From positions 32,001-96,000 of the forward strand of contig JAVJQW010000047.1 of the NCBI GenBank assembly GCA_040218735.1: 64,000 nucleotides of DNA, written 5' to 3'. The number at the start of each line of letters is the position of its first letter. Positions within the stretch are counted from its first letter, which is position 1. This document shows, piece by piece, positions 1 to 64,000 of this stretch. This DNA is from Deltaproteobacteria bacterium. Lineage in GTDB: Bacteria > Myxococcota > Kuafuiibacteriia > Kuafuiibacteriales > Kuafuiibacteriaceae. Below the pieces are notes generated by a model that ran no database searches, was not told where the DNA came from, and saw only the letters and a list, made by a program, of their open reading frames with translations. The position numbers and the translations under genes were made by a program.

Positions 1-498
1 GCGGCGTTCCGAGCAGCGCGGTCGGCGCATCGCAACGTCGCGGCCGCGCTACGTCGCACCGGCGGGACGGCGGTGCCGGCGCAGAGCTCCGATTGGTACT
101 GGGAGGAGTACGAGCGCCTCAACGGCGACGGCACCGAGTTCCGCGTGTTCGTCCGCTACGACGTGACGCCTGCTTCGATGGACGCGCTGGTTTCGACGTA
201 CTCGACACCGAAGTCGGTCCTCGGCGTGACGGTGCTGACCTCGTTCCCCTCCGTGGGCTGGGGGCGCCCCGACGGCTCCGTCGGCGCGTTCACCGTGGAC
301 GTTAAGGGCGGACCGCTGAAGAGCCTCGGCGTGGCCGTGGGGAGTGTCTTCCTCGACGTCGCCGACCAACCCGTCCGCGACGCGTCCGACTTCGCGACGC
401 GCATTCAGGACGAGTTCGACACGAAGGCTTCGCGCGATGGTGCGCTTCGGTTCGTCCTCATGAACGCGGACGGCGAGAAGCAGAAGATCGGCGACTGA
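1..498 (+). CDS. Hypothetical protein, 5'-truncated by window edge (possible PDZ-like C-terminus)
   Basis: Frame 1 is open from base 1 to TGA at 496-498 with GC3-rich codons. The C-terminal 'GVAVGSVFLDVADQPVRDASDF' resembles a PDZ segment. Confidence 0.55.
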   Translation, partial: AAFRAARSAHRNVAAALRRTGGTAVPAQSSDWYWEEYERLNGDGTEFRVFVRYDVTPASMDALVSTYSTPKSVLGVTVLTSFPSVGWGRPDGSVGAFTVDVKGGPLKSLGVAVGSVFLDVADQPVRDASDFATRIQDEFDTKASRDGALRFVLMNADGEKQKIGD

Positions 499-513
499 GG
501 CGAGTCGATCCCG

Positions 514-1755
514 ATGCGACGTCACGGGCCCGCGGCGCACCTCGCCGCTCCTTGGGCCGCGGCGCTCCTCGCCGTGGTCGCTTGCACGGAGCAACGTCCG
601 GCCAAGAAGTCGGACGCGCCCGCGTTCGCCGGTTGGTACCGCGCGACGCTGAACGACGGCGACGGGCTCGAGGTGCCGTTCTTCATCTCCCTGCCGGCCG
701 ACCCCGGCAAACACGAGGCGGTCGTCACCAACGGGCGACAGTGGACCGCGACCGAGCACCGCTGGTCCGGCAAGCGCGTCCACGTGGAGTTCGGCGTCTA
801 CGCCACCGCCATCGACGCCACCGTCGACGACACCAGCACACTCGTGGGGAAGTGGACGCACAAGTCACGCCAGTGGTCGGGGACTTCGCTCGCGTTCCGC
901 GCCGAGCGCGTCGAGGAGCCGGACCCGGCTCTGAAGTTCGAGGCGAGCCAGGGGCCGCCCAAGGCCGACTTCGCCGGAACGTGGAAGCTCACGACGACGG
1001 ACGGAAAGATCGCGAAGTTGGAGGTGGACCACGACGGGCCGGCCGTCGTGAACGCGACCATCTGGTTCGCCGACGGGGTGTCCGAGTTCGTGTCCGGAAA
1101 CGTGAGTGGTGCGCAGGCCCAGCTGTCGACCTTCGATGGTGTGGCGCCCTCGCTGCTCACACTGCTGCGCGGCGATGCGGGCGTGAAGGGCATGTGGATC
1201 ACGAACCCCGACCTCGACAAACGCATCGTGTTCACGGGGAAGCGGGTGGAGACGCTCGACCTCCCCGCGCCGGTAAAGGTGAGCGCGGCGGACGGGCGGA
1301 TCGGTCTCCCCGAGCTCGAGCACCCGCGCTACGCCGGGCACCCGGTCATCGTGCAGCTCGTCGGGAGCTGGTGTGCGCACTGCAAGAATGCGGCGCCCGT
1401 CATGACGAAGATCCACGAGACGCTGCGGCCGAAGGGGCTCCAGATGCTCACGATCGACTACGAGTTCACCTCGGACTCCAGCTACAACCTGGAGCGCGCG
1501 GCGCGACTGAAGAAGGAATACGGGATCACTTGGCAGCTGATCACGCGTGACGGCAGCGCCGATGAGTTCTGGAAGATCGTACCCACGGGGCTCAGCGGGC
1601 CCGAGCCGTTCGCGGCGTTCCCGATGACCTTTTTCATCCGCCCCAACGGTAAGGTGCACGCGTACCACGCCGGGTTCGTCGGGGTCGAATCGAAGGAAGC
1701 GCACGCCCAGCTCGTCGCTCGGTTCGAGCGTTGGGCGGGTGAGCTGCTCCAATAA
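514..1755 (+). CDS. TlpA/redoxin-family thiol-disulfide oxidoreductase lipoprotein
   Basis: Lipobox LAVVAC; C-terminal thioredoxin fold with GSWCAHC and cis-Pro motif AFPMTFFI. Confidence 0.8.
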   Translation: MRRHGPAAHLAAPWAAALLAVVACTEQRPAKKSDAPAFAGWYRATLNDGDGLEVPFFISLPADPGKHEAVVTNGRQWTATEHRWSGKRVHVEFGVYATAIDATVDDTSTLVGKWTHKSRQWSGTSLAFRAERVEEPDPALKFEASQGPPKADFAGTWKLTTTDGKIAKLEVDHDGPAVVNATIWFADGVSEFVSGNVSGAQAQLSTFDGVAPSLLTLLRGDAGVKGMWITNPDLDKRIVFTGKRVETLDLPAPVKVSAADGRIGLPELEHPRYAGHPVIVQLVGSWCAHCKNAAPVMTKIHETLRPKGLQMLTIDYEFTSDSSYNLERAARLKKEYGITWQLITRDGSADEFWKIVPTGLSGPEPFAAFPMTFFIRPNGKVHAYHAGFVGVESKEAHAQLVARFERWAGELLQ

Positions 1756-1848
1756 ACAGCGTATCCGAAACACTTCCGCGGCCTTTCGCGAGCCACCGAC
1801 TCAACTCTGTATCTCGGCTGTCCGATTGGTCACGTCGAGGTACTCGAA

Positions 1849-2304
1849 GTGACGGCCATCCACGCAATCAAGGCTTACACGGTCGACGGCGCCATCACCG
1901 AGGACACGGACTTCTCCGACTACCTCGGCGCCCCCGGCGAGGTGCTGCGGCTCGATTTGTCGGGTGTCGCGCGCATCAACTCCTGCGGAGTCCGGGAGTG
2001 GCTCAACTTCGTACGCGCCGTGGAGGCCTCCGGGGGACGTGTCATCCTGGAACGCTGCTCCAGCGCGATCGTCGGCCAGCTCAACCTCATCTACAACTTC
2101 ACCGGGAAACACGGCGAAGTGTGTTCGGTCCTCGCGCCCTACGCGTGTGACGACTGCGGACACGAAGAAGACCGGCTGATCGAGCTGGAGGCGGGCGCGG
2201 ATGTCGAGGCGCTGACCGGTCCGAGCGACTGCCCAAGCTGCAACGCGCAGATGGAGTTCGCGGACCTGCCCGACTACTACCTCCAGTTCTTCGTCCTCGG
2301 GTAA
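1849..2304 (+). CDS. STAS-like anti-anti-sigma protein with C-terminal zinc ribbon
   Basis: LDLSGVARINSCGVREW (STAS phospho-Ser loop); CDDC...CPSC. Confidence 0.7.
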   Translation: MTAIHAIKAYTVDGAITEDTDFSDYLGAPGEVLRLDLSGVARINSCGVREWLNFVRAVEASGGRVILERCSSAIVGQLNLIYNFTGKHGEVCSVLAPYACDDCGHEEDRLIELEAGADVEALTGPSDCPSCNAQMEFADLPDYYLQFFVLG

Positions 2305-2309
2305 CGCGC

Positions 2310-3284
2310 ATGTATCGCTCCAAAGTCCTGGTCCTCGTCGAGTCCACGCCGCTCGTTCGGACGATCCGTCGCGCGCTCTTCGCTGCGGGTTGTGAGACCA
2401 AACGAATCCCGATGGACGTCGACGCGCTCGGCCCAGAGCTGGACGAAGGCTACGACATCTACATCGTCGACGGTGACGCACCGTCGGAGCGCGTGGACCC
2501 CGTGCTCGAGCTCCTTCGCACGCGCGTGGACCCGGCGCGGCTGCTGCTGCTCTCCCAACACCTCGACGAGCGCATCGGCAAGCAGATCGTCGAGGGCGCG
2601 GCGGACAACACCCTCGCGAAGGGCGGCTCGTACGCGGTCGTGCGTGAAGGCCTCGACGAGGCCGAGCTGATCGCCACGTGCCGCAAGATCCTCACCGGAC
2701 GCATCTTCGGGATCCGTCGGTGCCTGCGCCACGGGATGGTCCCGATTCACAAGGAGCGCATCGGCCGCGCCCAAGAGCGTCACGCCGCGCTCGAGACGCT
2801 GCAGGACTACCTCGACAACCTCGATCTCCCGCGGAGCCTGCGTTCGTCGATCCTCACCGTCGCGGACGAGTTGATCATGAACGCGATCTTCAACGCACCG
2901 GCGCGTGACGACGGTACGCCGAAGTACCGCGACCGGCCGCGCTCGGAGGACATCCAGCTCGAGACCGACGAGGAGGTCGAGCTCCGATTTTGCTGCGACG
3001 GTCAGTACCTCTACCTGTCCGTGGAGGATCCGTTCGGCACGCTCGATCGGGACACGATCGTTCGCTACATCGGTTCGGGCCTGATGCGGCGGCGCGGTCA
3101 GATGGAGGAGAAGGAGCAAGGCGCGGGCCTCGGGCTGTTCATGGTGTTCAGCTCGATCAACCAACTGGTCTTCAACGTTCAACGGAAGAAGCGAAGCGAG
3201 ATCATCGCCGGCTTCTACGTGCGCGACGGGCTGCGCGGCTTTCGCGAGGCCGGGCAGTCGCTGAACTTCTTCTTCACGGGGTGA
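2310..3284 (+). CDS. Receiver-like domain plus HATPase_c (anti-sigma/RsbW-like) protein
   Basis: N-terminal degenerate receiver; ADELIMNAIFNA N-box, VEDPFG, GAGLGLF G-box. Confidence 0.7.
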   Translation: MYRSKVLVLVESTPLVRTIRRALFAAGCETKRIPMDVDALGPELDEGYDIYIVDGDAPSERVDPVLELLRTRVDPARLLLLSQHLDERIGKQIVEGAADNTLAKGGSYAVVREGLDEAELIATCRKILTGRIFGIRRCLRHGMVPIHKERIGRAQERHAALETLQDYLDNLDLPRSLRSSILTVADELIMNAIFNAPARDDGTPKYRDRPRSEDIQLETDEEVELRFCCDGQYLYLSVEDPFGTLDRDTIVRYIGSGLMRRRGQMEEKEQGAGLGLFMVFSSINQLVFNVQRKKRSEIIAGFYVRDGLRGFREAGQSLNFFFTG

Positions 3285-3288
3285 CGCA

Positions 3289-4929
3289 GTGTCGTTCCGG
3301 TCCATCGCAGTGCAGATCGCGGTCGCGCACATCGACCCGGCGTTGCTCCTCGATCTCGAGGGGCGCGTGCTCGCGTTCAATCGTGCGTTCTGCGAGTTGA
3401 CCGAGCTCCGCCCCCGCCAGCTTCAGCGCCGACTCGACGCCGTGGAGACCGCGTTCGAGCTCGTGGGCGGCGCCGAGGACCATGACCTGTTCCGGGTGGC
3501 CGTCGAACAGGGGCGGTCCGTCAACGCGCAGAAGCGCAACGTACCTTGCGCCGCGAACGAGCTCACGGAGGCCATGACGGGCCTGGTGCCGCTCCGCGAC
3601 GGCGACGGGCCGATCGACTGCGTCCTGTACACCGTCCGCGACCTCTCGGCGGAGGCACGAACGCAAGACAAGTTGCGCGTCATGATCGACCAGGAGCGCG
3701 CGCGCGCCGACGAGCTGGAGGCCCGCGTCCTCGAACGGACCCAAGAGCTGGAGGCCTCGCGCCGAGCAGCGGAGGCCGCAGCGCACAGCAAGAGCGAGTT
3801 CCTGGCGACGATGAGCCACGAGCTGCGGACGCCGATGAACGCGATCATGGGTCTCGTGTCGTTGGTGCTCGACGACGACCACCTGCAGGGGGACTCGCGC
3901 GACTCACTCAAGCTGGTCGAGGCCAGCTCCAAGGCGATGCTCGTGATGCTGAGCGACGTCCTCGACTTCTCGAAGATCGAAGCCGGACGCCTGGAGCTGG
4001 AATCCATCGCGTTCGATCTCCCGCTCCTCACGCGGCAGGTCGGTCGGTTGATGGGCGTGCAGGCGAGCTCGAAGGGGCTCGACTGGGGGGTTCAGATCGA
4101 CGACGCAATCGCGCGACACGTCGTGGGTGATCCGGTGCGGCTCCGGCAGGTCCTCACGAACCTCACGAACAACGCGGTCAAGTTCACGGAGTCCGGCGGC
4201 ATCTACGTGCGAATCGCCGCGGTCGAGGATCGTGTGCGCTTCGAGGTCGAGGACAGCGGCATCGGGATCTCGGCCGAGCACCAGGCGAAGATCTTCGACA
4301 AGTTCACGCAGGCCGAGAGCTCGACCACGCGCCGCTTCGGCGGCACGGGGCTGGGCCTCGCGATCTGTCGTCACCTCGTGGAGCTGATGGGCGGCCAGAT
4401 CCAGGTGAAGAGCGAGATCGGACGAGGCACGACGTTCTACTTCGACATCCCGATGGCCTCCGCCGACGCGCCGACCGAGACCACGCGGAAGGTGGCGCAC
4501 TCCGTCGAACACTTCGACCTCGACGTACTGCTCGTCGAGGACAACCCGGTGAATCAGAAGGTCGCCACGAAGATGCTCGAGCGCCTCGGGTGCCGCGCAC
4601 GAATCGCCGGGAGCGGCTACGAAGCCATCGCGGAGGCGCAGCACCACACCTTCGATCTGATCCTCATGGACTGCCAGATGCCGGGCATGGACGGCCTCGA
4701 GGCGACGCGCGAGATCCGGGCGCTCGGAGGGCGCTGCGCTCGGGTCCCGATCATCGCGCTCACCGCGAACGTGCAGGACGGCGTCCGCGAGCGATGCCTC
4801 GAGGTGGGCATGAACGACTACCTGTCGAAGCCCATCGATCGCGGCGCGCTCCGAACGACGATTCAGACCTGGAGCACGCCCGACGAAGATCGGCGCGCGC
4901 CCGGCGTCAGCGCAGCGGCCCACGAATGA
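3289..4929 (+). CDS. PAS-containing hybrid sensor histidine kinase/response regulator
   Basis: FLATMSHELRTPMN H-box, NLTNNAVKFT, DSGIGI, GGTGLGL, receiver LILMDCQMPGMDG. Confidence 0.95.
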   Translation: MSFRSIAVQIAVAHIDPALLLDLEGRVLAFNRAFCELTELRPRQLQRRLDAVETAFELVGGAEDHDLFRVAVEQGRSVNAQKRNVPCAANELTEAMTGLVPLRDGDGPIDCVLYTVRDLSAEARTQDKLRVMIDQERARADELEARVLERTQELEASRRAAEAAAHSKSEFLATMSHELRTPMNAIMGLVSLVLDDDHLQGDSRDSLKLVEASSKAMLVMLSDVLDFSKIEAGRLELESIAFDLPLLTRQVGRLMGVQASSKGLDWGVQIDDAIARHVVGDPVRLRQVLTNLTNNAVKFTESGGIYVRIAAVEDRVRFEVEDSGIGISAEHQAKIFDKFTQAESSTTRRFGGTGLGLAICRHLVELMGGQIQVKSEIGRGTTFYFDIPMASADAPTETTRKVAHSVEHFDLDVLLVEDNPVNQKVATKMLERLGCRARIAGSGYEAIAEAQHHTFDLILMDCQMPGMDGLEATREIRALGGRCARVPIIALTANVQDGVRERCLEVGMNDYLSKPIDRGALRTTIQTWSTPDEDRRAPGVSAAAHE

Positions 4930-6913
4930 AGCGATGCGGCGCCGTCGCGTCGCGCACACACGCCTCGAGCGCCTCGCCGCTCTTCTTCGCCGCCTGACAG
5001 GCGCGCAGCGCGTGCAGCGCCGTGACCGCGGCGAAGCTCGGCGTGTACGTCCAGCTCGGTGCAAACGTCGTCCGCTCCAGCGGGCCCCACCGCACATCGG
5101 CCTCGCGGTGCGCGACCTCTTCGACGATCCCGAACGCCTGGTCGATCCCCTGCACCGCGTCTCCGCGACGTGCGCCGAGGAAGTAGTCACGCGCCTGACT
5201 TCTTGCGTCGCCGGCGTCGAAGAGGTGCTGCACGAGGAGCTCGACGAAGCGCCGGCGTTCGGCGTGGGTCATGGTGTTGGGCGCCTTCGGCATCTTGTCG
5301 AACGCGACCTGGTCGGCCATCCGCAGGAGGAGCGCACGCGGGAGCTGCTCGGGTCGGAAGTCGAACGGCTTCCCGAGCGAGCGACTCGGATCGAGGTAGG
5401 TGTCCTCGTAGTGGCACTCGATGCAGTGCTCCTTCAGCATCACGCGCAGCGCAGCGGAGACCTCGGTCGTGTCTTCGCTCGGCGGGGGTGCGGGCTTCGA
5501 CGCCAAGGACATCTTCAACGCCGCGGCCAACGCACGCTGAAAGCTGTGCGTCTGTTCGACGACCCGCGTGACCTCCTCGAAGTGGTGCGGCTCCGCGGCG
5601 TCGGCGAGCACGTGTTCGACGATGCGCGTCGCCATACAGCGATCGAACTCTGGCTGCGCGACAGCGAGCTCAGCGAACCCGGCGGGGGTCAGCGGGCCTT
5701 CACCCCGCTTGTCGTCGATGTCCGCCTGATACAGCGGGCCGCGACCGGAACGCGCCGCAGTGGCCGTGTAGTGCAGCGAGGCGCGTGAGTCGGAGTAACC
5801 GAGGAAGAACTGAAAGCCGTAGTCCATTCGCGCGTGACACCCCGTGCAGAACTCCATCGACGCGAGGCGTTTCCAGCTGTCGTGCTCGAACGCGAGGTTG
5901 CCGGAGTGAACGACTTCGAGGACACGCTCCGTCGTCGCGCCGAAGCCCTCCCCGCTCTTGCACCACAGCACCTCGTAGAAGATCCGCTGGCGCTGGCGCC
6001 GATCCGGGACGAGGTGAAGGAGCTGCGGCGCGGTGAGCAGCCCCGCGTGCTGCCCTTCGACGCTCGATGAACGCGGCGCCCACTTGCCAGCGCGAGGCCA
6101 TCGGTCGAGCTCGGCGAGGAGCGGCTGTGCGTCGACGCGCTGTTCACGGCCGATGCGCCGACGGCGATCCAACAGCTCGGCGTCGCGCGTGCGGAACGTC
6201 GTTTCACCGGTGAAGAGGGTCTCGATCGGGAGGTCGTGCTCGAAGACGTGCGCCGTGGTCTTCACGACCTCGTCCTGCAGCGCGGCTCTCAACTCGGAGT
6301 ACTGCGCGTAGTCGCGTGCGCAGCGGATCAGGTTCGGGCCACAACCGCAGACCGAAGCGCGCTCCAGCTCCGGCGATCCGATCTTGCTGTCACACGCGAG
6401 GGGGATGTCGGCGCGGTAGTCCTGCTCTTCGTGCGTCAGCGTCCACTTGTCCGGGCGATGGGCATCGGGGCAGACGCGGATCTTCCGCGACAGGTTCCAC
6501 CATGGCGCGACGGCTTCGGCGTCCTTCGCCTCGCACGGCTCGCGCAGGTAGTAGACGGAGCGTCCGGCACGGTCGGGCTCGGTCTGCGAGAGGACGAAGC
6601 CGAACGGCACCGCGAAGTAACTCGCGGGCTCGAGGTACGGCGCAAACAACAGGCGCGGGAGCACCTTCGATCCGAACCTTGGGTCGCGCGAGAGCTGATC
6701 GGCGAGCGTCGTGATGTCGGCGCCGTTGGCGATCTTCTCGGACCACCGCGCGACGTCCTCGTCGGCGGTGGAGCCGGTGGTCATCCAGAACAAACGCTGC
6801 ACGCGCGGGTCGGGCGGGCGCTCGACGACGGCCGGCGGCGGTGCCTCCTCACACCCTTCACAACCGCCGAGGACGGTCAGCGCGAGCAGCGCCGATATCG
6901 ATCGTGTCCTCAT
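4907..6913 (-). CDS. Exported c-type cytochrome-motif protein (DUF1585/DUF1588-like partner of DUF1501)
   Basis: Lipoprotein signal LGGC; two CxxCH motifs (CTGCH, CIECH); overlaps the DUF1501-like gene. Confidence 0.6.
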   Translation of the reverse strand: MRTRSISALLALTVLGGCEGCEEAPPPAVVERPPDPRVQRLFWMTTGSTADEDVARWSEKIANGADITTLADQLSRDPRFGSKVLPRLLFAPYLEPASYFAVPFGFVLSQTEPDRAGRSVYYLREPCEAKDAEAVAPWWNLSRKIRVCPDAHRPDKWTLTHEEQDYRADIPLACDSKIGSPELERASVCGCGPNLIRCARDYAQYSELRAALQDEVVKTTAHVFEHDLPIETLFTGETTFRTRDAELLDRRRRIGREQRVDAQPLLAELDRWPRAGKWAPRSSSVEGQHAGLLTAPQLLHLVPDRRQRQRIFYEVLWCKSGEGFGATTERVLEVVHSGNLAFEHDSWKRLASMEFCTGCHARMDYGFQFFLGYSDSRASLHYTATAARSGRGPLYQADIDDKRGEGPLTPAGFAELAVAQPEFDRCMATRIVEHVLADAAEPHHFEEVTRVVEQTHSFQRALAAALKMSLASKPAPPPSEDTTEVSAALRVMLKEHCIECHYEDTYLDPSRSLGKPFDFRPEQLPRALLLRMADQVAFDKMPKAPNTMTHAERRRFVELLVQHLFDAGDARSQARDYFLGARRGDAVQGIDQAFGIVEEVAHREADVRWGPLERTTFAPSWTYTPSFAAVTALHALRACQAAKKSGEALEACVRDATAPHRFIRGPLR

Positions 6914-8157
6914 GTGTCGAAGAGGAAACTCAACCGTCGACCGTTGTAGCCGAAACGCTCCGGCTCCAGGCCGGCGAGGTGGAGGAGGCTCGCGCCGATG
7001 TCATCGAGCACCGGGACCGTGCCGCCCTTCTTCGGGTGGCGTCCGGTGGAGAGCGAGATCGGGAGGCCCTCCATCTGTTGGCCCGTCGCACCGAACACAC
7101 GCCCGCCGCCCACGCCGCGCCCGATCGTGAGGAACGAGGTCTGCGGGAGGTGGTCCTTGCCGAGCATGTCGTTGAGCTGCGGGAAGCGCCCCAGATCCGA
7201 ACCGACGAGGAACAGCGTGTTGTCGAGGAGTGGCCCGTGTCGGTTCTTCTTCGCGCGGAGGGTGTCGAGGAGGCGCGTGAAGTGGCGAACGAACAGCTGC
7301 GTGATGTGCGCTTGGCGAGGGGTGTTGTTGACGTGGGTGTCCCAAGACAGCGGTGCGGCCTCGACGAAGACACACGGCGTGAGGTCGTGTTCGATCAACC
7401 AGGCGGTTCGGTCGAGGTCCTCGCCGAGCGCCTGCGTCGCGTAGTCATCGGAGTGGCGAGTCTTCTTGAACGCGGGAGTCTCGCTGAGCCGTTGGAACCA
7501 CGCGCCCGCCTCCGCCAGGTGCCGCACCGTCCCCTTCGCCGAGGACGAGAGACCGCGCGCCTTCTCACTGCGCGCGTGCTCGGCGAGCGCCTTCGCCATC
7601 ACGCGCTGCTCCTCGGGCGTGGTGGTGTCGCCGACCTCGAGGAGATCGTTCCCCGCGAAGTAGATCTGATCCGTCCCGCCGAAGAAGCTCGGCGTGTAGA
7701 GCGAGCGATGCGACGTCCCGAGGTACACGGCCGGGACCGGCTGCCCATCGCGGTCCGCTCCGATGAGGTCGAGGATCGACGGCATCCGCGGCGAAGCGTT
7801 CGTCTTCAGACGCGCGTACTGCGTGATGCCCGTGTCGTGGTTGGCGGTGGCGACCTGCACGCCGTTGAGGAAGCTGATCCGCGACGCATAGTCCGCGATC
7901 CCCGCGAGGTGCGGACCGATCCGTAGGCCGCCCTTCTCGACGATCGACTCCGCCGACGTGAAGTCGAGCCCCGGTGCGAGCTCGCTCTTGGTCTTCGGAT
8001 CGGTGGTGTACACGGCGTCGTGGCCGCCGCTGAGGAGGACGAGCACGACGTACCGAGGCGCTTCGCGGCGCGTGGCGTAGGCCCGGGACGGCCAGCTCTC
8101 GGTGACGAAGGATGCGCTCGCCAGGCCGGCGACGCGCAGGAAGTCGCGGCGGTCCAT
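6910..8157 (-). CDS. Tat-exported DUF1501-family protein
   Basis: MDRRDFLR Tat motif; LSGGHD, WDTH, SDLGRFP, KDH motifs. Confidence 0.8.
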   Translation of the reverse strand: MDRRDFLRVAGLASASFVTESWPSRAYATRREAPRYVVLVLLSGGHDAVYTTDPKTKSELAPGLDFTSAESIVEKGGLRIGPHLAGIADYASRISFLNGVQVATANHDTGITQYARLKTNASPRMPSILDLIGADRDGQPVPAVYLGTSHRSLYTPSFFGGTDQIYFAGNDLLEVGDTTTPEEQRVMAKALAEHARSEKARGLSSSAKGTVRHLAEAGAWFQRLSETPAFKKTRHSDDYATQALGEDLDRTAWLIEHDLTPCVFVEAAPLSWDTHVNNTPRQAHITQLFVRHFTRLLDTLRAKKNRHGPLLDNTLFLVGSDLGRFPQLNDMLGKDHLPQTSFLTIGRGVGGGRVFGATGQQMEGLPISLSTGRHPKKGGTVPVLDDIGASLLHLAGLEPERFGYNGRRLSFLFDT

Positions 8158-8175
8158 GCGAACCGGTGCTGCGGT

Positions 8176-9234
8176 CTACTCGATCACCTCGACGGTCACG
8201 CAGCGGTTTTTCTTGCTCCACTTCGGCGAGAAGACCGGGTTGTTCTCGCCGTCGCTGCGGGTCTCGATGCGGTTGGCGGATACGCCGATCTTCGCGAGCA
8301 CCGACTGCGCCGCCTCGGCGCGGCGCTGACCGAGCGTGAGGTTGTAGTCGGCCGGGCCCGAGCTGTCGGTGTGACCGGTGAGGACGACCGAAGCGCTGGG
8401 GTGATCTTCGAGGTACGACGCGATCTCACTCAGCGCCTTGCGACCGGAGCGACCGACGGAGTTCGAGTTGAAACCGAAGTTGACGAACGCACGCGCGGGG
8501 CGCTCGCCGCCGGACTTCGGGACGTCGAGCGTGCGGACCGCCAGCGTGACCTCCTTGGCCTTCGGCTTCGGCGCCGTCGCGCGGGCGACCTTCACCGGCT
8601 CGCTCTTCTTGGGCGCGGGGGCCGGCGCGACCTTCTTCACCGGCTCGGGCGCGGGCTCGGGCTCGGGCTCCGGCTCGGCGCGCGCTACGACGGGCGCGGG
8701 CTCCGGCTCCGGCTCCGGCGCTTCCTTCACGGGCTCGACCGCGCGCGCCGCCTCGGGCGCACCGCGACCGGCGGCCACGAGCGTGCGATCGCCGTCGCCT
8801 TCCGTCGGGCCGGCGGCCACGGCGACACGCGAGGGTGCTGCCGCGAGGACCGGCCGATCCCCGGCGAGCGCCTGCTCGACCGAAGCGAGGCTCGCGCGCG
8901 GCCGGCTTCGCACCGACACGACCTTCGAGTTCGTGAAGATCGTCTCCGCTTCGCGAACCTTCGAAGGCTCATCGACCATCACGACGCCGTAGCCGCTGTT
9001 CTTCGCGCCGGACAGCGAGTCGACCGTGTCGACCTTGTGACCGGCGCGGCCGAGGATCTTCTCCATCTTCTTCGACGAGTCACCGACGAGGAGGATCCGG
9101 CTCGGGTTCTTGGACGGCGGAATGGGTTTGTTGACCTGCGTCGCCTTGACGGAGAGCTTGAGGCCGCAGGCTTCGGCCTCCGCGTCCACCAGCAAGAGAG
9201 CCAGCGCACCGATCGCGATCACTTTGAACGTCAT
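8176..9234 (-). CDS. OmpA-family peptidoglycan-binding protein
   Basis: Signal peptide; Pro/Glu-rich linker; C-terminal GHTDSSGPADYNLTLGQRRAEA...KNRCV. Confidence 0.9.
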   Translation of the reverse strand: MTFKVIAIGALALLLVDAEAEACGLKLSVKATQVNKPIPPSKNPSRILLVGDSSKKMEKILGRAGHKVDTVDSLSGAKNSGYGVVMVDEPSKVREAETIFTNSKVVSVRSRPRASLASVEQALAGDRPVLAAAPSRVAVAAGPTEGDGDRTLVAAGRGAPEAARAVEPVKEAPEPEPEPAPVVARAEPEPEPEPAPEPVKKVAPAPAPKKSEPVKVARATAPKPKAKEVTLAVRTLDVPKSGGERPARAFVNFGFNSNSVGRSGRKALSEIASYLEDHPSASVVLTGHTDSSGPADYNLTLGQRRAEAAQSVLAKIGVSANRIETRSDGENNPVFSPKWSKKNRCVTVEVIE

Positions 9235-9327
9235 CACGTTCAAAGCTCGCTCATTCGGTTGCGATTCGCAAAGGTTGGTCCGACCCACACCGTCGCCCAA
9301 CAGGCGACGGTCACCCACGCGCTACGC

Positions 9328-11250
9328 TCAGAATGCGGCGTCGATTCGCCAGACGCCGACCGTCCCGTCGCACCCGCCCGTCGCGAGCAGCGAAGTCGTG
9401 TTTCCGAATGCGACAGCGCGGACGCCCCCGTCGTGTCCGCGCAGCAGGATCGCTCGGCCCGACGAAAAGTCGATCACCTTCGGCGCGAGTGTATCCAAGG
9501 CCGGCGCCGGCCCGAGCTCCCACCGGCCCTCTGACAACACCTGAGGACGGACGAACCGATACGGCCCCGCGATCGCGAGCCGCGCGCCGGTCCGGTCGAA
9601 CGCCGCGACGCGCAGATCGGTAGCCGGCACCCGCACGAGCTGGAGCGCATCCGGTGCGCCGAACGCCACGTCGAAGGCATCCCCCTTCGCGACGGACACC
9701 GCCGCGACGCGCGCACCGTCTGCCGTGATCGCCGCGGCGACGACGCGCGCCGGCAGCTTCAGTGTTTCACCGCCGACGACCGCCTCGGCACCGCGCCGCT
9801 CGACGAGGACCGCCGGATCGAAGGCGGCCGCAAGCAATGCGTCCGCCTCCGCGCCCTGCGCTTCGCGCGCACCCGACGCGACCGTGACCCGCTCGACTCG
9901 ACGCGCGGCGAGGGTCAGGACCGTCGCGCCATCGGACGCGAAGATCGCGCGCGAAACCTGCGCCGGATGGTTGTGCCGACCACGCTCCTCCCCGCGGTCG
10001 TCGAAGCGCACCAGGGCGCTCTGCGTAACCGCCGCGAAGCCCCCCGGTTCGAACGCCACCGCGAGGACCGGCGTCCGAAACGGTTGCAAGACGAGTTGCG
10101 AGCCCCCGTCCATCACGTGAATCGCGACGCTTCCTTCGGATGACCCCACCACGACGCGACGATCGTCGGGTGAGAACGCGACGGCGGTGACCTCGCCGCG
10201 CAGCCGCTCCTCGGCTCGTTCTTCACCGCTGGCCACGTCGAAGAACCGGAGACGCCCCGAAGCGCCCCCCACCGCATACCGATCGTCCAACCGCAGGACG
10301 GCGCGGAGCTCGAGCCCGACCTCGGAGGCCCACCGCAACTTCCCTTGCAGCGACCACGTCCCGAAGGTCCCCTCGGCCGTCGTCGCGACCAACGCGTCGC
10401 CGTCGAAGACGAGCGACGTGATTCCGCCGCCCGGCGCCTTCCACTGACGGAGCTTCTTGCCCGACTCGGCATCCCACAACGTGACGCGAGACCCGCGCCC
10501 GCCCGTCGCGATCGTACGACCGTCGGGCGAGAACGCGACGGCGAAGAGCGCGTCCGAATGACGGAGCACCCGCGGCGCCGCGTCGGGGGTCGACGTCTCG
10601 TAGACGCGCACCGTCTTGTCCCAGCTCGCGGAGGCGAGGCGGCGACCGTCGGGCGAGAGCGCGAGGTCCTCGACGCGCTCGTCGTGTCCCGCGAGGCGGC
10701 GCGATGTGTTGCCTTCGAACAGCGTCACCGACCCGGACAGACCACCGACCGCGACGCGCTCACCGACCGCGGCGATCGCCAGCAGCGGCGTCGACGCGGT
10801 CGTCCGTACTTCGTAGCTGGCGCCGTTCCAGGCGAGCCAGCGGCCGTCCCAGCCGACGGAGTGCAGGCGGCCGTCTGCGACGACGACATCGCGCGCCCCG
10901 CCCTCGTGGGCGAGGACCTCGACGACGCGTCCCCCGTCGCTCCCCCACACCCGCACGAACCCGTCGGCGTGTGCGGAGGCGAGGTGTCCTTCCGCGGTCG
11001 CGGCGAGCCCGTGCGCGAACGCGACGGCGCGATAGGAACGATCTCCGAGTCGCGCGGCGAGGAGTGAAGGCTTCGGGGTGGTCGTCGTCTCGCTCGAAGG
11101 CGCCGAGGCCTCCGGGGGCGTGATCTCGATCCACGCCGGCTCCTCCTTGTCGCGAAACAGATCCACGAACGGCCCTCGCATCGACGAACACGACGCGAGC
11201 AACACGACGAACGCGACCAGCGCACGTCGACCGACGAAGAGTGATGGCAT
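9328..11250 (-). CDS. WD40-repeat lipoprotein
   Basis: LASC lipobox; repeated GH...AFSPDG...SASWDKTVRV motifs. Confidence 0.9.
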   Translation of the reverse strand: MPSLFVGRRALVAFVVLLASCSSMRGPFVDLFRDKEEPAWIEITPPEASAPSSETTTTPKPSLLAARLGDRSYRAVAFAHGLAATAEGHLASAHADGFVRVWGSDGGRVVEVLAHEGGARDVVVADGRLHSVGWDGRWLAWNGASYEVRTTASTPLLAIAAVGERVAVGGLSGSVTLFEGNTSRRLAGHDERVEDLALSPDGRRLASASWDKTVRVYETSTPDAAPRVLRHSDALFAVAFSPDGRTIATGGRGSRVTLWDAESGKKLRQWKAPGGGITSLVFDGDALVATTAEGTFGTWSLQGKLRWASEVGLELRAVLRLDDRYAVGGASGRLRFFDVASGEERAEERLRGEVTAVAFSPDDRRVVVGSSEGSVAIHVMDGGSQLVLQPFRTPVLAVAFEPGGFAAVTQSALVRFDDRGEERGRHNHPAQVSRAIFASDGATVLTLAARRVERVTVASGAREAQGAEADALLAAAFDPAVLVERRGAEAVVGGETLKLPARVVAAAITADGARVAAVSVAKGDAFDVAFGAPDALQLVRVPATDLRVAAFDRTGARLAIAGPYRFVRPQVLSEGRWELGPAPALDTLAPKVIDFSSGRAILLRGHDGGVRAVAFGNTTSLLATGGCDGTVGVWRIDAAF

Positions 11251-11261
11251 GACGGTCTCCC

Positions 11262-12494
11262 TCAGTCGTCGTCGAAGGGCGGACGACCGGCGTCGATCGT
11301 CACGGTGTGCAGATCCGTGAACTCCCCGGCCTCCGCGATCCGCGCGACGGTCTCGTCATCGACGCCGGTGAACTCGACACCGCAGTACAGCGCGAGCGCT
11401 TGGTAGTAGACCCCCAGCGAGATCAGCGATTCGCGCACGAGCAACGTCCCGAGAAACATGCGCACGTGAACCTGCGACGCGATCTGCGAGCGCATGGCTC
11501 GCACCCGCTCGAGGTCTTCCGCGCTCACTGCATTCATAGCGCGCAAGGTCTGCCCGAACGACAGCCCCTGTTGGACGTCACCCACCGGCAGGCCATCGAA
11601 GAACCCATCCCCGAAGACCGGCGCGACCTCGGTGCAGAGCTGCGAGATGCTCGTGAACGGGCGGTTGTGATACGCCGCCCACGCCCGAAACATGAGGTGC
11701 GGTTTGAGGAGCTCGATGAACGCGACGAGGGTGACGACCGGCCACCCGCACTTCGGGTTCTTGAGCTGGTACTGCGTGTAGCGCTTGTTCCAGGCCACCG
11801 CCTGCGCCAGCTCGTCCTCCGACAGCTCACCCGTGTCGACGAGCGCTCGACGCAAACGAGTGAGCGCCGCGTCCAGCACCGGCGTCGCGGGCCGCGAGGC
11901 GACCGAATCGAAGCGCTTCTTCGCACGACGAATCGGGACGAACGGGTTGTCTTCCTCGATGTCGTCCTCGTCGTCGATGAACGGGAGGTCGCTCGTCATC
12001 CGCGCCCCGTCGGTCGTCGCACCGCGGAGCGTCGCCGGGTCGACGTCGAGGTTGCGCAAGTCGGCTTGACCGAGGTTCGCGCCACGAACCGCCGCACCGT
12101 ACAGCCGTGCGCCTCGCAGGTTGGCCCCCTCGAGGTTGGCGTCGCAGAGGTCGGCGTCGCGTAGGTCGCAGCCGCACAGATTGGCGTCCCTCAGGTCGAT
12201 CCCCCGGAGGAACGCGCCGCGCAGCGAGGCCCCCTGCAGATCCGCTCCGCACGCATGCACCGCATACAGGCGCGCCTTCTCCATCCGCGCCTGACGGAGG
12301 TTGGTGCCGTACATGGTGCTGCCGTCGAGGACCGCCTCGGTGAGGTCGGCGGCGCTGAGGTTGTAGCGGCTGAGTCGGCGCGTTTTCAGCTCGACCCCGG
12401 CGAGATCGATGAGAACGGAGTCTTCCGCCTGCCTCCACGAGTTCCAGTCGTCGACGCCGTTGTCGAGCCGATCCCGATGCTCGTCGTTGGGCAT
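11262..12494 (-). CDS. Pentapeptide-repeat protein with C-terminal MshEN-like region
   Basis: WNSWR followed by A(D/N)LxG repeats; C-terminal FGQTLRAMNAVSAEDL / FLGTLLVRESLIS segments. Confidence 0.8.
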   Translation of the reverse strand: MPNDEHRDRLDNGVDDWNSWRQAEDSVLIDLAGVELKTRRLSRYNLSAADLTEAVLDGSTMYGTNLRQARMEKARLYAVHACGADLQGASLRGAFLRGIDLRDANLCGCDLRDADLCDANLEGANLRGARLYGAAVRGANLGQADLRNLDVDPATLRGATTDGARMTSDLPFIDDEDDIEEDNPFVPIRRAKKRFDSVASRPATPVLDAALTRLRRALVDTGELSEDELAQAVAWNKRYTQYQLKNPKCGWPVVTLVAFIELLKPHLMFRAWAAYHNRPFTSISQLCTEVAPVFGDGFFDGLPVGDVQQGLSFGQTLRAMNAVSAEDLERVRAMRSQIASQVHVRMFLGTLLVRESLISLGVYYQALALYCGVEFTGVDDETVARIAEAGEFTDLHTVTIDAGRPPFDDD

Positions 12495-12646
12495 AACCTC
12501 TGACCCGGGAGGATAACCAAACCCGCCCCCGCAAGCGAACGCCCGCGGGCGTCGATTCTCGGCCGACACACCAGGATACGCTTTGACCAGGATGTCGAGT
12601 CTACAAAGTCGGCAGAGGTTCAAGCAGGTGGTAGGTTTCGGACGGC

Positions 12647-14263
12647 ATGCAGCCCGTGTTCGGGAGACAACCGGGGTACGTCGTCTCGTACTGCCCCGTA
12701 GCCTCGGCACACGGGATGCGGGTGCTCGAGGAGGGCGGCAACGCCGTCGACGCGGCCGTCGCGACCGGCCTCGCGCTCGCCGTCACGTATCCCCAGGCCG
12801 GCAACATCGGCGGCGGTGGCTTCATGCTCATCGCGCCCCACAAGGAGCCGGTGAGTTTCCTCGACTACCGCGAGGTCGCACCGAAGAACATCAACCCGCA
12901 GGACTACCTCGTCGATGGACGTCGCGGCGAAGCGATGGTGCTCGGCGCAAAGTCCGCCGCCGTGCCCGGAACGATCGCCGGGTTTGCAAAGGCGCTCGAA
13001 ACCCACGGGACGATGTCGTGGGATCGCATCGTCGGGCAGATCGTCGACCTCGCCGAAAACGGCGTCATCATCACGTCGCGCCAGGCCGCCTATCTCAACG
13101 CATACCGCGAGACGCTCTCGCGCTTCGAATCCACACGTAAGGTCTTCGGCCGATCGATACTTCCGGCGACGCGCTTCCTTCAGCCGGACCTCGCGCAGAC
13201 GTTCCGCCGCCTCGCAGAACACGGACCACGCGACTTCTACCGCGGTCGACTCGCCGCGCTCCTCCTCGACGAGATCCGTCGCGGCGGCGGACCGATGACC
13301 CTGGACGACCTCGTCGAGTTCGAGGCGAAGTGGCGCGTCCCGTTCACGTGTGAGGCGTTCGGGCGCCGCATATGGACGGCGCCCTTCCCTTCCGGCGGCG
13401 GCCTCGTCGTGCACCTGACCCTGCGTATCCTCGACGGCCTCGGCTACGCTTCGCTCCCCCCACGTTCCCTCGAGCGCTACCAACTGTTGATCCGTGCGTT
13501 CCGCGTCGCGTTCTGGATGCGGCAAACCTACGCCGTCGATCCCGACTTCCTCACCGAAGAGCAGCAGCTGGAGATCGAGACCCTCCTCGAGTGTCCGATC
13601 ACCCGCTCGCAGCTCGAAGAGTGGGAGACAAAACTCCGCCAGGACAAACGGCTGCTCGAGAACGAAGCCGCCTACCTTAGGTCGCAGAACAAGAACACGA
13701 CCCACTTCAGCGTGCTCGACTCTGCAGGAAACGCAGTATCGAACACCTACAGCCTCAACACACTGTTTGGTTCGAAGCTGGTGGTGAACGGCGCCGGTTA
13801 CCTGCTCAACAACACGCTGGATGACTTTGGCGTCGGACGTGGGACGCCCAACTGGTACGGCATCCTGGACGGCGATCGAAACATGCTCACGGGGGGGCGC
13901 CGTCCGGTCGGTTCGATGGCGCCGACGATCGTCGAGGGTGACGGTGTACCAGAGCTCGTCATCGGCGGCTCTGGCGGGCCGACCATCCCCACGATGGTGG
14001 TTCAGACGCTTCTGGGCGTGGTCCTCGACGGCCGCTCGGTCGCGGCCGCCTTGGCCGAGCCCCGCGTGCACCACCAACACTCCAAGGCGGAGCTCCGCTT
14101 GGAGAACGCCGTCGCGCAGAGCATCCGGGATACACTTTTTCTCGACGACGACCCGCGCACTTTTGTCTCGCGAATCGGGATCGGCGCGGCGATTCATCGC
14201 GACCAGGACACGGGTCAGGTGCAGGCCGCGCTCGATCCACGCTTCGGTCTACACGGTCAGTGA
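12647..14263 (+). CDS. ggt: Gamma-glutamyltransferase (cytoplasmic, no signal peptide)
   Basis: GGNAVDAAVA, GNIGGGGFM, DYREVAP, catalytic TTHFSVLD, GGSGGPTI. Confidence 0.92.
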   Translation: MQPVFGRQPGYVVSYCPVASAHGMRVLEEGGNAVDAAVATGLALAVTYPQAGNIGGGGFMLIAPHKEPVSFLDYREVAPKNINPQDYLVDGRRGEAMVLGAKSAAVPGTIAGFAKALETHGTMSWDRIVGQIVDLAENGVIITSRQAAYLNAYRETLSRFESTRKVFGRSILPATRFLQPDLAQTFRRLAEHGPRDFYRGRLAALLLDEIRRGGGPMTLDDLVEFEAKWRVPFTCEAFGRRIWTAPFPSGGGLVVHLTLRILDGLGYASLPPRSLERYQLLIRAFRVAFWMRQTYAVDPDFLTEEQQLEIETLLECPITRSQLEEWETKLRQDKRLLENEAAYLRSQNKNTTHFSVLDSAGNAVSNTYSLNTLFGSKLVVNGAGYLLNNTLDDFGVGRGTPNWYGILDGDRNMLTGGRRPVGSMAPTIVEGDGVPELVIGGSGGPTIPTMVVQTLLGVVLDGRSVAAALAEPRVHHQHSKAELRLENAVAQSIRDTLFLDDDPRTFVSRIGIGAAIHRDQDTGQVQAALDPRFGLHGQ

Positions 14264-14396
14264 TCAGCGCGGGTGTAGACCAGCGACTACAGGGTCGGCG
14301 TTCGAAAGTGGATCGGTCACACCCATCGCGGGCGGGCCGAAACTCCGTACATTGCGCCAAATATCAGGCTACATCAAAGTCGCCGCGGCCCCACCG

Positions 14397-15719
14397 ATGT
14401 ATGAACTGATGAGTGCGTCGCTCCCCGTCATGGCCGAACGCCCCTCGGCCGTGGCCAGACTTCGCGCGCGACTGGACCGTGAGCCGGGACACGTCGTCGC
14501 GTCGTTCCGCGCGCTACAGGAGCAACAACGTCAACGACGCGTGCTGTTTCGCGACGAGCTCCTCCCAGCTTCAATCGTTCCGCACTTCGTCGACCGAGAG
14601 GTTCACCAAGAGTGGGTACGACAACTCACCCAGTTGTTCGTGGATCTGGAAGCCATTGGCGCAGACTTCCTCGAATCACCGGACCTGTACGACACCCTCG
14701 GACTCCCCGATGCCGCGCGCGCTCTGATCGAAATCGATCCAGGTTACGACAAACTCGCCATCGTCTCGCGACTCGACATGGTGTGGGACGGCGACCGCTC
14801 CTACGTCTACGAGATCAACGTCGACAGCCCGGCGATGATGACGTTCACGGACTACCTCGAGGACATCATCCGCTCGCTCTTCCCGCTGCAGGGGCTCGAG
14901 GACGTCGACCCGATGCCACATCGCCGCACCACGGTGCTGCACGACGCTCTCATCGAGTGTTACCAACAGTGGGGCGGCAACAAGGCCTCGCCGACGATCG
15001 CGATCGTCGATTGGCGCGGCCAGAAGACCGCCGACGAGCTCGTTGCGACCGCCAATGAGTTTACGAAGCTGGGATCACCTTCGTTCGTTTGTGACCCGCG
15101 GGACCTGAAGATCGTCAACCGCAAGCTGACTTGCAACGGGCGCGAGATCGACATCGTTCAGCGCCGTGTGCTGTTCCCTGAGTTCCTGCAACGTCCGAAC
15201 GAAATCGCTACGCTCGTCGAGGCGTACCGACGCGGGCTCATATGTATGGCGAATCCACTTCGCTCGTACCTGCTCGGCAACAAGTGCCTCCTCACGCTCC
15301 TGAGCGACGAGCGCGGACGTTCTGCGGTTGGACGCCAGATCGTGCTTCCGACGGTCCGCGTCACGCCCGACAACGTCAATCGGTTCCGTCAACGCGAAGA
15401 CTGGGTCCTCAAGGGTGCACTCGGCCATGGCGGCCACGAAGTCCTCCTCGGCGTGGAGCAGTCCGACGAAGCGTGGGCCGAAGCGCTCGATATCGCCCAT
15501 CGCTCGTTGTGGGTCGCGCAGCGCTATCACCGACCGCCGAAGCTGACGGTCCCCATCATGACTTCGGACGGTATCCAGGAGCGCCCGTTGTGGGCGAACT
15601 GGAACCCGTTCTTCTTCGGCGGCCGGTTCGCGGGCGGAATGACGCGCGTGAGCTCGGAAGCCATCGTGAGCATCACCGCGAACGGCGCGTTGTTGCCCAC
15701 GCTCACGACGACCCCATGA
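14397..15719 (+). CDS. Circularly permuted ATP-grasp / glutathionylspermidine synthase-like amide ligase
   Basis: SRLDMV...YEINVDSPA, IAIVDW, LLGNKCLL, WVLKGALGHGGHEV, WVAQRY; start uncertain (14397, 14409 or 14430). Confidence 0.8.
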   Translation: MYELMSASLPVMAERPSAVARLRARLDREPGHVVASFRALQEQQRQRRVLFRDELLPASIVPHFVDREVHQEWVRQLTQLFVDLEAIGADFLESPDLYDTLGLPDAARALIEIDPGYDKLAIVSRLDMVWDGDRSYVYEINVDSPAMMTFTDYLEDIIRSLFPLQGLEDVDPMPHRRTTVLHDALIECYQQWGGNKASPTIAIVDWRGQKTADELVATANEFTKLGSPSFVCDPRDLKIVNRKLTCNGREIDIVQRRVLFPEFLQRPNEIATLVEAYRRGLICMANPLRSYLLGNKCLLTLLSDERGRSAVGRQIVLPTVRVTPDNVNRFRQREDWVLKGALGHGGHEVLLGVEQSDEAWAEALDIAHRSLWVAQRYHRPPKLTVPIMTSDGIQERPLWANWNPFFFGGRFAGGMTRVSSEAIVSITANGALLPTLTTTP

Positions 15720-16852
15720 CCGATAAATCCCCCATCCTGCAGATTCGATATGTCGATCCCGACGAAGGTTGGGAAGGCTACCTCGTCATCGACAGCCTGG
15801 TGAATGGCGTATCGGGTGGCGGTCTTCGCGTCACGAAGACCGTCGACTTCGACGAGGTGCGCGGATTGGCGCGCGCCATGTCGCTGAAGAACCACGTGAT
15901 GGGTTTGCCGCTGGGCGGCGCGAAGTCGGCCGTACGCTACGACCCGGCGGCGCCCGAGCTCCCCGACGTACTCACGAAATTCATGCGGCACATCGGACCG
16001 ATCTGCCAACAGATGTACGGATGGGGCCCGGACATGAACACGCCCCCCGATCTCTGCGACAGCGTCGCGGACCGAGCGGGGATGAAGTCACGTCACATGG
16101 CGCTCGCCGAACGGTCGGAGCACGGGTACGCGGGCGTGGACAACTACAACCGAGCGCTTCGCTTGCAGGTCGGTCCGGTGACGATGACCGAAGCACGCAC
16201 GGCGATCGGCGTCGTCGGCGCCACGGAGTGCGCCGCGAAGCTCCTCGAGCTGGGCGGTCCACTGCGCGTCGCGATTCAGGGGTTCGGATCGGTGGGGAGC
16301 GGCGCGGTCTACTTCCTCGATCAACGCGGTCACCGCATCGTCGGGGTCGCAGACGCGGGCGGCGCATACAAAAAGGCCGACGGCCTGGATTTCGACACGC
16401 TGCTCGCAGCCAAGGGCGACAACCGAGAGATCGACCCGGCGAAGGTCCCCGAAGCACAGCGCGCCGGAGCTCCGGACGCCATCTTCGACGTGGAGTGCGA
16501 CGTGTTGATCCTCGCCGCGCTCTCCGGCGCGCTCACCGAGGAGCGCGCCCGCCGTGTCCGCGCGAAGATGGTGGTCGAGGGCGGAAACCTCGCCGTAACC
16601 GACGCCGGAGCGGCCGTCCTCGCGGAGCGCGGCATCCCGTCCGTGCCCGACTTCATCGTCAATGGTGGCGGCATCGGGATCGTCAGCGGCGTCATCCAGC
16701 TCGGTTGGAAGTGCGACGCGGACTACATCCTCGAGCAGATCGAATCCCGGGTTGCGGCCGCCACGGAGCGAACGGTTCACCACGCCAAGCAGCACGGCGG
16801 CACGCTGCGCGAGGCCGCGTACGCGTTGCTCCCGGAGCGACTGCGCCCCTGA
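15716..16852 (+). CDS. Glu/Leu/Phe/Val dehydrogenase-family protein
   Basis: GGGLR, MSLK...GGAKS, GPDMNT, IQGFGSVG, VEGGN, PDFIVNGGG; ATGA overlap with the upstream gene. Confidence 0.9.
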   Translation: MTDKSPILQIRYVDPDEGWEGYLVIDSLVNGVSGGGLRVTKTVDFDEVRGLARAMSLKNHVMGLPLGGAKSAVRYDPAAPELPDVLTKFMRHIGPICQQMYGWGPDMNTPPDLCDSVADRAGMKSRHMALAERSEHGYAGVDNYNRALRLQVGPVTMTEARTAIGVVGATECAAKLLELGGPLRVAIQGFGSVGSGAVYFLDQRGHRIVGVADAGGAYKKADGLDFDTLLAAKGDNREIDPAKVPEAQRAGAPDAIFDVECDVLILAALSGALTEERARRVRAKMVVEGGNLAVTDAGAAVLAERGIPSVPDFIVNGGGIGIVSGVIQLGWKCDADYILEQIESRVAAATERTVHHAKQHGGTLREAAYALLPERLRP

Positions 16853-16859
16853 GCTCACC

Positions 16860-17600
16860 ATGATGGACATGGTCACGAAGCTGCTGGGGCCCTCGAGCCG
16901 AACCGAGAAGCCGCGAGGGCACGGGATCACGATCCTCCTCGACAAGGGCCTCGGCCCGAATGCCATCGACGACATCGGTACCGTCTGCGGCGCGCACTGT
17001 GACTACGCGAAGATCGCGTGGGGAAGCCTACTCATCTCGGGTGGCTTGGAAGCCAAGATCGCCGCGTACCGACGACACGGAATCGAACCCAAGATCGGTG
17101 GCACCCTCTTCGAGTACGCGTACGCCAACGGCAAGGTCGAGGACCTCCTCGTGCTCGTGCAGGAGTTGAAGATTCACGTCGAGATCTCCGACGGGGTCAT
17201 CAAGCTCCCACGTCAGGAGCGGCTCGCGCTCATCTCCAAGTTCGCCGCGCGGGTGAACGTCTTCTCGGAGCTGGGAGGCAAACTCTCGGCGCACGACCTC
17301 GACTTCGTCGCAGCGGCGAAGGAAGACCTCGCCGCTGGTGCAAAGAAGGTCGTCATCGAAGGCCGTGAAGTGGGTCCGGTCGGCAAACCCATCCGCACGG
17401 ATCTGGTCGACCGCCTCCTCGAAGCGTTGCCCGTCGAGGACATGGTCTTCGAATCACTCGAACGCCCCCAGCAGGTCTTCTTCATCAAACGCGTCGGCGC
17501 AAACGTGAACCTCGGGAACATCCTGCCGAAGGACCTCATGACGGTGGAGTGTTTCCGCCGCGGCCTGAAGGAACACACGTTCCTCGACAAGCCGGTCTGA
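16860..17600 (+). CDS. comA: Phosphosulfolactate synthase
   Basis: KPRGHGITILLDKG, DYAKIAWGS, GGTLFE, VEISDG, IEGRE, NVNLGNI, ECFRRGL. Confidence 0.9.
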   Translation: MMDMVTKLLGPSSRTEKPRGHGITILLDKGLGPNAIDDIGTVCGAHCDYAKIAWGSLLISGGLEAKIAAYRRHGIEPKIGGTLFEYAYANGKVEDLLVLVQELKIHVEISDGVIKLPRQERLALISKFAARVNVFSELGGKLSAHDLDFVAAAKEDLAAGAKKVVIEGREVGPVGKPIRTDLVDRLLEALPVEDMVFESLERPQQVFFIKRVGANVNLGNILPKDLMTVECFRRGLKEHTFLDKPV

Positions 17601-17602
17601 CG

Positions 17603-18289
17603 ATGCACGTCGAGATCGTCCGCCCCCGCGACCTCGACGGTGAAGCCGACGTCGCGGTCGTGATCGACATCTTCCGCGCTACGAGCACCGCGACGACGCT
17701 GCTCGCGGAGCAGACGGACACGATGGCGATCGCAGCGACCCCGGCCGAAGTGCTCGCACACGGTGAAGCCGTCCCGCGCCCCCTGGTGTTCAGCGAGATC
17801 TCACAGCTCGACGTGCCGATGGACCGCGTCGACAACAGCCCCTCGGTGGCCAAGCAGCTGGAGCTCGCGGGCCGTACGCCCGTCCTCGTCACGACCAACG
17901 GCACTCGAACCGTCGACGCCGTCGCAGATCGCGTGAACACGATCCTGCTCGGGTCCTTCCTGAGCCTCTCCGCGCTGGTCCATCACCTTCGCTCGCTCGC
18001 GCCCAGACGGGTATTCGTGGTGCCCGCAGGGAGCTTCTCGCGCAATGCGAGCCACATCGAGGACGACCTCTGCGCCGAAGCCATCCGGACGCTCCTCGCC
18101 GACGGCGAACACGATCCCGAGGAGGTCGTCCGCGCCGTTCGCGCCTCCGAACGCTACGACCGCCGAGTCCGCGGCAACGCCAACTTCGAAGCCGACGCCG
18201 AGATCGCGCTGAGCCACGACATCTACACCGTGGTCCCCGTCGTCCGCCGCGAAAGCGGGTTGTTCTGGGCGACGCCGGCTACGACTTAG
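17603..18289 (+). CDS. comB: 2-phosphosulfolactate phosphatase
   Basis: VIDIFRATST, NSPS, TTNGT, EDDLCA; immediately downstream of comA. Confidence 0.88.
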   Translation: MHVEIVRPRDLDGEADVAVVIDIFRATSTATTLLAEQTDTMAIAATPAEVLAHGEAVPRPLVFSEISQLDVPMDRVDNSPSVAKQLELAGRTPVLVTTNGTRTVDAVADRVNTILLGSFLSLSALVHHLRSLAPRRVFVVPAGSFSRNASHIEDDLCAEAIRTLLADGEHDPEEVVRAVRASERYDRRVRGNANFEADAEIALSHDIYTVVPVVRRESGLFWATPATT

Positions 18290-18656
18290 GTTTCCTGGAG
18301 ACGACCTGCATCCGCCAGCCGTCCGGATCCCGGAAGTTGGCGAGCGTACGGCCCGTGGGCTCGTAGAAGGTCGGCCCCGCCTCCAGCTTCAGTCCGTTGG
18401 CCTCCGCGTGCTCGGCGAAAGCGTCGGCGTCGTCGACCCGGTAGGCGATGTGATTCACACCGACGTTCTCTTCGCCCGCGACCTGGTGCAGCTCGATGAT
18501 GGGCTGGTCGCCGTCGCCGGGGAACTTCAGCTCCGCCGATGCGCCGTGGTGACTCGTCCGGCGAACCAGCTCGAACCCGAGCATCTGGTACCAAGCGATC
18601 TGCTGCTCCAGATCGCGCACGATGATTTCGATGTGATCGATTCCTAGGAATTTCAT
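18279..18656 (-). CDS. VOC/glyoxalase-family protein
   Basis: IDHIEIIVRDL...LGF, NHIAYRVDD, FRDPDGWRMQV. Confidence 0.88.
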   Translation of the reverse strand: MKFLGIDHIEIIVRDLEQQIAWYQMLGFELVRRTSHHGASAELKFPGDGDQPIIELHQVAGEENVGVNHIAYRVDDADAFAEHAEANGLKLEAGPTFYEPTGRTLANFRDPDGWRMQVVSRKPKS

Positions 18657-18675
18657 GAGTTCTCTTCCGTGATCT

Positions 18676-20520
18676 CTATCTGTGCCAGGCGCGGAGCCAG
18701 GAAGCGTATAGGTTCGGCGCTTCCTCGGCGCGCACGTCGTCGCGCTCGAAGAGCGGGCCATCCACGGTCCCGTCGGTGCGATCCACGATCCAACCACCCC
18801 GCGTGACCTGGGCGCCACGACGCCAGTCGACGCGCTTCACGAGTTTCTGCGGCACGGAGCGTACGACCGCGTGCAGCGCGGCGGCGTAGTCGGGCACCAC
18901 GACCTCCACGCCACGGTCAATCAACTCATCGACGAGCTCGTAGCGCGCGACCGCCGGGCCGATGACCACGCGAGAGACATCGTCCGGCACCTGCGCGTCG
19001 GGGTCATCGAGGACGAACGTCCCCGCCACCGCATCCGAAGAGAAGCCGTCGTGGAGGCGCCGCTGGAGCCCGGCCCTCGCAGACGCGAACCCACCCGGTC
19101 CGGGACCGGCCGCCGCGACGAGCGCCGAGACCACGACGTCGCCCCAATCGATCGGCCGAAGCTCGACGCCTTCGCGCCCGGCGATCTCCACTCGTACGCC
19201 GGGTGCGACGAAGACGTGGTCGAACGCGTATCCGCGATCGTCGAAGGTGATCTTCGCGACGCCGTCCGCCGCGACGATCGCATAAGCGGCGCCACCGGAG
19301 TGGAGCCACGTCGGCGTCCTCGCCGGCCACGCATCCTGCGGAACCACGATGACGTGCGGCACCGCGTGGTACTTCGCGACCATCGCCCGCGCCTGACGCG
19401 GCACCGTCGTGGGATCGATGGCAACGTTCGACGACGCCTCCGCGGCAAAGTTGTCGACCACCCGATCGAGCCCCTGCGCAGGCGGACGGTTCTTCACGTT
19501 ACCGAGCGCCTCCTCCACCGCCTCCTCCGGGATGCGCAGTCCTTCGAGACCGCCCATCGGTTCGGCGATGCGCGCGACCTCGGGGATGAGGGTGTCGACG
19601 TGCAGCTCGGCGTCGGCCGAAACCGCGTTGAGCTGCCGGAGAGTTCCGGAGTGCACCCGCGCGAGGCCCGTCTCGACGAACGTGGGATCGAAGCCTCGGC
19701 CGATCCACGGACGAACGATGTCGCGTCCGATCGCGTTCACCGCGCGCCGGTCGATCTGAGGTTCGAGACCAAGGCGCCCCTGCATGAGCGCGAGCAGGCG
19801 CTCGGTCTCGGCGTTGCCGGTGGCCCGCCCGAGGCCCTGCAGCGAGGCGTCGACGAGCGTCGCCCCCTCCTGGATAGCCGCGATGCTGTTCGCTGTCGCG
19901 AGGCCGAGGTTGTTGTGCCCGTGGAAGCCTACGCGCGCATCCGTCTTCGCGACGGCGGCCGCGACGTATCGTTTCACTTCGTCGGGCGTCCAACACCCTG
20001 CGGAGTCGACGAGGTAGACCCACGACGCTCCGGCCTCCGCCGCAGCGCGGCACTTGTCCGCCATCTGCTCGGGGGTTCGCAGGTAGCTCCGCATGAAGTT
20101 CACGCTGACGAGCAACCCACGCTTCGCCGCGTACTCGATCGACTTCATCGTCGCTTCGCGGTCGGGGATGCTCTTCGGCGTGCAGGCCATTCGGATGAAG
20201 TCGAGGCCATTGTCGATCGCCTCCTCGAAGATCTCTCTCAACACTGGCTCTTCGAAGACGTTCGCAGCGACGAGGGATCCGATCTTGGCGTTCGGCGCCG
20301 CGCGGCGTGCCGCGCGCATGTAGTCACCGTCGGTCTCGGCGGCGGGGACGCTCCCCGGCCACTGCTGTCCGCGAATGCCCCAGCCGTGTCCGATCTCGAT
20401 GTACTTGAGACCGGCCCGGTCGAGCAGACCGACGAGCAGCGCGAGGTCGGCCTTGGTGAATTGGAAGTCGACCTCGTAGCTGCCGTCACGAATCGTGGTC
20501 TCGAGTAGCTCCGCCTGCAT
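18676..20520 (-). CDS. DRE-TIM aldolase (4-hydroxy-2-oxovalerate aldolase-like) with long C-terminal extension
   Basis: TTIRDG, EIGHGWG, YLVDSAG, GFHGHNNLGLATAN, GLGRATGN; about 270 extra residues of unknown fold. Confidence 0.75.
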   Translation of the reverse strand: MQAELLETTIRDGSYEVDFQFTKADLALLVGLLDRAGLKYIEIGHGWGIRGQQWPGSVPAAETDGDYMRAARRAAPNAKIGSLVAANVFEEPVLREIFEEAIDNGLDFIRMACTPKSIPDREATMKSIEYAAKRGLLVSVNFMRSYLRTPEQMADKCRAAAEAGASWVYLVDSAGCWTPDEVKRYVAAAVAKTDARVGFHGHNNLGLATANSIAAIQEGATLVDASLQGLGRATGNAETERLLALMQGRLGLEPQIDRRAVNAIGRDIVRPWIGRGFDPTFVETGLARVHSGTLRQLNAVSADAELHVDTLIPEVARIAEPMGGLEGLRIPEEAVEEALGNVKNRPPAQGLDRVVDNFAAEASSNVAIDPTTVPRQARAMVAKYHAVPHVIVVPQDAWPARTPTWLHSGGAAYAIVAADGVAKITFDDRGYAFDHVFVAPGVRVEIAGREGVELRPIDWGDVVVSALVAAAGPGPGGFASARAGLQRRLHDGFSSDAVAGTFVLDDPDAQVPDDVSRVVIGPAVARYELVDELIDRGVEVVVPDYAAALHAVVRSVPQKLVKRVDWRRGAQVTRGGWIVDRTDGTVDGPLFERDDVRAEEAPNLYASWLRAWHR

Positions 20521-20531
20521 GATCAATCTTC

Positions 20532-21722
20532 CTATTGGCCGGCCGCCTCGCGAATCCAGGCGACGACCATCTCATCGGTCAGCAGGCCTTGCTTCGCTTC
20601 GGACTCCGTCTTGATTCGCGCCAGGACGTCGTTGCGCGCCGACGGAGACAGCTCCAGACCGACCTCCTTGGCCGCGAAGTCCACCGAGCTTCCGCCCGAG
20701 TGTTTGCCGAACACCAACTCATGGTGCCGCCCGATCATCGGCGGCGGGTACGGCTGATAACACTCCGGGTTCTTGAGGAGCCCGGAGATGTGAATGCCCG
20801 ACTCGTGGGTGAAACACAGCTTGCCCCCGACGGGTTTGTGCGCCGGCGGCTCGGTCCCCGAAGCGCGATGTACGGCGTTGCACAGGTCATGCAGCTTCGA
20901 GAGATCGATACCGGTGTCGAGCCCGTACTTGACGTGCAGCGCAACCACCAGCTCCTCGAGGCACGCGTTCCCGGTGCGCTCGCCAACGCCGTTGACGGTG
21001 ACCTGCGCCATCTTCGCTCCCGACTCCAGCGCCGCCAGCGTGTTCGCGAGCGCGAGGCCGAGGTCGTTGTGGAAGTGTGTGCCGATCGGAACGTCGAAGA
21101 GCGCGGTGAAGATCTCCACGATCTTCGTCGTCGCGGTGGGCGTGAGTATGCCGACGGTGTCGGCGAATACGAGGTAGTCGACGCCCGCATCGACCCCCGC
21201 CTGGAACAGCTTGATGATTCGACCGAGCGGCGCTCGGGAGCTGTCCTCGAGCCCGAGCGAAACGAGGGCGCCCTGCTCCTTGGCCTTCCGCACGCCCGCT
21301 TGAATTCGCTCGACCGCTTGCTCCTCGGTCCAACGCGTCTTCTCGAAGAGGTGCGTGTCCGAGCAGCCGAGGAACAGCGCGACGAGGTCCACGCCGGACT
21401 CCACCGTCTTCTCGATGTCGGCGTCGAGCATGCGACACAGGCCAGCGAGCTTGATGTCGAGCCCGGCCTTCGCGAGCCGGTTCACGCTGCTGAACTCATG
21501 CGGTGAAGCCGCGGGGAACCCAGCGTTCGTCCACGGGATACCCATCTCGGACATCATCGTCGCGAGCTCGAACTTCTCATCCGAGTTGAAGACGACACCC
21601 GGCGGCTGCTCGCCTTCGCGGAGCGTGTTGTCGTAGATGATCACGTCGCTCGCGATCGGCTTCGAGAACGCACGAGTGAGTACGTTCGCGGAGGAATCGG
21701 ACGGTCGCATGGGGATCTTCAT
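20532..21722 (-). CDS. Homocitrate/2-alkylmalate synthase family (NifV/AksA/FrbC-like, no regulatory domain)
   Basis: DNTLREGEQ, HFHNDLGLA, GVGERTGN, HESGIH; 396 aa, lacks the LeuA allosteric domain. Confidence 0.88.
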   Translation of the reverse strand: MKIPMRPSDSSANVLTRAFSKPIASDVIIYDNTLREGEQPPGVVFNSDEKFELATMMSEMGIPWTNAGFPAASPHEFSSVNRLAKAGLDIKLAGLCRMLDADIEKTVESGVDLVALFLGCSDTHLFEKTRWTEEQAVERIQAGVRKAKEQGALVSLGLEDSSRAPLGRIIKLFQAGVDAGVDYLVFADTVGILTPTATTKIVEIFTALFDVPIGTHFHNDLGLALANTLAALESGAKMAQVTVNGVGERTGNACLEELVVALHVKYGLDTGIDLSKLHDLCNAVHRASGTEPPAHKPVGGKLCFTHESGIHISGLLKNPECYQPYPPPMIGRHHELVFGKHSGGSSVDFAAKEVGLELSPSARNDVLARIKTESEAKQGLLTDEMVVAWIREAAGQ

Positions 21723-22834
21723 CGGCCTGCCTCCAACCGTCCGACGACGGCGTTGGTGATCTCGACGGTCTTTGCGTCGCCACCCATGTCGCGAGGCTTC
21801 ACCTCCTGGAGCGCCCCGAGGAGCGCATCGATCAGGCGCGAGGCCTCCGCCGAGTAGCCGAGGTAACCCAACATCATCGAAGCCGAGAGGATCGCCGCCG
21901 CCGGGTTCGCGATGCCCTGACCCACGATATCCGGCGCGCTGCCGTGACAAGGTTCGAAGTAGACGACCTTCTCGCCGACGCCCGCGCTCGGCACGAGCGG
22001 CATCCCACCCATGACCTCCGACGCAACGTCGGAGAGGATGTCGCCGAACATGTTCATCGTGACGACGACGTCGAAGCTGTAGGGGCACGCGACCATGCGC
22101 CGCGCAGCCTCGTCGACGAACAACTCATCATAGGTCAGGCCCTGCGCTTCGATCTCCGGGATGCACTTGTCCGCGAAGAACCCACCCACCGTCTTGAGCA
22201 CGTTTCGCTTGTGGACGATCGTCACGTGACCGCGGCCGATGCCGAGCGTTTGGCGGTGTTTCGCGAGGCGCGCGGCGTAGCGCGCGATGCGCGTCGCCGC
22301 GCTCGCCGTACAGATGCGGATCGCGTAGACGCCGTCGTCCTCCGGCAGCGGGCGGCCGAGCGCGTCCTTAGAGTCCGGGTAACGCTCGCGGAGCTCCGCA
22401 AGCGAACCCTCGCGGCCCGGGTACATACCTTCCGTGAGCTCGCGAACGATGACGAGATCCGTGCGCCCCTCCCCCGTGATGCTGTCGATCCCGGGCAGAC
22501 TCGCGGACGGGCGGAGGTTCGCGTAGCACTGGCAGTGATAGCGGATGAAGCGCAGGATCTCGCGCGACTTCGCCTGCACGGCGCCGAACAACACCGCGTC
22601 GGATTCGACGATGTCGGTCTTCACTCGTTCGGGGAACGCGTCGCCGATCTCTTGCTCACCACGCTCCCCGTGGAGCGGCTCGCGAACTTCACAGTCCAGG
22701 CCGGTCGCACGGACACACGCGAGCGCGGACGCGGTGACCTCTGGCCCCACGCCGTCGCCGCCGATCACGGTGATGATCGGGCGCGCGGGTCGCTCGTCGA
22801 TCGGAACGATCCATCGCTCGGGTCCGAGTTTCAT
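21719..22834 (-). CDS. Isocitrate/isopropylmalate dehydrogenase-family protein
   Basis: GDGVGPEV, ANLRP, VRELTEGMY, NMFGDILSD, EPCHGSAPDI. Confidence 0.92.
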   Translation of the reverse strand: MKLGPERWIVPIDERPARPIITVIGGDGVGPEVTASALACVRATGLDCEVREPLHGERGEQEIGDAFPERVKTDIVESDAVLFGAVQAKSREILRFIRYHCQCYANLRPSASLPGIDSITGEGRTDLVIVRELTEGMYPGREGSLAELRERYPDSKDALGRPLPEDDGVYAIRICTASAATRIARYAARLAKHRQTLGIGRGHVTIVHKRNVLKTVGGFFADKCIPEIEAQGLTYDELFVDEAARRMVACPYSFDVVVTMNMFGDILSDVASEVMGGMPLVPSAGVGEKVVYFEPCHGSAPDIVGQGIANPAAAILSASMMLGYLGYSAEASRLIDALLGALQEVKPRDMGGDAKTVEITNAVVGRLEAGR

Positions 22835-23481
22835 CGCGCCGCCTCCTCGCGATCCAAGGCCCACGGGCGCGCCTTCTTCGCGTTTGCCTCGTAGTCGGCG
22901 ATCTCGTCTGCGTACTGCAGCGTGAGCGCGACGTCGTCGAGCCCGTTCACCAGGCAGTGCTTTCGGAAGTCATCGATCTCGAAGGTGTGCTTCGCGCCGT
23001 CCGGCGCCGTCACGGTTTGGTTCGGCAGGTCCACGTGCACGGTCGCGCCCGGGGAGGCTTCGAGCTGGGCCCGCAACCCGTCGCAGACCTCCTTCGCGAG
23101 GCGCACGGCGAGCACGCCGTTCTTCGAGCAGTTGTTGTAGAAGATGTCGCCGAAGCTCGGCGCGATCACACAACGGAAGCCGACGTGGACGGGTGCGCTC
23201 GTCGTGTCCGCGAGCGCCCACACCGCACTCTCGCGCGACGACCCGCACCCGAAGTTCGTGTCCGCCACGATGATGCGCGCTTCACGGAACGGCGCTTGGT
23301 TGAGCGGGAACTCGGGGCGTTCGTTCCCGGCGTCGTCGTAGCGCATGTCGTGGAACGCAAACTTACCGAGCCCGAACGAGCGCGGCTTGCTCAGGAAACG
23401 CGCGGGAATGATGCGGTCGGTGTCGACGTCGCGGAACCCGAGCGGCGCGGCGACGGCCTCGAGGACTTCGAACTTCTCCAT
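22831..23481 (-). CDS. leuD: 3-isopropylmalate dehydratase-like small subunit
   Basis: DVDTDRIIPARF, NFGCGSSRESA, SFGDIFYNN. Confidence 0.93.
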   Translation of the reverse strand: MEKFEVLEAVAAPLGFRDVDTDRIIPARFLSKPRSFGLGKFAFHDMRYDDAGNERPEFPLNQAPFREARIIVADTNFGCGSSRESAVWALADTTSAPVHVGFRCVIAPSFGDIFYNNCSKNGVLAVRLAKEVCDGLRAQLEASPGATVHVDLPNQTVTAPDGAKHTFEIDDFRKHCLVNGLDDVALTLQYADEIADYEANAKKARPWALDREEAAR

Positions 23482-23485
23482 GGTC

Positions 23486-24898
23486 TCAGCTCCTCTCCAT
23501 GCCGCGGACGTCCGTCAGGCGCCCGGTGACCGCGGCGGCCGCGGCCATGATCGGGCTGACGAGATGCGTGCGGCCTCCCTTGCCCTGTCGCCCCTCGAAG
23601 TTGCGGTTCGAGGTGGAAGCGCAACGCTCGCCCGCGGAGATCGTGTCGCCGTTGAGGCCGAGACACATCGAACATCCGGAGTCGCGCCACTCGAAACCCG
23701 CCTCCACGAAGACGCGGTCGATACCCTCCGCTTCCGCGGCGACGCGCACGAGCTCGGAGCCCGGGACGATCATCGCGGGGATCCGAGCCTTCTTGCCCTT
23801 CACGATCGAAGCGGCAGCGCGCAGGTCTTCGATACGACCGTTCGTGCAGCTCCCTATGAAGACGCGGTCGACCTTCACATCGGTCAGCGCCGTCCCCGGC
23901 TCGAGACCCATGTAGTCGAGGGCGCGCTGCATTCGCGCGCGGACGCTCGGGTCGTCGGAGCTCGCCGGGTCCGGCACCTTCTCGTCGATGCCGACCGTGT
24001 CCTCGGGGCTCGTCCCCCAAGTCACCGACGGTGCAAGTGAGCTTGCATCGAGCGCGACCTCGCGATCGAACTTCGCGCCTTCGTCGGAGTAGAGCTTCCG
24101 CCACTGGGCGACCGCTGCGTCCCACTGGTCCGGCCCGGGCGCGTACGGACGACCGCGCACGTACTCGAACGTCTTGTCGTCGGGCGCGACCATCCCCATT
24201 CGGCCGCCGCCTTCGATGGTCATGTTGCAGATCGTCATCCGCGCCTCCATCGAGAGCGATCGGATAGTGCTACCCGCGAACTCGATCGCGTGACCCACGC
24301 CTCCCGTCGCGCCGATGTGGCGAATCAAGGCGAGCACGACATCCTTGCCACCGACACCGAACGGGAGGTCGCCGTCGATCGTGATGCGCATGGTGTTGGG
24401 GCGGCGTTGCCACAGCGTTTGCGTGGCGAGCACGTGCCCGACCTCCGACGCGCCGATACCGAACGCGATGGCCCCGAACGCGCCGTGGGTCGACGTGTGT
24501 GAGTCGCCGCAGACGACGGTCATCCCCGGGAGCGTGAGGCCCTGCTCGGGTCCGACCACGTGGACGATGCCCTGGTCGGGGTCGTTCATCCCGAACAAAC
24601 GAATGCCGTGCGCCTTGGAGTTCTCGTGGAGCGCCTCCACCTTCTTGCGGCGGTCGACGTCCGTGATCGTCGAGAGGCCGGCCGCGCGACCCGTGGTGGG
24701 TACGAAGTGGTCCGCGCAGGAGAACGTCTGCTTCGGACGCGCCACCGGACGGTGTGCGACCGCGAGATCCTCGAAGGCGTGGGAGGAACCTTCGTGCAGG
24801 AGGTGGCAGTCGATGTAGAGCAGCGACGCTCCGTCGTCACGGGTCGTGATGACGTGGGCGTTCCACAGCTTCTCGAAGAGTGTCTTCGGTGTCGTCAT
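23486..24898 (-). CDS. leuC: 3-isopropylmalate dehydratase-like large subunit
   Basis: [42 protein letters not shown]. Confidence 0.95.
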
Positions 24899-24900
24899 GT

Positions 24901-26211
24901 TCAGTTCGCCTCCAGCTCGTGCAGCGTGGACTCGATGGCGTCGAGGCCCTCGTCCAGCTCGTCCGTCGTGATGCAGAGCGGCGGCACCACGAAGAGATTC
25001 GACCAGCGCATCAGCGCGTAGACCCCGCGCTTCTTCAGTCCGCCGACGACCGACTTGGCGGCGGCGCTCAGCGGAGCGCCGACCGGTGACAACGGTGCGT
25101 CGGCCTCGGGATCCTTCAACTCGATCGCGGCGAAGAGCCCCCTGCGGCGTAGCTCGCGGATCGAAGGATGATCGCGTTTCATCGCGTCGACGCGAGCCTC
25201 GAGGTGGTCGCCGACCCTCGCTGCGTTATCCGCGAGCCGTTCGTCGACGATGACTTCCACGTTTGCCTTGGCCACGCCGAGGCAGTACGCGTGCGCGTTG
25301 TAGGTGAGGCCACCCCAGTAGACGTGATCGTCGAAGTGGCGCGCGATGCGTTCGTGAATCGCGACCCCGCCGAGCGGTACGTAGGAGCTCGTGAGGCCCT
25401 TCGCCATCGTGACGAGGTCGGGGACGAAACCTTCGTGCTCGAACGCGAACATCTTCCCGGTGCGCCCGAAGCCGGTCATGACTTCGTCGCAGATCATCAG
25501 GATGCCGTGGCGCTCCAACAGCGCCTTGACCTTCGCAAGGTAGCCGGTCGGCGGCGGAAGTATCCCGTTGGAGCCGGGCACGACCTCGACGATCATCGCG
25601 GCGAAGGTGTTCGGGCCCGCGTTCTCGATCGTGGTCTCCAGCGCGGAGACCGCGCGGTCCACGTAGTCATCGGGTGTACCGCCCGACTCGAAAGAGAGTG
25701 ACCAAGGATCGTCGACGTGCACGACACCGGGCAGCGGCGGTACCCGTTCCCTTCGACTGTCGCCGCTGATCGCGAGCATCCGATGCGTCGCACCGTGGTA
25801 GCTGCGATGACGCGCGAGGATCTTCTGGCGCCCCGTGAACTGGTGCGCCATGCGAATCGCGTTTTCGTTGGCGTCGGCACCCGCGAGCGTGAAGAAGAAG
25901 GTGCCCAGCTCCTCGGGGAGGAGAGTGGCGAGCAGCTCCGAGAGCTCCGCGCGTTGCCGAGTCACCGCGCTCGGCGCGCAATAGACGAGGTCGTTGGTCG
26001 CGGCCCGCATCGCCGCGAGCACGCGCGGGTGTGCGTGCCCGATGTGGACACTCATGAGTTGGCTGTTGAGATCGAGGTACCGCTTTCCGTCTGCGGTCGT
26101 GAAATGCACGCCCTCCGCCCGCTCGATCACCATCGGGTCCAGCGCGCCGCGCGCCGACCAGGAGAACAGCGTTCGCTGCTTGCAGACGTCGCGTATGGCT
26201 TCGGGCGTCAT
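24901..26211 (-). CDS. Class III PLP aminotransferase (omega-amino acid/taurine:pyruvate type)
   Basis: [28 protein letters not shown]; YLDLNSQL instead of the BioA-type SSWW. Confidence 0.88.
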
Positions 26212-26939
26212 TCACCCTCCGGCGTGATGCGGCCCTCGACGTACCCACGAACCCATCCGGCCATCGTGCGTACGGCTTCGGTCTTCGACGCCAGGACGTG
26301 CCACCGATCGACGGGCGCGTTGGTGTCCATGCGGCGCCCGACGACCATCCGCTCCACGCCGCAGAACCGCTGCACCGTGGCGGCGTTCGTGCCGGTGGTG
26401 GGATCCGCGTCCTCCACGACGCTCATGCAGACGCCGAGCGTCCGAACGCCTTCGAGCTTCGCGGCGGCGAGCGCCATGATGGCGAGCGTCGCGCCCTGGG
26501 CGTGATCGCGCCCGAGCAACAAGAGCGGCGCGTTCAGGCTCGTCGCGATGGCGAGGTTGGAGTGCTGCCAGGTCAGCGGCGTCGTCACGCCGCCGGCGCC
26601 CTCGACGAGGACGACGTCGGCTTCGTCGGCGGCGCGTTCCATGTCGCCGATCATCTGTGACCAGTCGATCTCGATGCCCTCGACTTGTGCGGCCATCGCA
26701 GGGGAGAGGGACGAACGGAGACGGACGAGCGCTCGCGGCGGCCAGGTTTGCCCCGTCGCAGCGGCGATGAGCTCACCATCCTCTTGGCCCTCGGGGGAAC
26801 GGTCGCACCATCCCTCCACCGCTTTGATCGCGATGACCTTCAGGCCGTCATCGATGAGCGCGCGCGCCAGCGCTCGGATGAGCAACGTCTTTCCGACGTT
26901 CATCCCGGTGCCGCCGATGAAGACGTGTTTCTTGCCCAT
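26208..26939 (-). CDS. bioD: Dethiobiotin synthetase-like ATP-dependent enzyme
   Basis: GTGMNVGKT P-loop, K-A-V-E-G, VLVEGAGGVTTPL. Confidence 0.75.
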   Translation of the reverse strand: MGKKHVFIGGTGMNVGKTLLIRALARALIDDGLKVIAIKAVEGWCDRSPEGQEDGELIAAATGQTWPPRALVRLRSSLSPAMAAQVEGIEIDWSQMIGDMERAADEADVVLVEGAGGVTTPLTWQHSNLAIATSLNAPLLLLGRDHAQGATLAIMALAAAKLEGVRTLGVCMSVVEDADPTTGTNAATVQRFCGVERMVVGRRMDTNAPVDRWHVLASKTEAVRTMAGWVRGYVEGRITPEGE

Positions 26940-26944
26940 GACGC

Positions 26945-27529
26945 TCAGCCCTCCTCGGGGGCGTCGGCGAGCGCCTGCCGAACGTCTGCGCACGACTTGA
27001 AGAGGTGCGGCATCGCCTCGTCAGGGTTGTAGTCGCTGATGATCGGGTGGGTTCGAAGTGTTCCGAATACCGGTCCGGGTTGGGCGATGAGCTCGGGGAA
27101 GCGACCGGCGAACGTGTCGAGATCGTCGAAGTCCTCGGCGACCGAAAAACCGCAGCCCTTGGCGATGGTGGAGAAGGACAAGCCGCCCCGGTTGGGGATG
27201 GGTTGTCCGCCCGTGCCCGCGTAGACGCCGTTCTCGAGTACGAACACGTAGAGGTTCTGCACGCCGCTCCCGACGATCGTCACGAGGCTGCCGAGGTTCA
27301 TCAGGAGGCTGCCGTCCCCATCGAAAACGATGACCTTGCGATCGGGGCGCCCGAGCGCGATGCCGAGTCCGAGGGAGGTGCCCTTGCCCATCGCGCCGCG
27401 GAAGAGGATGTCGAGCTCGGGCCGCTGGCTCACATCGAACCAGGGTTGGCGTGCGGTCTGGCAGGGGATGACGACGGCGTCGCCGCGGTAGCGCTCGACG
27501 ACCTCGAAGGCCGCGCTGACTTCCATCAT
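26945..27529 (-). CDS. comE: Sulfopyruvate/phosphonopyruvate decarboxylase beta subunit (ThDP-binding)
   Basis: GAMG, DGDGSLLMNLGSL, NGVYAGTGGQP. Confidence 0.82.
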   Translation of the reverse strand: MMEVSAAFEVVERYRGDAVVIPCQTARQPWFDVSQRPELDILFRGAMGKGTSLGLGIALGRPDRKVIVFDGDGSLLMNLGSLVTIVGSGVQNLYVFVLENGVYAGTGGQPIPNRGGLSFSTIAKGCGFSVAEDFDDLDTFAGRFPELIAQPGPVFGTLRTHPIISDYNPDEAMPHLFKSCADVRQALADAPEEG

Positions 27530-28062
27530 GACGAGGCTCCTGATGCCTTCGGGACGCTGGCGTCGTCCGGGAGCAGCAGCGCGACGGGGCGCCCGGTCTC
27601 CTCGGCGATCCCGTACGCCTCGGGGATCCGGTCGAGGTCCTCGTCGGTGACCAAGGGTATGGAGGTCGCGCGCCAGGCGTCGAGGATCGGCTGCGTGTAG
27701 ATACCCGCGGAATCTCGCGCTTGTCCGTCGAGAACCCATCCGCGGTATCCGATCATCATCACCAGGGGCAGACGTGCGTAATAAGTGAACCCTCGGATCG
27801 AGTCGCCTGACTCGAACATGCCGGTGTTCTGGATCATGACCATCGGCTTCTTTCCGCCGATGATGAGTCCGGTGGCGATCGCCATTGTCTCACCTTCGCG
27901 ACAGACGGGGACGAGCGTGAGCTCGGGCGCGGCGGTGAGTAGGTTGTGAATCGTGTCACGCTCGGTGCCGGGGAGATACGGAATGTGCGTCACGCCGGCT
28001 TCGACGATCTTGCGAACGACCTTCTCCGGCGTCACGTGAAATGCATGTGTTTTCGATACCAT
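27526..28062 (-). CDS. comD: Sulfopyruvate/phosphonopyruvate decarboxylase alpha subunit
   Basis: VPVCREGE, MIQNTG, IGYRG; overlaps the beta subunit gene. Confidence 0.82.
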   Translation of the reverse strand: MVSKTHAFHVTPEKVVRKIVEAGVTHIPYLPGTERDTIHNLLTAAPELTLVPVCREGETMAIATGLIIGGKKPMVMIQNTGMFESGDSIRGFTYYARLPLVMMIGYRGWVLDGQARDSAGIYTQPILDAWRATSIPLVTDEDLDRIPEAYGIAEETGRPVALLLPDDASVPKASGASS

Positions 28063-28111
28063 GGACGAACCGAGCGCATGAGGCCACGCGCCTATGGAGC
28101 GGTCAATGGAG

Positions 28112-29035
28112 TCAGAAGACGTCCAAAGTGAGACCGCCGCCGAAGATGTGGGCGTTGCGTGTGTTGGTTCCACCCACGAACACACGCGCCAGCGCGTAGA
28201 CCGCGAGGTTGTCGAGGATACGGTACGAGGCACCGCCGCCGATGAGAAATACGTTCTCGTTGAGCAGCGAGTCATGAAAATGCTGCACCGCCGTCGCGTT
28301 GTCTTCCCACTCGAGGAAATTCAACCCACCGTGGGTGATGCGAATGTCGGTACCGATGTTCACCTCGAGGTCGGGGATGATGAAGTACCCGACCATCGCG
28401 CTGATATCGCTGTAGTTCTGGTTGATGTCGCTCGTCGCGGCGGAGTCCGTCTTGTACCGCTCGGACAGCGTGAAGTCGTAGCGCGCGTGGAAGTAGAGGT
28501 TCGGGAGGATCGGGTCGAGGAAGCGGCCGACGGACAGTCCGAAGTGCCCGCGGGTCAAACCGCGCCCCGCCGCCGCGAAGCCCTGCGTCTCGTAGCCGTG
28601 CGACGGGATGCTCGCCCCCACCTGCACGGCGAGCGCGATCGGATCCTCGAGGATCGCGTACCGCGCGCCCAACCGGAAGTCCTGCAGGACGAAGTGCAGG
28701 TCTCCGTCGTCGTAGCGACCGTGGGGCGTGAGGAACGCACCGTCCCCAGGGTCGCCGTTGAACTGGACCGCGAGCAACGGCACCGACGCGCTGACCGCGA
28801 GCCCCGGAATGGGGGTCACGTACTCGGCACCGAGCTGAAACGACTGGTGCGTGGTCGGGACGTCGTCGAGCTGCTGCCCGTCGGTTTCGATGATCGCCGA
28901 GGAGGGCGCGAAGTTGTAACCCACCGAGACGGAGAGTGAGTTCGGGGCACCGACCCAGGCTTGCGCGTAGGCGGATCCGCCCGTGCAGAGGGCGAGGAGC
29001 CCGCAGGAGAATGCGGCGAGGTTTCGTGGGTTCAT
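28112..29035 (-). CDS. Exported outer-membrane beta-barrel-like protein
   Basis: Signal peptide AYA/QAW; alternating beta-strand pattern; C-terminal Phe. Confidence 0.65.
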   Translation of the reverse strand: MNPRNLAAFSCGLLALCTGGSAYAQAWVGAPNSLSVSVGYNFAPSSAIIETDGQQLDDVPTTHQSFQLGAEYVTPIPGLAVSASVPLLAVQFNGDPGDGAFLTPHGRYDDGDLHFVLQDFRLGARYAILEDPIALAVQVGASIPSHGYETQGFAAAGRGLTRGHFGLSVGRFLDPILPNLYFHARYDFTLSERYKTDSAATSDINQNYSDISAMVGYFIIPDLEVNIGTDIRITHGGLNFLEWEDNATAVQHFHDSLLNENVFLIGGGASYRILDNLAVYALARVFVGGTNTRNAHIFGGGLTLDVF

Positions 29036-29050
29036 ATCCAACTTGGGGCA

Positions 29051-29093
29051 GACAAAACGCTCCGAGGTACCTCGTGCGGAAGTACCTCGGAGC
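29051..29093 (-). terminator. Intrinsic terminator-like hairpin
   Basis: Perfect 12-bp inverted repeat gctccgaggtac (29059-29070) / gtacctcggagc (29082-29093), followed on the minus strand by GTTTTG. Confidence 0.6.
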
Positions 29094-29113
29094 ATGGGTT
29101 CAATTCGCGAGGC

Positions 29114-30043
29114 TTACTGCGTGCTGATGCCGTAGGCGCGGAGGTGGCACCACAGGCCGAGCATGTCGACGCGTTTGTCCGTCTCGGCGCCGTCCGCATC
29201 GACCATCGGGACGACACGGTGAATCGACTGCGCGTGCAGGAGGAAGCCGCCCGTGGACGTCTCCGTCAGGATGGCCGCCGGGACCGTGATGCTGTTCGAG
29301 CCGATGTCTCCGATGCAGGTGTGCGTCGTGACGCCGTTCTCGTCCGCGAACAGGAGGAACGGGATGATCGCATCGTCGGTCTGCTCCGTCGGCGCGGTCC
29401 AATCGATCGTGAAGTCGAGGCCCGCGGGGATCGACACGAAGTCGGACTCCATGAGCGGCGGCGGATCGTACGCCGCGGGCACGCGGACGGCGCCCTCGAA
29501 CGTGTAGCCACCGAAGTCGGCGTTACCGCCGAGCTTCACGTCGTACTCCGTGCTGGGCGTGATGACCGAAGACACGTTGTCCTGGACGAAGGCCGTGTAG
29601 GCGACGTCGTGCGGTCGGTAGAAGGGATCCACGACATCCATCTGCGGGCTCACCATGGTCGCGGTCGGCGCCCCCTCCAGCGTGACGGTGCCGACGTCGA
29701 GCGCCTCGACCGTCGCCGGGTTCGCGAGCGGCCACGTGTCGTTCTTGTCCTTGTACGTGATGCAGTTGCCCGGCTCCGGCACCGTGAAGTGCGCCGGGTT
29801 CTGGCTCTTGCGGAAGTATGTCGTGAGGCGCGCCGCCTCCGTGCCGCCGGGGAAAGTCATGTACTCCCAGCGAACCTCACCCGCCTCGTCACTCTCGAGG
29901 TTGACGGTCGTGGTGGTGCATCCGTGTCCGGTGCAGGTGTTGTCGTCGTCGCTCCCCGTATCGTCACCGCTGCAACCCACCACGAAGGTGGCGGCCAGGG
30001 GCAGCGTCGCCCATGCAAACTTTCGAATCGTTGTCTTCTTCAT
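29114..30043 (-). CDS. Hypothetical lipoprotein
   Basis: MKK... signal with VVGC lipobox; acidic, beta-rich body. Confidence 0.75.
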   Translation of the reverse strand: MKKTTIRKFAWATLPLAATFVVGCSGDDTGSDDDNTCTGHGCTTTTVNLESDEAGEVRWEYMTFPGGTEAARLTTYFRKSQNPAHFTVPEPGNCITYKDKNDTWPLANPATVEALDVGTVTLEGAPTATMVSPQMDVVDPFYRPHDVAYTAFVQDNVSSVITPSTEYDVKLGGNADFGGYTFEGAVRVPAAYDPPPLMESDFVSIPAGLDFTIDWTAPTEQTDDAIIPFLLFADENGVTTHTCIGDIGSNSITVPAAILTETSTGGFLLHAQSIHRVVPMVDADGAETDKRVDMLGLWCHLRAYGISTQ

Positions 30044-30447
30044 AGCGTGTGTAGTGTCCCGTTCTCGACTTTCGGAGCTCGATGACTCCGGTGATCTGAG
30101 CGTGTGATGCGCCTTACACTCGTCATATACCAACACCTGCCAAAGTCAAATTGGGGTCCTGGGATCGCGTGCCCGTACATCGGCGCACAACGAGCGACGC
30201 ACACCACGCATCGCAATACGTGTTGCACTCATGTCGGCAGAGTTTCGGACGCGTTGAAGTCGACGTGTCCGCGTCGCGAATACGGTGATCGGCCAAATCT
30301 GAGAATGCGCACTTCGTGCGACCGCAAGAACACGCTCGAAGTCTCCACCGAACGGTGACTCGAAACGATGCGTTTCGCTCGTTCAGCGTGTAAGAACGAC
30401 GTACACCGCCAAACACGCTCACCCACAGCGACCGTCGACTGTGGATT

Positions 30448-33400
30448 TCAGTTCACAGTCGCGACGCCGCCGTTCCACTCGAGGATCGCAAACGTCCAGT
30501 CGTCGTCCTGGATCTGCTCACCGCGGAGCGCATCGGCTTCGGTGATGATCTGCTCGACCGCACCGACGAGGTCTTGCTCGCGTGACTTCTCGAGGATCCG
30601 CGTGAAGCCGCGCATCCCGAGCATCTTGTCGTTGGGTAGGTTCAACTCAGGTAACCCATCGGTAAAGAGGAAGAGTCTGTCGCCGGGCTCCAAGTTTCCT
30701 TCGATCATTCCCACTTCGAACTCTTCACTCCCGAGCGGCGTACCACGACATGGGTAGAGTTTCGCACGACCACCACCACGTGAGATTCGAATCGCAGGTA
30801 ACCCACCCGCGCTATAAGAACGAAAAGTCCCGGTCGCCTCGTCGAGCTGAACCACGGTCATGGTCATCTGATACTGACCACCCGAAACCGCGAGCACCTG
30901 CTGATTGATAGCCCGCAGCATCCCTTTGACGTCTTCGTTGTTCTTCTCTTCGTGAACGCGGAACGCAGTGGCCGCCGCCGCCGTCACCATCGCCGGCCCC
31001 GGCCCGTGGCCCGTGACGTCACCGACCAGCACGTTGTAAGCCCCACGTCCCGTCGACGCGTGGTACCACCAGTCACCGCTGCACACGTCCGCGGGCCGGT
31101 AGAACCCACGCAGGCGGAGCGCAGCCCCCTCGTAGAGCGGGGTCCGCGGGAGGAAGCCGGTCTGCACCGCGCCCGTGAGCTCGAGGTCGCGCTCCACGGC
31201 CTCCAGCCGGTTCTGACGTCTCAGCTGCTCGAGCCGCCACGACTGGATTCGGGTGTAGACGGCGAGCGCCGCGAGGACCAAGGCACCGTAGATGGAGTAC
31301 GCCCACCACGTCTTCCACGGCGGCGGGTCCTGATGAATCGTCAGCTGGACTTCACCGGCCTCGGGGAACGCCCCCGCCGAGTCGGCCGCCTGCAGCCGGA
31401 GGACGAAGTCACCGCCGCCAAGGTTCGACAGGGTCACGAAGTCACGCGTCGTCTCGATCCACTTCTCCTGCAGCCCATCGATCTTGTAGCGGTAGCGCGC
31501 CGCCTGCCCGGGCGCGCGCCCCAGCGCCGCGAACTCGATCGAGATGACGGACTCCGTGTAGCCCAGCTCCAGCGCCGACGTTCGCCACGGCGCGGTGGGC
31601 AAGTCCATGGGCTGGTCGAAGAGCTGTAGGCCCGTCACCGCGACCGGGTAGGTCACCGGATCGAAGCGCAGCTTCTTGGGATCGAAGTAGTTCACACCCT
31701 CCGAGTTCGTGAAGAAAAGCTCCCCCGTCCGCGCCCGGTAGGCTCCGTTGTAGAAGAACTCGTTCGAGAGCAGCCCGTCCGCGCGTGTGAAGGTGCGCTC
31801 CACCCGCTTGGCCTGCGTGTCGACTACCGCGAGCCCTCGCTCGCTGCTCAGCCAGAGCGCCCCGTCGTCCTCCTGAACGATGCCGTAGACGTTGATCGCC
31901 TCGAGCCCCTCCGCCTCGCCGATGTGCTCGAACACCCCCGCGCTCATGTCGAACCGGTCGAGCCCCGCTCCGTACGTACCGACCCAGAGCGGTCCGCCGC
32001 GTTCGAGATGAAGCGACGCGACGCTGTCGTGGCCGATCGACGTCGGGTCCGACGCATCGTGGAGGTACTGCACGTACGTCTTCGCTTCGGTGTCGGCGCG
32101 GATGAGGCCCGCCCGCTCCGTGGCCAACCAGATCGTGTTGGGCGTCGAAGGATCCAACACCGCCATGTACAGGTGCGTCGCCGGCAGCGGGTTGTCGTCG
32201 TAGGGGTCGTTCGTCCAGGCCGTGAAGGTCGCGCTCTTCGCGTCCATCTTCACGAGCCCCCCGCCCCACGTCGCGAGCCACAACGTCCCGTCCGGCTCGG
32301 AGGTGATCCAGTCGATGCGCGCCGCGCCCGGACCGAGCGGGGGATCGACCTTCGTGTAGACGACGGCGCGATCGTTCGACGGATCGATGCGCACCAGTCC
32401 CGTCCCCTCGACGTCCGCCCATATGAAACCGCTGGCGTCTCGGTGTACGGCGGCGATCGCACGCGTCAGCGGGACGGCGCCGTCGTCGGTGCGCACCGTC
32501 TTGTACCGCGTCCGTGTGTTCGCGCGACGGTCGACGCGGTACAGCCCGTGCTCGTACGACCCGGTCCACAACCGCCCTTGCCGATCCTCGGCGAAGTGCT
32601 GGTATTGGCTCGCGTCGGGCCGGAACGCCTTGAACCTGAGCTGCTGCTGCGAGAGCGTCGAGATGCCCGTCGCAGGTCCGCCGAACCAGTACGTGCCGGC
32701 GCGGTCCTGGAAGATGACCCCCACCCACCGCGGGAACGTCACGAGCTCCGGATCGTCGATCCGCCGCACCACACGCAGCACGTCCTTGCCGTCGATCCGG
32801 TTGAAGCCGACCTCGGTCCCCGCCCAGACGACGCCGTCACGATCCAGCAGCAGGTCGAGCACGTTGTCGTGCGTGATGCGGCGCGGCTCGGGAGCGTCGG
32901 CGCGGTAGTGCACGAACCGATTCGTCTTCAGGTCCATGCGATCGAGCCCGCGGTCCCGCGTCGCGATCCACAGCGTGTCGTCGCCCTGCACGAGCAGGCG
33001 CGCCAGCGCGTTCGAGGCGAGGCTGCTCGGGAGCGCCGGGTCCGTGGTGTGCAGCTCGATCGTTCGTTGCTTCGGGTCGTAGACGGCGAGCCCATCCGCG
33101 AACGTCGCGAGGTAGAGGCGGCCTTCCGCGTCGAAGGCGAGATCGACGGCCGGCGAGCCGAGCGCGTCCGGCGTGAGGATGTGCGTGGCGCGACCGGTCG
33201 CGGTGTCGAGGCGATCGACGTGACCGTCCGACATCGCGACCCACAGCAGCCCCTCGCCGTCGAAGGCCAACGCGCTGATGCCGTCGGACGCGAGCGTCGT
33301 CGGGTCTTCGTCGCGGTGGCGGAAGTGGGCGAAGCGCGAGGTCGTCGCGTCGTACTTGTTGAGGCCACCTTCTCCGGTGCCCACCCACAGCTCGCCCGAA

Positions 33401-33744
33401 GGGGATATGACGAGGTCCGTGACGAAGCCGTTGCTCAGCCCGTTCGGATCGTCCGGGTCGGCTCTGAAGACGTCGAACTCACTCCCGTCGTAGCGCCCGA
33501 GCCCAGTGTGTGAGCCGAACCAGATGAACCCGAGCTCGTCCTGCGCGATCGCGTAGATCGACGAGTCCCACAGGTCCGAGATGTGGGTCATCGTGAAGGG
33601 CGGATTCAGCGGACGTGTCTCGCCGACGAGCTGCCCCTTCAGGTGCGCCGACGGGGTCCCGCGACGATTCGGACGGGCGTCGATGGTCGGAGCGACGAGG
33701 AGCGCGGCGACGGCGAATGCACCCGAACGAAGCAGGGCCTGCAT
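30448..33744 (-). CDS. Beta-propeller (Reg_prop) / Y_Y_Y sensor with SpoIIE/PP2C phosphatase output
   Basis: Repeated D..G.LWVGT..GL; YRYKIDG; PPPWKTWWAY TM; SGDWW, VGDVTGHG, LFTDGLPE, DDWT. Confidence 0.9.
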   Translation of the reverse strand: MQALLRSGAFAVAALLVAPTIDARPNRRGTPSAHLKGQLVGETRPLNPPFTMTHISDLWDSSIYAIAQDELGFIWFGSHTGLGRYDGSEFDVFRADPDDPNGLSNGFVTDLVISPSGELWVGTGEGGLNKYDATTSRFAHFRHRDEDPTTLASDGISALAFDGEGLLWVAMSDGHVDRLDTATGRATHILTPDALGSPAVDLAFDAEGRLYLATFADGLAVYDPKQRTIELHTTDPALPSSLASNALARLLVQGDDTLWIATRDRGLDRMDLKTNRFVHYRADAPEPRRITHDNVLDLLLDRDGVVWAGTEVGFNRIDGKDVLRVVRRIDDPELVTFPRWVGVIFQDRAGTYWFGGPATGISTLSQQQLRFKAFRPDASQYQHFAEDRQGRLWTGSYEHGLYRVDRRANTRTRYKTVRTDDGAVPLTRAIAAVHRDASGFIWADVEGTGLVRIDPSNDRAVVYTKVDPPLGPGAARIDWITSEPDGTLWLATWGGGLVKMDAKSATFTAWTNDPYDDNPLPATHLYMAVLDPSTPNTIWLATERAGLIRADTEAKTYVQYLHDASDPTSIGHDSVASLHLERGGPLWVGTYGAGLDRFDMSAGVFEHIGEAEGLEAINVYGIVQEDDGALWLSSERGLAVVDTQAKRVERTFTRADGLLSNEFFYNGAYRARTGELFFTNSEGVNYFDPKKLRFDPVTYPVAVTGLQLFDQPMDLPTAPWRTSALELGYTESVISIEFAALGRAPGQAARYRYKIDGLQEKWIETTRDFVTLSNLGGGDFVLRLQAADSAGAFPEAGEVQLTIHQDPPPWKTWWAYSIYGALVLAALAVYTRIQSWRLEQLRRQNRLEAVERDLELTGAVQTGFLPRTPLYEGAALRLRGFYRPADVCSGDWWYHASTGRGAYNVLVGDVTGHGPGPAMVTAAAATAFRVHEEKNNEDVKGMLRAINQQVLAVSGGQYQMTMTVVQLDEATGTFRSYSAGGLPAIRISRGGGRAKLYPCRGTPLGSEEFEVGMIEGNLEPGDRLFLFTDGLPELNLPNDKMLGMRGFTRILEKSREQDLVGAVEQIITEADALRGEQIQDDDWTFAILEWNGGVATVN

Positions 33745-33851
33745 GCGTGCGTCATGCTGACACAAGGCCGGGACCATGGAAACGAACGCACCGACTCGTG
33801 GCCTTCGACGACTTGGCCGTGAACGGGGAGCGCTGCTAGCGTGGATACGTC

Positions 33852-34358
33852 ATGCGGGTTCACTTCGGTCTGGGGGCGCTCGCGATCGTCGCAGCGTGCG
33901 GCGGCGCGGACGTGTCGTCCGACGACGACGGCCCCGTCGTGCTGCCGCTGAGCAACTGCGACGACCGCACGGACGTCCCCGACGTCGAGACCACGCAGAT
34001 GGGTCATTTCCGCGACGACGGTTTCCACGCGCTCGAAGACGAGGAGCGCATTCCCGTGGAGTGGGGGCTGCAAGGCGGCACACACGTCGAGATGGACGTT
34101 TCGTTCTACGCCGAGGACGGACGCGCGTGGCGGCACCACTTCGTGCTGGAGCGCGAGGACGGCACGTTCCTGGGGGACGGCATCATCCACGCCGCGAACT
34201 GCGTCCCGGGCTGGACGGCCAACAAACGGAACTTCATCCTCGTCCGAACCTCGACGTCCGGTCCCGCGATTCTCAAACTGTCCACCGAGCTGTGGGAGGA
34301 CGACGCGATGGTGCGCGCGCTGAGCACCGAGCGTTCGATCGTCCTCTACGAGGAGTGA
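33852..34358 (+). CDS. Hypothetical lipoprotein
   Basis: VAAC lipobox; GLQGGTH motif. Confidence 0.65.
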   Translation: MRVHFGLGALAIVAACGGADVSSDDDGPVVLPLSNCDDRTDVPDVETTQMGHFRDDGFHALEDEERIPVEWGLQGGTHVEMDVSFYAEDGRAWRHHFVLEREDGTFLGDGIIHAANCVPGWTANKRNFILVRTSTSGPAILKLSTELWEDDAMVRALSTERSIVLYEE

Positions 34359-34401
34359 GCCCAACTTGTTTGGGCTGCCGGGTCGTGGCATGAGGCCGTT
34401 C

Positions 34402-34758
34402 ATGCACGTTCGTCGATGGTTCGGTTCTGCCGTGGTCGCGGCTCTCCTCGCGAGCTGCAGCGGGCCGGGCGGGTCGGTCGAGGAGTGCATCGGCAGCTAC
34501 TCCGGGACCTACGCGGGCGACGCGTCGGGCACGATCTCGGCGACGCTCGACATGGACCGGGAGCTCGAGGTCTCGCTCGTGTCGAGCGACGGCGACGAGA
34601 CGACCGCGGACTTCACGGTCACGTCGTCGAACACGCTGTCGCGCGATCGCGGACGACTGGATCTGAGCGGGACGTTCGACGAGGGCGCGTGCTCGATCTC
34701 GGGGGACTGGACGCTGTCGAGCGAGTCGGGGACGTACAGCCTCGAGAAGGTCGAGTGA
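34402..34758 (+). CDS. Small hypothetical lipoprotein
   Basis: LASC lipobox; YSGTYAG...SGTF...SGDW beta-strand pattern. Confidence 0.65.
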   Translation: MHVRRWFGSAVVAALLASCSGPGGSVEECIGSYSGTYAGDASGTISATLDMDRELEVSLVSSDGDETTADFTVTSSNTLSRDRGRLDLSGTFDEGACSISGDWTLSSESGTYSLEKVE

Positions 34759-34761
34759 GCA

Positions 34762-35809
34762 TCACTTCCTCGCTTCGAGGATGATGTTGAACGGCGTCTC
34801 GGCGGCGCGACGGAACTTCGATGAAGCCGGCGTCTTCGAACACCTCGCGCAGCCGCGCTTCGCCCGCCTGGGCGCCGAGCCCGAGGCCGACCTCCTGCGA
34901 CAGCGAGTTCGGCGTGCAGATGAACGTCGAGCACCCGTAGAAGAGTCGGCCGACCGGGTTCAGGTTGTCGTCGAGTGTGTCGCCCGCGATCGGCTCGACG
35001 AGCAGCACCGCGCCGTCGTCGGCGAGCGCCTGGTGCGCGTGCTTCGCGGCGCCGACCGGATCGCCGAGATCGTGCAGGCAGTCGAAGAAGCAGATCAGAT
35101 CGTAGTCGCTCCCGTCGTAGCTCTTGGCGCTGGCCTCCGCGAAGGTGACTCGGTCCGACACCCCGGCGTCACCCGCGCGCGCCTTCGCCGCTTCGACGGA
35201 GGGCGCGTGGAAGTCGAAGCCGAAGAACTTCGAGCTCGGGAACGCTTCCGCCATGACGATCGTCGACGCGCCGTGCCCGCAGCCGATGTCGGCGACCTTA
35301 CCGCCCGCGCGGAGCTTCGACTCGACGCCATCGAGCGCGGGGAGCCACGCCTGAACGAGGTTGTTCTTGTAGCCGGGGCGGAAGAAGCGTTCGACACCCT
35401 GGAAGAGGCACGGGTGATGCTCCCCCCAGCCAAGCGCGCCGTCACCGCGCATCGCCTTCACGACCTTGTCCTTGTCCATGAACATCGCGGCGAGGGTCCC
35501 GAGGCCGCCCGCGACGAACACCGGAGAGTCTTCGACCGCGAGCGCGAGCGCCTGCTCGGGCGGAAGGCGGAACTTTCCGTCGTCGTGCTCGACGTACCCC
35601 GCGGCGGCCATCGTGGAGAGCCACTCGAGGACGAGGCGTTCGTTGCAACCCGTCTTGCTCGCGAGCTCCTCGGCCGTGACCGGCTCGTTGTCCGCCATGG
35701 CCTTGAACAGCCCGACCTCGTCGCCGACGAGGATACTGGCGACCATAGCGGCGCCTCCCATGTCGGTCACGAGCTTCCCCATGAAGTCCATCAGCTTGCC
35801 TTCGTCCAT
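34762..35809 (-). pseudogene. wHTH plus class I SAM methyltransferase with a 1-nt frameshift near the C-terminus (possibly a sequencing error)
   Basis: VADIGCGHG, FDCLHDLGDP, GLGAQAGE. Removing one base at about 34822 restores the tail GFSKFRRAAETPFNIILEARK* ending at 34762. Confidence 0.75.
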
Positions 35810-35939
35810 GGGGTGGGCCGTTAGCTCGGGGCTTGGGGACCGTCAATGTGAGCGGGGCGGTGATACCGACGCGGCGGCGTGCACCTGAGCGCACGTGCGC
35901 GTGATGGTCCGAGCGCGACGAGCATGCAAAAAGACACAC

Positions 35940-36812
35940 GTGGAGATCGACCACGAGGCGCTCGCGTCCGCCATCGCGACGAAGCTCGGTATCGAAGAAA
36001 CGCCGGTGCGGTACAAGACCGGGTCCGTGCCCGTGTTCCGCTTCGGCGAGCGGGTGTTGAAGCTCTTTCGACCGAACGAGGAACGCTACATCGCGACCGA
36101 GCTCGCCGTGCTTCGAAGGCTGCATGGCCGCATCACGATCCCCACTCCCGAGGCCCTCGACACCGGCACGTTCGACGAATGGCACTACCTGCTGATGCGT
36201 CGAGTGGAAGGTGACCCGCTCGACGAGATCTGGTCCGACATCGATCCGCGGAGCCGCGTCGCGCTCATGCGTTCGCTCGGCGAGAGCATGGCGCAGTTCC
36301 ACGCGGTGCCGACCGACGATCTCGACGACGTCGCGAGTGACTGGCCCGCGTTCCTCGCCGAGTACCGACCGACCGTACGCAAGAAGCACCTCGACAAAGG
36401 CCTCGCCGAGCGGTGGGCGGACCAGCTCGATGCGTTCGTCGAACGCTGGTACGTCGAGGACGACCGACGCGCGCTGCTGCACACCGAGGTCATGCGACAG
36501 CACGTCATGGCCCAGCGCGACGCGGACGGCTGGCGACTGTCCGGCATCGTCGACTACGAGCCGTCGATGGTCGCGCCGCCGGACTACGAGCTCGCGTCGG
36601 TCGGCGTCTTCACGACCTGCGGAGAGCCGGGCCTCCTCGCCGCGTACCTCGAAGGCTACGGCACGCCGTGGGATGAATCGTTCCCCAACCGAATCATGGC
36701 GCAAGCCATCTTGCATCGCTACGGGAACCTGAAGTGGTACCTCGAACGCCTCGGCGACGCCGACGGCGCGACGACGCTCGAGGCGCTCGCCGCCGACTGG
36801 TTCAAACCGTAG
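35940..36812 (+). CDS. Aminoglycoside phosphotransferase (APH/choline kinase-like) family protein
   Basis: VLKLF, YLLMRRVEG, LLHTEVMRQH, GIVDYE. Confidence 0.8.
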   Translation: MEIDHEALASAIATKLGIEETPVRYKTGSVPVFRFGERVLKLFRPNEERYIATELAVLRRLHGRITIPTPEALDTGTFDEWHYLLMRRVEGDPLDEIWSDIDPRSRVALMRSLGESMAQFHAVPTDDLDDVASDWPAFLAEYRPTVRKKHLDKGLAERWADQLDAFVERWYVEDDRRALLHTEVMRQHVMAQRDADGWRLSGIVDYEPSMVAPPDYELASVGVFTTCGEPGLLAAYLEGYGTPWDESFPNRIMAQAILHRYGNLKWYLERLGDADGATTLEALAADWFKP

Positions 36813-38034
36813 CGGGGCGACGGATCCGTACGAGGCGCTCCGCGGGCGGGATTGGATCCGGAGCGTCGAACGACTCCTCGACGATCTCGAACCGGCCGTG
36901 GTCGAAGGGCCGCCCGGGCGCGCGCGCGACCGGGACGAGGCGCTCACGCCGCCCGAGCTTCGCGAGCTGTCGCGCGCGGTAGTGACAGAACGGATTGTTG
37001 CCGGGGCGCCCGAGAATCGCGTGCGCCGTGAACGTGCAACCTCCCTTGCAAACCTCGGCGAAGTCACAGGTACGGCAGAAGCCGTCGAGGTCATCGACCG
37101 AGCGACGGGTGTTGAAGGTCAGCCGGGTGCTCGCCCAGATCTCGGCCAACGATTCCGTGCGGAGGTTGCCGCCGACGTAGTCCGCGCTCTGCAGGGACGG
37201 ACAGCCCTTCACGTCGCCATTCGACTCGATGCCGAGCACGAACATCCCCGCCTGGCACCCCGACCAGTGATCGCGCCCCGTCGAATCGAGCGAACGGAGC
37301 AACGCCTCCTCCGGCCCGAAGTACCCGAGGTTATTGCCGGGCATGATGCGAACGCCATCTTCGAACGCGCGCGCCTTCAGCGACGCGACGCGCGGCAGGA
37401 CGTCGAGGAGATCCCACGGCTGGAGCAACAGGTCCGGACGATCCGCGGCACGCCCCAGCGGCGCCGTGATCTGAATCTGCCAAGCGACGATCCCCGCGGC
37501 GCGCAGCGCGTCGTAGAGCGGCTCGAGATCGGCGCGGTTGAGGCGATTCACGTTGATGTTGGACGCGACCGTGATCCCCGCGGCGCGCAGCGCACGCAGC
37601 GCCGAAAACGCCGCCGCGTAGGAACCGGGTCGACTCCGCATCCGATCGTGCGTCGCCTCCAGACCATCGATGCTCACCGACACCGAGTGCATCCCGGCCT
37701 CGGCCATCGCCGCAGCGAGCTCGGGCGTGATGCCGAGGCCGCCGGTCGTCATCGTCGGCCGAATACCGGCCTCCGCGAGCGCCGCGACGATGTCCAAGAA
37801 ACCTTCGTGGAGGTAGGCCTCACCGCCGATCAACACGACCTCGCGCGCACCCATCTCGGCGAGCTGCCGAACGACGTCGAGCGCCTCGTCGGTCGTCAGC
37901 TCGCCCTCGCGAGCGCGCATCGCACGCGAGCCGCAGTGCGTGCAGGCGTGGTCACACGCGAGCGTGAGCTCCCAGACCACGTAGGCGGGGTGCCGCTCGC
38001 GGACGACGTTCAATCGGCGGTGAGACACGGCCAT
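36802..38034 (-). CDS. Radical SAM/SPASM protein, PlpX/splicease-like (GDL/YG-motif associated)
   Basis: CDHACTHC; GNNLGYFGP; CQAG...GDVKGCPSL; CRTC-x5-C-x3-C...C SPASM. Confidence 0.85.
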   Translation of the reverse strand: MAVSHRRLNVVRERHPAYVVWELTLACDHACTHCGSRAMRAREGELTTDEALDVVRQLAEMGAREVVLIGGEAYLHEGFLDIVAALAEAGIRPTMTTGGLGITPELAAAMAEAGMHSVSVSIDGLEATHDRMRSRPGSYAAAFSALRALRAAGITVASNINVNRLNRADLEPLYDALRAAGIVAWQIQITAPLGRAADRPDLLLQPWDLLDVLPRVASLKARAFEDGVRIMPGNNLGYFGPEEALLRSLDSTGRDHWSGCQAGMFVLGIESNGDVKGCPSLQSADYVGGNLRTESLAEIWASTRLTFNTRRSVDDLDGFCRTCDFAEVCKGGCTFTAHAILGRPGNNPFCHYRARQLAKLGRRERLVPVARAPGRPFDHGRFEIVEESFDAPDPIPPAERLVRIRRPATV

Positions 38035-38420
38035 TACTCCTTCACGCCGTCGACGCCGTCGCAGTTCTGGTCGACCTCGTCGCCTTCGGGATCGTCGGCC
38101 GTGGGATAGACCATCGGATCCATGTCGGCGCAGTCGTCGGGCGTGCAGAAGCCGTCTTCGTCGAGGTCTTCTTCGCCGTCCGGGCACACCGCCGCGGCGA
38201 CGCAGTACGGATCTTCGGTGTCGTCGGGATCGCAGGGCGGGAGGCCGTAGCAGGCCATCAAGGTCATCGCGAGGAGGCCGCCGGTGCCGAGGCCCATGAC
38301 CCGGCGAGCGAGGCGCGGGAGCACGCGGGAGGCGACCGGCGTCGGCGCGCAGTTCGGGCACGCGGCGAGGTGAACAGGGATGAAGCCGTTGCAGTCGGAG
38401 CAGGAGGAGAGGTTCGTCAT
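38034..38420 (-). CDS. Small zinc-ribbon/membrane protein with CYG motif and acidic metal-binding repeat (putative rSAM substrate)
   Basis: CSDC-x10-CPNC, hydrophobic segment ending LMACYGLPP, D.DEDG...DC.D.DP..YP...DQNCDG; TAATG overlap with the rSAM gene. Confidence 0.75.
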   Translation of the reverse strand: MTNLSSCSDCNGFIPVHLAACPNCAPTPVASRVLPRLARRVMGLGTGGLLAMTLMACYGLPPCDPDDTEDPYCVAAAVCPDGEEDLDEDGFCTPDDCADMDPMVYPTADDPEGDEVDQNCDGVDGVKE

Positions 38421-38597
38421 GCGCGTTGCCCAACGCAACGACCGGGCCAACACCAACGGACGTGCCTCGGCGAGCGCCCAACGGGGCAGCGCTGTCGTAC
38501 AGCGGTGTGCCGTAGATTCACAGCGCTACCGTCGTTCCAGAGACGGACGGATCCGCGGCGTTTGTCGAGGCGCTGCGGCACGCGTTGTTCTAGGCGC

Positions 38598-39506
38598 GTG
38601 ACCTCGACGCGCACCTCGTGGGCCCGCCGCATCGTCCGCGTCCTCCCGTACGTCCTGACCATCGCGGTGATCGCGACGCTCCTGTCGCGGTACGAATGGG
38701 CGTCGATTTCTGCGGCGATCGCGGAGGGGAACGTCGCCGGCCTCTTCCCGATCGCGTTCGTCCAGATGCTCGTGAGTCTGGCGTTGATCAGCGTCGCGGA
38801 CCGCACCGTGCTCGCCGAGCTCTACCCCGCGCCGCGCGTTACGGACGTCGCCATCGCGAAGGCCGCGTCGTCGCTGCTCGACATCCTCGGCTACGCGATC
38901 GGCCACGGCGGGTACGCGCTGTGGATCGCACGCGGGTGCTCCGAACGCCGCGACGGCGTCGGCGCGACGGGCGCCCTGCTCTACCTCATGGCGAGTGACC
39001 TCCTCGGCGTGACGCTCGTCGCGACCGGTGCGCTCGTCCTGACCGACGCCACCGCGCCCGAACCGCTCCGGATCGCGGCGCCGGCCATCGCGGGTGCGCT
39101 CGGCTTCACCTGGATCCTGGGCTGGTTCGGTCGGGGTCGGGGGCCGCGTGTGCTGTGGGCCTGGCGCGTCGTACGCCCCGGCGCGGCCGGGATCCAGCTC
39201 GCGCTCCGCGTGACGCAGATGGTGATGTTCTCGGCGTTCGGGTGCATCGCCGCGCGGTGGTTCGGCATCGACCTGCCCTGGTCGGCGGCGCTGACGTACG
39301 TGCCGATCATCCTCCTGGTCGGCGCGCTGCCCATCAACGTCGCCGGGTTCGGCGCGGTGCAGGCGGCGTGGCTGCTGCTCGTCCCGTGGGCGCCGGCCGA
39401 GCGCATCCTCGCGTTCCAGCTCGTGTGGACCGTGGCGACGACCGCGGCGATCGCGGTCCGCGGGCTCCCCTTCCTCGGACGCTGGACCGCGATGATCGCG
39501 CGCTGA
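38598..39506 (+). CDS. Lysylphosphatidylglycerol synthase TM / flippase-like membrane protein
   Basis: Multiple TM helices; LPINVAGFGAVQ motif. Confidence 0.7.
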   Translation: MTSTRTSWARRIVRVLPYVLTIAVIATLLSRYEWASISAAIAEGNVAGLFPIAFVQMLVSLALISVADRTVLAELYPAPRVTDVAIAKAASSLLDILGYAIGHGGYALWIARGCSERRDGVGATGALLYLMASDLLGVTLVATGALVLTDATAPEPLRIAAPAIAGALGFTWILGWFGRGRGPRVLWAWRVVRPGAAGIQLALRVTQMVMFSAFGCIAARWFGIDLPWSAALTYVPIILLVGALPINVAGFGAVQAAWLLLVPWAPAERILAFQLVWTVATTAAIAVRGLPFLGRWTAMIAR

Positions 39507-39836
39507 TGTTCAGCCTCGACCCGAACGGCGTTCGAAGATCGGCGAGAAAACGAGGGTGATCACGCAGTCGAAGCGTCGGAGGATGAAACCGCAGCACGTA
39601 CACTCGGCGCCGCTGCGGCGACATGTACGGAAAGAACCCTGACAACGAACGCATCGCGCCACCGAAAACCTCATCAGCTCATTGGAGGGGGGAGCTCGAG
39701 GACGAGCTCGGCGAGCCAGGAGGCCAGCACCCCCACCCTGCGAACGCTCGCGCAGAGGACTGCGCAGCGTTCGGCGATAATCACCCGCCCTCGCCCATCC
39801 TGTACTAGCATCGTGGGAGTGCGTGCGAGTTCGGCG

Positions 39837-41261
39837 ATGGCCGCGAGCCTCTGGGTGCTCGCGAGCCTCGGCTCCGGGTGCCGCCTCAACCCGGACTGCT
39901 TCGGTGAGAACGAATGTGCCAAGGGCCTCGTCTGCGCCCAAGGCGAGTGCACCCACCCCTCACTGCTGCTACCCGAAGCCGGGGTCGACGGCGAGAACGA
40001 CGGCGGCGGCGGCACCACGACCGCGACGTGGTGCGACGTGGAGCCGATCGTCCTGCGGCGCTGCCTCCCCTGCCACAACAACCCCACGTCCAACGGCGCG
40101 CCGGTCTCCCTCGTCGACTACGCCAACACGCAAATGACCGGCACCGGCGGGCTGCTGACCTACGAGACCATGGCGCTCCGCATGGGATCGTCCGTGAGCC
40201 CCATGCCCCCCGCCGTCGCGCCGCCCGCGACCGCGGAGGAGATCGCGATCGTGCAGGCGTGGGCCGACGCCAACGCGCCCGACTGTGCGAACCGCCCGCG
40301 CGACGCCGGTGTGCCGCGCGACGCAGGTGTCGAACCGCCGCGTGACGCCGGACCGCCACGCGACGCCGGGCCGCCGCGCGACGCGGGACCGATGCGCGAC
40401 GCCGGGCCGATCGACCCGCTCTCCGTGATGGGCAACGCCGCCCAGATCGCGCAGATGCAGTTCCTGGACAACGCCGCGGGCGCCGTCTGGTACCCGACGG
40501 ACCAGGTGATGCTGTTCGCGGATCCTCCGCAGAACCTGATCTTCCAAGCGGCCCCGCCGCTGTTCGAGTTCGCGAACTTCCGCACCGGCTCGATGTCGTC
40601 GAACGGGATGGACATCGACCCGGACGGCAACCTGATCGTCACGGAGCTCACCGGGCGCCGCATCGCGCGCCGCGAGGGCGTCGTCTACACGACCGTCGTC
40701 GACAACTACCAGGGGATGCGTCTCAACTCGCCGAACGACGTCGCGGTCCGGTCGGACGGCGTCATCTACTTCACCGACACGCCGTTCGGGACACCCAACC
40801 CCGCCGACCGCGAGATTCCATTCAATGGCGTCTACAGCTACGTGCCGACGGCCACCACCGCGGCGCTCCGCCTCGAGTACCAGGGTGCGTTCAACGCTTC
40901 GACGCCGACCGGCTGCGAGCTGTCGCCCAACGAGGACATCCTGTACGTCACGGACTTCTCGAACGGCGCGTTCTACACGTTCGACGTGCTCCCCAACGGG
41001 CGCCTCGCCAACCAGCAGACCTTCGCCAACGAGCCGCCCCCGGTGGACGGCCTCGCGGTCGACGCGTTCGGCAACATCTACTTCGGCACGTCGATCGGCG
41101 CCGTGGTCTACACCCCCGAGGGGGTCCGACTCGGCACCGTGCCGGGCGTGAATGGCGGCGTGAACCGTGTCGCGTTCGGCGGCGACGGCTATACGACGAT
41201 GTTCCTGATGTCGAGCACACGCATCTACTCGGTGCGTGTGGAGATCGAAGGCGTTCGCTGA
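39837..41261 (+). CDS. SMP-30/gluconolactonase lipoprotein with N-terminal cytochrome c motif
   Basis: GSGC lipobox, CLPCH...MPP, PRDAG linker, LNSPNDVAVRSDGVIYFTD, DGLAVDAFGNIY. Confidence 0.85.
   Translation: MAASLWVLASLGSGCRLNPDCFGENECAKGLVCAQGECTHPSLLLPEAGVDGENDGGGGTTTATWCDVEPIVLRRCLPCHNNPTSNGAPVSLVDYANTQMTGTGGLLTYETMALRMGSSVSPMPPAVAPPATAEEIAIVQAWADANAPDCANRPRDAGVPRDAGVEPPRDAGPPRDAGPPRDAGPMRDAGPIDPLSVMGNAAQIAQMQFLDNAAGAVWYPTDQVMLFADPPQNLIFQAAPPLFEFANFRTGSMSSNGMDIDPDGNLIVTELTGRRIARREGVVYTTVVDNYQGMRLNSPNDVAVRSDGVIYFTDTPFGTPNPADREIPFNGVYSYVPTATTAALRLEYQGAFNASTPTGCELSPNEDILYVTDFSNGAFYTFDVLPNGRLANQQTFANEPPPVDGLAVDAFGNIYFGTSIGAVVYTPEGVRLGTVPGVNGGVNRVAFGGDGYTTMFLMSSTRIYSVRVEIEGVR
40296..40409 (+). 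repeat. Intragenic (P/M)RDAG(P/V) x6 tandem linker repeat
   Basis: PRDAGV PRDAGVEP PRDAGP PRDAGP PRDAGP MRDAGP. Confidence 0.85.
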
Positions 41262-42235
41262 TGCGCGGTGAGCGGGTCGGCAGCTTCCGCCTCCACCGTG
41301 ACCTGCACGACGGGCGCGCCGCGCGTTACTCGATCGCGTCGCACGTCGACGAAGGCGACAACCCCGGCGCGTTCGTGGTCGCGCGTTATCACGATCGCGT
41401 CGCCGACGACGACGAGGCGCGAGGTGATCTCGCCGCGGCCTGGGAGGCCCGTCGCGAGCGTGTCACCTCACGGGTCGCGAGCGTCGTGGAGCACGAGGTG
41501 ACGCCCGCGCTCACCTTCGTCGCCACGCGCTACCTCCCGGGGATCGACCTCGCCGCATTCGCTCGAATGGAACGCGAGCAGAAGCGCCGCATCGACGTCC
41601 CGTTCGCGGCGCGCATCGTCGCCGAAGCCGCACGCACGCTGGACGACGTGGGTCAGGCGATCGGCTTCGACGCGATCGACTTCGACGCTCAGAACGTCCG
41701 CCTCGGCTGGGACGGCGCGGTTCGACTGACGCTCCCCGTCACGCTGGCGCTCGGCGTCGACGACTCGACCCCGGCCGCGCCGGATCTCCGGCAGCCTTCC
41801 CCCGAAGGGGTCATCGGTGCGGAGCTCACCGCGCCGTCGCTCGTGTTCCAGCTCGGGCTCGTCCTGTACTGGCTCGTCGAGGGGCGGCACCCGTTCCAGG
41901 GGTCGACGCCGATGGGGACGTTCATGCGGATCGTGGAGGGCCGCCCGGACCCGCTCGCGCACCCCAGCGCGGAGCTCGACGCGATCGTCGGGTGCGCGCT
42001 CCAGCGCGAGCAGATTCGTCGCTTTGCCACGCCGCGTGAAATGGCCGAGGCGATCGAAGCGCAGCTGTCCCCGGCGCCCACCGCGTCCGTGGCCGAGACC
42101 CTCGGCGCGCGTTGCGCGCAGGCGCGCCAGGAGGACCTCGACCTCGACGACGACTTCTCGACGGCCGGGACACAAACCCAGCCGGACCCCGAAGAGCAGA
42201 CCGTCGAGGACGCGGGGCCCGTGTTCCTCGATTAG
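41261..42235 (+). CDS. Degenerate Ser/Thr kinase-like protein (probable pseudokinase)
   Basis: YLPGIDL, SPE, VFQLGLVLYWLVEGRHPF and RRF are retained; no Gly-loop, VAIK, HRD or DFG. Confidence 0.7.
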   Translation: MRGERVGSFRLHRDLHDGRAARYSIASHVDEGDNPGAFVVARYHDRVADDDEARGDLAAAWEARRERVTSRVASVVEHEVTPALTFVATRYLPGIDLAAFARMEREQKRRIDVPFAARIVAEAARTLDDVGQAIGFDAIDFDAQNVRLGWDGAVRLTLPVTLALGVDDSTPAAPDLRQPSPEGVIGAELTAPSLVFQLGLVLYWLVEGRHPFQGSTPMGTFMRIVEGRPDPLAHPSAELDAIVGCALQREQIRRFATPREMAEAIEAQLSPAPTASVAETLGARCAQARQEDLDLDDDFSTAGTQTQPDPEEQTVEDAGPVFLD

Positions 42236-42260
42236 CGCGCGTCGCGCGTGGTAATCGAGG

Positions 42261-43547
42261 ATGATGTTGTCCTTGGTCCTCGGTGCGGCGATCGCCGCGT
42301 CCCCTACGGCCGACCTCTCGAAGATTCAGTGGATGCACGACGACGCGCCCGGCGCGTTCGCGAAGGCGAAGAAGGCGAAGCAGCTCGTCGCCGTCGATGT
42401 GTGGGGGACGTGGTGTCACACGTGCCTGATGATGCAGAACTTCGCGTTGAAGGAGCGGCCGATGGCGAAGGTCGCGAACAAGCTCGTGTTCCTCGCGATG
42501 GAGTACGAGTCGGACAAGAACACCGACTTCTTCGCGAAGTTCCCGATCAACGCGTTCCCGACGTTCCTGGTGATCGACCCGAAGACCGAGAAGGTCGTCG
42601 CGCGCTGGGTGGGGTCCGGGACGTCCGAGCAGATGGCGGAGTTCTTCGCGACCGCGGACCCGAGCGACGATCGACCGTCGGTGCGGGCGCAGCGACTGAT
42701 CGCGAAGCGCAGCTACGCCGAGGCGATCGAGATCCTGGAGGGTGCGCTCGCGAAGGCCTCGGCGACGGAGCGGAACGCGCTCTACCCGCCGTACATCGAG
42801 GCGCTCTGGAAACACGACACGAAGGCCTGCGCGACCAAGGGCGCCGAGCACCTGGATCGATTCGACGATCGCACCGCGGCGGGGATCGATTCTATGCTGC
42901 TGCTCAGCTACTGCGCGACGGCGCTCGAAGATCCCAAGCCGCTCTACGGTCGGCTCGCGAAGCGCCTCGCGACGGTCGCCGCCAAACCTCCGAAGTCCTT
43001 GGAGGCGGACGAGGTCGCGGGAGTGATGCTCGGGCTCGCCGACGTCTACGACGCGCTCGGGGAGAAGAAGAACGGTGACGCCGCCGCGAAGAGGGCCGCG
43101 ACAGTGCTGGAGCAGGCGGCGAAGCGCGCGCCGTCGATCGCGGTGCGCACGACGTACGACTACCACCGGCTCCTCGCGTACGTGCGCCTCGGCCGTCACG
43201 CGGAGGCGCTGAAGATGCTGACCGCGTCCGAGAAAGCGCAGCCGGACGACTTCAACCACCCGCACCGCATCGCGTACCTGTACCTCGAGCTGGGCAAGAC
43301 GAAGGAGGGCCTCGCGGCGATCGATCGTGCGCTGAAGATCGGGTACGGCGGGCGGCGGCTGCGGCTGCACGCGACGAAGATCGATCTGCTCCTGAAGGCG
43401 AACCGCCTGACGGAGGCGCAGGCTCAGGTCGACGCCGCGAAGAAGGAGCTGGCTTCGATGAACCCCGCCAACACACGTCAGGGGTGGATCGACATGCTCG
43501 AGGCGCGCGCGAAGAAGGTCGAAGCGCAGCTCAAAAGCAGGGGATGA
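42261..43547 (+). CDS. Exported thioredoxin-domain/TPR protein
   Basis: Signal peptide; GTWCHTC, AFPTF; C-terminal TPR-like helices. Confidence 0.8.
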   Translation: MMLSLVLGAAIAASPTADLSKIQWMHDDAPGAFAKAKKAKQLVAVDVWGTWCHTCLMMQNFALKERPMAKVANKLVFLAMEYESDKNTDFFAKFPINAFPTFLVIDPKTEKVVARWVGSGTSEQMAEFFATADPSDDRPSVRAQRLIAKRSYAEAIEILEGALAKASATERNALYPPYIEALWKHDTKACATKGAEHLDRFDDRTAAGIDSMLLLSYCATALEDPKPLYGRLAKRLATVAAKPPKSLEADEVAGVMLGLADVYDALGEKKNGDAAAKRAATVLEQAAKRAPSIAVRTTYDYHRLLAYVRLGRHAEALKMLTASEKAQPDDFNHPHRIAYLYLELGKTKEGLAAIDRALKIGYGGRRLRLHATKIDLLLKANRLTEAQAQVDAAKKELASMNPANTRQGWIDMLEARAKKVEAQLKSRG

Positions 43548-44406
43548 GCCCCTTCTTCGGGAAGTAGTAGCCGAAGACAAAACACATCTCGTCGGCGGCC
43601 GAGGGCCCGTACTCGACGGTGAAGTCGTCGGCGTTGTCGTACGTGCACTCGAAGCGGACGACGTCACCGTTGGTCACGGGGATGGGGTCGTCGAAGAACT
43701 CGACCTCCGGGTCGTCCCAGCGATCGTTCGAATAGACCTGATCGGACTGACCGTCGCGAATCACCTGCGTGGTGGCGAGGACACCGCGCTGGTGAAAGTG
43801 TGATGACATCGAGAGCAGACCGATCGTGTCGCGGATCGTGCAGTCTTTCTGGATGGTGGTGCGTTCGTTGGGCGGGAGCGTGATCTCGAGCGTCGTGAAC
43901 CCGTAGAGGTCGACGTGGGTCCGCGCCGGCGCCTCGGCGGTGTGCAGATTGAGCGCGAACTGCTGCTCGGCCGGCGCGTCGGTCACGTTGATCCAGTGCA
44001 GCTGCATGATGATGAGGGTGTTCGGCGGGAGCGGGAACGCCATCCCGTCCGGGAAGCGGTAGTCGACCGCGCCCGACGAGCCGTCGACGATCGGGCGCGC
44101 GCCCACGAAGAGCTCGAACTCGTCGGGGCACGGACCGAAGCCATCCTCGCGCTCGAGATCCGACATGAAGATGTTGAAGTGGTGCTGCCCGGGGCGCTGG
44201 TTCGTCTGGAAGCGAACGACCTCCAGCTCCTCGGCGTTGTTCATGTTGAGGTGGTAGCAGCGCGTGCGCTCCTGCCCCGCGTCGAGGACGAAGGGCTCGG
44301 AGAGGAGCTGCACCCCGCGCTCGGGGGGTTCGAGCAGGCCGTCGTAGCCGGCGACGCCGCTGCCGCACGCCGACAGGAGGGCGACGGCGAAGATGCTGAC
44401 TCTCAT
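43531..44406 (-). CDS. Copper type II ascorbate-dependent monooxygenase-like lipoprotein (PHM/DBH fold)
   Basis: LSAC lipobox; HH (GQHHFN), MQLHW, HFH, DEMC copper-ligand motifs. Confidence 0.8.
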   Translation of the reverse strand: MRVSIFAVALLSACGSGVAGYDGLLEPPERGVQLLSEPFVLDAGQERTRCYHLNMNNAEELEVVRFQTNQRPGQHHFNIFMSDLEREDGFGPCPDEFELFVGARPIVDGSSGAVDYRFPDGMAFPLPPNTLIIMQLHWINVTDAPAEQQFALNLHTAEAPARTHVDLYGFTTLEITLPPNERTTIQKDCTIRDTIGLLSMSSHFHQRGVLATTQVIRDGQSDQVYSNDRWDDPEVEFFDDPIPVTNGDVVRFECTYDNADDFTVEYGPSAADEMCFVFGYYFPKKGLIPCF

Positions 44407-44752
44407 GCGAAGCGACACTGCAGACTCGAAGCCAACCGTGAAAGCTGTCGTCTTGGGAAGGTGGGGCGACGATTCGGCCCAACTCGGGCGGCCCGAATCG
44501 CGCGGCGTTGACAGTTCGTAAGCTGTACAGACTTGCCCACACCCTGTTGCCTCTTGCCCTCGGGGGCGTCGTAGCACCGCTGACTTCAGCGGCGCACAGC
44601 GGGGTTCGGTTGTAGTCCGCGCGCGCAGTGCCGTCGCCGCGCACGCTTGTCCACGAGTTCCCACATGTTGGGACGATCGCGATTTTGTTGCGTCTTCCTC
44701 GTTCAGCGCCGAACGCGACGCGCGGTTCAGGACGAGGGATCCGCACATCGGG

Positions 44753-44767
44753 TGGCACGTCCGTTGC
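44753..44767 (+). promoter_or_regulatory. Sigma54 (-24/-12) promoter
   Basis: TGGCACG-TCCG-TTGC matches the consensus exactly, 66 nt upstream of the precursor ATG. Confidence 0.8.
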
Positions 44768-44833
44768 GATGTTCGTGCGTTCGACACCGAGCGCCGCGGG
44801 AGATGCGGCGTTCTCAAACGATAGGAGATCGAA

Positions 44834-45094
44834 ATGAAAGCACCGACCGTCAACGCGCGCGCGATCGACACTTGCGCGTCGTCCATGAACGCCGCGACGG
44901 CCCGTCCCGAGTTCGATGCCAAGGGCATCGAGACCTGTGCCTCGTCGTCCAATGCGCCGAGTGAGGCCGTGGCGAAAGCCGAGCCCGACTTCGAGCGTCA
45001 GCCCATCTCGACCTGCGCGTCGTCGATGTCTGCGCCCGGACAGATGGACTCGTTCACCACGGCGGCCGCGCGCACGCCGAACAAGTTCGTCTGA
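44834..45094 (+). CDS. Putative multi-core RiPP precursor peptide (3x IxTCASS)
   Basis: AGGAG RBS at 44823-44827; 86 aa; three P-x-[VF]-x4-I-x-TCASS-x-[NS]-A repeats; lies directly before the RRE and two rSAM genes. Confidence 0.85.
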   Translation: MKAPTVNARAIDTCASSMNAATARPEFDAKGIETCASSSNAPSEAVAKAEPDFERQPISTCASSMSAPGQMDSFTTAAARTPNKFV

Positions 45095-45102
45095 GCTTGG
45101 AC

Positions 45103-45145
45103 ACGTCCCCGCGGGTCGGCCACGGCCGCCCGCGGGGCGTCTTTT
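45103..45145 (+). terminator. GC-rich hairpin plus short T tract after the precursor (leaky terminator or mRNA stabiliser)
   Basis: acg(t)ccccgcggg(t)cggcc / ggccgcccgcggggcgt followed by CTTTT. Confidence 0.65.
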
Positions 45146-45162
45146 CGGAAAGGTCACAGGTC

Positions 45163-45678
45163 ATGCACGAACGAAGAACACCCCGGCTGATGCGCCACGT
45201 CCGCCTCCGCAAACGCGAGCCCGTCGCCTACGACGGGAAGAAGCGAACGATCTACGAGCTCAACGACGTCGCCGCCGCCATGTTGCGGCTCGCCGACGGC
45301 AAGAACGACGTCGACGTGATCGCCGAGGCGGTCGAGAGCGACGCCGAAACGGTCCGTGCCTTCATGGACGACTGCGCGGCGGCCGAGTTCGTCGAGTGGC
45401 TCGACGGCGACGCCGCGACCTACCGCGTGCCCGAGCTGGAGAAGGGCTTCCGGCTCCGCAGGAACGAGCCGATCGGGTACTCGGGGCAACAGTCGGCGAT
45501 CTTCAAGCTGAACCCGACCGCCTACGAGATCCTGCAGCAGGTCGACGGCGAGCGAGACGAAATGCAGATCGCGATTCGCTGCACGAGCGAGGAACAGGGC
45601 GGCGCCTACCTGGCGACGTGCCGACGGTTCCTGGAGCGCTGCGCTTCGGAAGGGATGGTCCGATGGAAGACCGCCTGA
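45163..45678 (+). CDS. Stand-alone tandem PqqD/RiPP recognition element (2 RRE domains)
   Basis: Internal duplication: IYELNDVAAAMLRLADGKNDVDVIA..VRAFMDDC / IFKLNPTAYEILQQVDGERDEMQIA..CRRFLERC, the typical PqqD LN..A..I...DG pattern. Confidence 0.85.
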   Translation: MHERRTPRLMRHVRLRKREPVAYDGKKRTIYELNDVAAAMLRLADGKNDVDVIAEAVESDAETVRAFMDDCAAAEFVEWLDGDAATYRVPELEKGFRLRRNEPIGYSGQQSAIFKLNPTAYEILQQVDGERDEMQIAIRCTSEEQGGAYLATCRRFLERCASEGMVRWKTA

Positions 45679-46619
45679 ACCTGTACGGCACGCCGCACCG
45701 CCTGCGCGACGACGAGCTGCTCGACGAGCTCACTTCTCCCTACTTCGCGACGTGGTACTGCACACGTCGCTGCAACCTGTCTTGCGCGCACTGCTTCGTC
45801 GACGTCACGTCGGGCGGGCGCGACCCGATCGACACCGAGACCGCGATGCACATGATCGATGGGCTCGTCGAAAACGACGTCTACCAGCTGGGCTTCGCCG
45901 GCGGAGAGCCGTTCCTTCGGCCGGACTTCTACACACTCGCGGCGTACGCGCGGGACCAGGGCCTGACGATCCAGGTCGCGACGAACGGCCTCTTCCTCGG
46001 CGACGAGCCGGTGGAGCGGCTCCTGGACGTGGGCTTTCGGTGCATCCAGATCAGCCTCGATGGCGCGACCGCGGCGAGCCACGACGTGCTGCGCGGCGCC
46101 GGTCGATTCGACGCGGCCCTCGAGGGCGTTCGCGCTGCGGTGCGCAAAGAGCTCCCGGTGGTGCTCGCGATCGCGGTGCACCGCGGGAACCTCGACGAGG
46201 TCGAAGCGATGGTCGACCTCGCGGAGCGCGAGGCGGCGATCATCCTGAAGGTGCAGCCGGTGTTCACGTCCTTCGCGTGGCGCGGCGAGGACGGCGCGCT
46301 GACGCCGGACGAGGTGCGCGACGTGGTCGCGCGGGCGCGTCGGCGAGCCCGGAGCGTAGAGCTGTCGATCCCACGGTGGGCGCAGATCCTCGAGGATCGC
46401 TCCGGCGAGCGCACCTGCGCGTCGACGCTCCGCAACGTGTCGATCCTCGACGACGGCCGGCTCTCCCTGTGTGACTTCGGTCCGGAGCACGCCTTCGGCG
46501 ACGTCACGCGGAACGACTTCTTCGACGAGTGGCGCCAGGTCGTGTCCCAGCACCACCTGCGGCAGCGGTGCGGGTGCACGCGGTACCTCGAAGCGGAACA
46601 GAAGGAGGTGGCGGCATGA
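45663..46619 (+). CDS. Radical SAM enzyme with short Twitch-like C-terminus
   Basis: CNLSCAHC, GGEP, TNG, QISLDG; C-x17-C and a terminal CGC only. Confidence 0.9.
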   Translation: MEDRLNLYGTPHRLRDDELLDELTSPYFATWYCTRRCNLSCAHCFVDVTSGGRDPIDTETAMHMIDGLVENDVYQLGFAGGEPFLRPDFYTLAAYARDQGLTIQVATNGLFLGDEPVERLLDVGFRCIQISLDGATAASHDVLRGAGRFDAALEGVRAAVRKELPVVLAIAVHRGNLDEVEAMVDLAEREAAIILKVQPVFTSFAWRGEDGALTPDEVRDVVARARRRARSVELSIPRWAQILEDRSGERTCASTLRNVSILDDGRLSLCDFGPEHAFGDVTRNDFFDEWRQVVSQHHLRQRCGCTRYLEAEQKEVAA

Positions 46620-47743
46620 ACCCGATCGCGCCCTACTCGGTCACCTGGTACATCACCAAGCGCTGCAACCTGACTTGCACGCACTGCTTCAACTACGAGC
46701 CCTGGGAGACACCGCGACGCGCGGACGAGGAGCTCGACTTCGACGACGCCAAGGCGATCGTCGACCAGCTCGCCGACGCGGGGGTGTTCAGCCTCGCGTT
46801 CGGCGGCGGCGAGCCGCTGACGCTCCCGTGGTTCGTCGACCTCATCGAATACTGCGACCAGGCTGGCATCGACACCTTCCTGTCGACGAACGGTGCGCTC
46901 CTCGATCGGCGAAAGGTCGAGCGCCTCGCGGCCGCCAACGTCACCGTCGTGCAACTCAGCCTCGACGGCGCGACGAAGGCGACCCACGACGCCATCCGCG
47001 GCCCTCGGAACTTCGACCACGTGATGCGCGCTGCCGGGCTGCTCGAGGAGCTGGGCATCGACGTGCAGTTCGCCTTCACGCTGATGAAGACGAACCAGGA
47101 CGAGATCGACGACCTCCTCGACCTCTGCATCGAACAGCGCGTCCCGATGCTGAAGCTCCAGCTGTTCCTCCCCACCGGACGTGCCGCGGAGGACCGCGCG
47201 CTCACCGTGCCCCCGGAGCAGTTTCGTGCGATCGTCGACAAGGTGAAGGCGTTCGAGCGCGCGTCCGGCGGCAAGCTCGCCGTCGACTACCCCTGCTTCA
47301 CCGGGCACATGGACGGCCTCGCGGAGTCCAACTGGCGCCTGGGCGAGAAGGCCACGAAGCTCTCGTGCGGCGCCGGCACCACCCGCGCCGTGATCTTCGA
47401 AGACGGCTCCGTCGGCACCTGCGAGTTCATGCGCGACGACAGCGCTTCCGACCTGCGCAAGGAGTCGTTCCTCGACGTGTGGCACGGCGGCCACGACGCC
47501 ATCGAACGCTGGCGGCGCCTGAACCTCGTCCACGGCAAGTGCGGCTCGTGCGGGTACCAGTCGGAGTGCGGCTACGGCTGCCGCGCCAACGCGTACTTCG
47601 CGGGCGGCGACTTCTACGGCGACGACCCGTCGTGCATCGCATCGCCCCCCGAGGGCGTCGAACACCCGTACTACGCAAAACAACGCGCCGTCCGAGCACC
47701 GCCGAACGGCCTCGTCCAAATCGGAGGGCTCGCCGCCCCGTGA
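46616..47743 (+). CDS. Radical SAM/SPASM peptide maturase (PqqE/MftC-like)
   Basis: CNLTCTHC, GGGEP, SLDG; C-x17-C, CxxC-x5-C-x3-C-x17-C. Confidence 0.92.
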   Translation: MNPIAPYSVTWYITKRCNLTCTHCFNYEPWETPRRADEELDFDDAKAIVDQLADAGVFSLAFGGGEPLTLPWFVDLIEYCDQAGIDTFLSTNGALLDRRKVERLAAANVTVVQLSLDGATKATHDAIRGPRNFDHVMRAAGLLEELGIDVQFAFTLMKTNQDEIDDLLDLCIEQRVPMLKLQLFLPTGRAAEDRALTVPPEQFRAIVDKVKAFERASGGKLAVDYPCFTGHMDGLAESNWRLGEKATKLSCGAGTTRAVIFEDGSVGTCEFMRDDSASDLRKESFLDVWHGGHDAIERWRRLNLVHGKCGSCGYQSECGYGCRANAYFAGGDFYGDDPSCIASPPEGVEHPYYAKQRAVRAPPNGLVQIGGLAAP

Positions 47744-48288
47744 TCCGAATCGACGACGGCGACCTCGTCCTCCGCAGCCCGACGCTCGACGACGCCCCGG
47801 TCATCTTCGCGGCGGTCGACGCCGACCGGGCACGGCTGCGCCGATGGCTGCCGTGGGTCGACCTCACGAAGACCCCCGACGACACCCGCGCGTTCGTGGA
47901 GCGGAGCCTCGCCGGGCTCGAAGCCGGCACCGCGATGGACCTGGTCCTCCTTCACGACGGCGCGTTCGCCGGGCTCGCCTCGCTCGTCGACATCTCGTCC
48001 GCGAACCGCCGCGCGATGATCGGCTACTGGATCTCGAGCGGCCGCGAAGGGCGCGGCCTCGTCACCCGGGCGGTGCAGCGGCTCCTCGCCCACGGCTTCG
48101 ACACCCTCGGCCTCGAACGCATCGGCCTGTACGCGGCGACCGACAACACACGCAGCCGCGCCGTCGCGGAGCGCTGCGGCCTCACGTTGGAGGGCGTGCT
48201 GCGCCACCACGAATTCGTCGACGACCGCTTCGTCGACCACGCCGTCTACGCGATCCTCGCCGAGGAGTGGCGCGATGCTCGGGGCTGA
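47740..48288 (+). CDS. RimJ/RimL-type GNAT N-acetyltransferase
   Basis: WLPWV, IGYWI...GRGLVT, NTRSRAVAERCG; GTGA overlap with the rSAM gene. Confidence 0.9.
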   Translation: MIRIDDGDLVLRSPTLDDAPVIFAAVDADRARLRRWLPWVDLTKTPDDTRAFVERSLAGLEAGTAMDLVLLHDGAFAGLASLVDISSANRRAMIGYWISSGREGRGLVTRAVQRLLAHGFDTLGLERIGLYAATDNTRSRAVAERCGLTLEGVLRHHEFVDDRFVDHAVYAILAEEWRDARG

Positions 48289-49639
48289 TCGGGTCGAGAC
48301 GATCCGCGCCGCGCACGCGCTCTCCGAGCACCGCGCCGAACGCCCCGCGCGCGCCCCCGCGCCACAGGACTGGTCGACGTGTGTCCCGCCGCTACACTTC
48401 CCCGGCGCGGAGCTGCTCCCGGCGACCGCGCGCCACCGAAACATCTCCGTCGCCGACACCCTCGCCGGGCGCTGCCCGCAAGCGCCGATCGACATCGGAA
48501 CGATCGCCCTGCGCACCCTCGGCGTGACGGTCGAACGGCGCCGCGGCTCGAGTCGCTGGTTCTGCCACGCCAACCCGTCGAGCGGGAACCTCCACCCCAC
48601 CGAGCTGTACGTCCTCGACGGTCGCGACGTCCTGCATTTCGCAGCGCGCGAAGGCGCGTTCGCGCGCATCGGCCGCCTCGAAGACGAAGCCCCCACGACG
48701 TTCGTCCTCACGCAGATCGCCGAGCGCCAGTGCTGGAAGTACGGCGACCGCGGCGTGCGCTACGCCGAGCTGGACCTCGGGCACGCCGTCGCGGGGCTGC
48801 GTCTCGCCGCCGCGAGTCACGGGCACGAACTGAGACCGATCGACGGCCTCTTCCTACGCGATGTCCTGGGACTCGACGGTCGCGAAGGCGAGACGATCGG
48901 CGCTGCGTTCACGACGGGGGCGCTCGACGCGATCACCGTCGAGCATCTCCTCCCCGCGTCGAAGCTGCGTGGCTTCGACTGGCCCGGCGCACGGAGCACG
49001 GCGCGCGCGATCGAACGTGCGCCGTTCACGACCTCGCGCGGGCACGCCCCTTCGGTCCGGATCGACGGTGACTTCGACGCGGTCGTCACCGCACGCCGCA
49101 GCGCCGCCGCTTTCGCCGACGCGCCGATCTCCCGCGACACCTTCGACCGCCTCCTGGAGTCCACGCTCGGGGGCAGCGCCTTCCTCGGGGCGGCGTCGGT
49201 CGACCTCCTCCTCTTCGTCCACCGCGTCGAAGGCCTCACGCCCGGCGCCTACCTCTTCCGTCGCAGCGACGCCGATCACTCGAACGCCTTCGACCCCGAC
49301 TTCGGCTACACCCCGGTCGGACCGCGACTGTACCGGCTCGACGAAGACGACGTCCGCGCCCACGCCCGCGCGGTGCACGTCGACCAAGCGGTCGCGAGCG
49401 ACGGCGCGTTCTGCCTGACGATGCTCGCGCCGCTCGACGAAACCCTCGCGACCGAAGGCGCCGGCGCCTACCGACGCCTCCACCTCGAAGCCGGCGCGAT
49501 CGGCCACGTGCTCTACCTCGGAGCGACCGCCCTCGGCCTCGGCGCCACGGGCATCGGCGCGTTCTACGACGTCGCGTTGAAACAGATGCTCGGGACCGAG
49601 CTCACGCCGCTGTACGGCTTCGCGGTGGGTGCGACCTGA
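48275..49639 (+). CDS. SagB/ThcOx-type nitroreductase-family flavoprotein (two domains)
   Basis: NPSSGNLHPTELY, WKYGDRGVRY..LDLGH, RRS, EAGAIGH.LYL...GIGAFYD. Confidence 0.85.
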   Translation: MLGADRVETIRAAHALSEHRAERPARAPAPQDWSTCVPPLHFPGAELLPATARHRNISVADTLAGRCPQAPIDIGTIALRTLGVTVERRRGSSRWFCHANPSSGNLHPTELYVLDGRDVLHFAAREGAFARIGRLEDEAPTTFVLTQIAERQCWKYGDRGVRYAELDLGHAVAGLRLAAASHGHELRPIDGLFLRDVLGLDGREGETIGAAFTTGALDAITVEHLLPASKLRGFDWPGARSTARAIERAPFTTSRGHAPSVRIDGDFDAVVTARRSAAAFADAPISRDTFDRLLESTLGGSAFLGAASVDLLLFVHRVEGLTPGAYLFRRSDADHSNAFDPDFGYTPVGPRLYRLDEDDVRAHARAVHVDQAVASDGAFCLTMLAPLDETLATEGAGAYRRLHLEAGAIGHVLYLGATALGLGATGIGAFYDVALKQMLGTELTPLYGFAVGAT

Positions 49640-49646
49640 GGTCGGC

Positions 49647-50042
49647 TCAACGACCGTTGCCGGTGTCGTTCCCCGAGTCGCGCACCCCGGCGTCCGGGCA
49701 GCCCGTGCCCCACGCCGCGAGGACCATGTTCAGGTCGCGCACGTCGACGACGCCGTCTTCGTTGGCGTCGCCTTCGGGCCCTGGCTCGCCCCACAGCTCC
49801 TGCACGAGATCGAGATCCACGCTGTCGACGCAGCCGTCGCTGTTGATGTCCGCGGCGTGGGACGGCCCGCCATCGCGGCGCGCGAACCCGCCGTCACGTG
49901 TGCCCGCATCGAGGAACCCCGCGTCGACTTCGTTGCCCGCGTCGCGCGCTTCGTCGAGCTCCTCGATTCGAGGATCCGGCTCGAGCACGATCGGCCCGCA
50001 CCCGGCCGTGAAGAGCAGCGCGACGATCAGAGCTCGAACCAC
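49647..50042 (-). CDS. Small lipoprotein with one dockerin-like (paired EF-hand) domain
   Basis: TAGC lipobox; DINSDGCVDSVDL...WG / DANEDGVVDVRDL...WGTGC. Confidence 0.75.
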   Translation of the reverse strand: MVRALIVALLFTAGCGPIVLEPDPRIEELDEARDAGNEVDAGFLDAGTRDGGFARRDGGPSHAADINSDGCVDSVDLDLVQELWGEPGPEGDANEDGVVDVRDLNMVLAAWGTGCPDAGVRDSGNDTGNGR

Positions 50043-50794
50043 TTCGTGAGCTCCTGCGCACGCGCGGTGCCGGGTTGGCGCGCGACGAGCTCGCGCGCAA
50101 TGACACGTCCGCGCTCCACACGATTCATGCGCGCGTAGCAGACGGCGAGGTAGTAGAGCGCTTCTTCTTGCAGGACCCCGCGAGGGAACGTGCGCCGGTA
50201 GCGCTCCAGCAGCTGCGCGGCGCGCTGCAGGTCTTCGCCCGCCGCGACGAGTGGAACGGCCTCCGAGATCCACGCCTCGCCTTCACTCGCGTCTTCGGGG
50301 AGACATCGCGTCGCGGACTGGCCCGCGGTCAGGAGCACAGCGTCGTAGCCCTCCGCTTCGACGCGCACCATGCCGTGGCGAACTTCGACGTCGGTGCAGA
50401 GTCCTTCGGTCTGCACTGTGAAACCCGTGCCGACGACCTCCACCAGCGCGGACGGTGTCCGCACGCGGAAGGGCGAGCGGTGCTTGCGCTTCGGCACCTC
50501 GAAGCTCGCCCGACCGCGCGCGAGGTAGAGCTCGGTCGCGACGGCGTCGTCGCGTTCGACGGTCAGCTCGCTTCCCGGGGCCTCTTCGATCGTGGGCGCC
50601 ACCGCGACCGGCGCTGCGACGCGCGGCGCGGGCACGAGCTGCCAGCACACCACGGCGGCCGCCATGGCGGTGGCGAGACCGAGCACCAGCGGCCCCGACC
50701 GCCGACGACGACGGGCGTGGATGCGTTCGAGGGAGCCGCGCACGATTCGGTCATGCACGTCGGGGCGCGGCGCGAGGCGAGCGAGGTGCCTCAT
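50027..50794 (-). CDS. FecR-domain anti-sigma factor with TPR tail
   Basis: Single TM; GRASFEV, FRVRTP..VEVVGTGF.V, V.HGMVRV; YRRTFPRG.L.EEA. Confidence 0.85.
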   Translation of the reverse strand: MRHLARLAPRPDVHDRIVRGSLERIHARRRRRSGPLVLGLATAMAAAVVCWQLVPAPRVAAPVAVAPTIEEAPGSELTVERDDAVATELYLARGRASFEVPKRKHRSPFRVRTPSALVEVVGTGFTVQTEGLCTDVEVRHGMVRVEAEGYDAVLLTAGQSATRCLPEDASEGEAWISEAVPLVAAGEDLQRAAQLLERYRRTFPRGVLQEEALYYLAVCYARMNRVERGRVIARELVARQPGTARAQELTKWFEL

Positions 50795-51327
50795 GCGCCC
50801 GACTCCAGCTCCGCGATCCCGTTCGTGGGCCGATACGCCGCGCGGAACGCTTCACGCGCGCGGCGCAGCCTGCTCGCGACGGCGGGCTCGGCGAGGCCGA
50901 GGATCTGTGCGGCTTCGCGACGCGTGAACCCTTCGATGTCCATGAGCACGAGCACCTCGACGTGCCGTATCGGCAGGCGCTCCAAGACCGCGCGGACCTC
51001 GAGATCGTCGTCGATGTTCTGTCCGGCGAGCGACGGGACGGTGCTCTCGTCCTCCAGGAAGAAGACACGTTTGCACCACGCGAGCCGACGACGGTTCGCC
51101 GCGTGCCTTCGGGCGATCTGGTACAGCCAGGACCCGAGCACTTCGTCGCAGCTGCAGGTGTGGATTCGCGCGGCGGCGGTGGCCAGAACATCCTGCACGG
51201 CGTCCTCCGCGTCTCGCGAGGAGAGGCCCAGCAGGACGCACCACCGGTACACGGCGCTCGCCCACGCATCGACCAATCGTCGCCAAGCCCACGCTTCGTC
51301 GGCCTGGCAGCCCTCCACCAAAGACAT
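50791..51327 (-). CDS. ECF RNA polymerase sigma-70 factor
   Basis: DAEDAVQDV, SWLYQIARR, EGFTRREAAQILGL...VASRLRRAR; start could be GTG at 51336. Confidence 0.88.
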   Translation of the reverse strand: MSLVEGCQADEAWAWRRLVDAWASAVYRWCVLLGLSSRDAEDAVQDVLATAAARIHTCSCDEVLGSWLYQIARRHAANRRRLAWCKRVFFLEDESTVPSLAGQNIDDDLEVRAVLERLPIRHVEVLVLMDIEGFTRREAAQILGLAEPAVASRLRRAREAFRAAYRPTNGIAELESGA

Positions 51328-51332
51328 CGGTT

Positions 51333-52400
51333 TCACGGTGCTGATGTCTCCGTGCGGCGGTTCTGATCCTCGCCCCGCTCGATTTTCGTCGCCGAACCGA
51401 AGAACGACCACGCGACCTGCAGGCCGACGCGCGCGCCCCAGCGGTTCACCCGCGCCGAGGGGCCATCCGGGATGACGATGTCCCGTGCGGTGGGGAAGAC
51501 GAGCCCTTCGGCGAAGAGCGCGATCGCGAGCGCGTCGGCCCGGACCGTCGCCCCGACGCCCGCGACGCCTCCGATATCCACCGACGTGTGGTCGGCGGCG
51601 TCCGCGATGTCGTCCCGCGTGACGCGCAGCGTCTCGGCGCTGAGGCCGGCGCTCCAGGCGAGCTCGACGTAGCGACCCAGCTCGACCCCTCCGCGATACC
51701 CACCGGTCGCGCCGAACGCCGCGAGCCGGATCGGTCGGCCGTCGAGCGCCCACGTCGCCGTCGGCGCCCCGCTCGCCCGAACGAACCAGCCGTCGCGGGA
51801 GAGCTCGGCGGCGAGCTCCCACGTCGCGACGCCGGGCGTGCGGTAACGCAGCCAGGACTGCACGCCGACCGCGTAGCGCGACTGCGCCCACTGCGGCGCA
51901 CGAACGGCGCTGGCGACCGCGCGGGTCTGCGGATGGATCGGCGGCCACGGAGGCGTCGGCGCCGGCTCGGACTCGGGCGCGACCTCGACGACGGGCGCGG
52001 GTCGACGACGACGACGTTTCGCGGGGCGCGGCGCGACGGGCATCGACGCGACGGAGGGAGGCGGGAGGAGACCGGCGACCGGCTCGAGCGCGAGCGCTTC
52101 GATCATCACGGACAGCTCCGACAGCCGCCCCTGCCCCGCCGCCGAGCGCAGCGGTCCTTCGGGATCCAGGCGCCACGGGAGCTTCCGCCGGCGCGCTGTG
52201 CCGTCGGGTCGTTCGAAGGTCAGCGTCGTCGCGGTGATTCGAATCCGCGCGACCCCCTCGCCGCACCGCGGGTCGATCCGAAGCGTTCGAAGATAGCGCC
52301 CGAGCCGCTCCAAGACGGGAGCGGGGGCCCGCTCCTCGACACACACGCGCGTGTCGAGCGCGGCGCCGAGGAGCAGAGGAACGAGGAGCAGCGGGCCCAC
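51333..52400 (-). CDS. Hypothetical exported protein with C-terminal beta-barrel-like region
   Basis: Signal-like N-terminus, Pro-rich linker, amphipathic beta strands; in the same run as the ECF sigma gene. Confidence 0.55.
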   Translation of the reverse strand: MGPLLLVPLLLGAALDTRVCVEERAPAPVLERLGRYLRTLRIDPRCGEGVARIRITATTLTFERPDGTARRRKLPWRLDPEGPLRSAAGQGRLSELSVMIEALALEPVAGLLPPPSVASMPVAPRPAKRRRRRPAPVVEVAPESEPAPTPPWPPIHPQTRAVASAVRAPQWAQSRYAVGVQSWLRYRTPGVATWELAAELSRDGWFVRASGAPTATWALDGRPIRLAAFGATGGYRGGVELGRYVELAWSAGLSAETLRVTRDDIADAADHTSVDIGGVAGVGATVRADALAIALFAEGLVFPTARDIVIPDGPSARVNRWGARVGLQVAWSFFGSATKIERGEDQNRRTETSAP

Positions 52401-52503
52401 GTCGACACGGTGAGCAAGTGCTGTTCCTCACGCGGTCACTGCGCGCGGCAAGCCCCGTTGCACTTCGTGTGCATTGCGCAACACGTGATGCGCAAACCCG
52501 AGG

Positions 52504-53157
52504 TCAGCTGCAGCCCCGACCCCACGCGGCGAGGAGGATGTTGAGATCGACGGTGTCGACCGTGCCGTCCCCGTTGATGTCGCCGGCGCCGGAGCCGCCC
52601 CAGTTCGCGAGGAGGCCGTCGAGGTCGTCTTCGTCGACGCAGCCGTCGCCGTTCAGGTCCGGAGTCCCGCTCGCGAGGCATCCGGTGCCCCAGTTCGCGA
52701 GGACGATGTTCAGGTCCTGCACATTCACCGTGCCGTCTCCGTTGATGTCCGCCGGGTCCGGCGTCGTGCCCGTCGAGACACCCCACGCCGCGATGACGGC
52801 GTCGAGGTCGTCCTGGTCGACGCACCCGTCGCCGTTCACGTCGCCGTAGACGCCACAACCGGTGCCCCAGTTCGCGAGGACGATGTTCAAATCCTGCACG
52901 TCCACGGTGCCGTTGCCGTCGATGTCTTCGGCGAGGTTGCGACCGGTCGCGCCCCACGCCGCGAGGACCGCGTCGAGGTCGTCTTGATCGACGCAGCCGT
53001 CTCCGGTCGCGTCGCCGCGGACACCGGCGCTGGTGCCCGTGGAGACCTCGGACTCGGAGGTCTCCACGGCGGAGGTCTCGTTGCCCACCGGGCCGCCGCA
53101 CGCGATCAAGAGGAAGGTGAGCGCGCTCGAGGCGCACGTGTGCACTGCTTTGTTCAT
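52504..53157 (-). CDS. Lipoprotein with three tandem dockerin-like domains
   Basis: LIAC lipobox; six Dx(N/T/D)G(D/N)GxV(D/N)xxDL..(V/L)(L/I)A(A/N)WG repeats. Confidence 0.85.
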   Translation of the reverse strand: MNKAVHTCASSALTFLLIACGGPVGNETSAVETSESEVSTGTSAGVRGDATGDGCVDQDDLDAVLAAWGATGRNLAEDIDGNGTVDVQDLNIVLANWGTGCGVYGDVNGDGCVDQDDLDAVIAAWGVSTGTTPDPADINGDGTVNVQDLNIVLANWGTGCLASGTPDLNGDGCVDEDDLDGLLANWGGSGAGDINGDGTVDTVDLNILLAAWGRGCS

Positions 53158-53284
53158 TTCATGGCTCCCTAAGAGATGGATTGGGAGGCGCCTTGCCTCT
53201 CCTGGGGGTGCCAATGTGATGAGGACGCGGAGTTGATCCGCGGCGCGTGAAAAAAGTCAGCTTTCGGGGAGCTCGGACCGACCG

Positions 53285-55090
53285 TCAGAGCTTGTGCTCC
53301 ATCAGGTTGCTCTGCAGGAGATTCGAAGCCTGAGCGCGCGTCATCTTCCCGTCAGCCACCAGCTTCTTCAGGAAAGCGTGTGGACCGATCGGGCTCTTGG
53401 TCGCCGACAGCCGCAACCGGTTGTAGTCCGCGCCATACGGGCCGGGGAGCGTCGAACAAGCCGCGCAGAAGTCACGCATCGTACCGATCAAGTCGGTCAA
53501 CGTGATCTGCACGTCCTCCGCGCCCACGACGCCGAACCGCTCACTCGTCGCCGTCGGGTCGTTGCCGTCGAAGATCTCGCCGACGTGCTCGACGAAATTC
53601 GAAAGGTAGGTTGCGTTGTCCGTGATCCGCGCATGCGCGATGTCGGCGTTGGCATCGAGCAAGTCACAGGTCAGCTCCCCCCAACGGAACTCGTCGTTCG
53701 AGGTGACGACGCCCTGCCCCCAACGATCCGCCGTCGCGGTCAGCGCCGCCAGCCGCCCGACACGTTTCGTCCAGTCCGAGGTGGCGCGCGAATCCTCCGT
53801 CACCCCACGCTTCCTCAAGTGGAACCGCACGTGGTGGAAGCCACATCCGTCGGACGCATCACACGACGCATCGGCGCTCCACAGGTTGCCCCGGAAGGGG
53901 ACCGCGCCGCCGAGCGGGCGAGCCGCCCAACCCCGCCAGTCGCTACACGCGTTCAGAAGATACTGGCCCAGCCCGTTTGCGACGCCCTCCGTGTACTCGA
54001 CGCCGAGCTCCGCATACTGCCCGGCGTAATGTCCCCAGTCGTACGATGTCCCGTCGGCGCGCATCATCGCGTTGCCAAACTCGTAGTGATAGAGCCGCGA
54101 GCCCGGCGCGAGGGAGCCGTGGATGCTGTGACCGAACTCGTGCGCCAGCGTATCGGTGTCGGAGAGGTGGCGGAGCGCCGGGCCGATACCACGCGTGGAG
54201 AACACGGCCTTGTCGGGTCGGAACAAAGACATCCAACCGCCACCCGCGCTGGCCCACTGCGTGTTGAACGCGATGAGGTAGGTCGGCTGGCCTCTGTACA
54301 GCTCGCTCTTCGGGAGCATCTTCTCGAACAGGTCCGGCATGTCGCGTGTGTTCGCCTCCAGGCGGTCGAACAGGGCGACCACGTTTGTGTAACCGTTCAG
54401 CACCTGGCGCATGTAGCCGAACCGATCGTGGGCGCTGCCCGCCGTGAAGACTTGGGTCCCGACGTTCAAGAACGCCCTCCCCTGGGCGTCCTTCACCGGC
54501 TCGAGCCCCACCCACCGAAAGACGAACGTCGGCGTCGCGTAGGGGACGCCGTCGTGTTCGAACGCCGGGACGAGACGATGCTCCGGCTCCGAGCCCAGCA
54601 GGTCAGCGGCGTGCGTGGAGGTCCATGCGGCGCGGATCCACCCAGGCTCGATCGGCGAGCGCGCGCTCGGGTGCCACGCCGGCGCCTCCAGCGCGACCCG
54701 CCCCTCGACCAGTACACGTTTGTCGCGACCACACGACCGCGGGAGGCGGATGTCGAAGACGCCATCGCGATCGACGACGAACGTCCCGCCGCCGCAACGC
54801 CGCTTCGACGTGGGGAGGATCTCGTAGTACGTCAACGACAGGCGTCCCGGTAGCGGTCGCAACGAACCGACCGTCGCGGTGTCCGTCGTGACGAGGGCGC
54901 CAGTCGCAGCGCTGAAGCGCCGCTTGAAGGCGTGGCACTCCTTCCAACCGACACTCTGACTCCACACCGGCGAAACGCAGCCCGTGTCGTCCGGGAACGC
55001 GAGCCGACCGACGATCTGAACCTCGTACGTGCAGGCGGTCGACAGCCCGCAGAACAGAACGATCCACGCAAGAGCATCCGGGCGCTTCAT
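53285..55090 (-). CDS. Putative zinc metallopeptidase lipoprotein
   Basis: STAC lipobox; AHEFGH and downstream TEGVAN (gluzincin-like Glu). Confidence 0.6.
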   Translation of the reverse strand: MKRPDALAWIVLFCGLSTACTYEVQIVGRLAFPDDTGCVSPVWSQSVGWKECHAFKRRFSAATGALVTTDTATVGSLRPLPGRLSLTYYEILPTSKRRCGGGTFVVDRDGVFDIRLPRSCGRDKRVLVEGRVALEAPAWHPSARSPIEPGWIRAAWTSTHAADLLGSEPEHRLVPAFEHDGVPYATPTFVFRWVGLEPVKDAQGRAFLNVGTQVFTAGSAHDRFGYMRQVLNGYTNVVALFDRLEANTRDMPDLFEKMLPKSELYRGQPTYLIAFNTQWASAGGGWMSLFRPDKAVFSTRGIGPALRHLSDTDTLAHEFGHSIHGSLAPGSRLYHYEFGNAMMRADGTSYDWGHYAGQYAELGVEYTEGVANGLGQYLLNACSDWRGWAARPLGGAVPFRGNLWSADASCDASDGCGFHHVRFHLRKRGVTEDSRATSDWTKRVGRLAALTATADRWGQGVVTSNDEFRWGELTCDLLDANADIAHARITDNATYLSNFVEHVGEIFDGNDPTATSERFGVVGAEDVQITLTDLIGTMRDFCAACSTLPGPYGADYNRLRLSATKSPIGPHAFLKKLVADGKMTRAQASNLLQSNLMEHKL

Positions 55091-55710
55091 CGCGCGTCCT
55101 CCACCGAAAGCACCTCGCTCGGTCCTCTCAGGTGCTCCAGCCGGAAGGGGAGCTGCTTCGTCGCCTCGAGCTCTCTCCTCAGCCGTCGCGGATTCTTGCT
55201 GAGCGCCCGCCACTGCGCGGAGACGATCTCCAGCTCGGACGCGACGCGAACGCGGTCGGTGTCATCGATGACAAACGTCGCTTCGGTCCGTTCCGCACGC
55301 GAGCGCGGCCCCCAGACCTCGCAACGCACGCCCGCTCCGTAGCGTCCGAGGAGCACGAGCTCGATTGGAACGCGAACCTCGGTCGCCCCGGGGAGGCTCG
55401 ACACCATCAGCTCGACGGCGCCGGAGCGTTCGCTGTCCGTGGCGAGGGCCCGGGCATGTCGCGCGCCGACCACCCGCGGCTCTGCGTCGAGTCCGAGGCA
55501 CCGGACGCGCGCTGCGCCCTCGGCCAGCGCGAAACGCAGCTCGAGCTGGAGAGGTTGCGCGCGGGTGAGCAGCTTGTCGTTCGAGGCGACGACGATGTGC
55601 GCGCCAAAGGGACCAGGTAAGTCTGAGGGAGGGGTTGCGGTAGCGACTTCAGGCCAACCGACCCACACGAGGAGGACGATCGAAACCAGCCGTGTGATCA
55701 CGGCCGTCAA
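55087..55710 (-). CDS. Hypothetical exported protein
   Basis: Signal-peptide-like N-terminus; 4-nt overlap with the metallopeptidase gene. Confidence 0.5.
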   Translation of the reverse strand: MTAVITRLVSIVLLVWVGWPEVATATPPSDLPGPFGAHIVVASNDKLLTRAQPLQLELRFALAEGAARVRCLGLDAEPRVVGARHARALATDSERSGAVELMVSSLPGATEVRVPIELVLLGRYGAGVRCEVWGPRSRAERTEATFVIDDTDRVRVASELEIVSAQWRALSKNPRRLRRELEATKQLPFRLEHLRGPSEVLSVEDAR

Positions 55711-55761
55711 CTGTGCGCCGCGCTAGGATCTGCAGCATCCTCGCATCGACGTATGGCGCGC

Positions 55762-56448
55762 TCAGGGGCGATCGCGATCGCGGATCTCTTCGTTCGCGTG
55801 GAGTGACTTCGGCTCGAGGACGTCCTTCGGCACCGGCACCTTCGACCACGCGTCCGTCATGAGATCGAAGAGCTCGCGCTTGCGCTCGATCGGCGTGTCG
55901 ACCTTCCGCAGCTCCTCGTACCAGTCGCGCGTGTCCTTCTGGACCTTCAGCGACATCGCGGTGTGGAACTGCAGCTCCCACTCCATCCCCGACGGGTGTT
56001 TCATCACGCCGTTCACGCCGGAGTAGTTGTCGTCCTGCGGCCAGTAGTTCTTGAGCCGCACCACCGTGTGCCCCTGGCCCTCCAGCGCCTGGAGCACCTT
56101 GCGCACCGACTCGACGTAGTGCCCGGCGGGCTCGTCCTCGAAGCGCATCGTGTAGCGGAGGGTGTCGTCGAGCTCCATCTCGGCGATCGGGATCGACGGG
56201 TCCTCCAAGTGCTCCTTGTTGAGCTTGCGCTTCGTCGACTTCAGCGTCTTGAGGCGGTGCTCGATCTTGTACATCTCGCCGCCGAGCCCCTCCGCGAGGC
56301 TGACGAGCGCCGGCGTGACCGTCGGCTCGAGCTTGGCGGCGCGGTCGACGAGCTGCTGCGCTCGCTGATCGATCGTGACGGTCGGCGTCGTCTTGCACGC
56401 GACGAGCGCGAGCAGCAGAGGCGCCAAATATATCGAATGCATTCTCAT
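55762..56448 (-). CDS. RelA/SpoT-like nucleotidyltransferase domain protein with lipoprotein signal
   Basis: LVAC lipobox; RLKT.KS.KRK, DDTLRY, YSGVN, ELQFHT. Confidence 0.75.
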   Translation of the reverse strand: MRMHSIYLAPLLLALVACKTTPTVTIDQRAQQLVDRAAKLEPTVTPALVSLAEGLGGEMYKIEHRLKTLKSTKRKLNKEHLEDPSIPIAEMELDDTLRYTMRFEDEPAGHYVESVRKVLQALEGQGHTVVRLKNYWPQDDNYSGVNGVMKHPSGMEWELQFHTAMSLKVQKDTRDWYEELRKVDTPIERKRELFDLMTDAWSKVPVPKDVLEPKSLHANEEIRDRDRP

Positions 56449-57629
56449 GAGTAGATCAGGTGCGGTCGGCGGCGGTCACGGAAGCGGGCTTCGTCCTCGG
56501 CGAACGACCGGATGATCTCGTCCGTCGTGGCACCTGCCTCCAGGGCACGTCGCGGTCCCTCGGATCCGAACAGAAGATCGATCGCGAGTCGATCGGAGAT
56601 GAACTCGTAGCGCTCGCGCCGCCAGTCGAACCCCTCCGACTGCCGCATCGCCGCGCGCATCAACGCCACCGTGAGGCGGACCGAGCGCGCCGCCCAGCGA
56701 TCCGTGACGTGGACCTGCACGGCGCCGCAGTGTTTCCCGCCGTGTTTCTGGAACATCGGCTTGATCACCGTCGGCCGCAGGACGAACCCCGGGCCGACGT
56801 CCGAACGCGCCTCCGCCGCCCACGCCTCGCCGTCGAGGTAGGGCGCACCACACAGCTCGAACGGCCGCGTCGTCCCACGCCCCTCGCTCAGGTTCGTACC
56901 TTCGAGGATGCACTGCCCGGGGTAGATCCACGCGGCGTCGTTGGTCGGCATGTTCGGCGACGGCATCACCCACGGCAGGCCCGTCGCCTCGAAGTCCATG
57001 TCGCGACGCCACCCCTCCATCCGCACGATCTCGAAGTCGACGTCCCAGCCCTCCTCGGCCGCGACGAGGTTCGCGTACTCGCCGATCGTGAGCCCGTGCC
57101 GCATCGCGAGATCGAACGCACCGACGAAGGACCGGAACGCATCTTCGACCGCCGGCCCCTCGACGTCCTCCTCGCGCCCGCCGAGCGGGTTCGGGCGGTC
57201 GAGCACCAACACCCGCACCCCGGCCTCCCCCGCGACGCGCATCGCGTACGCCATCGTCGCGGCGTAGGTGTAGTAGCGCGCGCCGACGTCCTGCAGATCG
57301 ATCACCAGCACGTCGAGCCCGGCGAGCATCTCGACGGTCGGCGCGAGCGATGCCTCGTCGTCGCCATACAGTGAATAGATCTTGGCCCCGGTGCGTGCGT
57401 CCACGGGGGTCTCTTCGACCACCGTCTCCATGTCCTGCGCCGCCCCCGTGATCCCGTGCTCGGGACCGAACAGCGCGACGAGGTTCAGCTCCGCTGCCAC
57501 CATCAGGTCGACGACGTGCGTCAACGTGCGGTCGACCGAGGGCGCGTGCGCGAGCAGGCCGACCTTGGCGCCTTTCAGACGAGCGAAGGACTCCTGCACC
57601 AGCACGTCGAGCCCGGTTCGAACGGTCAT
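56445..57629 (-). CDS. namZ: Exo-beta-N-acetylmuramidase (DUF1343)
   Basis: LFGPEHG, DLQDVGARYYTY, LDRPNP, RHGLTIGE, PSPNMPT, NLSEGRGTTRPFE. Confidence 0.9.
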   Translation of the reverse strand: MTVRTGLDVLVQESFARLKGAKVGLLAHAPSVDRTLTHVVDLMVAAELNLVALFGPEHGITGAAQDMETVVEETPVDARTGAKIYSLYGDDEASLAPTVEMLAGLDVLVIDLQDVGARYYTYAATMAYAMRVAGEAGVRVLVLDRPNPLGGREEDVEGPAVEDAFRSFVGAFDLAMRHGLTIGEYANLVAAEEGWDVDFEIVRMEGWRRDMDFEATGLPWVMPSPNMPTNDAAWIYPGQCILEGTNLSEGRGTTRPFELCGAPYLDGEAWAAEARSDVGPGFVLRPTVIKPMFQKHGGKHCGAVQVHVTDRWAARSVRLTVALMRAAMRQSEGFDWRRERYEFISDRLAIDLLFGSEGPRRALEAGATTDEIIRSFAEDEARFRDRRRPHLIYS

Positions 57630-57689
57630 CGGCACGGCTGTAACACGACCGCTTTTCGCGGGCGACATGCGCTAGACTCGACGCGTCGA

Positions 57690-60116
57690 ATGCGCGTTCC
57701 CTCCTGCGTCGCGTTACTCGCGCTGACGGCGTGTACGTCGGTCGACCCGCTGCCGTTCGAGGTGGACGGCGTGCCGGGCGACCTCGTCGTGGTCGTGACC
57801 GTCGCGGACGACGTCGTCACCTCGCGTCGCGTGACACGCTGGGAGGACGCCCCGATCCTCACGGTCGCGGACGACGAGGCGCTGCACTTGTCGCTCATCC
57901 GCGCGGGGGGCCTCGTCGACGCGGCGGGTGTCCCGCTCGCCGACGAACGACTCGACGCCGTCGCCGTCCGCCCCGCCGAGCGCGGCGCGTGTCGCGGCGC
58001 CACCACGACGGCGCCGCAGATCGTGTACCCCGGCGACGTCTGCCCGCTGCCGCCGTTCGCGGAGCACTTCGCCGATCCCCCCGACGCTCCGCGCCCCGCG
58101 CTCTCGCTGGTGTGGCCGGGGTCGACGACCTGCGACCTCGACACCAACGATCCACCGACGTCCGTGACCTGGTCGCTCCAAGCCCCCGACCCGAGCTTCT
58201 GGCCGCACGCGGTCTACGCCGTCGTGCCCGGTACGAACACGATCGGCGCGTTCGGGGAGCACCACGCGATCGCCGTCCCGAGCGGCGCCACCGCGACGCC
58301 GCCGTTCGTGAACAGCGTCATCTCCGCGGTCGGGGTCGCGGACGGCTTCGTCGTCGCGTCGCACAACCCCGCGCGTGTGTTGCGCACCGACGTCACCCAC
58401 TTCGATCCCAACCTCGGCGTCCTGCGCGGACCGCGCGACGTCGGCTTCCGCCCCGAGCGCATGCGCCGTCACGGCGACGCGCTGATCGTGGCCGGCGAGG
58501 GCCCGCAGCTGCGCCAACCGAAGGCACGCATCTGCGACACGTCGCTCGACACGTGCAGCAACCTGAACCCGGACGAGCTCGGGTTCCTCGGACGCGCGAT
58601 GCTCGACGCGACCCCCCTCGCCGACGGCGCGCTCCTCGCGATCGGCGACCACGGGCTCCTCGTCGTCGAACGCATCCCCGGCGCCGACGAGGTCCTCGAC
58701 GTCACCACCGATCTCCTCGAGGGCAGCCAGGCGCGCGGCACGTTGTCCACGACGACCGGCACCGTCGCGTGGAACGCGTTCGCCAAGGTCTTCGCAGGGC
58801 GCGACGAGGCGTTCGTGCGCGACTACCGGATGCTGCGCGTCGCGCAGCTCGCGGACGGACGCGTGTTGTTCTGCGCGAGCGCCGCCGACACGCTCGTCCT
58901 GACGGGAGACATCGGCCGACGCCACGCCCTCGCCCGCCCCGACCCACTGACGATCGTGGCGCAGGTCCCCGGTCGTTGCAGCGGCGTCTCCGTGGACGGC
59001 GAAGCGCTGCGTGTCACCACCGACGTCGGCGCGAACGTCGTCGTCGGCGTCGACGTCGAAACGACACCTCGAGTGGTGCTCCCGAACGTCGGCGTCCCGG
59101 CGTACCTCGACACCCTCGAAGACGTCACGATCGCGGCGCGCGCGGACGGCGCGGTGTTCGAGCGCAGCGGCGAAACCTTCGCGCCACGGTACGTCCCCGC
59201 GATGGCTCTGCCCGGAGCGCCGGTCGAGATCTTCGAGGCGTTCGCGCTCTTCGCCGACGGCGCGATCCAGAACTTCGACGGAGTCGATCGCACGCTCGTC
59301 ACCACCGCCACGGTCGTCGCCGCCGCCGAGAGCGCCGACGGCTTCGTCATCGTGCTCGCGGACGACGACGGCCTCGCGCTGCGCCGCACGGACGGCACCG
59401 ACTGGACCTCCGCGCCCGAACCCTTGGCGGTCGACGACGTACGCGATCTCGCCGTCGTCGCCTCCGGCGCGGTGGTCCTCGCCGACGCCCGCGGACGGCT
59501 CCACCTGCACGACGGGACGACCCGCACGATCGCCATCGACTGGGACGACCCGCTCACCGAGGTAGTCGAAACCGCACCCGGCCAACCGTTCGGGTGCGGC
59601 TTCAGCACGCACCCCGACGACGTGCTGCGCGCGGTCGCCGCGTGGGGCGGGACGGCCTGGGCTGCGGGCTGCGACGGCGCGCTCCTCCGCGTCGCCGCGT
59701 ACGCGGAGCCGCCGACCGCGACACGCGTCGCGTTCGTCTCGGATGCGCTCGGCACACGTTCGTTCTCTGCTGCGCTCGCCACCTGCCCTGACGAGCTCCT
59801 GCTCGGCACCGGGACCGACGGAAGCGACGACCCGCGCGTGTGGCGCTTCGCGGACTGCGAAGGTGTCCTCTGCGGGACCGACGCCGACCGCTTCATGCGG
59901 GCGCCGTCTGCGAGCCCCGCCGGCCTCGGCGGTGTCCTCGACCTCGCGCTTCGCGACGGACGAACACTCGTCGTGCACGAACGCGGCGTACACTTCCTCG
60001 GGAGCGACGCGCTGTTCCGCATCGAAGACCGGCCGTGGCGCGGCGGCTACCTCCCCGACGGCACCGCCGTGTTCACGACGTTCAACGGACGCTCGTTCTT
60101 CGGGCGGTCGGAGTAG
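57690..60116 (+). CDS. Large hypothetical lipoprotein (beta-propeller-like)
   Basis: LTAC lipobox; long GC3-rich ORF with short beta-strand repeats. Confidence 0.65.
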   Translation: MRVPSCVALLALTACTSVDPLPFEVDGVPGDLVVVVTVADDVVTSRRVTRWEDAPILTVADDEALHLSLIRAGGLVDAAGVPLADERLDAVAVRPAERGACRGATTTAPQIVYPGDVCPLPPFAEHFADPPDAPRPALSLVWPGSTTCDLDTNDPPTSVTWSLQAPDPSFWPHAVYAVVPGTNTIGAFGEHHAIAVPSGATATPPFVNSVISAVGVADGFVVASHNPARVLRTDVTHFDPNLGVLRGPRDVGFRPERMRRHGDALIVAGEGPQLRQPKARICDTSLDTCSNLNPDELGFLGRAMLDATPLADGALLAIGDHGLLVVERIPGADEVLDVTTDLLEGSQARGTLSTTTGTVAWNAFAKVFAGRDEAFVRDYRMLRVAQLADGRVLFCASAADTLVLTGDIGRRHALARPDPLTIVAQVPGRCSGVSVDGEALRVTTDVGANVVVGVDVETTPRVVLPNVGVPAYLDTLEDVTIAARADGAVFERSGETFAPRYVPAMALPGAPVEIFEAFALFADGAIQNFDGVDRTLVTTATVVAAAESADGFVIVLADDDGLALRRTDGTDWTSAPEPLAVDDVRDLAVVASGAVVLADARGRLHLHDGTTRTIAIDWDDPLTEVVETAPGQPFGCGFSTHPDDVLRAVAAWGGTAWAAGCDGALLRVAAYAEPPTATRVAFVSDALGTRSFSAALATCPDELLLGTGTDGSDDPRVWRFADCEGVLCGTDADRFMRAPSASPAGLGGVLDLALRDGRTLVVHERGVHFLGSDALFRIEDRPWRGGYLPDGTAVFTTFNGRSFFGRSE

Positions 60117-60138
60117 GGTCGGAGTAGGATCGGTCCGA

Positions 60139-61794
60139 ATGCGCCACGAGGACGAAACCGAGCGCACCCTCGATCGCTCGCAGTTCGAAGCCCAGCAGGA
60201 TCGCGGACGCCGACTGCGCCTCGTCGTCATCGGCGACGACCTCGTCACCACGCACCCGATCCCCACGCGCGGCACACTGCTCATCGGTCGCGACGCCGCG
60301 TGCGACGTCTTCGTCGACCACGCGTTGATCTCAAGAGAGCACGCGCGCGTCACCGCGTCCGAGGGGAGCGTCACCGTCGAGGACCTCGGCAGCCGCAACG
60401 GCACGCGCGTCGACGGACGTGCGTTGGAGCCGGGCCGCCCCGTCGAGATCTCCTCCGGGCAGTTGTTCGAAGTCGGCGAGACGTCCTGTCTGGTGCAGGC
60501 CTCCCACGCCGCCCCCCGGGCGCGTCGCCTCGCGACACACGGCTACTTCGAAGCACGCGTCGAAGCGTTGTGCGCGAGCGCCGCGGGCGGCTTCTCGGTG
60601 CTGCGCGTGCACCTCGGTGACGACGTCGACGCGGGCACCGCGCTCGCCGCGTTGAGCGAAGCCGACCTCGTCGGCAACTACGCCACCGGTGAGCTCGAAG
60701 CGCTCCTGCGGAGCCCCGACGCACGCGAGCGAGCGGAGACCCGGCTCACCGCATTGGAGGGGACGCGGTGCGGCGCTGCGGTCTTTCCGAGCGACGGCCG
60801 CACGGTGGACGAGCTCCTCGAGACGGCGTGTCGCCGAGTGCTCGGTCCGAGTCGAACGGCGCCGGCGGGGCGGATCGTCGCCGACCCGCGGATGAAGGAT
60901 CTGTACCGCGTCGTGGAGCGCGTCGCGCGCGGGACGATCAGCGTCCTTCTGCTCGGCGAGACGGGCGTCGGCAAGGAGGTCGTCGCGGAAGCGATTCACC
61001 GCGCCTCGCCGCGACGCCACCGCCCGTTCCTCCGCCTCAACTGCGCGGCGCTCTCCGACACACTCCTCGAGAGCGAGCTGTTCGGGCACGAGAAGGGAGC
61101 GTTCACCGGAGCGAGCGAGCAGCGCGCCGGCCTGCTGGAGTCGGCGCAGGGCGGGACGGTGATGCTCGACGAGCTCGGCGAGATGCCGTTGCCGACGCAA
61201 GCCAAGTTGCTCCGCGTCCTCGAGCAGCGGCAGGTGATGCGCGTGGGCGGGCGCGAGCCGATCGCGATCGACGTGCGCTTCGTCTCCGCGACGAACCGCG
61301 ACCTGGAGGCCGAAGTGCTGAGGGGGACGTTCCGGCAGGACGTCTACTTCCGCCTCAACGGCGCGGCGCTGACCGTGCCGCCGCTACGCGAGCGTCCGTT
61401 GGAGATCGACGCGCTCGCGGAGCAGTTCCTCGGGCAGGCGTCGGCGGACCTCGATCTGGATCCGCCGCTCGAGCTCTCCGACGCCGCGCGCGAGCTGTTG
61501 AAGGCCTACGCGTGGCCGGGCAACGTGCGCGAGCTGAAGAACGCGATCGAACGTGCGGCGCTGCTGACGACGGGCGACGCCGTGGAGCCGGAGCACCTCC
61601 CGATGGAGAAGATGTCGCTACCGCAGATCGGCGACGCGTCCTCCGCCGAACAGGCCGAGCGTCAGCGCATCCTCGACGCGCTCGAGAAGACCGCGGGCAA
61701 CCAGACCCGGGCCGCCGCGTTGCTCGGGATCGGGCGTCGCACGTTGACGACCAAGCTGACGAAGTACGGCATTCGCCGCCCGCGTAAGCGTTAG
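60139..61794 (+). CDS. FHA-domain sigma54-dependent enhancer-binding protein
   Basis: IGRD...SREHA...DLGSRNGT; GETGVGKE, GAFTGA, WPGNVREL, Fis-type HTH. Confidence 0.95.
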   Translation: MRHEDETERTLDRSQFEAQQDRGRRLRLVVIGDDLVTTHPIPTRGTLLIGRDAACDVFVDHALISREHARVTASEGSVTVEDLGSRNGTRVDGRALEPGRPVEISSGQLFEVGETSCLVQASHAAPRARRLATHGYFEARVEALCASAAGGFSVLRVHLGDDVDAGTALAALSEADLVGNYATGELEALLRSPDARERAETRLTALEGTRCGAAVFPSDGRTVDELLETACRRVLGPSRTAPAGRIVADPRMKDLYRVVERVARGTISVLLLGETGVGKEVVAEAIHRASPRRHRPFLRLNCAALSDTLLESELFGHEKGAFTGASEQRAGLLESAQGGTVMLDELGEMPLPTQAKLLRVLEQRQVMRVGGREPIAIDVRFVSATNRDLEAEVLRGTFRQDVYFRLNGAALTVPPLRERPLEIDALAEQFLGQASADLDLDPPLELSDAARELLKAYAWPGNVRELKNAIERAALLTTGDAVEPEHLPMEKMSLPQIGDASSAEQAERQRILDALEKTAGNQTRAAALLGIGRRTLTTKLTKYGIRRPRKR

Positions 61795-63290
61795 CGCGCT
61801 TGCTCGTAGCGTTCGATGCAGTCGGCGAGCTCCGAGGCGTCGGCGCGGAAGCCCGCGAGGGAAGCGCAGCGCGCGACGGAGGTGCGGTCTTCGTCGGACG
61901 GGAGGCGCTGCGCCGCGCGCTCGAGCGCCTTGGCCGCAGCGACCACCGACGCAGGATCCGACGGGTCGAAGTTGAACGCCGGAGCGGGAGGGGGCGGCGG
62001 GGGCGAGCCGACGTCGGCGCGGCGCGGTCGGAGCGGTCGGCGCGGGCTGAGCGGTCGGAGCGAGCGAGCGGGCCGGGCGTCCGCGGAGGGCGCCTCAACG
62101 GCGCGGTCGTCGGCGGGTCGGGCCACCGCCCCCGGCTCCGGAGCGACCCGCTCGACCGGGTCCGCGATCGGACCCGGCGCGCGCGACGCGACGACGGCGG
62201 CGACGCCCACGACGACCGCGAGCAGGAAGCCGATCAGCGCGGCGGAGCGCGGGCGCGGCGGAGCGACGGGTCGCGTGGGCACGGGCGTCGCGGACGTGAG
62301 GTCGCGCGGGAGGACCGCGGTGAGCGCGGGGGTTTCGATCGAACGCGTCAGCGAGTCGACCGCCACCCCCGTCTCGGCGCGGACGGGCGCGGGAGCGCGG
62401 AGGGCCTCGACGAGCGCGATGCGGAACGCTTCACACGAATCGAAGCGCTCCTTCGCCGAGAACGCGAGGGCACGGTGCACGGCGTCGTCGAACGCGCGGG
62501 AGAGCTCGGGGCGAAACGGTGCTGCGCGCGGCCTCGGTTCGAAGACGATGCGGCGCACGACGTCGGCGTGTGCGTTGGCGCCTTCGCTCGAGATCGCGCC
62601 GGACTGGATCGAAGCCGGTCGTCCGTCCACGCCGTGCGCGAACGGCCTTCGCAGCGTCGCGAGCTCGTACGCGATGACCGCGAGGGCGAACTGGTCGGCG
62701 CGTTCGTCGGCCGGGTCGCCGCGGATCTGCTCGGGCGACATGTACATCAGCGTGCCCATCATGCGTCCGACGGTGGTCTGGTCCGACGCGTCGACCTGGA
62801 CCTTGGCGATCCCGAGGTCGAGGAGGCACACCCGGTCCACGGCGCCGTCGACCTCGGTGACCATGACGTTCGTGGGTTTGAGATCCCGGTGCACGGCGCC
62901 CTCGGCGTGCACGGCCGCAAGGGCTGCGGTGAGACGATCGATCACGTGAACGATCTCGTCCTGCGTAAAACGGGACCCCGACGAAGCGCGGGCCCACATG
63001 AGCTCCCGGAGCGTCACGCCGGGAGCGAGCTCCATGGCGAGGTAGAGGGGCGCCCGTTCGGTGCTCGCGGCGACGACGCGCACCACGTTTTCGTTGTCGA
63101 TCGCCCGGAGGACTTCGACTTCGCGCGCGAAGCGTTCGACGGCTTTCTGCCGCGCCGCGACCTCGGGTTTGAGGAGCTTGAGCGCGACGTCGTCGCCCCC
63201 TTCGAGATCCTCGGCGAGCCACACCTCGCCGAACGCCCCCGCGCCGAGGGCCTTGCGCAATCGAAAGCGCCCGTCGACCGTCCGTTCCAA
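61791..63290 (-). CDS. Membrane-anchored Ser/Thr protein kinase
   Basis: LGAGAFGEV, VALK, HRDLKPTN, DLG, YMSPEQ; TM segment. Confidence 0.93.
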   Translation of the reverse strand: MERTVDGRFRLRKALGAGAFGEVWLAEDLEGGDDVALKLLKPEVAARQKAVERFAREVEVLRAIDNENVVRVVAASTERAPLYLAMELAPGVTLRELMWARASSGSRFTQDEIVHVIDRLTAALAAVHAEGAVHRDLKPTNVMVTEVDGAVDRVCLLDLGIAKVQVDASDQTTVGRMMGTLMYMSPEQIRGDPADERADQFALAVIAYELATLRRPFAHGVDGRPASIQSGAISSEGANAHADVVRRIVFEPRPRAAPFRPELSRAFDDAVHRALAFSAKERFDSCEAFRIALVEALRAPAPVRAETGVAVDSLTRSIETPALTAVLPRDLTSATPVPTRPVAPPRPRSAALIGFLLAVVVGVAAVVASRAPGPIADPVERVAPEPGAVARPADDRAVEAPSADARPARSLRPLSPRRPLRPRRADVGSPPPPPPAPAFNFDPSDPASVVAAAKALERAAQRLPSDEDRTSVARCASLAGFRADASELADCIERYEQAR

Positions 63291-63323
63291 GCGGGAGGAT
63301 CATAGCTGCTAACATCGGCCCTC

Positions 63324-64000
63324 GTGTCGCCCCTGTGGCTGATCGCCCTCGTGCCGCCCCTCGTCGCGGATCCGGCGCCGCCGCTCATCGTGGCGTCGGC
63401 GAGCCCGCGCGGCGTGACCCCGGCGCTCTCGAGCGCGGCGCTGCTGTCGGCGGTGGAGCGCGCGACGCCCTCACCGCTGGTGGTGCGAACGCCCGAACAG
63501 GTCGGTCTGGACGTCAACGCGCTGCTGGAGTGCCCGCTGGATCGCCGCCTCCTGTGCTGGACGGAGCGCACCGCGGCCGCGGCGGCGGACGCCGTATTAC
63601 TCGTCGTATCGATGGTGGAGGGCGCCGAGGGGACGACGTACACCGGCGTCCTCGTGGACGTTCGCATCGAGGCCACCTCGTCCGACCGCAGCGAAAACGC
63701 AATCTACGCAAGGGCCCCTCGCTTCGACCGAAGCGGCGTACGAAGTGACGGGCTCGCGGCCGCGCTCCAAGCCGACGTCGCGCGAGCGCTCGCGACGCTG
63801 GTCGCGCAGCGCGACGACCTCGTGCCCTGGGGTGAGGTCGAGCTCGCCGCCCGCGCGGGTCGCACCGTGCGCGTGGACGGCCGAGCCGTCGGCGTCACGC
63901 GGGACACCACCGCGATCCGCCTTCGTCCCGGCTCGCGACGCATCGCGCTCGACGAAGGTGAGATCGAGCGGGTCGTCGAGGTCCCCTCCGCGGGCCGCGT
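63324..64000 (+). CDS. PEGA-domain protein, 3'-truncated by window edge
   Basis: Open frame from GTG 63324 to the window end; PWGEV...VRVDGRAVGVT...LRPGSRRI. Confidence 0.6.
   Translation, partial: MSPLWLIALVPPLVADPAPPLIVASASPRGVTPALSSAALLSAVERATPSPLVVRTPEQVGLDVNALLECPLDRRLLCWTERTAAAAADAVLLVVSMVEGAEGTTYTGVLVDVRIEATSSDRSENAIYARAPRFDRSGVRSDGLAAALQADVARALATLVAQRDDLVPWGEVELAARAGRTVRVDGRAVGVTRDTTAIRLRPGSRRIALDEGEIERVVEVPSAGR

Follow-up and report, generated by a model that had tools for sequence, protein, structure and literature searches.

The locus raises the question of why homologues of coenzyme M genes are packed against homologues of leucine genes, and what the two sets might make together. 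The first-pass annotation of the window (the whole stretch of 64,000 nucleotides that was analysed) had described two convergent operons of 15 genes, most of them overlapping or closely spaced, and had read them as one cluster in which a sulfonated 2-oxoacid is elongated, aminated and ligated into a small peptide.

Organisation of the locus and the comA operon

Pfam and NCBIfam searches, together with an independent contig, bore out this layout, and all 15 genes were recovered with the same coordinates, order and orientation in two tightly packed convergent operons. Neighbouring genes within the operons overlap by 4 bases or are separated by 2-19 bases, the sole exception being the 88-133 bases 3' of ggt, and the convergent stop codons of comB and the VOC gene overlap by 11 bases. 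Over the dehydrogenase, the longest listed ORF (15769-16863) does not have the coding frame; Pfam matches and third-position GC place this gene in ORF 15242-16852. Positions 11500-30500 of the window are covered by a 68,339-base metagenome contig from a separate study, with 53 differences and no gaps (~99.7% identity). This single independent contig runs through the entire locus, which rules out misassembly as the source of the gene order. Near-identical DNA is also present in runs labelled as sponge, aquaculture, biofloc and biofilm metagenomes. The source genome is large, marine and myxobacterium-like.

The plus-strand operon opens with ggt (12647-14263, +), encoding a gamma-glutamyltransferase (PF01019, E 2.8e-125; TIGR00066, 372 bits, cut-off 357.85) which, as read from its sequence, retains the catalytic TTHFS motif and has no N-terminal signal peptide. 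It is followed by an ATP-grasp ligase of the GSP_synth, circularly permuted type (14397-15719, +; PF03738), whose start is ambiguous (TTG 14352 or ATG 14397). A comparison of the ligase with PDB sequences gave no match. Foldseek searches with its AF2 model (pLDDT 93) returned human, yeast and soybean glutathione/homoglutathione synthetases as top matches (TMq 0.71-0.73), followed by GspS, YjfC and YgiC; the predicted fold is glutathione-synthetase-like, in keeping with the amide ligase originally proposed.

The third gene encodes an amino-acid dehydrogenase of the Glu/Leu/Phe/Val (ELFV) family (15716-16852, +; PF00208 and PF02812), nearest to glutamate dehydrogenases (best PDB match the GDH 1v9l, E 5e-34), with Gly at the presumed site of the side-chain Lys of glutamate dehydrogenase. 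The only comA of the source genome (16860-17600, +) belongs to the phosphosulfolactate synthase family (PF02679, 201 bits; TIGR03849, 179 bits, under the cut-off of 280). Its neighbour comB (17603-18289, +) is of the 2-phosphosulfolactate phosphatase family (PF04029, 104 bits), with every NCBIfam equivalog score under cut-off.

The minus-strand operon and the leucine pathway

Three activities of the minus-strand operon form a putative elongation trio. The acyl-CoA:2-oxoacid condensing enzyme (20532-21722, -; PF00682 and PF22617), homocitrate/isopropylmalate-synthase-like, scores under cut-off with all NCBIfam models, and in the PDB it matches Sulfolobus homocitrate synthase best (6ktq, 244 bits). 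It differs from that enzyme in replacing the His of AHSR with Leu (GLCR), as in isopropylmalate synthases. The beta-decarboxylating dehydrogenase of the IPMDH/HICDH family (21719-22834, -; PF00180) best matches T. thermophilus homoisocitrate dehydrogenase in the PDB (1x0l, 3asj), its 'lRfiRy' aligning with 'iRylRr' such that Arg85 and Arg88 are retained. The first of these is Val in IPMDH 4y1p; this HICDH-type Arg, presumably the residue that binds the distal carboxylate in homoisocitrate dehydrogenase, is common to all four genomes with orthologues of the enzyme, including G018, G006 and G212. The alignment suggests a dehydrogenase suited to an anionic side chain, the carboxylate of homoisocitrate fitting the Arg equally well as a sulfonate. 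Between them, leuD (22831-23481, -; TIGR00171, 211 bits, cut-off 116) and leuC (23486-24898, -; TIGR00170, 690 bits, cut-off 560) encode the small and large subunits of the isomerase.

LeuC and LeuD thus exceed their equivalog cut-offs, and this leuC is the only one in the source genome, as might be expected if housekeeping leucine genes merely lay beside sulfonate genes; we nevertheless give that reading a negligible probability. No ilvC was found in the source genome (best score 22.7 bits; the cut-off of 226 was exceeded in 14/14 known genomes used as a control), so no 2-oxoisovalerate is made, and nothing in the genome scored over the leuA or leuB cut-offs, the cluster synthase and dehydrogenase included. 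Phylogenetic analysis placed the cluster LeuC with the G006-C3 and G018 copies in one long-branched clade (100/100 support), with nine further LeuC from the family falling outside it, and G006 has a second leuC on another contig, beside a LeuA-like gene. Together with the Arg in place of the IPMDH Val, these results led us to reject a role in leucine synthesis. The source genome is without a leucine pathway, whereas the first-pass annotation had allowed that the leu-like genes might be its only one; the trio is instead a diverged paralogue set of leucine-pathway enzymes.

The same operon begins with comD (27526-28062, -) and comE (26945-27529, -), for alpha- and beta-like subunits of a split thiamine-diphosphate 2-oxoacid decarboxylase. 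Both score far under the sulfopyruvate-decarboxylase cut-offs (ComD: TIGR03845, 67 bits, cut-off 148; ComE: TIGR03846, 92 bits, cut-off 221.5, and TIGR03297, 92 bits), and ComE best matches a putative phosphonopyruvate decarboxylase beta subunit in the PDB (49.6 bits). Among 401 genomes, an orthologue of comE (51% identity) was present in G018 only, where comD also has one (59%). With no PEP mutase detected, a phosphonate pathway is ruled out as the role of the decarboxylase, and a phosphonate locus was rejected. The dethiobiotin-synthetase-like ATP-dependent enzyme (26208-26939, -; PF13500; TIGR00347, 74 bits, cut-off 83.3) is a paralogue of the housekeeping BioD (133 bits). The housekeeping bioD and bioB sit on another contig, and a biotin locus was rejected. 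The class-III (omega) aminotransferase (24901-26211, -; PF00202) matches taurine:2-oxoglutarate aminotransferase 6jix over its full length (E 6.3e-82, 279 bits; second PDB match, 243.6 bits).

Towards the 3' end lies a DmpG-like class II aldolase (18676-20526, -; PF00682; NF006049, 214 bits, cut-off 229), in which the DmpG-like domain (residues 1 to ~345) is fused to a C-terminal part of ~270 residues. Its PDB matches (4jn6, 4lrs) are accompanied by a Foldseek match to 4lrt over the N-terminal half only (TMt 0.86), and its R-D and H-x-H columns, presumably the counterparts of DmpG's metal and enolate residues, are invariant across 23 homologues. The C-terminal part gave no recognised family and no ESM Atlas match. 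The last gene encodes a small VOC/glyoxalase-fold protein (18279-18656, -; PF00903) with a syntenic, 61% identical orthologue in G018.

Distribution of the gene sets

Among the 401 sampled genomes of the phylum, comA occurs in seven, and close orthologues (E<=1e-60) of the IPMDH-like dehydrogenase in four (G000, G006, G018 and G212). All four are among the seven with comA, a co-occurrence drawn from two families, with three of the four genomes from one family, in a search that scored four candidates per genome. The trio of G006 lies 12-23 kb from the comA cassette on the same contig, and that of G212 adjoins an ELFV dehydrogenase whose counterpart in the window adjoins comA. G018, of another genus, has both operons, on different contigs; the two do therefore co-occur elsewhere.

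The cassette of comA, comB, ggt and the glutathione-synthetase-fold ligase recurs by itself in metagenomes. The five 21-kb metagenome loci (10-kb flanks) contain no elongation or decarboxylase genes and G342 has the cassette without a dehydrogenase orthologue, so the cassette works without these genes. The ligase family adjoins comA and/or comB in 12 of the 25 metagenome loci, the remaining 13 being contigs of 1.5-9.8 kb, and ggt adjoins comA in 6/25; ligase and gamma-glutamyltransferase are invariant partners of comA and comB. An amino-acid dehydrogenase or an aminotransferase accompanies the system across loci, which, with the taurine-type aminotransferase, upholds the amino-acid-forming enzymes first proposed. 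The elongation trio accompanies the cassette in four genomes, and the set of comDE, aldolase, VOC, bioD-like and taurine-type aminotransferase genes in two (the source genome and G018), comDE being absent from most cassette-bearing genomes and loci. Hence the locus is modular and not the single fixed cluster first described. The sulfonate interpretation is partly supported: the cluster is real, the trio is non-leucine, and in the sampled genomes its close orthologues are confined to those with comA. Nothing in the open literature searched described this gene combination, as the first-pass annotation had supposed.

Three flanking genes were also followed. The minus-strand run starts with a lipoprotein-like protein (29114-30136, -; lipobox VVGC by sequence reading) that has no Pfam family and a 35% identical orthologue in the same position in G018. 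Next, upstream of comD, is an outer-membrane beta-barrel protein (28112-29095, -; weak PF13505, signal peptide, C-terminal Phe), with orthologues beside comD in G018 (48%), near the synthase in G006 (57%) and beside ggt in metagenome locus L053 (37%). A pentapeptide-repeat protein divergent from ggt (11262-12710, -; PF00805) has a 47% identical orthologue within the G006 cassette and may or may not be part of the system.

Proposed pathway and alternatives

We put at about 0.5 the probability that the locus is modular and makes a sulfonic-acid metabolite, with steps through ComAB, the elongation trio, amination and ligation. The formation of sulfopyruvate is assigned from family membership, and the later steps from residues, paralogy and gene association. 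At the family level, ComA would add sulfite to phosphoenolpyruvate and ComB would dephosphorylate the product to (R)-sulfolactate. With no ComC-type gene found in the genome, the candidates for its oxidation to sulfopyruvate are a housekeeping malate dehydrogenase and the IPMDH-like enzyme. Synthase, LeuC/LeuD isomerase and Arg-bearing dehydrogenase would then add one carbon, via 2-(sulfomethyl)malate and 3-(sulfomethyl)malate, to give 2-oxo-4-sulfobutanoate, a sulfonate analogue of the route from oxaloacetate through citrate to 2-oxoglutarate. We infer both sulfopyruvate as the acid elongated and the final product. The glutamate-dehydrogenase-like enzyme, replaced in one relative by an aspartate-type aminotransferase, would aminate 2-oxo-4-sulfobutanoate to L-homocysteate. 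In the source genome and G018 only, the split decarboxylase may yield 3-sulfopropanal or sulfoacetaldehyde, which the taurine-type aminotransferase would turn into homotaurine or taurine, or which the DmpG-like aldolase would condense with pyruvate. Finally, the ligase and the cytoplasmic gamma-glutamyltransferase would incorporate the sulfonate unit, giving a small peptide or amide of gamma-glutamyl type. Counting against this pathway are the sub-cut-off scores of ComA, ComB, ComD and ComE, the phosphonopyruvate decarboxylase annotation of the only close solved relative of ComE, an Arg equally suited to a carboxylate, the leucine-type scores of LeuC and LeuD, the Gly of the ELFV enzyme, the missing ComC-type gene, the solitary cassettes, the separate contigs of G018 and a co-occurrence drawn from four genomes.

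An unlikely alternative is that two unrelated pathways are neighbours in this genome only, the cassette giving a sulfolactate-derived compound and the minus-strand operon elongating a dicarboxylic 2-oxoacid, taking 2-oxoglutarate to 2-oxoadipate or further in the manner of coenzyme B or alpha-aminoadipate synthesis; decarboxylation and amination would give an omega-amino acid, to be processed by the bioA/bioD-like pair. The homocitrate synthase match and the homoisocitrate dehydrogenase matches, with the Arg that presumably binds the distal carboxylate, are consistent with this, as are the low ComD/ComE scores, the solitary cassettes (five metagenome loci and G342) and the separate contigs of G018. 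However, close dehydrogenase orthologues are confined to comA genomes (4/4), the trio and cassette of G006 are near each other, the aminotransferase is nearest to the taurine enzyme, the isomerase is of LeuCD and not homoaconitase type, and the synthase has Leu where Sulfolobus homocitrate synthase has His.

Less probable again is a role in making a compatible solute or as a sulfite sink, and not in making a bioactive peptide. ComA and ComB would then fix sulfite into sulfolactate, and the other enzymes would convert this to zwitterionic or anionic solutes, such as taurine, homotaurine, homocysteate or gamma-glutamyl derivatives, which marine cells accumulate and release. This shares the chemistry of the best explanation and differs in biological role only. 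At least ten enzymes, including the bioD-like protein, aldolase and VOC protein, are many for an osmolyte, the efflux and outer-membrane genes suggest secretion, and patchy comA is more typical of specialised metabolism; in its favour are mechanosensitive-channel genes on both sides of the cassette in marine locus L049, a rhodanese gene near the G212 cassette, an amino-acid permease adjoining that of G018, an OPT transporter in L047 and the metagenome sources of the near-identical DNA. A bacterial variant of coenzyme M (2-mercaptoethanesulfonate) synthesis is very improbable. ComA, ComB and ComDE, whose genes have homologues in four of the five com genes of archaea, would lead to sulfoacetaldehyde, and the ligase and gamma-glutamyltransferase could process a glutathione adduct supplying the thiol (gshB is present in the genome), but the trio has no role in such a route and the known bacterial one reportedly uses different enzymes after ComA. 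No ComC-type gene (Ldh_2 family, PF02615) was found in the source genome either, and comDE are mostly absent where the cassette occurs. A standard coenzyme-M locus was rejected.

For the modular sulfonic-acid locus that we favour, the predicted product would most likely be an uncharacterised sulfonic-acid amino acid or small peptide, formed by stepwise one-carbon elongation of a sulfur-bearing keto acid. This product is probably exported, given the outer-membrane barrel that accompanies the system, the MacB/FtsX permease and OEP efflux genes next to the trio of G212, and the OEP gene next to comA in metagenome locus L060.

Organization of the locus

A gene map based on Pfam and NCBIfam scans, a third-position GC plot and inspection of start codons bore out the gene list, order, orientation and coordinates of the first-pass annotation: a plus-strand operon at 12647–18289 (ggt, ATP-grasp ligase, ELFV dehydrogenase, comA and comB) converging on a minus-strand operon at 28062–18279 (comD, comE, bioD-like gene, class-III aminotransferase, leuC, leuD, IPMDH-like dehydrogenase, synthase, DmpG-like aldolase and VOC protein). 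The amino-acid dehydrogenase described there is present, its frame being adjusted to the ORF at 15242–16852, with a start at 15716, in place of the longer-looking ORF at 15769–16863. Within both operons, genes overlap by four bases or are separated by 2–19 bases, with the exception of 88–133 bases after ggt, and the two operons converge so that their stop codons, at 18279 and 18289, overlap. The window has a G+C content of about 67% and belongs to a genome of 11.6 Mb in 70 contigs (96.5% complete). Homologues of its proteins are assigned by their sources to Kofleriaceae or Myxococcales, which makes Myxococcota the probable phylum of the host. No Rfam family reached its gathering score between 8000 and 34000.

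A 68,339-base contig from another study (run labelled sponge metagenome) covers the whole of 11500–30500 with 53 differences and no gaps (about 99.7% identity), showing that the two operons do meet as mapped. DNA nearly identical to this stretch is present in metagenome runs whose labels are sponge, aquaculture, biofloc and biofilm, so the carrier is probably a marine or saline-water organism.

Two further genes, encoding a lipoprotein-like protein and an outer-membrane barrel, lie 5′ of comD on the same strand, a position kept in a relative. The barrel, of no named family, is encoded at 28112–29095 (minus strand); relatives adjoin comD in retrieved locus L039 (16228–17100), lie near the synthase of G006, another genome of the phylum (L076, 5220–6173), and adjoin ggt in a metagenomic locus (L053, 232–1143). 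The gene just beyond that for the lipoprotein (30448–33777, minus strand) codes for 1109 residues that combine two-component regulator propeller repeats with a Y_Y_Y domain and, at the C terminus, a SpoIIE-type phosphatase; its product might regulate the locus or have no connection with it.

Predicted functions of the enzymes

The synthase, LeuCD isomerase and IPMDH-like dehydrogenase form a trio of the kind that elongates 2-oxoacids. The isomerase passes the leucine models (TIGR00170, 690 bits against a cut-off of 560; TIGR00171, 211 bits against 116), with the HacA and HacB models far below cut-off, and its leuC is the sole copy in the genome to score above the equivalog model's cut-off. Nowhere in the genome does a leuA or leuB attain its cut-off, the remaining IPMDH-like and LeuA-like genes resembling isocitrate dehydrogenase and weak synthase relatives. 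Likewise, ilvC was not found in the genome, although a control recovers it from all 14 reference genomes, so the organism has no means of making 2-oxoisovalerate. The synthase itself falls below cut-off on the nifV, LysS and LEU1_arch models, and has Leu at a position where the Sulfolobus homocitrate synthase has His.

The best alignment of the dehydrogenase is with homoisocitrate dehydrogenase (HICDH) of Thermus thermophilus (1x0l, 3asj), with Arg85 and Arg88 (3asj numbering) both kept. The HICDH-type Arg, in place of which the Sulfolobus IPMDH 4y1p has Val, is retained in all four orthologues (the window and genomes G018, G006 and G212). As we take Arg85 to be the residue that recognises the distal acid group of homoisocitrate, this sequence feature argues for a substrate with an anionic side chain over one with an isopropyl group. 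A leucine operon, the reading against which the first-pass annotation had proposed to set its own, was rejected since leuA and leuB above cut-off and ilvC are lacking and Arg replaces the Val of 4y1p; we consider the probability of leucine synthesis negligible.

LeuC exceeds its cut-off in 11 of the 20 genomes of the taxonomic family; of the two copies in G006, one is close to the comA cassette and the other beside a LeuA-like gene on a different contig. In a maximum-likelihood tree of 12 LeuC sequences, the copies of the host genome (G000), G006 (contig C3) and G018 constitute one group on a long branch (100/100), from which the nine remaining family sequences stand apart.

By sequence, ComA and ComB are clear members of their families, though under the equivalog cut-offs; ComA scores 201 bits on PF02679, above the Pfam cut-off, and 179 bits on TIGR03849, below the equivalog cut-off of 280. 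The ComDE products score 92 bits on TIGR03846 (cut-off 221.5) and 67 bits on TIGR03845 (cut-off 148). Their phosphonopyruvate-decarboxylase score equals their sulfopyruvate-decarboxylase score, both being far under cut-off, and their one close solved relative (the best PDB match) is annotated as a putative phosphonopyruvate decarboxylase. The genome has no match to PEP mutase (TIGR02320), which makes a phosphonate role of the decarboxylase unlikely, and a phosphonate cluster was rejected on this ground. Nor does the 96.5% complete genome match a ComC-type Ldh_2 gene (PF02615); a standard coenzyme M cluster was thus rejected, and the oxidation of sulfolactate would need another enzyme. The IPMDH-family dehydrogenase is a candidate for this step, its family acting on (2R)-hydroxy acids.

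The predicted structure of the ligase (pLDDT 93) was compared with solved structures using Foldseek (E 1e-18, TMq 0.71–0.73 to 8fbz, 1m0w and 2hgs). Besides GspS, YjfC and YgiC, the model could be superposed on glutathione and homoglutathione synthetases of the eukaryotic type, and the ligase thus has their circularly permuted ATP-grasp fold. Identity in these structural alignments is 13–18% overall (14–15% to the glutathione and homoglutathione synthetases), and a PDB sequence search with the ligase gave nothing meaningful. The ggt product passes its equivalog cut-off, contains the catalytic Thr motif and, as read from the sequence, has no signal peptide, suggesting that it is probably cytoplasmic. 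Thus the cluster shares the fold of glutathione and glutathionylspermidine synthetases together with the γ-glutamyltransferase family, but differs from glutathione-type systems in the low identity of its ligase, in a ggt without signal peptide and in the presence of a canonical gshB elsewhere in the genome.

The class-III aminotransferase has taurine:2-oxoglutarate aminotransferase (6jix) as its best PDB match, over its full length (residues 2–431; 279 bits), and scores 228 bits on the bioA model, for which the cut-off is 405. The neighbouring bioD-like protein reaches 74.4 bits against a bioD cut-off of 83.3, and retains features of E. coli BioD, namely the loop GxxxNVGKT, the Lys and the motifs VEGAGG and SP..AAQ.EG. 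It is a paralogue, since contig C41 carries the genome's housekeeping genes, with scores of 133 bits for bioD and 391 bits for bioB; a third bioD-like gene (63 bits) is found on contig C46 at 141394–141843. A class-III aminotransferase adjacent to a BioD-like P-loop enzyme is likewise the arrangement of BioA/BioD (diaminopelargonate aminotransferase and dethiobiotin synthetase), but here the aminotransferase is closer to the taurine enzyme and the partner is below cut-off. A biotin operon was rejected on the bioD and bioA scores and the separate genes on C41, and the supply of pimelate for biotin by the minus operon was also dropped because these housekeeping genes were found elsewhere.

The closest relatives of the ELFV enzyme are glutamate dehydrogenases, but it has Gly at the position where, we presume, a Lys of glutamate dehydrogenase binds the substrate side chain; the three ELFV homologues disagree at this motif, so nothing firm follows on specificity. 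Across 23 homologues of the aldolase, the R-D and H-x-H columns do not vary. We take these to be the metal and enolate residues of DmpG, and with them retained the enzyme could condense pyruvate with an aldehyde made by the decarboxylase. Foldseek on the whole aldolase model matched the aldolase half only, and the ESM Atlas held no usable match to the C-terminal part of about 270 residues. When genome contigs were scanned with the 616-residue protein, the one locus retrieved came from a Myxococcales MAG; its aldolase is 40% identical, and the cluster's other genes are missing there.

Modules and their distribution

The locus is modular. Module A consists of the ATP-grasp ligase together with comA, comB and ggt. 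Public protein sets contain over 120 homologues of the ligase, and an alignment of 30 of these, used to scan JGI metagenome contigs, gave 25 loci. In 12 of them comA and/or comB lies beside the ligase, the other 13 being contigs of 1.5–9.8 kb; in 6 of the 25, ggt adjoins as well. The conserved four-gene cassette is counted in 7 of the 25 and in five genomes. Minus-operon genes were absent from the five metagenome loci having 10-kb flanks on both sides; the variable neighbours of module A include class-III aminotransferases, ELFV dehydrogenases, OPT transporters, OEP efflux proteins and mechanosensitive channels. On a marine metagenome contig (L049), mechanosensitive-channel genes flank the cassette on both sides (4914–5930 and 14534–15448), with a RimK-type ligase upstream; these flanks hint at a solute role in that organism.

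Module B comprises the synthase, LeuCD and the Arg-type dehydrogenase. Among 401 sampled genomes of the phylum, seven have comA. A search for the dehydrogenase in the same genomes, scoring four candidates per genome, yielded orthologues at E≤1e-60 in four (G000, G006, G018 and G212), all of them comA genomes; they are not independent, since three come from one family. In G006 the trio is 12–23 kb from module A on one contig. G212 belongs to another family and has module A on one contig, whereas a second carries a set of dehydrogenase, archaeal-type isomerase, synthase and ELFV dehydrogenase genes, with an MFS transporter gene and MacB/FtsX and OEP efflux genes at its flanks. A further genome, G342, has module A only; a molybdoenzyme adjoining its cassette was considered as a sulfite link and rejected, as it is MsrP (402 bits) and so no evidence for such a link. 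No comA, comE or dehydrogenase orthologue was seen in G001, a 75% complete genome of the same genus as the host.

Module C (comD, comE, DmpG-like aldolase, VOC protein, bioD-like protein and class-III aminotransferase) joins module B in just two genomes, G000 and G018. Between these, synteny extends over all ten genes of the operon and the two upstream envelope genes, the bioD-like/aminotransferase pair being shifted, and the two operons of G018 are on different contigs. A comE search of the 401 genomes returned 14 matches at E≤1e-10, with identity above 50% only in G018. Between the outer-membrane gene and the synthase of G006 (L076, 2341–5178) are genes for a TPP enzyme resembling oxalyl-CoA decarboxylase/2-hydroxyacyl-CoA lyase and for a family III CoA-transferase. 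This pair may be a non-orthologous replacement of comD/comE, and could in principle shorten sulfolactyl-CoA to sulfoacetaldehyde.

The left flank of the locus (4907–9318, minus strand) is syntenic with G006 (L020, 15535–19949), each containing a protein of about 690 residues without family, a DUF1501 protein and OmpA, which places the cassette at the same chromosomal position in two genera. A pentapeptide-repeat protein is encoded beside the comA cassette in both (11262–12710, minus strand, and L020 11536–12723; 47% identity), the G006 gene sitting between comB and the ligase. Pentapeptide-repeat proteins can protect DNA gyrase from toxins. Some copies in relatives look damaged or mis-assembled: the ggt of G006 (L020, 8766–10317) matches in two pieces, and in G212 the synthase (L088, 11475–16351) is split over three ORFs and the dehydrogenase match contains one TGA.

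Proposed pathway and alternatives

The best-supported reading, with a probability of roughly 0.5, is a sulfonate pathway that runs from ComAB through elongation and amination or decarboxylation to an exported γ-glutamyl-type product. ComA and ComB would form sulfolactate, to be oxidised to sulfopyruvate, which module B would extend to 2-oxo-4-sulfobutanoate. Homocysteate could then arise through the ELFV dehydrogenase or an aminotransferase, and module C would provide a branch of decarboxylation and transamination to homotaurine or taurine, plus further tailoring. The ligase and ggt would build a small γ-glutamyl-type product, to be exported by the efflux and outer-membrane proteins. Gene content, paralogy, the Arg and the associations are established and every substrate is inferred; the locus is a well-founded, testable lead, not a demonstrated pathway.

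We rate the locus as uniting known kinds of chemistry, namely ComAB sulfonate synthesis, 2-oxoacid elongation and glutathione-type ligation. In the biosynthesis of FR-900098 (FrbC/FrbA/FrbB) and phosphinothricin (Pms/Pmi), an oxaloacetate analogue with a non-carboxylate acid group passes through citrate-cycle-like steps. The same logic is proposed here; however, the acid group would be a sulfonate from ComA/ComB in place of a PEP mutase product, and the isomerase is of the LeuCD type, theirs being of the aconitase type.

[quoted passage not shown] There too, a ComA homologue and a glyoxalase/VOC protein have been drawn into specialised metabolism, but as a four-gene supply unit for a Streptomyces NRPS product that lacks comB, ggt, an ATP-grasp ligase, an elongation trio and a decarboxylase. 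In the open-access literature searched, no description of the comA/comB/ggt/ligase cassette was found, nor any link of phosphosulfolactate synthase with an ATP-grasp ligase or of sulfolactate with myxobacteria. Within the same literature, co-mentions of phosphosulfolactate and γ-glutamyl were unrelated by title and abstract, sulfopyruvate and homocitrate synthase occurred together only in methanogen surveys, and homotaurine biosynthesis with sulfopyruvate led to catabolism only. Among the proposed intermediates, 'oxo-4-sulfobut' and 'sulfomethylmalate' were absent from open-access papers, and 'sulfopropanal' and 'amino-4-sulfobut' appeared once each, in unrelated contexts, among the matches listed.

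Alternatively, module B might act on dicarboxylic acids, as in α-aminoadipate or coenzyme B synthesis, and merely neighbour module A. The leucine (LeuA/LeuCD/LeuB), α-aminoadipate lysine (HCS/homoaconitase/HICDH) and coenzyme B (AksA/AksDE/AksF) pathways employ the same three enzyme families, which are here in one operon. Unlike those systems, the trio is a mosaic of an HCS-like synthase with an IPMS-like residue, a LeuCD-type isomerase and an HICDH-like dehydrogenase, is tied to comA in the searched genomes and is accompanied by none of the downstream genes for leucine, lysine or coenzyme B; we regard this alternative as rather unlikely. An osmolyte or sulfite-sink role, which would share its chemistry with the sulfonate pathway and differ in biological purpose, is in our view quite unlikely.

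Coenzyme M synthesis is very improbable. Like the archaeal pathway (ComA, ComB, ComC and ComDE), the cluster has members of the phosphosulfolactate synthase and phosphatase families, along with a split TPP enzyme from the family of sulfopyruvate/phosphonopyruvate decarboxylases. It differs in that no ComC-type gene was found in the genome and in that all four homologues fall below equivalog cut-offs; moreover, the invariant partners of comA/comB are ggt and the glutathione-synthetase-fold ligase, both foreign to the coenzyme M pathway, and the host is a bacterium instead of a methanogen.

Much of the sulfur cycle in the sea and in soils is carried by sulfonates, yet few biosynthetic routes to them are known, and to our knowledge there is no established biosynthetic route to homotaurine or homocysteate. 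A more far-reaching reading, which we would not yet favour, is a first route to C4/C3 sulfonates (L-homocysteate, homotaurine) by citrate-cycle-like elongation of a sulfonate, with the module A cassette, widespread in marine and soil Myxococcota, making a new glutathione-like sulfonated peptide. Candidates are γ-Glu-(homo)cysteate-X and γ-Glu-Cys-(homo)taurine, and such a peptide could be a secreted antimetabolite or a redox-inert analogue of glutathione. If so, sulfonate would be the third acid group, besides carboxylate and phosphonate, to be run through citrate-cycle-like elongation, and the conserved comA/comB/ggt/ligase cassette would gain a function. Leucine-pathway enzymes would then have been kept and re-tooled in a genome that lost branched-chain amino-acid synthesis.

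Follow-up and report, generated by a model that had tools for sequence, protein, structure and literature searches.

The operon described here lies within a window of 64,000 nucleotides (by which is meant the whole stretch of DNA analysed) and is made up of a sigma54-type promoter box, an RBS, a gene for an 86-residue peptide containing three copies of Cys-Ala-Ser-Ser (CASS), a hairpin and five further genes, all of which were found where a preliminary description of the same DNA had placed them (Table 1). Domain matches agree with what was claimed there of the five genes, namely that they encode a tandem RiPP recognition element (RRE) protein, two radical SAM proteins (rSAM1 and rSAM2), a GNAT and a SagB-type protein. 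The gene coordinates also bear out the overlapping starts and stops: the RRE gene runs to 45678, past the start of rSAM1 at 45663; the end of rSAM1 (46619) and the start of rSAM2 (46616) share an ATGA, as the end of rSAM2 (47743) and the start of the GNAT gene (47740) share a GTGA; and the GNAT gene, ending at 48288, overlaps the SagB gene, which begins at 48275. The 3' limit of the operon was set by synteny with a second genome, G001, which picks up again right after SagB.

Table 1 Features of the operon and its upstream region, with positions counted from the first nucleotide of the window.
Feature	Coordinates	Strand	Basis or remarks
Conserved upstream block	44675..44702	+	Near-invariant between G000 and G001; surrounding intergenic DNA diverged
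Putative sigma54-type -24/-12 promoter box, TGGCACGTCCGTTGC	44753..44767	+	No second exact TGGCAC-N5-TTGC match within the 64 kb
RBS, AGGAG	44823..44827	+	6 nt upstream of the ATG at 44834
Candidate precursor, 86 aa, three units P-x-[F/V]-x4-I-x2-C-A-S-S-[M/S]	44834..45094	+	Homologues P0001, P0002, P0005, P0160
Stem-loop and U-tract, directly 3' of the precursor stop	45103..45145	+	Folding compared with shuffles
Tandem PqqD-family RRE protein, 171 aa	45163..45678	+	PF05402
rSAM1, radical SAM, 318 aa, CX3CX2C and short four-Cys C-terminal auxiliary-cluster domain (Twitch-like)	45663..46619	+	
rSAM2, radical SAM with full SPASM domain, 375 aa	46616..47743	+	
GNAT N-acetyltransferase, RimL/RimJ type (Acetyltransf_3)	47740..48288	+	97.1 bits
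SagB-type two-lobed nitroreductase-fold (FMN) dehydrogenase, 454 aa	48275..49639	+	TIGR03605, PF00881

Four loci were compared, in the genomes G000 (the locus of Table 1), G001 (L003), G076 (L016) and G401 (L019), these being all the close rSAM1/rSAM2 pairs with obtainable context; six rSAM1-family representatives (P0007, P0008 and P0010–P0013) fall outside this context comparison. The order precursor, RRE, rSAM1, rSAM2, GNAT or DUF455, SagB is common to the four genomes, which represent three lineages, and it is retained while identity to G000 falls through 80, 52 and 39% for rSAM1 and 85, 60 and 52% for rSAM2 (G001, G076 and G401 respectively) and the GC content of the locus ranges from 50 to 70%. 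When it was asked, as the preliminary description had proposed, whether a peptide of this kind is conserved beside the rSAM pair, a CASS peptide was found directly upstream of the pair in all four loci. L019 is a one-core locus with a single RRE and with DUF455 instead of GNAT. Only eight representatives of the rSAM1 family occur among 1.84 billion proteins; the gene cluster is real and very rare.

In the peptide itself, the CASS motifs begin at residues 14, 35 and 61, and alignment of the ten independent cores available from the four loci gives a shared motif P-x-[F/V]-x4-[I/V]-x2-C-A-S-S that is present in every one of them: relative to the Cys, the positions that never vary are P(-10), F or V(-8), I or V(-3) and C-A-S-S, the remainder being variable. 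The core had originally been described as TCASS, but what is conserved is CASS(M), position -1 being Thr in only six of the ten cores. Met at +4 occurs in eight of ten, and since it is not invariant the case for a strict Cys-to-Met crosslink is weakened. Because the first core begins as early as residue 4, the precursor has no classical leader. It matched no family in either Pfam or NCBIfam. When the 11.6-Mb genome was searched in six frames, three stop-to-stop segments contained at least three CASS within 100 aa, and the two other than the precursor proved to be low-complexity repeats, leaving no other real ORF with this property; the looser pattern I..CASS occurs 27 times genome-wide, three of these being in the precursor ORF. 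Relative to the copy from the same genus the precursor has a pN/pS of 0.27, the operon enzymes giving 0.26–0.53, and on this measure it is under purifying selection.

Upstream of the precursor, an exact TGGCAC-N5-TTGC match would be expected 0.04 times in the 64-kb window, and at least one match appeared in four of 100 shuffles. The box has the GG at -24, the GC at -12 and the spacing of a sigma54-dependent promoter, as which it may be putatively classed. G001 keeps GGCACG-N4-TTGC at this promoter, and in L019 the sequence TGGCACATCGGCTGC lies 53 nt upstream of the precursor ATG; in L016 the region ahead of the precursor gave no match, so that a sigma54 box precedes the precursor in three of the four loci. 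In the source genome rpoN is matched once and EBP domains 90 times. Further upstream, the conserved block could possibly be a site for an enhancer-binding protein or for IHF, to judge from its conservation, and around the RBS G001 shares the block AACGATAGGAGATCGAAATGAA without any change. Beyond the precursor stop, the hairpin proper (45107–45137, followed by UUUU) has a predicted folding energy of -40.7 kcal/mol (z = -3.9; none of 200 shuffles folded equally well), and a strong hairpin of unrelated sequence is found at the same place in all four loci, with z-scores from -2.5 to -4.3. It is probably a leaky terminator or a transcript stabiliser.

The RRE protein matches PqqD (PF05402) over two stretches with 46.9 bits (cut-off 23.4), and its halves are 35% identical to each other (E 4e-17). 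Its orthologues show 77% identity in G001 and 37–40% in G076, while the single domain of L019 (31.9 bits against the same PF05402 cut-off of 23.4) is nearer to the C-terminal half of the tandem protein. Tandem RREs accompany three-core precursors in three of three loci, two of which belong to one genus, and a single RRE accompanies the one-core precursor in the only such case. Both rSAMs begin 16–36 residues before CX3CX2C, and therefore neither has a fused RRE.

Each rSAM carries CX3CX2C and the Radical_SAM domain (PF04055) of the superfamily, at 84.7 bits for rSAM1 and 102.7 bits for rSAM2, but they differ in what follows. In rSAM1 the invariant Cys of the alignment are C37/C41/C44 and C252/C270/C303/C305; the SPASM Pfam family gave no match, and with only four conserved C-terminal Cys it falls short of a SPASM domain. 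Its AF2 model (pLDDT 78) has BlsE, SkfB, DesII, PqqE and SuiB as the closest folds. In rSAM2 the invariant Cys are C17/C21/C24, C227, C251, C269, C309, C312, C318, C322 and C340, the last seven of which make up the C-terminal set of a full SPASM domain; PF13186 scores 21.4 bits, just below its cut-off of 21.5, and 34.0 bits for the L019 orthologue. The closest PDB relative of rSAM2 is PqqE (E 1.5e-20), and taken together the nearest solved relatives of the two proteins are peptide-modifying or Twitch/SPASM enzymes (SkfB, PqqE, SuiB). None of the operon enzymes reached the cut-off of an NCBIfam equivalog (AhbD/NirJ, MftC, PqqE, Scm). The top NCBIfam matches of both rSAMs are the tetrapyrrole enzymes AhbD and NirJ, far under cut-off, and identity with any of the enzymes concerned was rejected by score: for the two rSAMs AhbD gave 120.3 and 181.5 bits against 500, NirJ 111.4 and 143.7 against 515, and AhbC 108.1 and 140.3 against 650. 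The preliminary description had held that clustering with AhbC, AhbD or NirJ would count against its reading; when judged by equivalog score no such assignment emerges, even the best value (AhbD, 181.5) lying far below 500.

The GNAT is found in G000, G001 and G076, and in L019 its place is taken by a ferritin-like DUF455 protein; to judge by this exchange it is accessory, a putative tailoring or immunity enzyme. SagB is present in all four loci and belongs by its matches to the SagB-family dehydrogenases (TIGR03605, 86.4 bits against a cut-off of 78.4; PF00881 in two stretches), with the FMN-site motifs SSGNLH, [K/R]YG-RG-RY--LDLGHA and RRSA conserved in each, the Lys of the Lys-Tyr pair being replaced by Arg in G076. 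Its sole PDB relative is 3EO7. Oxidation of YcaO-made azolines is what SagB-type enzymes are known for, and since the azoline-making YcaO is missing from the operon and examined flanks of all four loci, a role can be assigned to SagB here by analogy only. The G000 genome has a single YcaO (PF02624 match), on a different contig, C43.

Several known systems resemble this one in part. In mycofactocin (MftA/B/C) and PQQ (PqqA/D/E) biosynthesis a stand-alone PqqD-family RRE likewise passes a small peptide to an RRE-less rSAM/SPASM enzyme, with a flavin or other oxidoreductase acting later, and MftC is among the top NCBIfam matches here; in contrast, the present locus has two rSAMs, a tandem RRE and a three-core precursor, and has none of the MftD/E/F or PqqB/C of those pathways. 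Both systems were rejected as identities: MftC (TIGR03962) gave 108 and 166.6 bits, its cut-off being 265, and neither MftA nor any other NCBIfam model matched the precursor; PqqE (TIGR02109) gave 92.5 and 124.2 against 381, the PqqD equivalogs 27.9–31.5 against 46–101 (TIGR03859, 27.9 against 46), and PqqA no match. The SynChlorMet cassette combines a PqqD-type ScmD with two rSAM/SPASM proteins, ScmE and ScmF (TIGR04248/04250/04251), and the representatives nearest to rSAM1 include a fusion of ScmE with ScmF (P0016), the one clear equivalog-level match in 67 scanned; rSAM1 differs in lacking a full SPASM domain, and neither a CASS peptide nor SagB is known to us from that cassette. It too was rejected, ScmD scoring 16.1 against 100, and ScmE and ScmF 93.7 and 88.7, and 88.6 and 89.5, against 400. 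Sactipeptide and ranthipeptide maturases (SkfB, CteB, StsB, PapB-type) are Twitch/SPASM rSAMs that act on Cys cores, some with repeat motifs, and rSAM1 has SkfB as its top PDB sequence match (E 1e-17) and as its second-nearest fold, with a further match to CteB (5WGG). However, their RRE is fused at the N-terminus whereas here it is a separate protein, the rSAMs of the locus fall under the cut-offs for both StsB (80–100 bits against 625) and SkfB (66.8 against 300), and to our knowledge no SagB-type dehydrogenase forms part of these systems. TOMM or linear azol(in)e systems (SagBCD, McbBCD) also place a SagB-family FMN dehydrogenase beside a Cys/Ser-rich core, and were rejected because all four loci have rSAMs in place of the YcaO cyclodehydratase and E1-like partner that define such systems. 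Finally, in the His-Xaa-Ser (HxsA-D) and ACGX-repeat systems a single precursor carries several copies of a short motif and is matured by one or two rSAMs; these differ from the present locus in motif, RRE use and accessory genes, rSAM_ACGX giving rSAM2 114 bits against 400 and no Hxs model being among the matches listed.

What is found at all four loci is nonetheless what an RRE-dependent rSAM system for a ribosomally made, post-translationally modified peptide (RiPP) should contain, namely a conserved precursor beside the enzymes and a PqqD-family RRE, and we consider it probable that the operon makes such a peptide by a Cys-centred rSAM mechanism of the kind proposed below. Most likely, going by the pattern of conservation, the two rSAMs and the flavin dehydrogenase modify a small ribosomal peptide at the conserved Cys-Ala-Ser-Ser. 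Synteny, core motif and RRE support the RiPP reading of the preliminary description; its further claim of a new class still has the standing of a candidate, as have the thioether, epimerisation and N-acetylation that it suggested, and it is credible that, among RRE-dependent rSAM RiPP systems, the locus is a variant not described before, of undescribed product and chemistry.

Other readings have to be set against this. The peptide might be a scaffold only, its CASS being oxidised, cyclised and excised (in up to three copies) as an intracellular or near-cell redox or metal-binding cofactor, with the GNAT capping the freed amine, much as for PQQ, mycofactocin or methanobactin. Such a product would suit the invariance of C-A-S-S alone, multi-copy cores being typical of excised small products, and the combination of stand-alone PqqD, SPASM enzyme and flavoprotein mirrors PqqD/E and MftB/C/D as we know those pathways. 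Neither an exporter nor an immunity gene is conserved, and there are weak metal hints in Cu2_monoox_C (G000, G001), the ABC-3 transporter (L016) and the ferritin-like DUF455 (L019); Cys-derived thiooxazole RiPP metallophores are known (PMC11626156, PMC12668002) and may be counted on the same side. These metal-related neighbours differ between lineages, however, a peptidase gene for the excision is absent from every one of the four loci, the extremely sparse distribution is unlike that of a housekeeping cofactor, and the MftC and PqqE scores lie under cut-off with no MftA or PqqA match for the precursor, all of which leads us to regard a cofactor of this kind as rather unlikely.

Much less probable still is that the enzymes act on a non-peptide substrate such as a tetrapyrrole, in the manner of AhbD or NirJ, the CASS ORF being an unrelated small protein or regulatory peptide. 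AhbD, NirJ and NirJ2 are indeed the best NCBIfam matches of both rSAMs, but at about one third of the cut-offs (120 and 181 against 500 bits), and none of the 67 next-nearest representatives passed the cut-offs for Ahb or NirJ, the fused ScmE-ScmF alone giving a clear equivalog-level match; moreover a PqqD-family peptide chaperone is present in four of four loci, the CASS ORF is kept in register in three lineages, and no tetrapyrrole gene is adjacent. We would also give little credence to the idea that the CASS peptide is itself functional, as a thiol or metal carrier or a lipobox-like decoy, with the enzymes merely co-regulated. Its N-terminus is not leader-like, and C-A-S-S with the V-G-G before it in L019 may resemble the surroundings of a lipoprotein cleavage site; yet acidic residues stand ahead of that Cys, and signal-peptide lipoboxes could not account for all three internal copies. 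Translational coupling also speaks against it, as does the strict association of the peptide with an RRE and two RRE-less rSAMs at all four loci.

Returning to the RiPP reading, the data establish gene content, conservation, motif, co-occurrence and rarity; how the RRE binds, that Cys is the reaction site, and the order of steps and type of chemistry we infer, as follows. The sigma54 promoter would drive a transcript with the precursor as first gene, and the hairpin would probably make precursor mRNA more abundant than enzyme mRNA. Each of the three 15-residue units would bear its own short recognition stretch, P-x-F-x4-I, which the stand-alone tandem PqqD/RRE may bind so as to offer the neighbouring C-A-S-S to the RRE-less rSAMs. 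Then rSAM2, with its SPASM domain and two auxiliary clusters, and rSAM1, with a single such cluster, would each carry out a two-electron oxidation, initiated by H-atom abstraction, at or beside the Cys. This would lead either to a thioether-type crosslink joining the sulfur of the Cys to one of the carbons of A-S-S-M or to an oxidation of the Cys beta-carbon that permits ring closure. This Cys-centred radical modification would be followed by a flavin oxidation, in which the SagB-type flavoprotein takes two further electrons and dehydrogenates the ring or bond just formed. Optional tailoring or self-protection may fall to the GNAT or, where there is only one core, to DUF455. Proteolysis and export would depend on genes elsewhere: the claim that protease and exporter are missing from the operon holds, and the neighbourhoods of the four loci have no conserved one either. 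Within the RiPP reading, a thioether crosslink that is subsequently oxidised has a little short of an even chance, a Cys-derived heterocycle is a serious possibility, and some other chemistry a lesser one.

A more far-reaching proposal, and one that we put forward as distinctly speculative, is that of a new RiPP class in which rSAMs, and not YcaO, ready the Cys of C-A-S-S for ring closure and the SagB-type flavoprotein aromatises the ring, giving from each precursor up to three small units, derived from CASS, that are metal-binding or redox-active and under sigma54 control. If true, this would constitute a YcaO-independent route to a heterocycle of the thiazole, thiooxazole or unsaturated-thioether type.

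As regards the flanking genes, the Cu2_monoox_C gene encodes a lipoprotein and adjoins the operon divergently in both G000 and G001, and the ABC-3 transporter of L016 is of metal type and lies 5 kb downstream.

The six genes of the operon (4.9 kb, in a host genome, G000, of 11.6 Mb in 70 contigs at about 70% GC) are consistent with a pathway of RiPP type, the reaction site of which would be the C-A-S-S unit, or core, of a short precursor peptide. This reading is favoured because the conserved CASS peptide strictly co-occurs with a PqqD-type chaperone, because two RRE-less radical SAM enzymes (rSAM1 and rSAM2) and a SagB-type dehydrogenase are encoded in the same locus, because conservation extends over three lineages, with enzyme identity as low as 39%, and because the genes are translationally coupled. 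The RRE protein would then deliver each precursor unit to the radical SAM enzymes, with the invariant C-A-S-S as the site of reaction.

All the elements named in the preliminary description were found where it had placed them (see the table). The predicted sigma54 box, TGGCACGTCCGTTGC, is the sole exact TGGCAC-N5-TTGC in the window, where 0.04 would be expected; an AGGAG ribosome-binding site lies 6 nt 5' of the precursor ATG; and a hairpin with a U-tract follows the precursor stop codon (-40.7 kcal/mol, z = -3.9). Pfam and NCBIfam bear out the domains likewise: two PqqD stretches, Radical_SAM in both rSAM1 and rSAM2, Acetyltransf_3, and the SagB model (TIGR03605, 86.4 bits against a cut-off of 78.4). 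A TTG at 45097 was considered as the RRE start and rejected, as it would cross the hairpin; the ATG at 45163 aligns with the start in the same-genus genome G001. The 3' end of the operon is placed at the SagB gene, since synteny with G001 resumes directly after it, beyond an indel absent from the syntenic G001 contig.

Coordinates of the features discussed (those of the window, contig C28:32001-96000, unless another contig or a locus is named)
Feature	Position	Strand	Remarks
Radical SAM/SPASM gene	36802-37989	-	7 kb upstream of the operon
Cys/Asp-rich ORF	38034-38456	-	140 aa; directly upstream of the preceding gene; weak MopE-type metal-binding motif
Lipoprotein-like gene	43531-44400	-	copper type II monooxygenase C-terminal domain; adjoins the predicted precursor promoter divergently
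Same gene in G001	L003 7981-8865		
Block of about 28 nt	44675-44702		about 50-80 nt 5' of the sigma54 box
Sigma54 box	44753-44767		
Precursor ORF	44834-45094		86 aa; CASS at residues 14, 35, 61
RRE gene	45163-45678		overlaps the rSAM1 start at 45663
rSAM1/rSAM2 junction	46616		ATGA
rSAM2/GNAT junction	47740		GTGA
GNAT/SagB overlap	48275-48288		
Indel	49645-55765		6.1 kb, directly after the operon
Resumption of G001 synteny	55766		
FHA-domain enhancer-binding protein	59743-61794	+	nearest sigma54 activator
G076-type precursor tail	L016 2270-2360		KDVQH/KDVQA tandem repeat
L019 precursor	L019 6281-6634		117 aa
DUF455 ferritin-like protein	L019 9060-10127		in the GNAT position of the other three loci
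YcaO gene	C43:10002-12987		sole YcaO gene of G000

Genomic context was examined at four loci, two of them from one genus; six members of the rSAM1 family lie outside these. In G001 (contig L003) the full six-gene set recurs with its order unchanged, the proteins being 55-85% identical. The same six genes, again in order, are found in G076, a genome of another family (contig L016, the locus having 50% GC), with identities of 37-40% for the tandem RRE protein, 52% for rSAM1 and 60% for rSAM2; GNAT and SagB are also there. The remaining locus, L019, is a variant from a Polyangiales MAG (69% GC) in which the RRE protein is a single domain, rSAM1 and rSAM2 are 39% and 52% identical, the SagB-type protein is retained, and the place of the GNAT is taken by a DUF455 protein that is probably di-iron. 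The association, proposed earlier, of a CASS-type peptide with a homologous radical SAM pair downstream of it was seen in all four.

Beyond these, the system is hard to find. Of 61 related genomes, two (G000 and G001) have the tandem RRE protein, and a word search with it recovered only the two same-genus proteins, missing that of G076. Among 401 genomes of the phylum, with the best five candidates scored per genome, rSAM1 matched strongly in three, namely G000, G001 and G076 (E 1e-97), the next best being 2e-30; the order and class of G000 comprise the same 20 genomes, all within the earlier searches, and a separate sample of 401 genomes from the order of L019 gave no match beyond the centre genome. 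Scanning one genome per species with two peptide patterns returned 68 loci, of which only L017, L018 and L019 were close (E at most 9e-62; next locus 9e-29), while a metagenome scan with the rSAM1 alignment, dominated by the generic CX3CX2C pattern (best 2e-32), produced no new family member. Such extreme rarity makes a general physiological system unlikely; a specialised metabolite, confined to a few lineages of Myxococcota, is the likelier product.

When one precursor per locus type is counted, 10 cores result, and P(-10), F/V(-8), I/V(-3), C, A, S and S occur in every one of them, with M(+4) and A(+6) in eight. The preliminary description had given TCASS as the conserved motif; this needs correction, as the residue before Cys is Thr in only six cores, and the corrected motif is P-x-[F/V]-x4-[I/V]-x2-C-A-S-S-[M]. 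A 10-residue stretch of its own precedes each core on the N-terminal side, the first starting at precursor residue 4, and there is no separate long leader. For the precursor, comparison of G000 with G001 gives a pN/pS of 0.27, which resembles the values for the enzymes (0.26-0.53). The CASS repeat is not an artefact of composition, because a six-frame search of the whole genome for at least three CASS within 100 residues gave just two other segments, both low-complexity repeats. Homologue searches with the precursor recovered only P0001, P0002 and P0160, the second search (8000 candidates scored) being swamped by matches to the Gly/Asp tail in the L019 precursor. The G076 precursor (147 aa, three CASS cores) has a KDVQH-repeat tail, the copy number of which differs between P0005 and P0160 (147 aa and 127 aa). 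That of L019 has one core (...PDFLTVVVGG-CASSM...), followed by about 75 residues of Gly/Asp repeats, opposite which lies a proline-rich ORF; its V-V-G-G directly before the Cys resembles a double-glycine or lipobox site.

As to expression, the -24/-12 elements in G001 retain GGCACG-N4-TTGC with diverged flanking bases, the best match in the L019 locus is TGGCACATCGGCTGC, 53 nt before the precursor ATG, and upstream of the G076 precursor there is no sigma54 match within two mismatches. In G000, rpoN is matched once and the activator AAA+ domain 90 times. The block of about 28 nt upstream of the box is near-identical in G000 and G001, in surroundings that have diverged, and may be an activator or IHF site. 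A strong hairpin directly follows the precursor stop in all four loci, formed by unrelated sequences (z -2.5 to -4.3); in other RiPP operons, hairpins of this kind raise the precursor:enzyme transcript ratio.

The RRE protein consists of two halves that share 35% identity (E 4e-17), and P0004 has a precomputed Pfam assignment to PF26491; a complex prediction for the tandem RRE with the precursor scored 0.21 against a mark of 0.32, which counts neither way. Read from their sequences, neither radical SAM enzyme has room for a fused RRE. The rSAM1 family numbers 8 members (P0006-P0013, 281-332 aa) at E <= 1e-45 among 1.84 billion representatives, the query's own cluster representative not being among the matches listed; they are metagenomic singletons or tiny clusters, beyond which the scores drop to those of generic SPASM/Twitch proteins, including several double radical SAM fusions. 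The family retains CX3CX2C and four C-terminal cysteines (C252, C270, C303 and C305), which would suffice for one auxiliary cluster, and rSAM1 has no SPASM match in Pfam. Its AF2 model (pLDDT 78) has BlsE, SkfB, DesII, PqqE and SuiB as nearest folds, a general Twitch/SPASM set that gives no means of telling one chemistry from another; in sequence comparison its solved relatives are headed by SkfB and PqqE (E about 1e-17). In rSAM2 the full seven-Cys SPASM pattern and C227 are all invariant, although the SPASM score of 21.4 bits falls just below the cut-off of 21.5, and the best solved relative is PqqE. Among the next-nearest relatives of rSAM1 (P0014-P0017, P0021 and P0022), several are double radical SAM fusions, 640-850 aa long, so that enzymes of this type are met repeatedly as paired units.

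The SagB motifs SSGNLH, [K/R]YG-RG-RY--LDLGHA and RRSA are retained in 4/4 loci, the Lys being Arg in G076. That SagB is kept throughout while the GNAT is replaceable suggests that dehydrogenation would be integral to the pathway and acetylation accessory. The only solved relative is the uncharacterised 3EO7, and the AF2 model, from a 4-row alignment, is too poor for a fold search (mean pLDDT 48.9). A SagB paralogue on contig C42 (35% identity) was set aside, its neighbours being a glutathione-transferase-like gene and a tRNA synthetase, with no peptide cluster. YcaO is absent from all four loci; the one YcaO gene of G000 adjoins a sigma54 activator gene and is unlinked to the operon.

It might be supposed that these enzymes act on a non-peptide substrate. 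AhbD and NirJ2 are indeed the NCBIfam families giving the highest of the scores obtained (181.5 and 175.1 bits, cut-off 500 for each), ahead of MftC (166.6; cut-off 265), PqqE (124.2; 381) and ScmE/ScmF (about 90; 400), and P0022, with a summed score above the MftC cut-off, has an AhbD-like best family (426 against 500). Yet no operon enzyme reaches any equivalog cut-off, and those of AhbC, AhbD and NirJ, the non-RiPP enzymes with which clustering had been considered, are also reached by none of the 67 relatives of rSAM1 scanned (P0014-P0080, out of 150 listed representatives). One of these, P0016, is a fused ScmE-ScmF above both Scm cut-offs; for rSAM2, SbtM (NCBIfam "thio(seleno)oxazole modification radical SAM maturase") scores 85 bits against 350. 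With a conserved peptide at all four loci, a non-peptide substrate seems very unlikely indeed, and an RRE-dependent radical SAM RiPP system is credible on the sequence evidence.

Within the RiPP-type reading, two radical SAM enzymes and a flavoprotein could remove up to six electrons per core. A Cys thioether crosslink, subsequently oxidised, ranks first, with a probability a little short of even; a Cys-derived heterocycle made without YcaO is a substantial but lesser possibility; and a different chemistry (epimerisation or formylglycine-type oxidation, for example) is rather improbable. Analogies are provided by SkfB, which forms a Cys-to-Met thioether, by Cys oxidation in the anaerobic sulfatase maturase, and by the Lys-Tyr pair of azoline oxidases. 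A cofactor-like or metallophore-like product excised from the peptide is a serious, if unlikely, sub-reading.

Precursor and enzyme set were matched by no family model, solved structure or literature description searched, and in literature covered at abstract level, with few subscription journals, no CASS precursor, radical SAM plus SagB combination without YcaO, or SynChlorMet was found. Genome-mining supplementary tables might list such clusters, and the locus would probably be picked up by generic mining tools based on the RRE. Should the proposed modification of the peptide be real, the operon would represent a precursor family not described before (P-x-F-x4-I-x2-CASS), two likewise undescribed subfamilies of radical SAM enzymes, and a new context, without YcaO, for a SagB-type dehydrogenase. 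Being compact, with a short substrate and a clear recognition motif, the system is directly testable by co-expression; the three-core and one-core orthologues offer a natural comparison of tandem and single RREs on multi-core substrates, and the case also illustrates predicted sigma54 control in a candidate RiPP operon whose precursor gene is followed by a conserved hairpin.

The surroundings of the loci differ, and no protease or exporter is common to the four. Upstream in G000 and G001 are the divergent Cu2_monoox_C lipoprotein gene, absent from the G076 and L019 loci, and a thioredoxin-TPR protein. G076 has an ion channel upstream and a HAD hydrolase, a Kazal-domain protein and an ABC-3 transporter downstream, and L019 a POT transporter 5 kb upstream and a pseudouridine synthase and response regulator downstream. 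The indel in G000 carries genes for proteins with dockerin/EF-hand repeats, for a FecR-like protein and for an ECF sigma factor. The second radical SAM/SPASM gene of the window has as its nearest models nif11-class maturase 3 (418.5 against 725 bits) and the GDL-motif maturase (357 against 592), and with the adjacent Cys/Asp-rich ORF it may form a separate peptide-modification pair.

Follow-up and report, generated by a model that had tools for sequence, protein, structure and literature searches.

Three repeated units in the precursor of a very rare radical SAM RiPP locus as candidate recognition-plus-core cassettes

An 86-aa precursor peptide, encoded at 44834..45094 on the + strand of the window (the whole stretch of 64,000 nucleotides analysed here), carries three 18-residue units. 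Each of these combines a spaced P-x-[F/V]-x4-I pattern with an invariant C-A-S-S block. The best available reading of the precursor, which the conservation pattern slightly favours, is that each unit carries its own docking motif for the tandem RRE protein encoded by the next gene. A repeated recognition-plus-core cassette would be the most economical way to read these sequences. In the usual description of RRE-dependent RiPP pathways, a single leader directs one or more cores; the present layout is unusual but not revolutionary for such natural-product pathways. The precursor locus is a real, conserved and very rare RiPP locus, and the pathway is an undescribed, very rare variant of the RRE-dependent radical SAM RiPPs.

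The three units and their conservation

A sequence-only reading of this DNA had claimed three repeats, and all of them were recovered as exact strings in the frame of the 86-aa ORF: cassette 1, PTVNARAIDTCASSMNAA, at 44843..44896 (+, residues 4-21), cassette 2, PEFDAKGIETCASSSNAP, at 44906..44959 (+, residues 25-42) and cassette 3, PDFERQPISTCASSMSAP, at 44984..45037 (+, residues 51-68). When the peptide was shuffled, any 5-mer was present three times in 87 of 200,000 shuffles. A six-frame translation of the 64-kb window contains 8 further single occurrences of CASS alone, and the full P-x-[FV]-x4-I-x2-CASS pattern is found in these three units only. Just three residues stand ahead of unit 1, which begins at residue 4 in the window as well as in the two homologous loci with the same gene order (L001 and L002, see below). 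A classical unique N-terminal leader before the cores is absent from all three of these precursors.

Next, the units were compared among homologues, using 12 units from four homologous precursors that represent effectively three independent lineages. P1, I8, C11, A12, S13 and S14 are invariant in all 12 units. Position 3 is F in nine units; the other three, each of them unit 1 of its homologue, have V. R, K or Q fills position 6 throughout, A is found at position 17 in 11/12 units and T at position 10 in 9/12, while positions 2, 4, 5, 7 and 9 vary freely. The resulting consensus is P-x-[F/V]-x2-[R/K/Q]-x-I-x2-C-A-S-S-[M/L/S/T]-x-[A/S]-x. The TCASS block proposed earlier thus stands for its last four residues, with CASS present in every unit, and not for its first, with T preceding the Cys in nine only. 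A lack of P/F/I conservation among homologues had been named beforehand as an observation that would speak against the repeats as recognition motifs; instead, P and I are kept in 12/12 units and F in 9/12 (V in 3/12). This conservation extends to L002, where the RRE shares only 40% identity and the GC content is ~46-53%.

The codons underlying the motif tell a similar story. Eight columns are identical across the three window units, and six of these (P, T, C, A, the second S and A) use two different codons, with one shared codon at the other two (I and the first S). Units 1 and 2 of the window share the codon at 2/10 identical residues. The units of L002 (PTFTTRNIQTCASSLVAP, PEFSTRDIGTCASSMVAP and PSFTTKNIQNCASSMNSV) have respectively 10, 11 and 8 of 18 residues in common with their orthologous window units, and the codons agree at 0/10, 3/11 and 4/8 of these residues. 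Within L002, units 2 and 3 use the same codon at 2/9 identical residues. Since the codons mostly differ both within and between loci, the unit motif appears to be kept by selection on the peptide rather than by recent gene conversion. The earlier proposal that the motif is kept while the codons differ, pointing to selection on the protein, is therefore borne out by six of the eight identical columns, and the homologue comparison agrees.

In the precursors compared, conservation is confined to the units and nothing outside them is kept. The N-termini read MKA, MKL or MQT. The linkers of the window precursor are TAR and SEAVAKAE (3 and 8 aa), against 12 and 13 unrelated residues in L002. The C-terminal tails are 18 aa (window) and 65 aa (L002) long and unrelated in sequence. 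The window tail, GQMDSFTTAAARTPNKFV (45038..45091, +), is not conserved in L002 and contains DSFTT, which resembles a unit start. A DSFT element is present once per precursor, after unit 3 in the window lineage and before unit 3 in L002.

The tandem RRE and the modifying enzymes

The precursor heads a six-gene operon on the + strand, in which overlapping stops and starts couple the genes translationally. The gene order is precursor, tandem PqqD-fold RRE, radical SAM enzyme with a partial SPASM domain, radical SAM/SPASM enzyme, GNAT acetyltransferase and SagB-type dehydrogenase.

The discrete tandem RRE protein (45163..45678, +; 171 aa) comprises two PqqD-fold winged-helix domains at about residues 1-81 and 90-168. 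The Pfam PqqD family (PF05402) matches it in two stretches with an E-value of 3.4e-12 and 46.9 bits (cut-off 23.4). An AF2 model built from a 16-row alignment has a pLDDT of 93.9 and contains two successive domains, each made of four strands, three helices and one strand. The residues R, E, D-G and W that are invariant in the subfamily occur in both halves of the window protein. When the model was compared to the PDB using Foldseek, none of the at least 500 matches reached E <= 0.001. The best compact matches, all with E > 0.001, are the leader-bound lasso B1 proteins 6jx3_B (TMt 0.73) and 5v1u_D (TbiB1, 0.74), PqqD (5sxy, 28% identity) and the clamp domains of TruD/LynD and PbtF. The matches, likewise with E > 0.001, further include the cyanobactin oxidase ThcOx over about 200 columns. 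A profile of the RRE subfamily has PqqD 5sxy as its nearest solved sequence (E 1.7e-6). Based on the model, the 171-aa protein can be assigned with confidence as a predicted PqqD-fold double RRE. A complex prediction of the tandem RRE with the whole precursor, run without controls, gave ipSAE values of 0.20 and 0.21 against a mark of 0.32. The two RRE domains do not match the three units in number, a point against docking of every unit.

Radical SAM enzyme 1 (45663..46619, +; 318 aa) has its CxxxCxxC motif at C37/C41/C44 and only four C-terminal cysteines (252, 270, 303 and 305), indicating a partial SPASM or twitch-like domain. Radical SAM/SPASM enzyme 2 (46616..47743, +; 375 aa) has the corresponding cysteines at C17/C21/C24, followed by a seven-Cys SPASM pattern (251, 269, 309, 312, 318, 322 and 340), although the Pfam SPASM score of 21.4 lies just below the cut-off of 21.5. 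Enzyme 1 carries no fused RRE, and neither enzyme has room for one because the CxxxCxxC motifs start at residues 37 and 17. Among the best 25 of the 69 and of the 83 NCBIfam families matching the two enzymes, no named radical SAM maturase (MftC, PqqE, ScmE/F, GeoRSP, SbtM, StsB, WgkB and others) reaches its cut-off; the top scores in these sets of 25 fall on the AhbD/NirJ2/MftC models.

The GNAT acetyltransferase (47740..48288, +) is RimL/RimJ-like, with a Pfam Acetyltransf_3 match at E 1.9e-27. Its best NCBIfam match is the L7/L12-serine acetyltransferase model, at 83.9 bits against a cut-off of 184. The SagB-type FMN dehydrogenase (48275..49639, +; 454 aa) has a nitroreductase fold in two stretches (Pfam Nitroreductase, E 2.7e-22) and passes the cut-off of the SagB family domain TIGR03605 with 86.4 versus 78.4 bits; its L002 orthologue scores 94.5. 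No YcaO was found among the 13 proteins scanned (36.8-49.6 kb), setting the locus apart from the TOMMs, nor is there one in the six-gene block of L002 as judged by gene order. The conserved six-gene block contains neither a protease nor an exporter. Since this enzyme set (radical SAM, radical SAM/SPASM, SagB-type without YcaO, GNAT) fits no curated maturase family, the chemistry on the invariant CASS may be new.

Outside the operon, two copper-related neighbours are present on the - strand, a Cu2_monoox_C-like gene (43531-44352) and a MopE-like motif (38034-38456). A copper link was dropped as a functional hint because L002 has other flanking genes.

Docking on the units, alternative readings and related systems

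As the enzymes need the discrete RRE and only the units are conserved, whatever the RRE reads would most simply sit within each unit. Binding of the RRE solely to the unique C-terminal tail is unlikely, since there is no N-terminal leader, the linkers differ and the tails are unrelated. Anchor residues that are separated by freely varying positions and adjoin an invariant block are also what a recognition sequence beside its core usually looks like, and the units would fit this picture. The gene, the repeats and their conservation, the synteny, the RRE fold and the Fe-S motifs are shown by computation; we infer the bound half, the binding of every unit and all of the chemistry as follows. The N-terminal half of each cassette (P-x-aromatic-x4-I) would be the docking segment and align as a strand with one winged-helix domain of the discrete tandem-RRE protein, which would present the adjoining invariant C-A-S-S to both radical SAM enzymes, neither of which has an RRE of its own. 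Most likely, these enzymes would abstract an H atom at or beside the Cys, e.g., for a thioether, another Cys-centred cross-link or an oxidation. The SagB-type flavoprotein might then dehydrogenate the product and the GNAT acetylate it. This order, from Cys-centred radical cross-link or oxidation to flavin-dependent dehydrogenation and acetylation, is a working guess.

A stronger form of this reading, in which each cassette is an autonomous module and one unit is enough both to dock on the tandem RRE and to be modified, is possible but doubtful. If it were true, this would be the first leaderless, fully modular precursor among the RRE-dependent radical SAM RiPPs, and the radical SAM enzymes and the SagB-type flavoprotein would install an undescribed Cys/Ser-centred modification on C-A-S-S. 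Because the block lacks an exporter and a protease, the pathway might in that case release, from each precursor, three copies of a small molecule derived from the peptide. A precursor made of recognition-plus-core cassettes only would, if confirmed, give modular peptide engineering a compact design from nature. Likewise, a tandem RRE that serves a flavoprotein as well as two radical SAM enzymes would, if true, provide a clean system for studying how an RRE hands over one substrate to several enzymes.

With only three effectively independent lineages, the P/F/I conservation fits a docking motif and residues of the product alike. Conservation alone cannot tell the two apart, which leaves room for a rather unlikely alternative in which the whole 18-residue unit is the core. 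P, F/V and I would then be conserved as part of the product, for instance because they accept a cross-link from the Cys sulfur or form a pharmacophore, and the RRE would bind the CASS side, or bind weakly or non-specifically. Radical SAM thioether formers join Cys to nearby residues, which counts in favour of this alternative, as does the position of I8 just three residues from the Cys. No cleavage site or protease is evident among the proteins scanned either. However, the free variation between P, F and I next to an invariant CASS is the usual picture of anchors beside a core, and the replacement of F by V in unit 1 of three homologues would be odd for a reacting residue.

Less probable again is a single recognition site, consisting of unit 1 with the N-terminus or of the DSFT element, from which the three cores are processed distributively. 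The precedent is the microviridin precursor AMdnA with its enzyme AMdnC, in which one polypeptide also holds three near-identical modification sites; according to PMC5934393, one N-terminal leader guides all three cores there and an ATP-grasp ligase acts on them. DSFT, found once in every precursor, might act as one additional recognition site. The second clamp domain of the tandem RRE might moreover be inactive, as in ThcOx, which has two tandem peptide-clamp domains before its FMN nitroreductase domain, the second being buried and judged inactive (PMC5108345). In contrast to AMdnA, the precursor here has no leader and every unit has a conserved N-terminal half, with P-x-F/V-x4-I kept equally by all three units. 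No unique segment is conserved that could serve as the one site, as the N-terminus is three residues long and the tails are unrelated, and DSFT changes its position, from after unit 3 in the window lineage to before unit 3 in L002. Docking within each unit stays the preferred reading.

Cyanobactin precursors of the PatE type have their own recognition sequences flanking each core, and in this they can be likened to the cassettes described here. The two tandem clamp/RRE domains and the FMN nitroreductase of ThcOx (PMC5108345) form the same domain set as found here, but they are fused in ThcOx, whereas the tandem-RRE and SagB-type proteins are separate in this operon. Cyanobactin pathways also differ by an N-terminal leader, a YcaO heterocyclase and the PatA/PatG proteases, none of which occurs among the 13 proteins scanned. 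Mycofactocin biosynthesis (MftA/MftB/MftC) shares the discrete RRE with a radical SAM/SPASM enzyme and the lack of a dedicated exporter, and the MftC model ranks among the top scores of enzyme 2. However, these 166.6 bits fall short of its cut-off of 265, the precursor here is repeated and has no C-terminal Val-Tyr, and the MftD and MftE types are absent.

Lasso and LPP leaders bind B1-type RREs via a [Y/W]xxPx[V/L] motif (PMC13381572). This motif has the same i, i+5 spacing of an aromatic and an aliphatic anchor as the units, and among single-domain structures the RRE protein is matched best by the B1 RRE fold (TMt 0.73-0.74; E > 0.001). The differences are that Pro precedes the aromatic residue here instead of lying between the anchors, that the motif is tripled, and that the enzymes are unrelated. 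Judged by the aromatic-x4-aliphatic spacing, these lasso-type leaders appear to fit the units better than PqqA does.

PqqA was the label chosen in the sequence-only reading, which regarded each repeat as PqqA-like and of PQQ-like ancestry. In its strict form, with the cassettes descended from PqqA and TCASS taking the place of E-x3-Y as the core in a PQQ-type pathway, this is very unlikely. In common with the PQQ pathway, a small precursor is encoded directly upstream and a discrete PqqD-fold RRE serves a radical SAM/SPASM enzyme that lacks one. PqqD provides both the best curated matches of the RRE and its closest solved sequence (5sxy, E 1.7e-6). Yet PqqD-fold domains serve as RREs in many unrelated RiPP classes, so that the fold alone is uninformative on PQQ ancestry. 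The PQQ pathway has one core and a single RRE, against three cassettes, a tandem RRE and two radical SAM enzymes here. The operon further has a SagB-type dehydrogenase and a GNAT; a scan of 13 neighbouring proteins turned up neither PqqB nor PqqC, and all PQQ equivalog cut-offs are missed: the PqqE model gives 124.2 and 92.5 bits for the two enzymes (cut-off 381) and the PqqD model 27.9 (cut-off 46). The E-x3-Y core is absent, the window peptide having no Tyr at all.

To compare the leaders directly, five PqqAs (n=5) were taken from pqq operons on alphaproteobacterial plasmids, four of them with pqqB-E annotated and one (L085) with a pqqE annotation only. They share W-x-K-P-x3-E-[I/V]-x-[V/C/L]-G-x-E-I-N-x-Y, although the presence of the core in all five is not an independent result, as they were retrieved by a G-x-E-I-N-x-Y filter. 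The leader residues W (P-3), E (P+4) and I/V (P+5) are each found in 5/5 PqqAs and in 0/12 units. The P-x-F-x4-[IL] pattern, which had been given as established for PqqA, does not describe these sequences: the residue at P+2 is T, A, L, V or I and never F, and that at P+7 is V, C, C, L and C, i.e. I or L in 1/5. A looser P-x-hydrophobic-x4-hydrophobic pattern fits some of them, with an aliphatic residue (I/L/V) at both positions in 2/5. Gammaproteobacterial PqqAs have an aromatic residue two positions after the Pro and are probably the source of the pattern. Neither did the window precursor match the PqqA model or any other Pfam family at E <= 10, a setting at which HMMER filters may still drop very weak matches.

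The precursor gene and its relatives

The gene is supported by its start context, by GC3 and by homologues. A Shine-Dalgarno-like AGGAG (44823..44827, +) lies 6 nt 5' of the ATG, within gataggagatcgaaATG, which is identical upstream of the L001 precursor start, and L002 has GGAGG 7 nt ahead of its ATG. In the precursor frame, GC3 is 0.85, compared with 0.52 and 0.63 in the other two + frames and 0.89-0.93 in the genes downstream. Compared to the 79%-identical homologue of L001, the coding sequence keeps 39 codons unchanged, with 25 differing synonymously only and 21 non-synonymously and without any frameshift, and every non-synonymous change within the units falls on a variable position. The peptide is predicted to be disordered (ESM Atlas model, pLDDT 0.24), and a search of the ESM Atlas with the precursor gave no usable feature match, its structure hits carrying no meaning at so low a pLDDT. 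No family in Pfam or NCBIfam matched it at E <= 0.01, and its relative P0002 has a single Pfam match at E <= 10, to an unrelated adhesin repeat (0.08).

Three other instances of the precursor were found, with identities of 98%, 79% and about 48%, the last being that of L002. Two of these, P0001 (98%) and P0002 (79%), are the only relatives among 5.8 billion clusters. The RRE protein has 17 matches at E <= 0.001 among 1.84 billion representatives: itself, the double-domain protein P0005 (40%), one 270-aa protein with matches in 8 short stretches, and 14 proteins of 66-115 aa with a single domain (P0006-P0016 and P0018-P0020), 12 of which match domain 2 and two domain 1. NCBIfam cut-offs were missed by all 14 RRE relatives that were scanned, namely P0005 and 13 of the single-domain proteins, and none of the 72,556 plasmids searched by tblastn with the RRE had a match at E <= 0.01. 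The relatives of enzyme 1 have identities of 94%, 80% and 51%, followed by none above about 40%.

When 185,579 species genomes, each species represented by one, were scanned using the alignment of enzyme 1, 80 loci were recovered: L001, L002 and 78 loci at 25-39% identity. L001, from an unclassified MAG (rSAM1 identity 80%), and L002, from a Myxococcota MAG (51%), both share the six-gene order of the window, likewise with stops that overlap the next starts. L002 has a GC content of about 46-53%, compared to 68% in the window, and different flanking genes; its precursor gene (2004-2447) encodes 147 aa. The remaining 78 loci were set aside as irrelevant, the RRE-subfamily HMM matching 2/80 loci; six of the 78 that were sampled score best on AhbD/NirJ heme-pathway models. 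A literature search, with subscription-only papers and supplements outside its scope, found no paper on this cluster, on the enzyme combination or on repeated precursor units paired with a discrete tandem RRE. The pathway is probably myxobacterial, and its ecological weight looks small because the family is extremely rare.

That the precursor is a chance ORF in G+C-rich DNA is barely credible: although many spurious long ORFs overlap the region on both strands and CASS alone arises by chance at 8 other window sites, the position, start context and triple motif are all kept in L002 at ~46-53% GC, and both GC3 and the codon differences (25 synonymous-only versus 21 non-synonymous) speak for a coding sequence.

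Between the precursor and the RRE gene, a G+C-rich hairpin followed by TCTTTTC (45107..45149, +) resembles a terminator or attenuator. The 74-nt stretch of this region has a folding energy of -40.7 kcal/mol (z -3.86), with equal stability in 0/200 shuffles, and a terminator-like site is predicted inside it at 45127-45139. Such a hairpin would favour a surplus of precursor transcript, as in many RiPP operons, and L001 has a comparable inverted repeat after its precursor stop.

Precursor tail and adjacent hairpin

A single DSFT element is present in each precursor compared, i.e. those of the window, P0001 (a relative with 98% identity to the window peptide), L001 (a related locus of an unclassified MAG) and L002 (a distant related locus of a Myxococcota MAG). 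In the first three, it is located C-terminal to the third 18-residue repeat unit as MDSFTT (precursor tail, window 45044-45058), and in L002 it precedes unit 3 as KDSFTR, within linker 2 (about 2169-2180). The element is similar to the start of a unit (x-S-F-T-T), but without the Ile and without the CASS block. A fourth cassette that has decayed is one possible origin, and a separate recognition element is the other. The L002 precursor has a 65-aa tail, in which a 5-residue unit (KDVQH, KDVQA or KNVQH) is repeated six times in tandem with a 15-nt period (L002 2276-2365). The window lineage has no counterpart of this pentapeptide repeat.

Directly 3' of the precursor stop codon, the G+C-rich sequence can fold into a strong hairpin, accompanied by a T-run (window 45092-45165). 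Its position is kept in L001 (about 3852-3900), which points to attenuation separating the precursor gene from the enzyme genes.

Genes flanking the operon

A divergently transcribed gene (window 43531-44352, minus strand) has a product that matches PF03712, the C-terminal domain of copper type II monooxygenases, at 53 bits, and is adjoined by a thioredoxin-TPR protein gene (window 42261-43547, plus strand). Neither neighbour is kept in L002, and therefore both are probably unrelated to the operon. Directly downstream of the operon, on the opposite strand, an ORF (window 49647-50273, minus strand) contains two D-x-N-x-D-G-x-V-D-type segments, which look dockerin- or EF-hand-like by eye from the ORF list alone. 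The same list gives a second minus-strand ORF in partial overlap with it (window 50027-50794).

Other radical SAM genes

A second radical SAM/SPASM gene (window 36802-38052, minus strand) encodes a product resembling maturase models, reaching the cut-off of neither the nif11-class maturase 3 model (475.6 bits, cut-off 725) nor the GDL-motif maturase model (400.5 bits, cut-off 591.75). A Cys-rich acidic ORF of 140 aa (window 38034-38456, minus strand) overlaps the start of this gene and carries a MopE-like metal-binding motif that scores weakly (E 1.2e-4, below cut-off). The two are possibly a separate RiPP-like pair.

The best plasmid match of enzyme 2, the radical SAM/SPASM protein of the operon (window 46616-47743, plus strand), shares 33% identity and is found on a Microbulbifer plasmid (L081, CP128432.1). 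There, it belongs to a small cluster of another kind (6001-9745), consisting of, in order, a radical SAM gene, a PqqD-family protein, a 42-aa ORF, two further radical SAM genes and a tautomerase.
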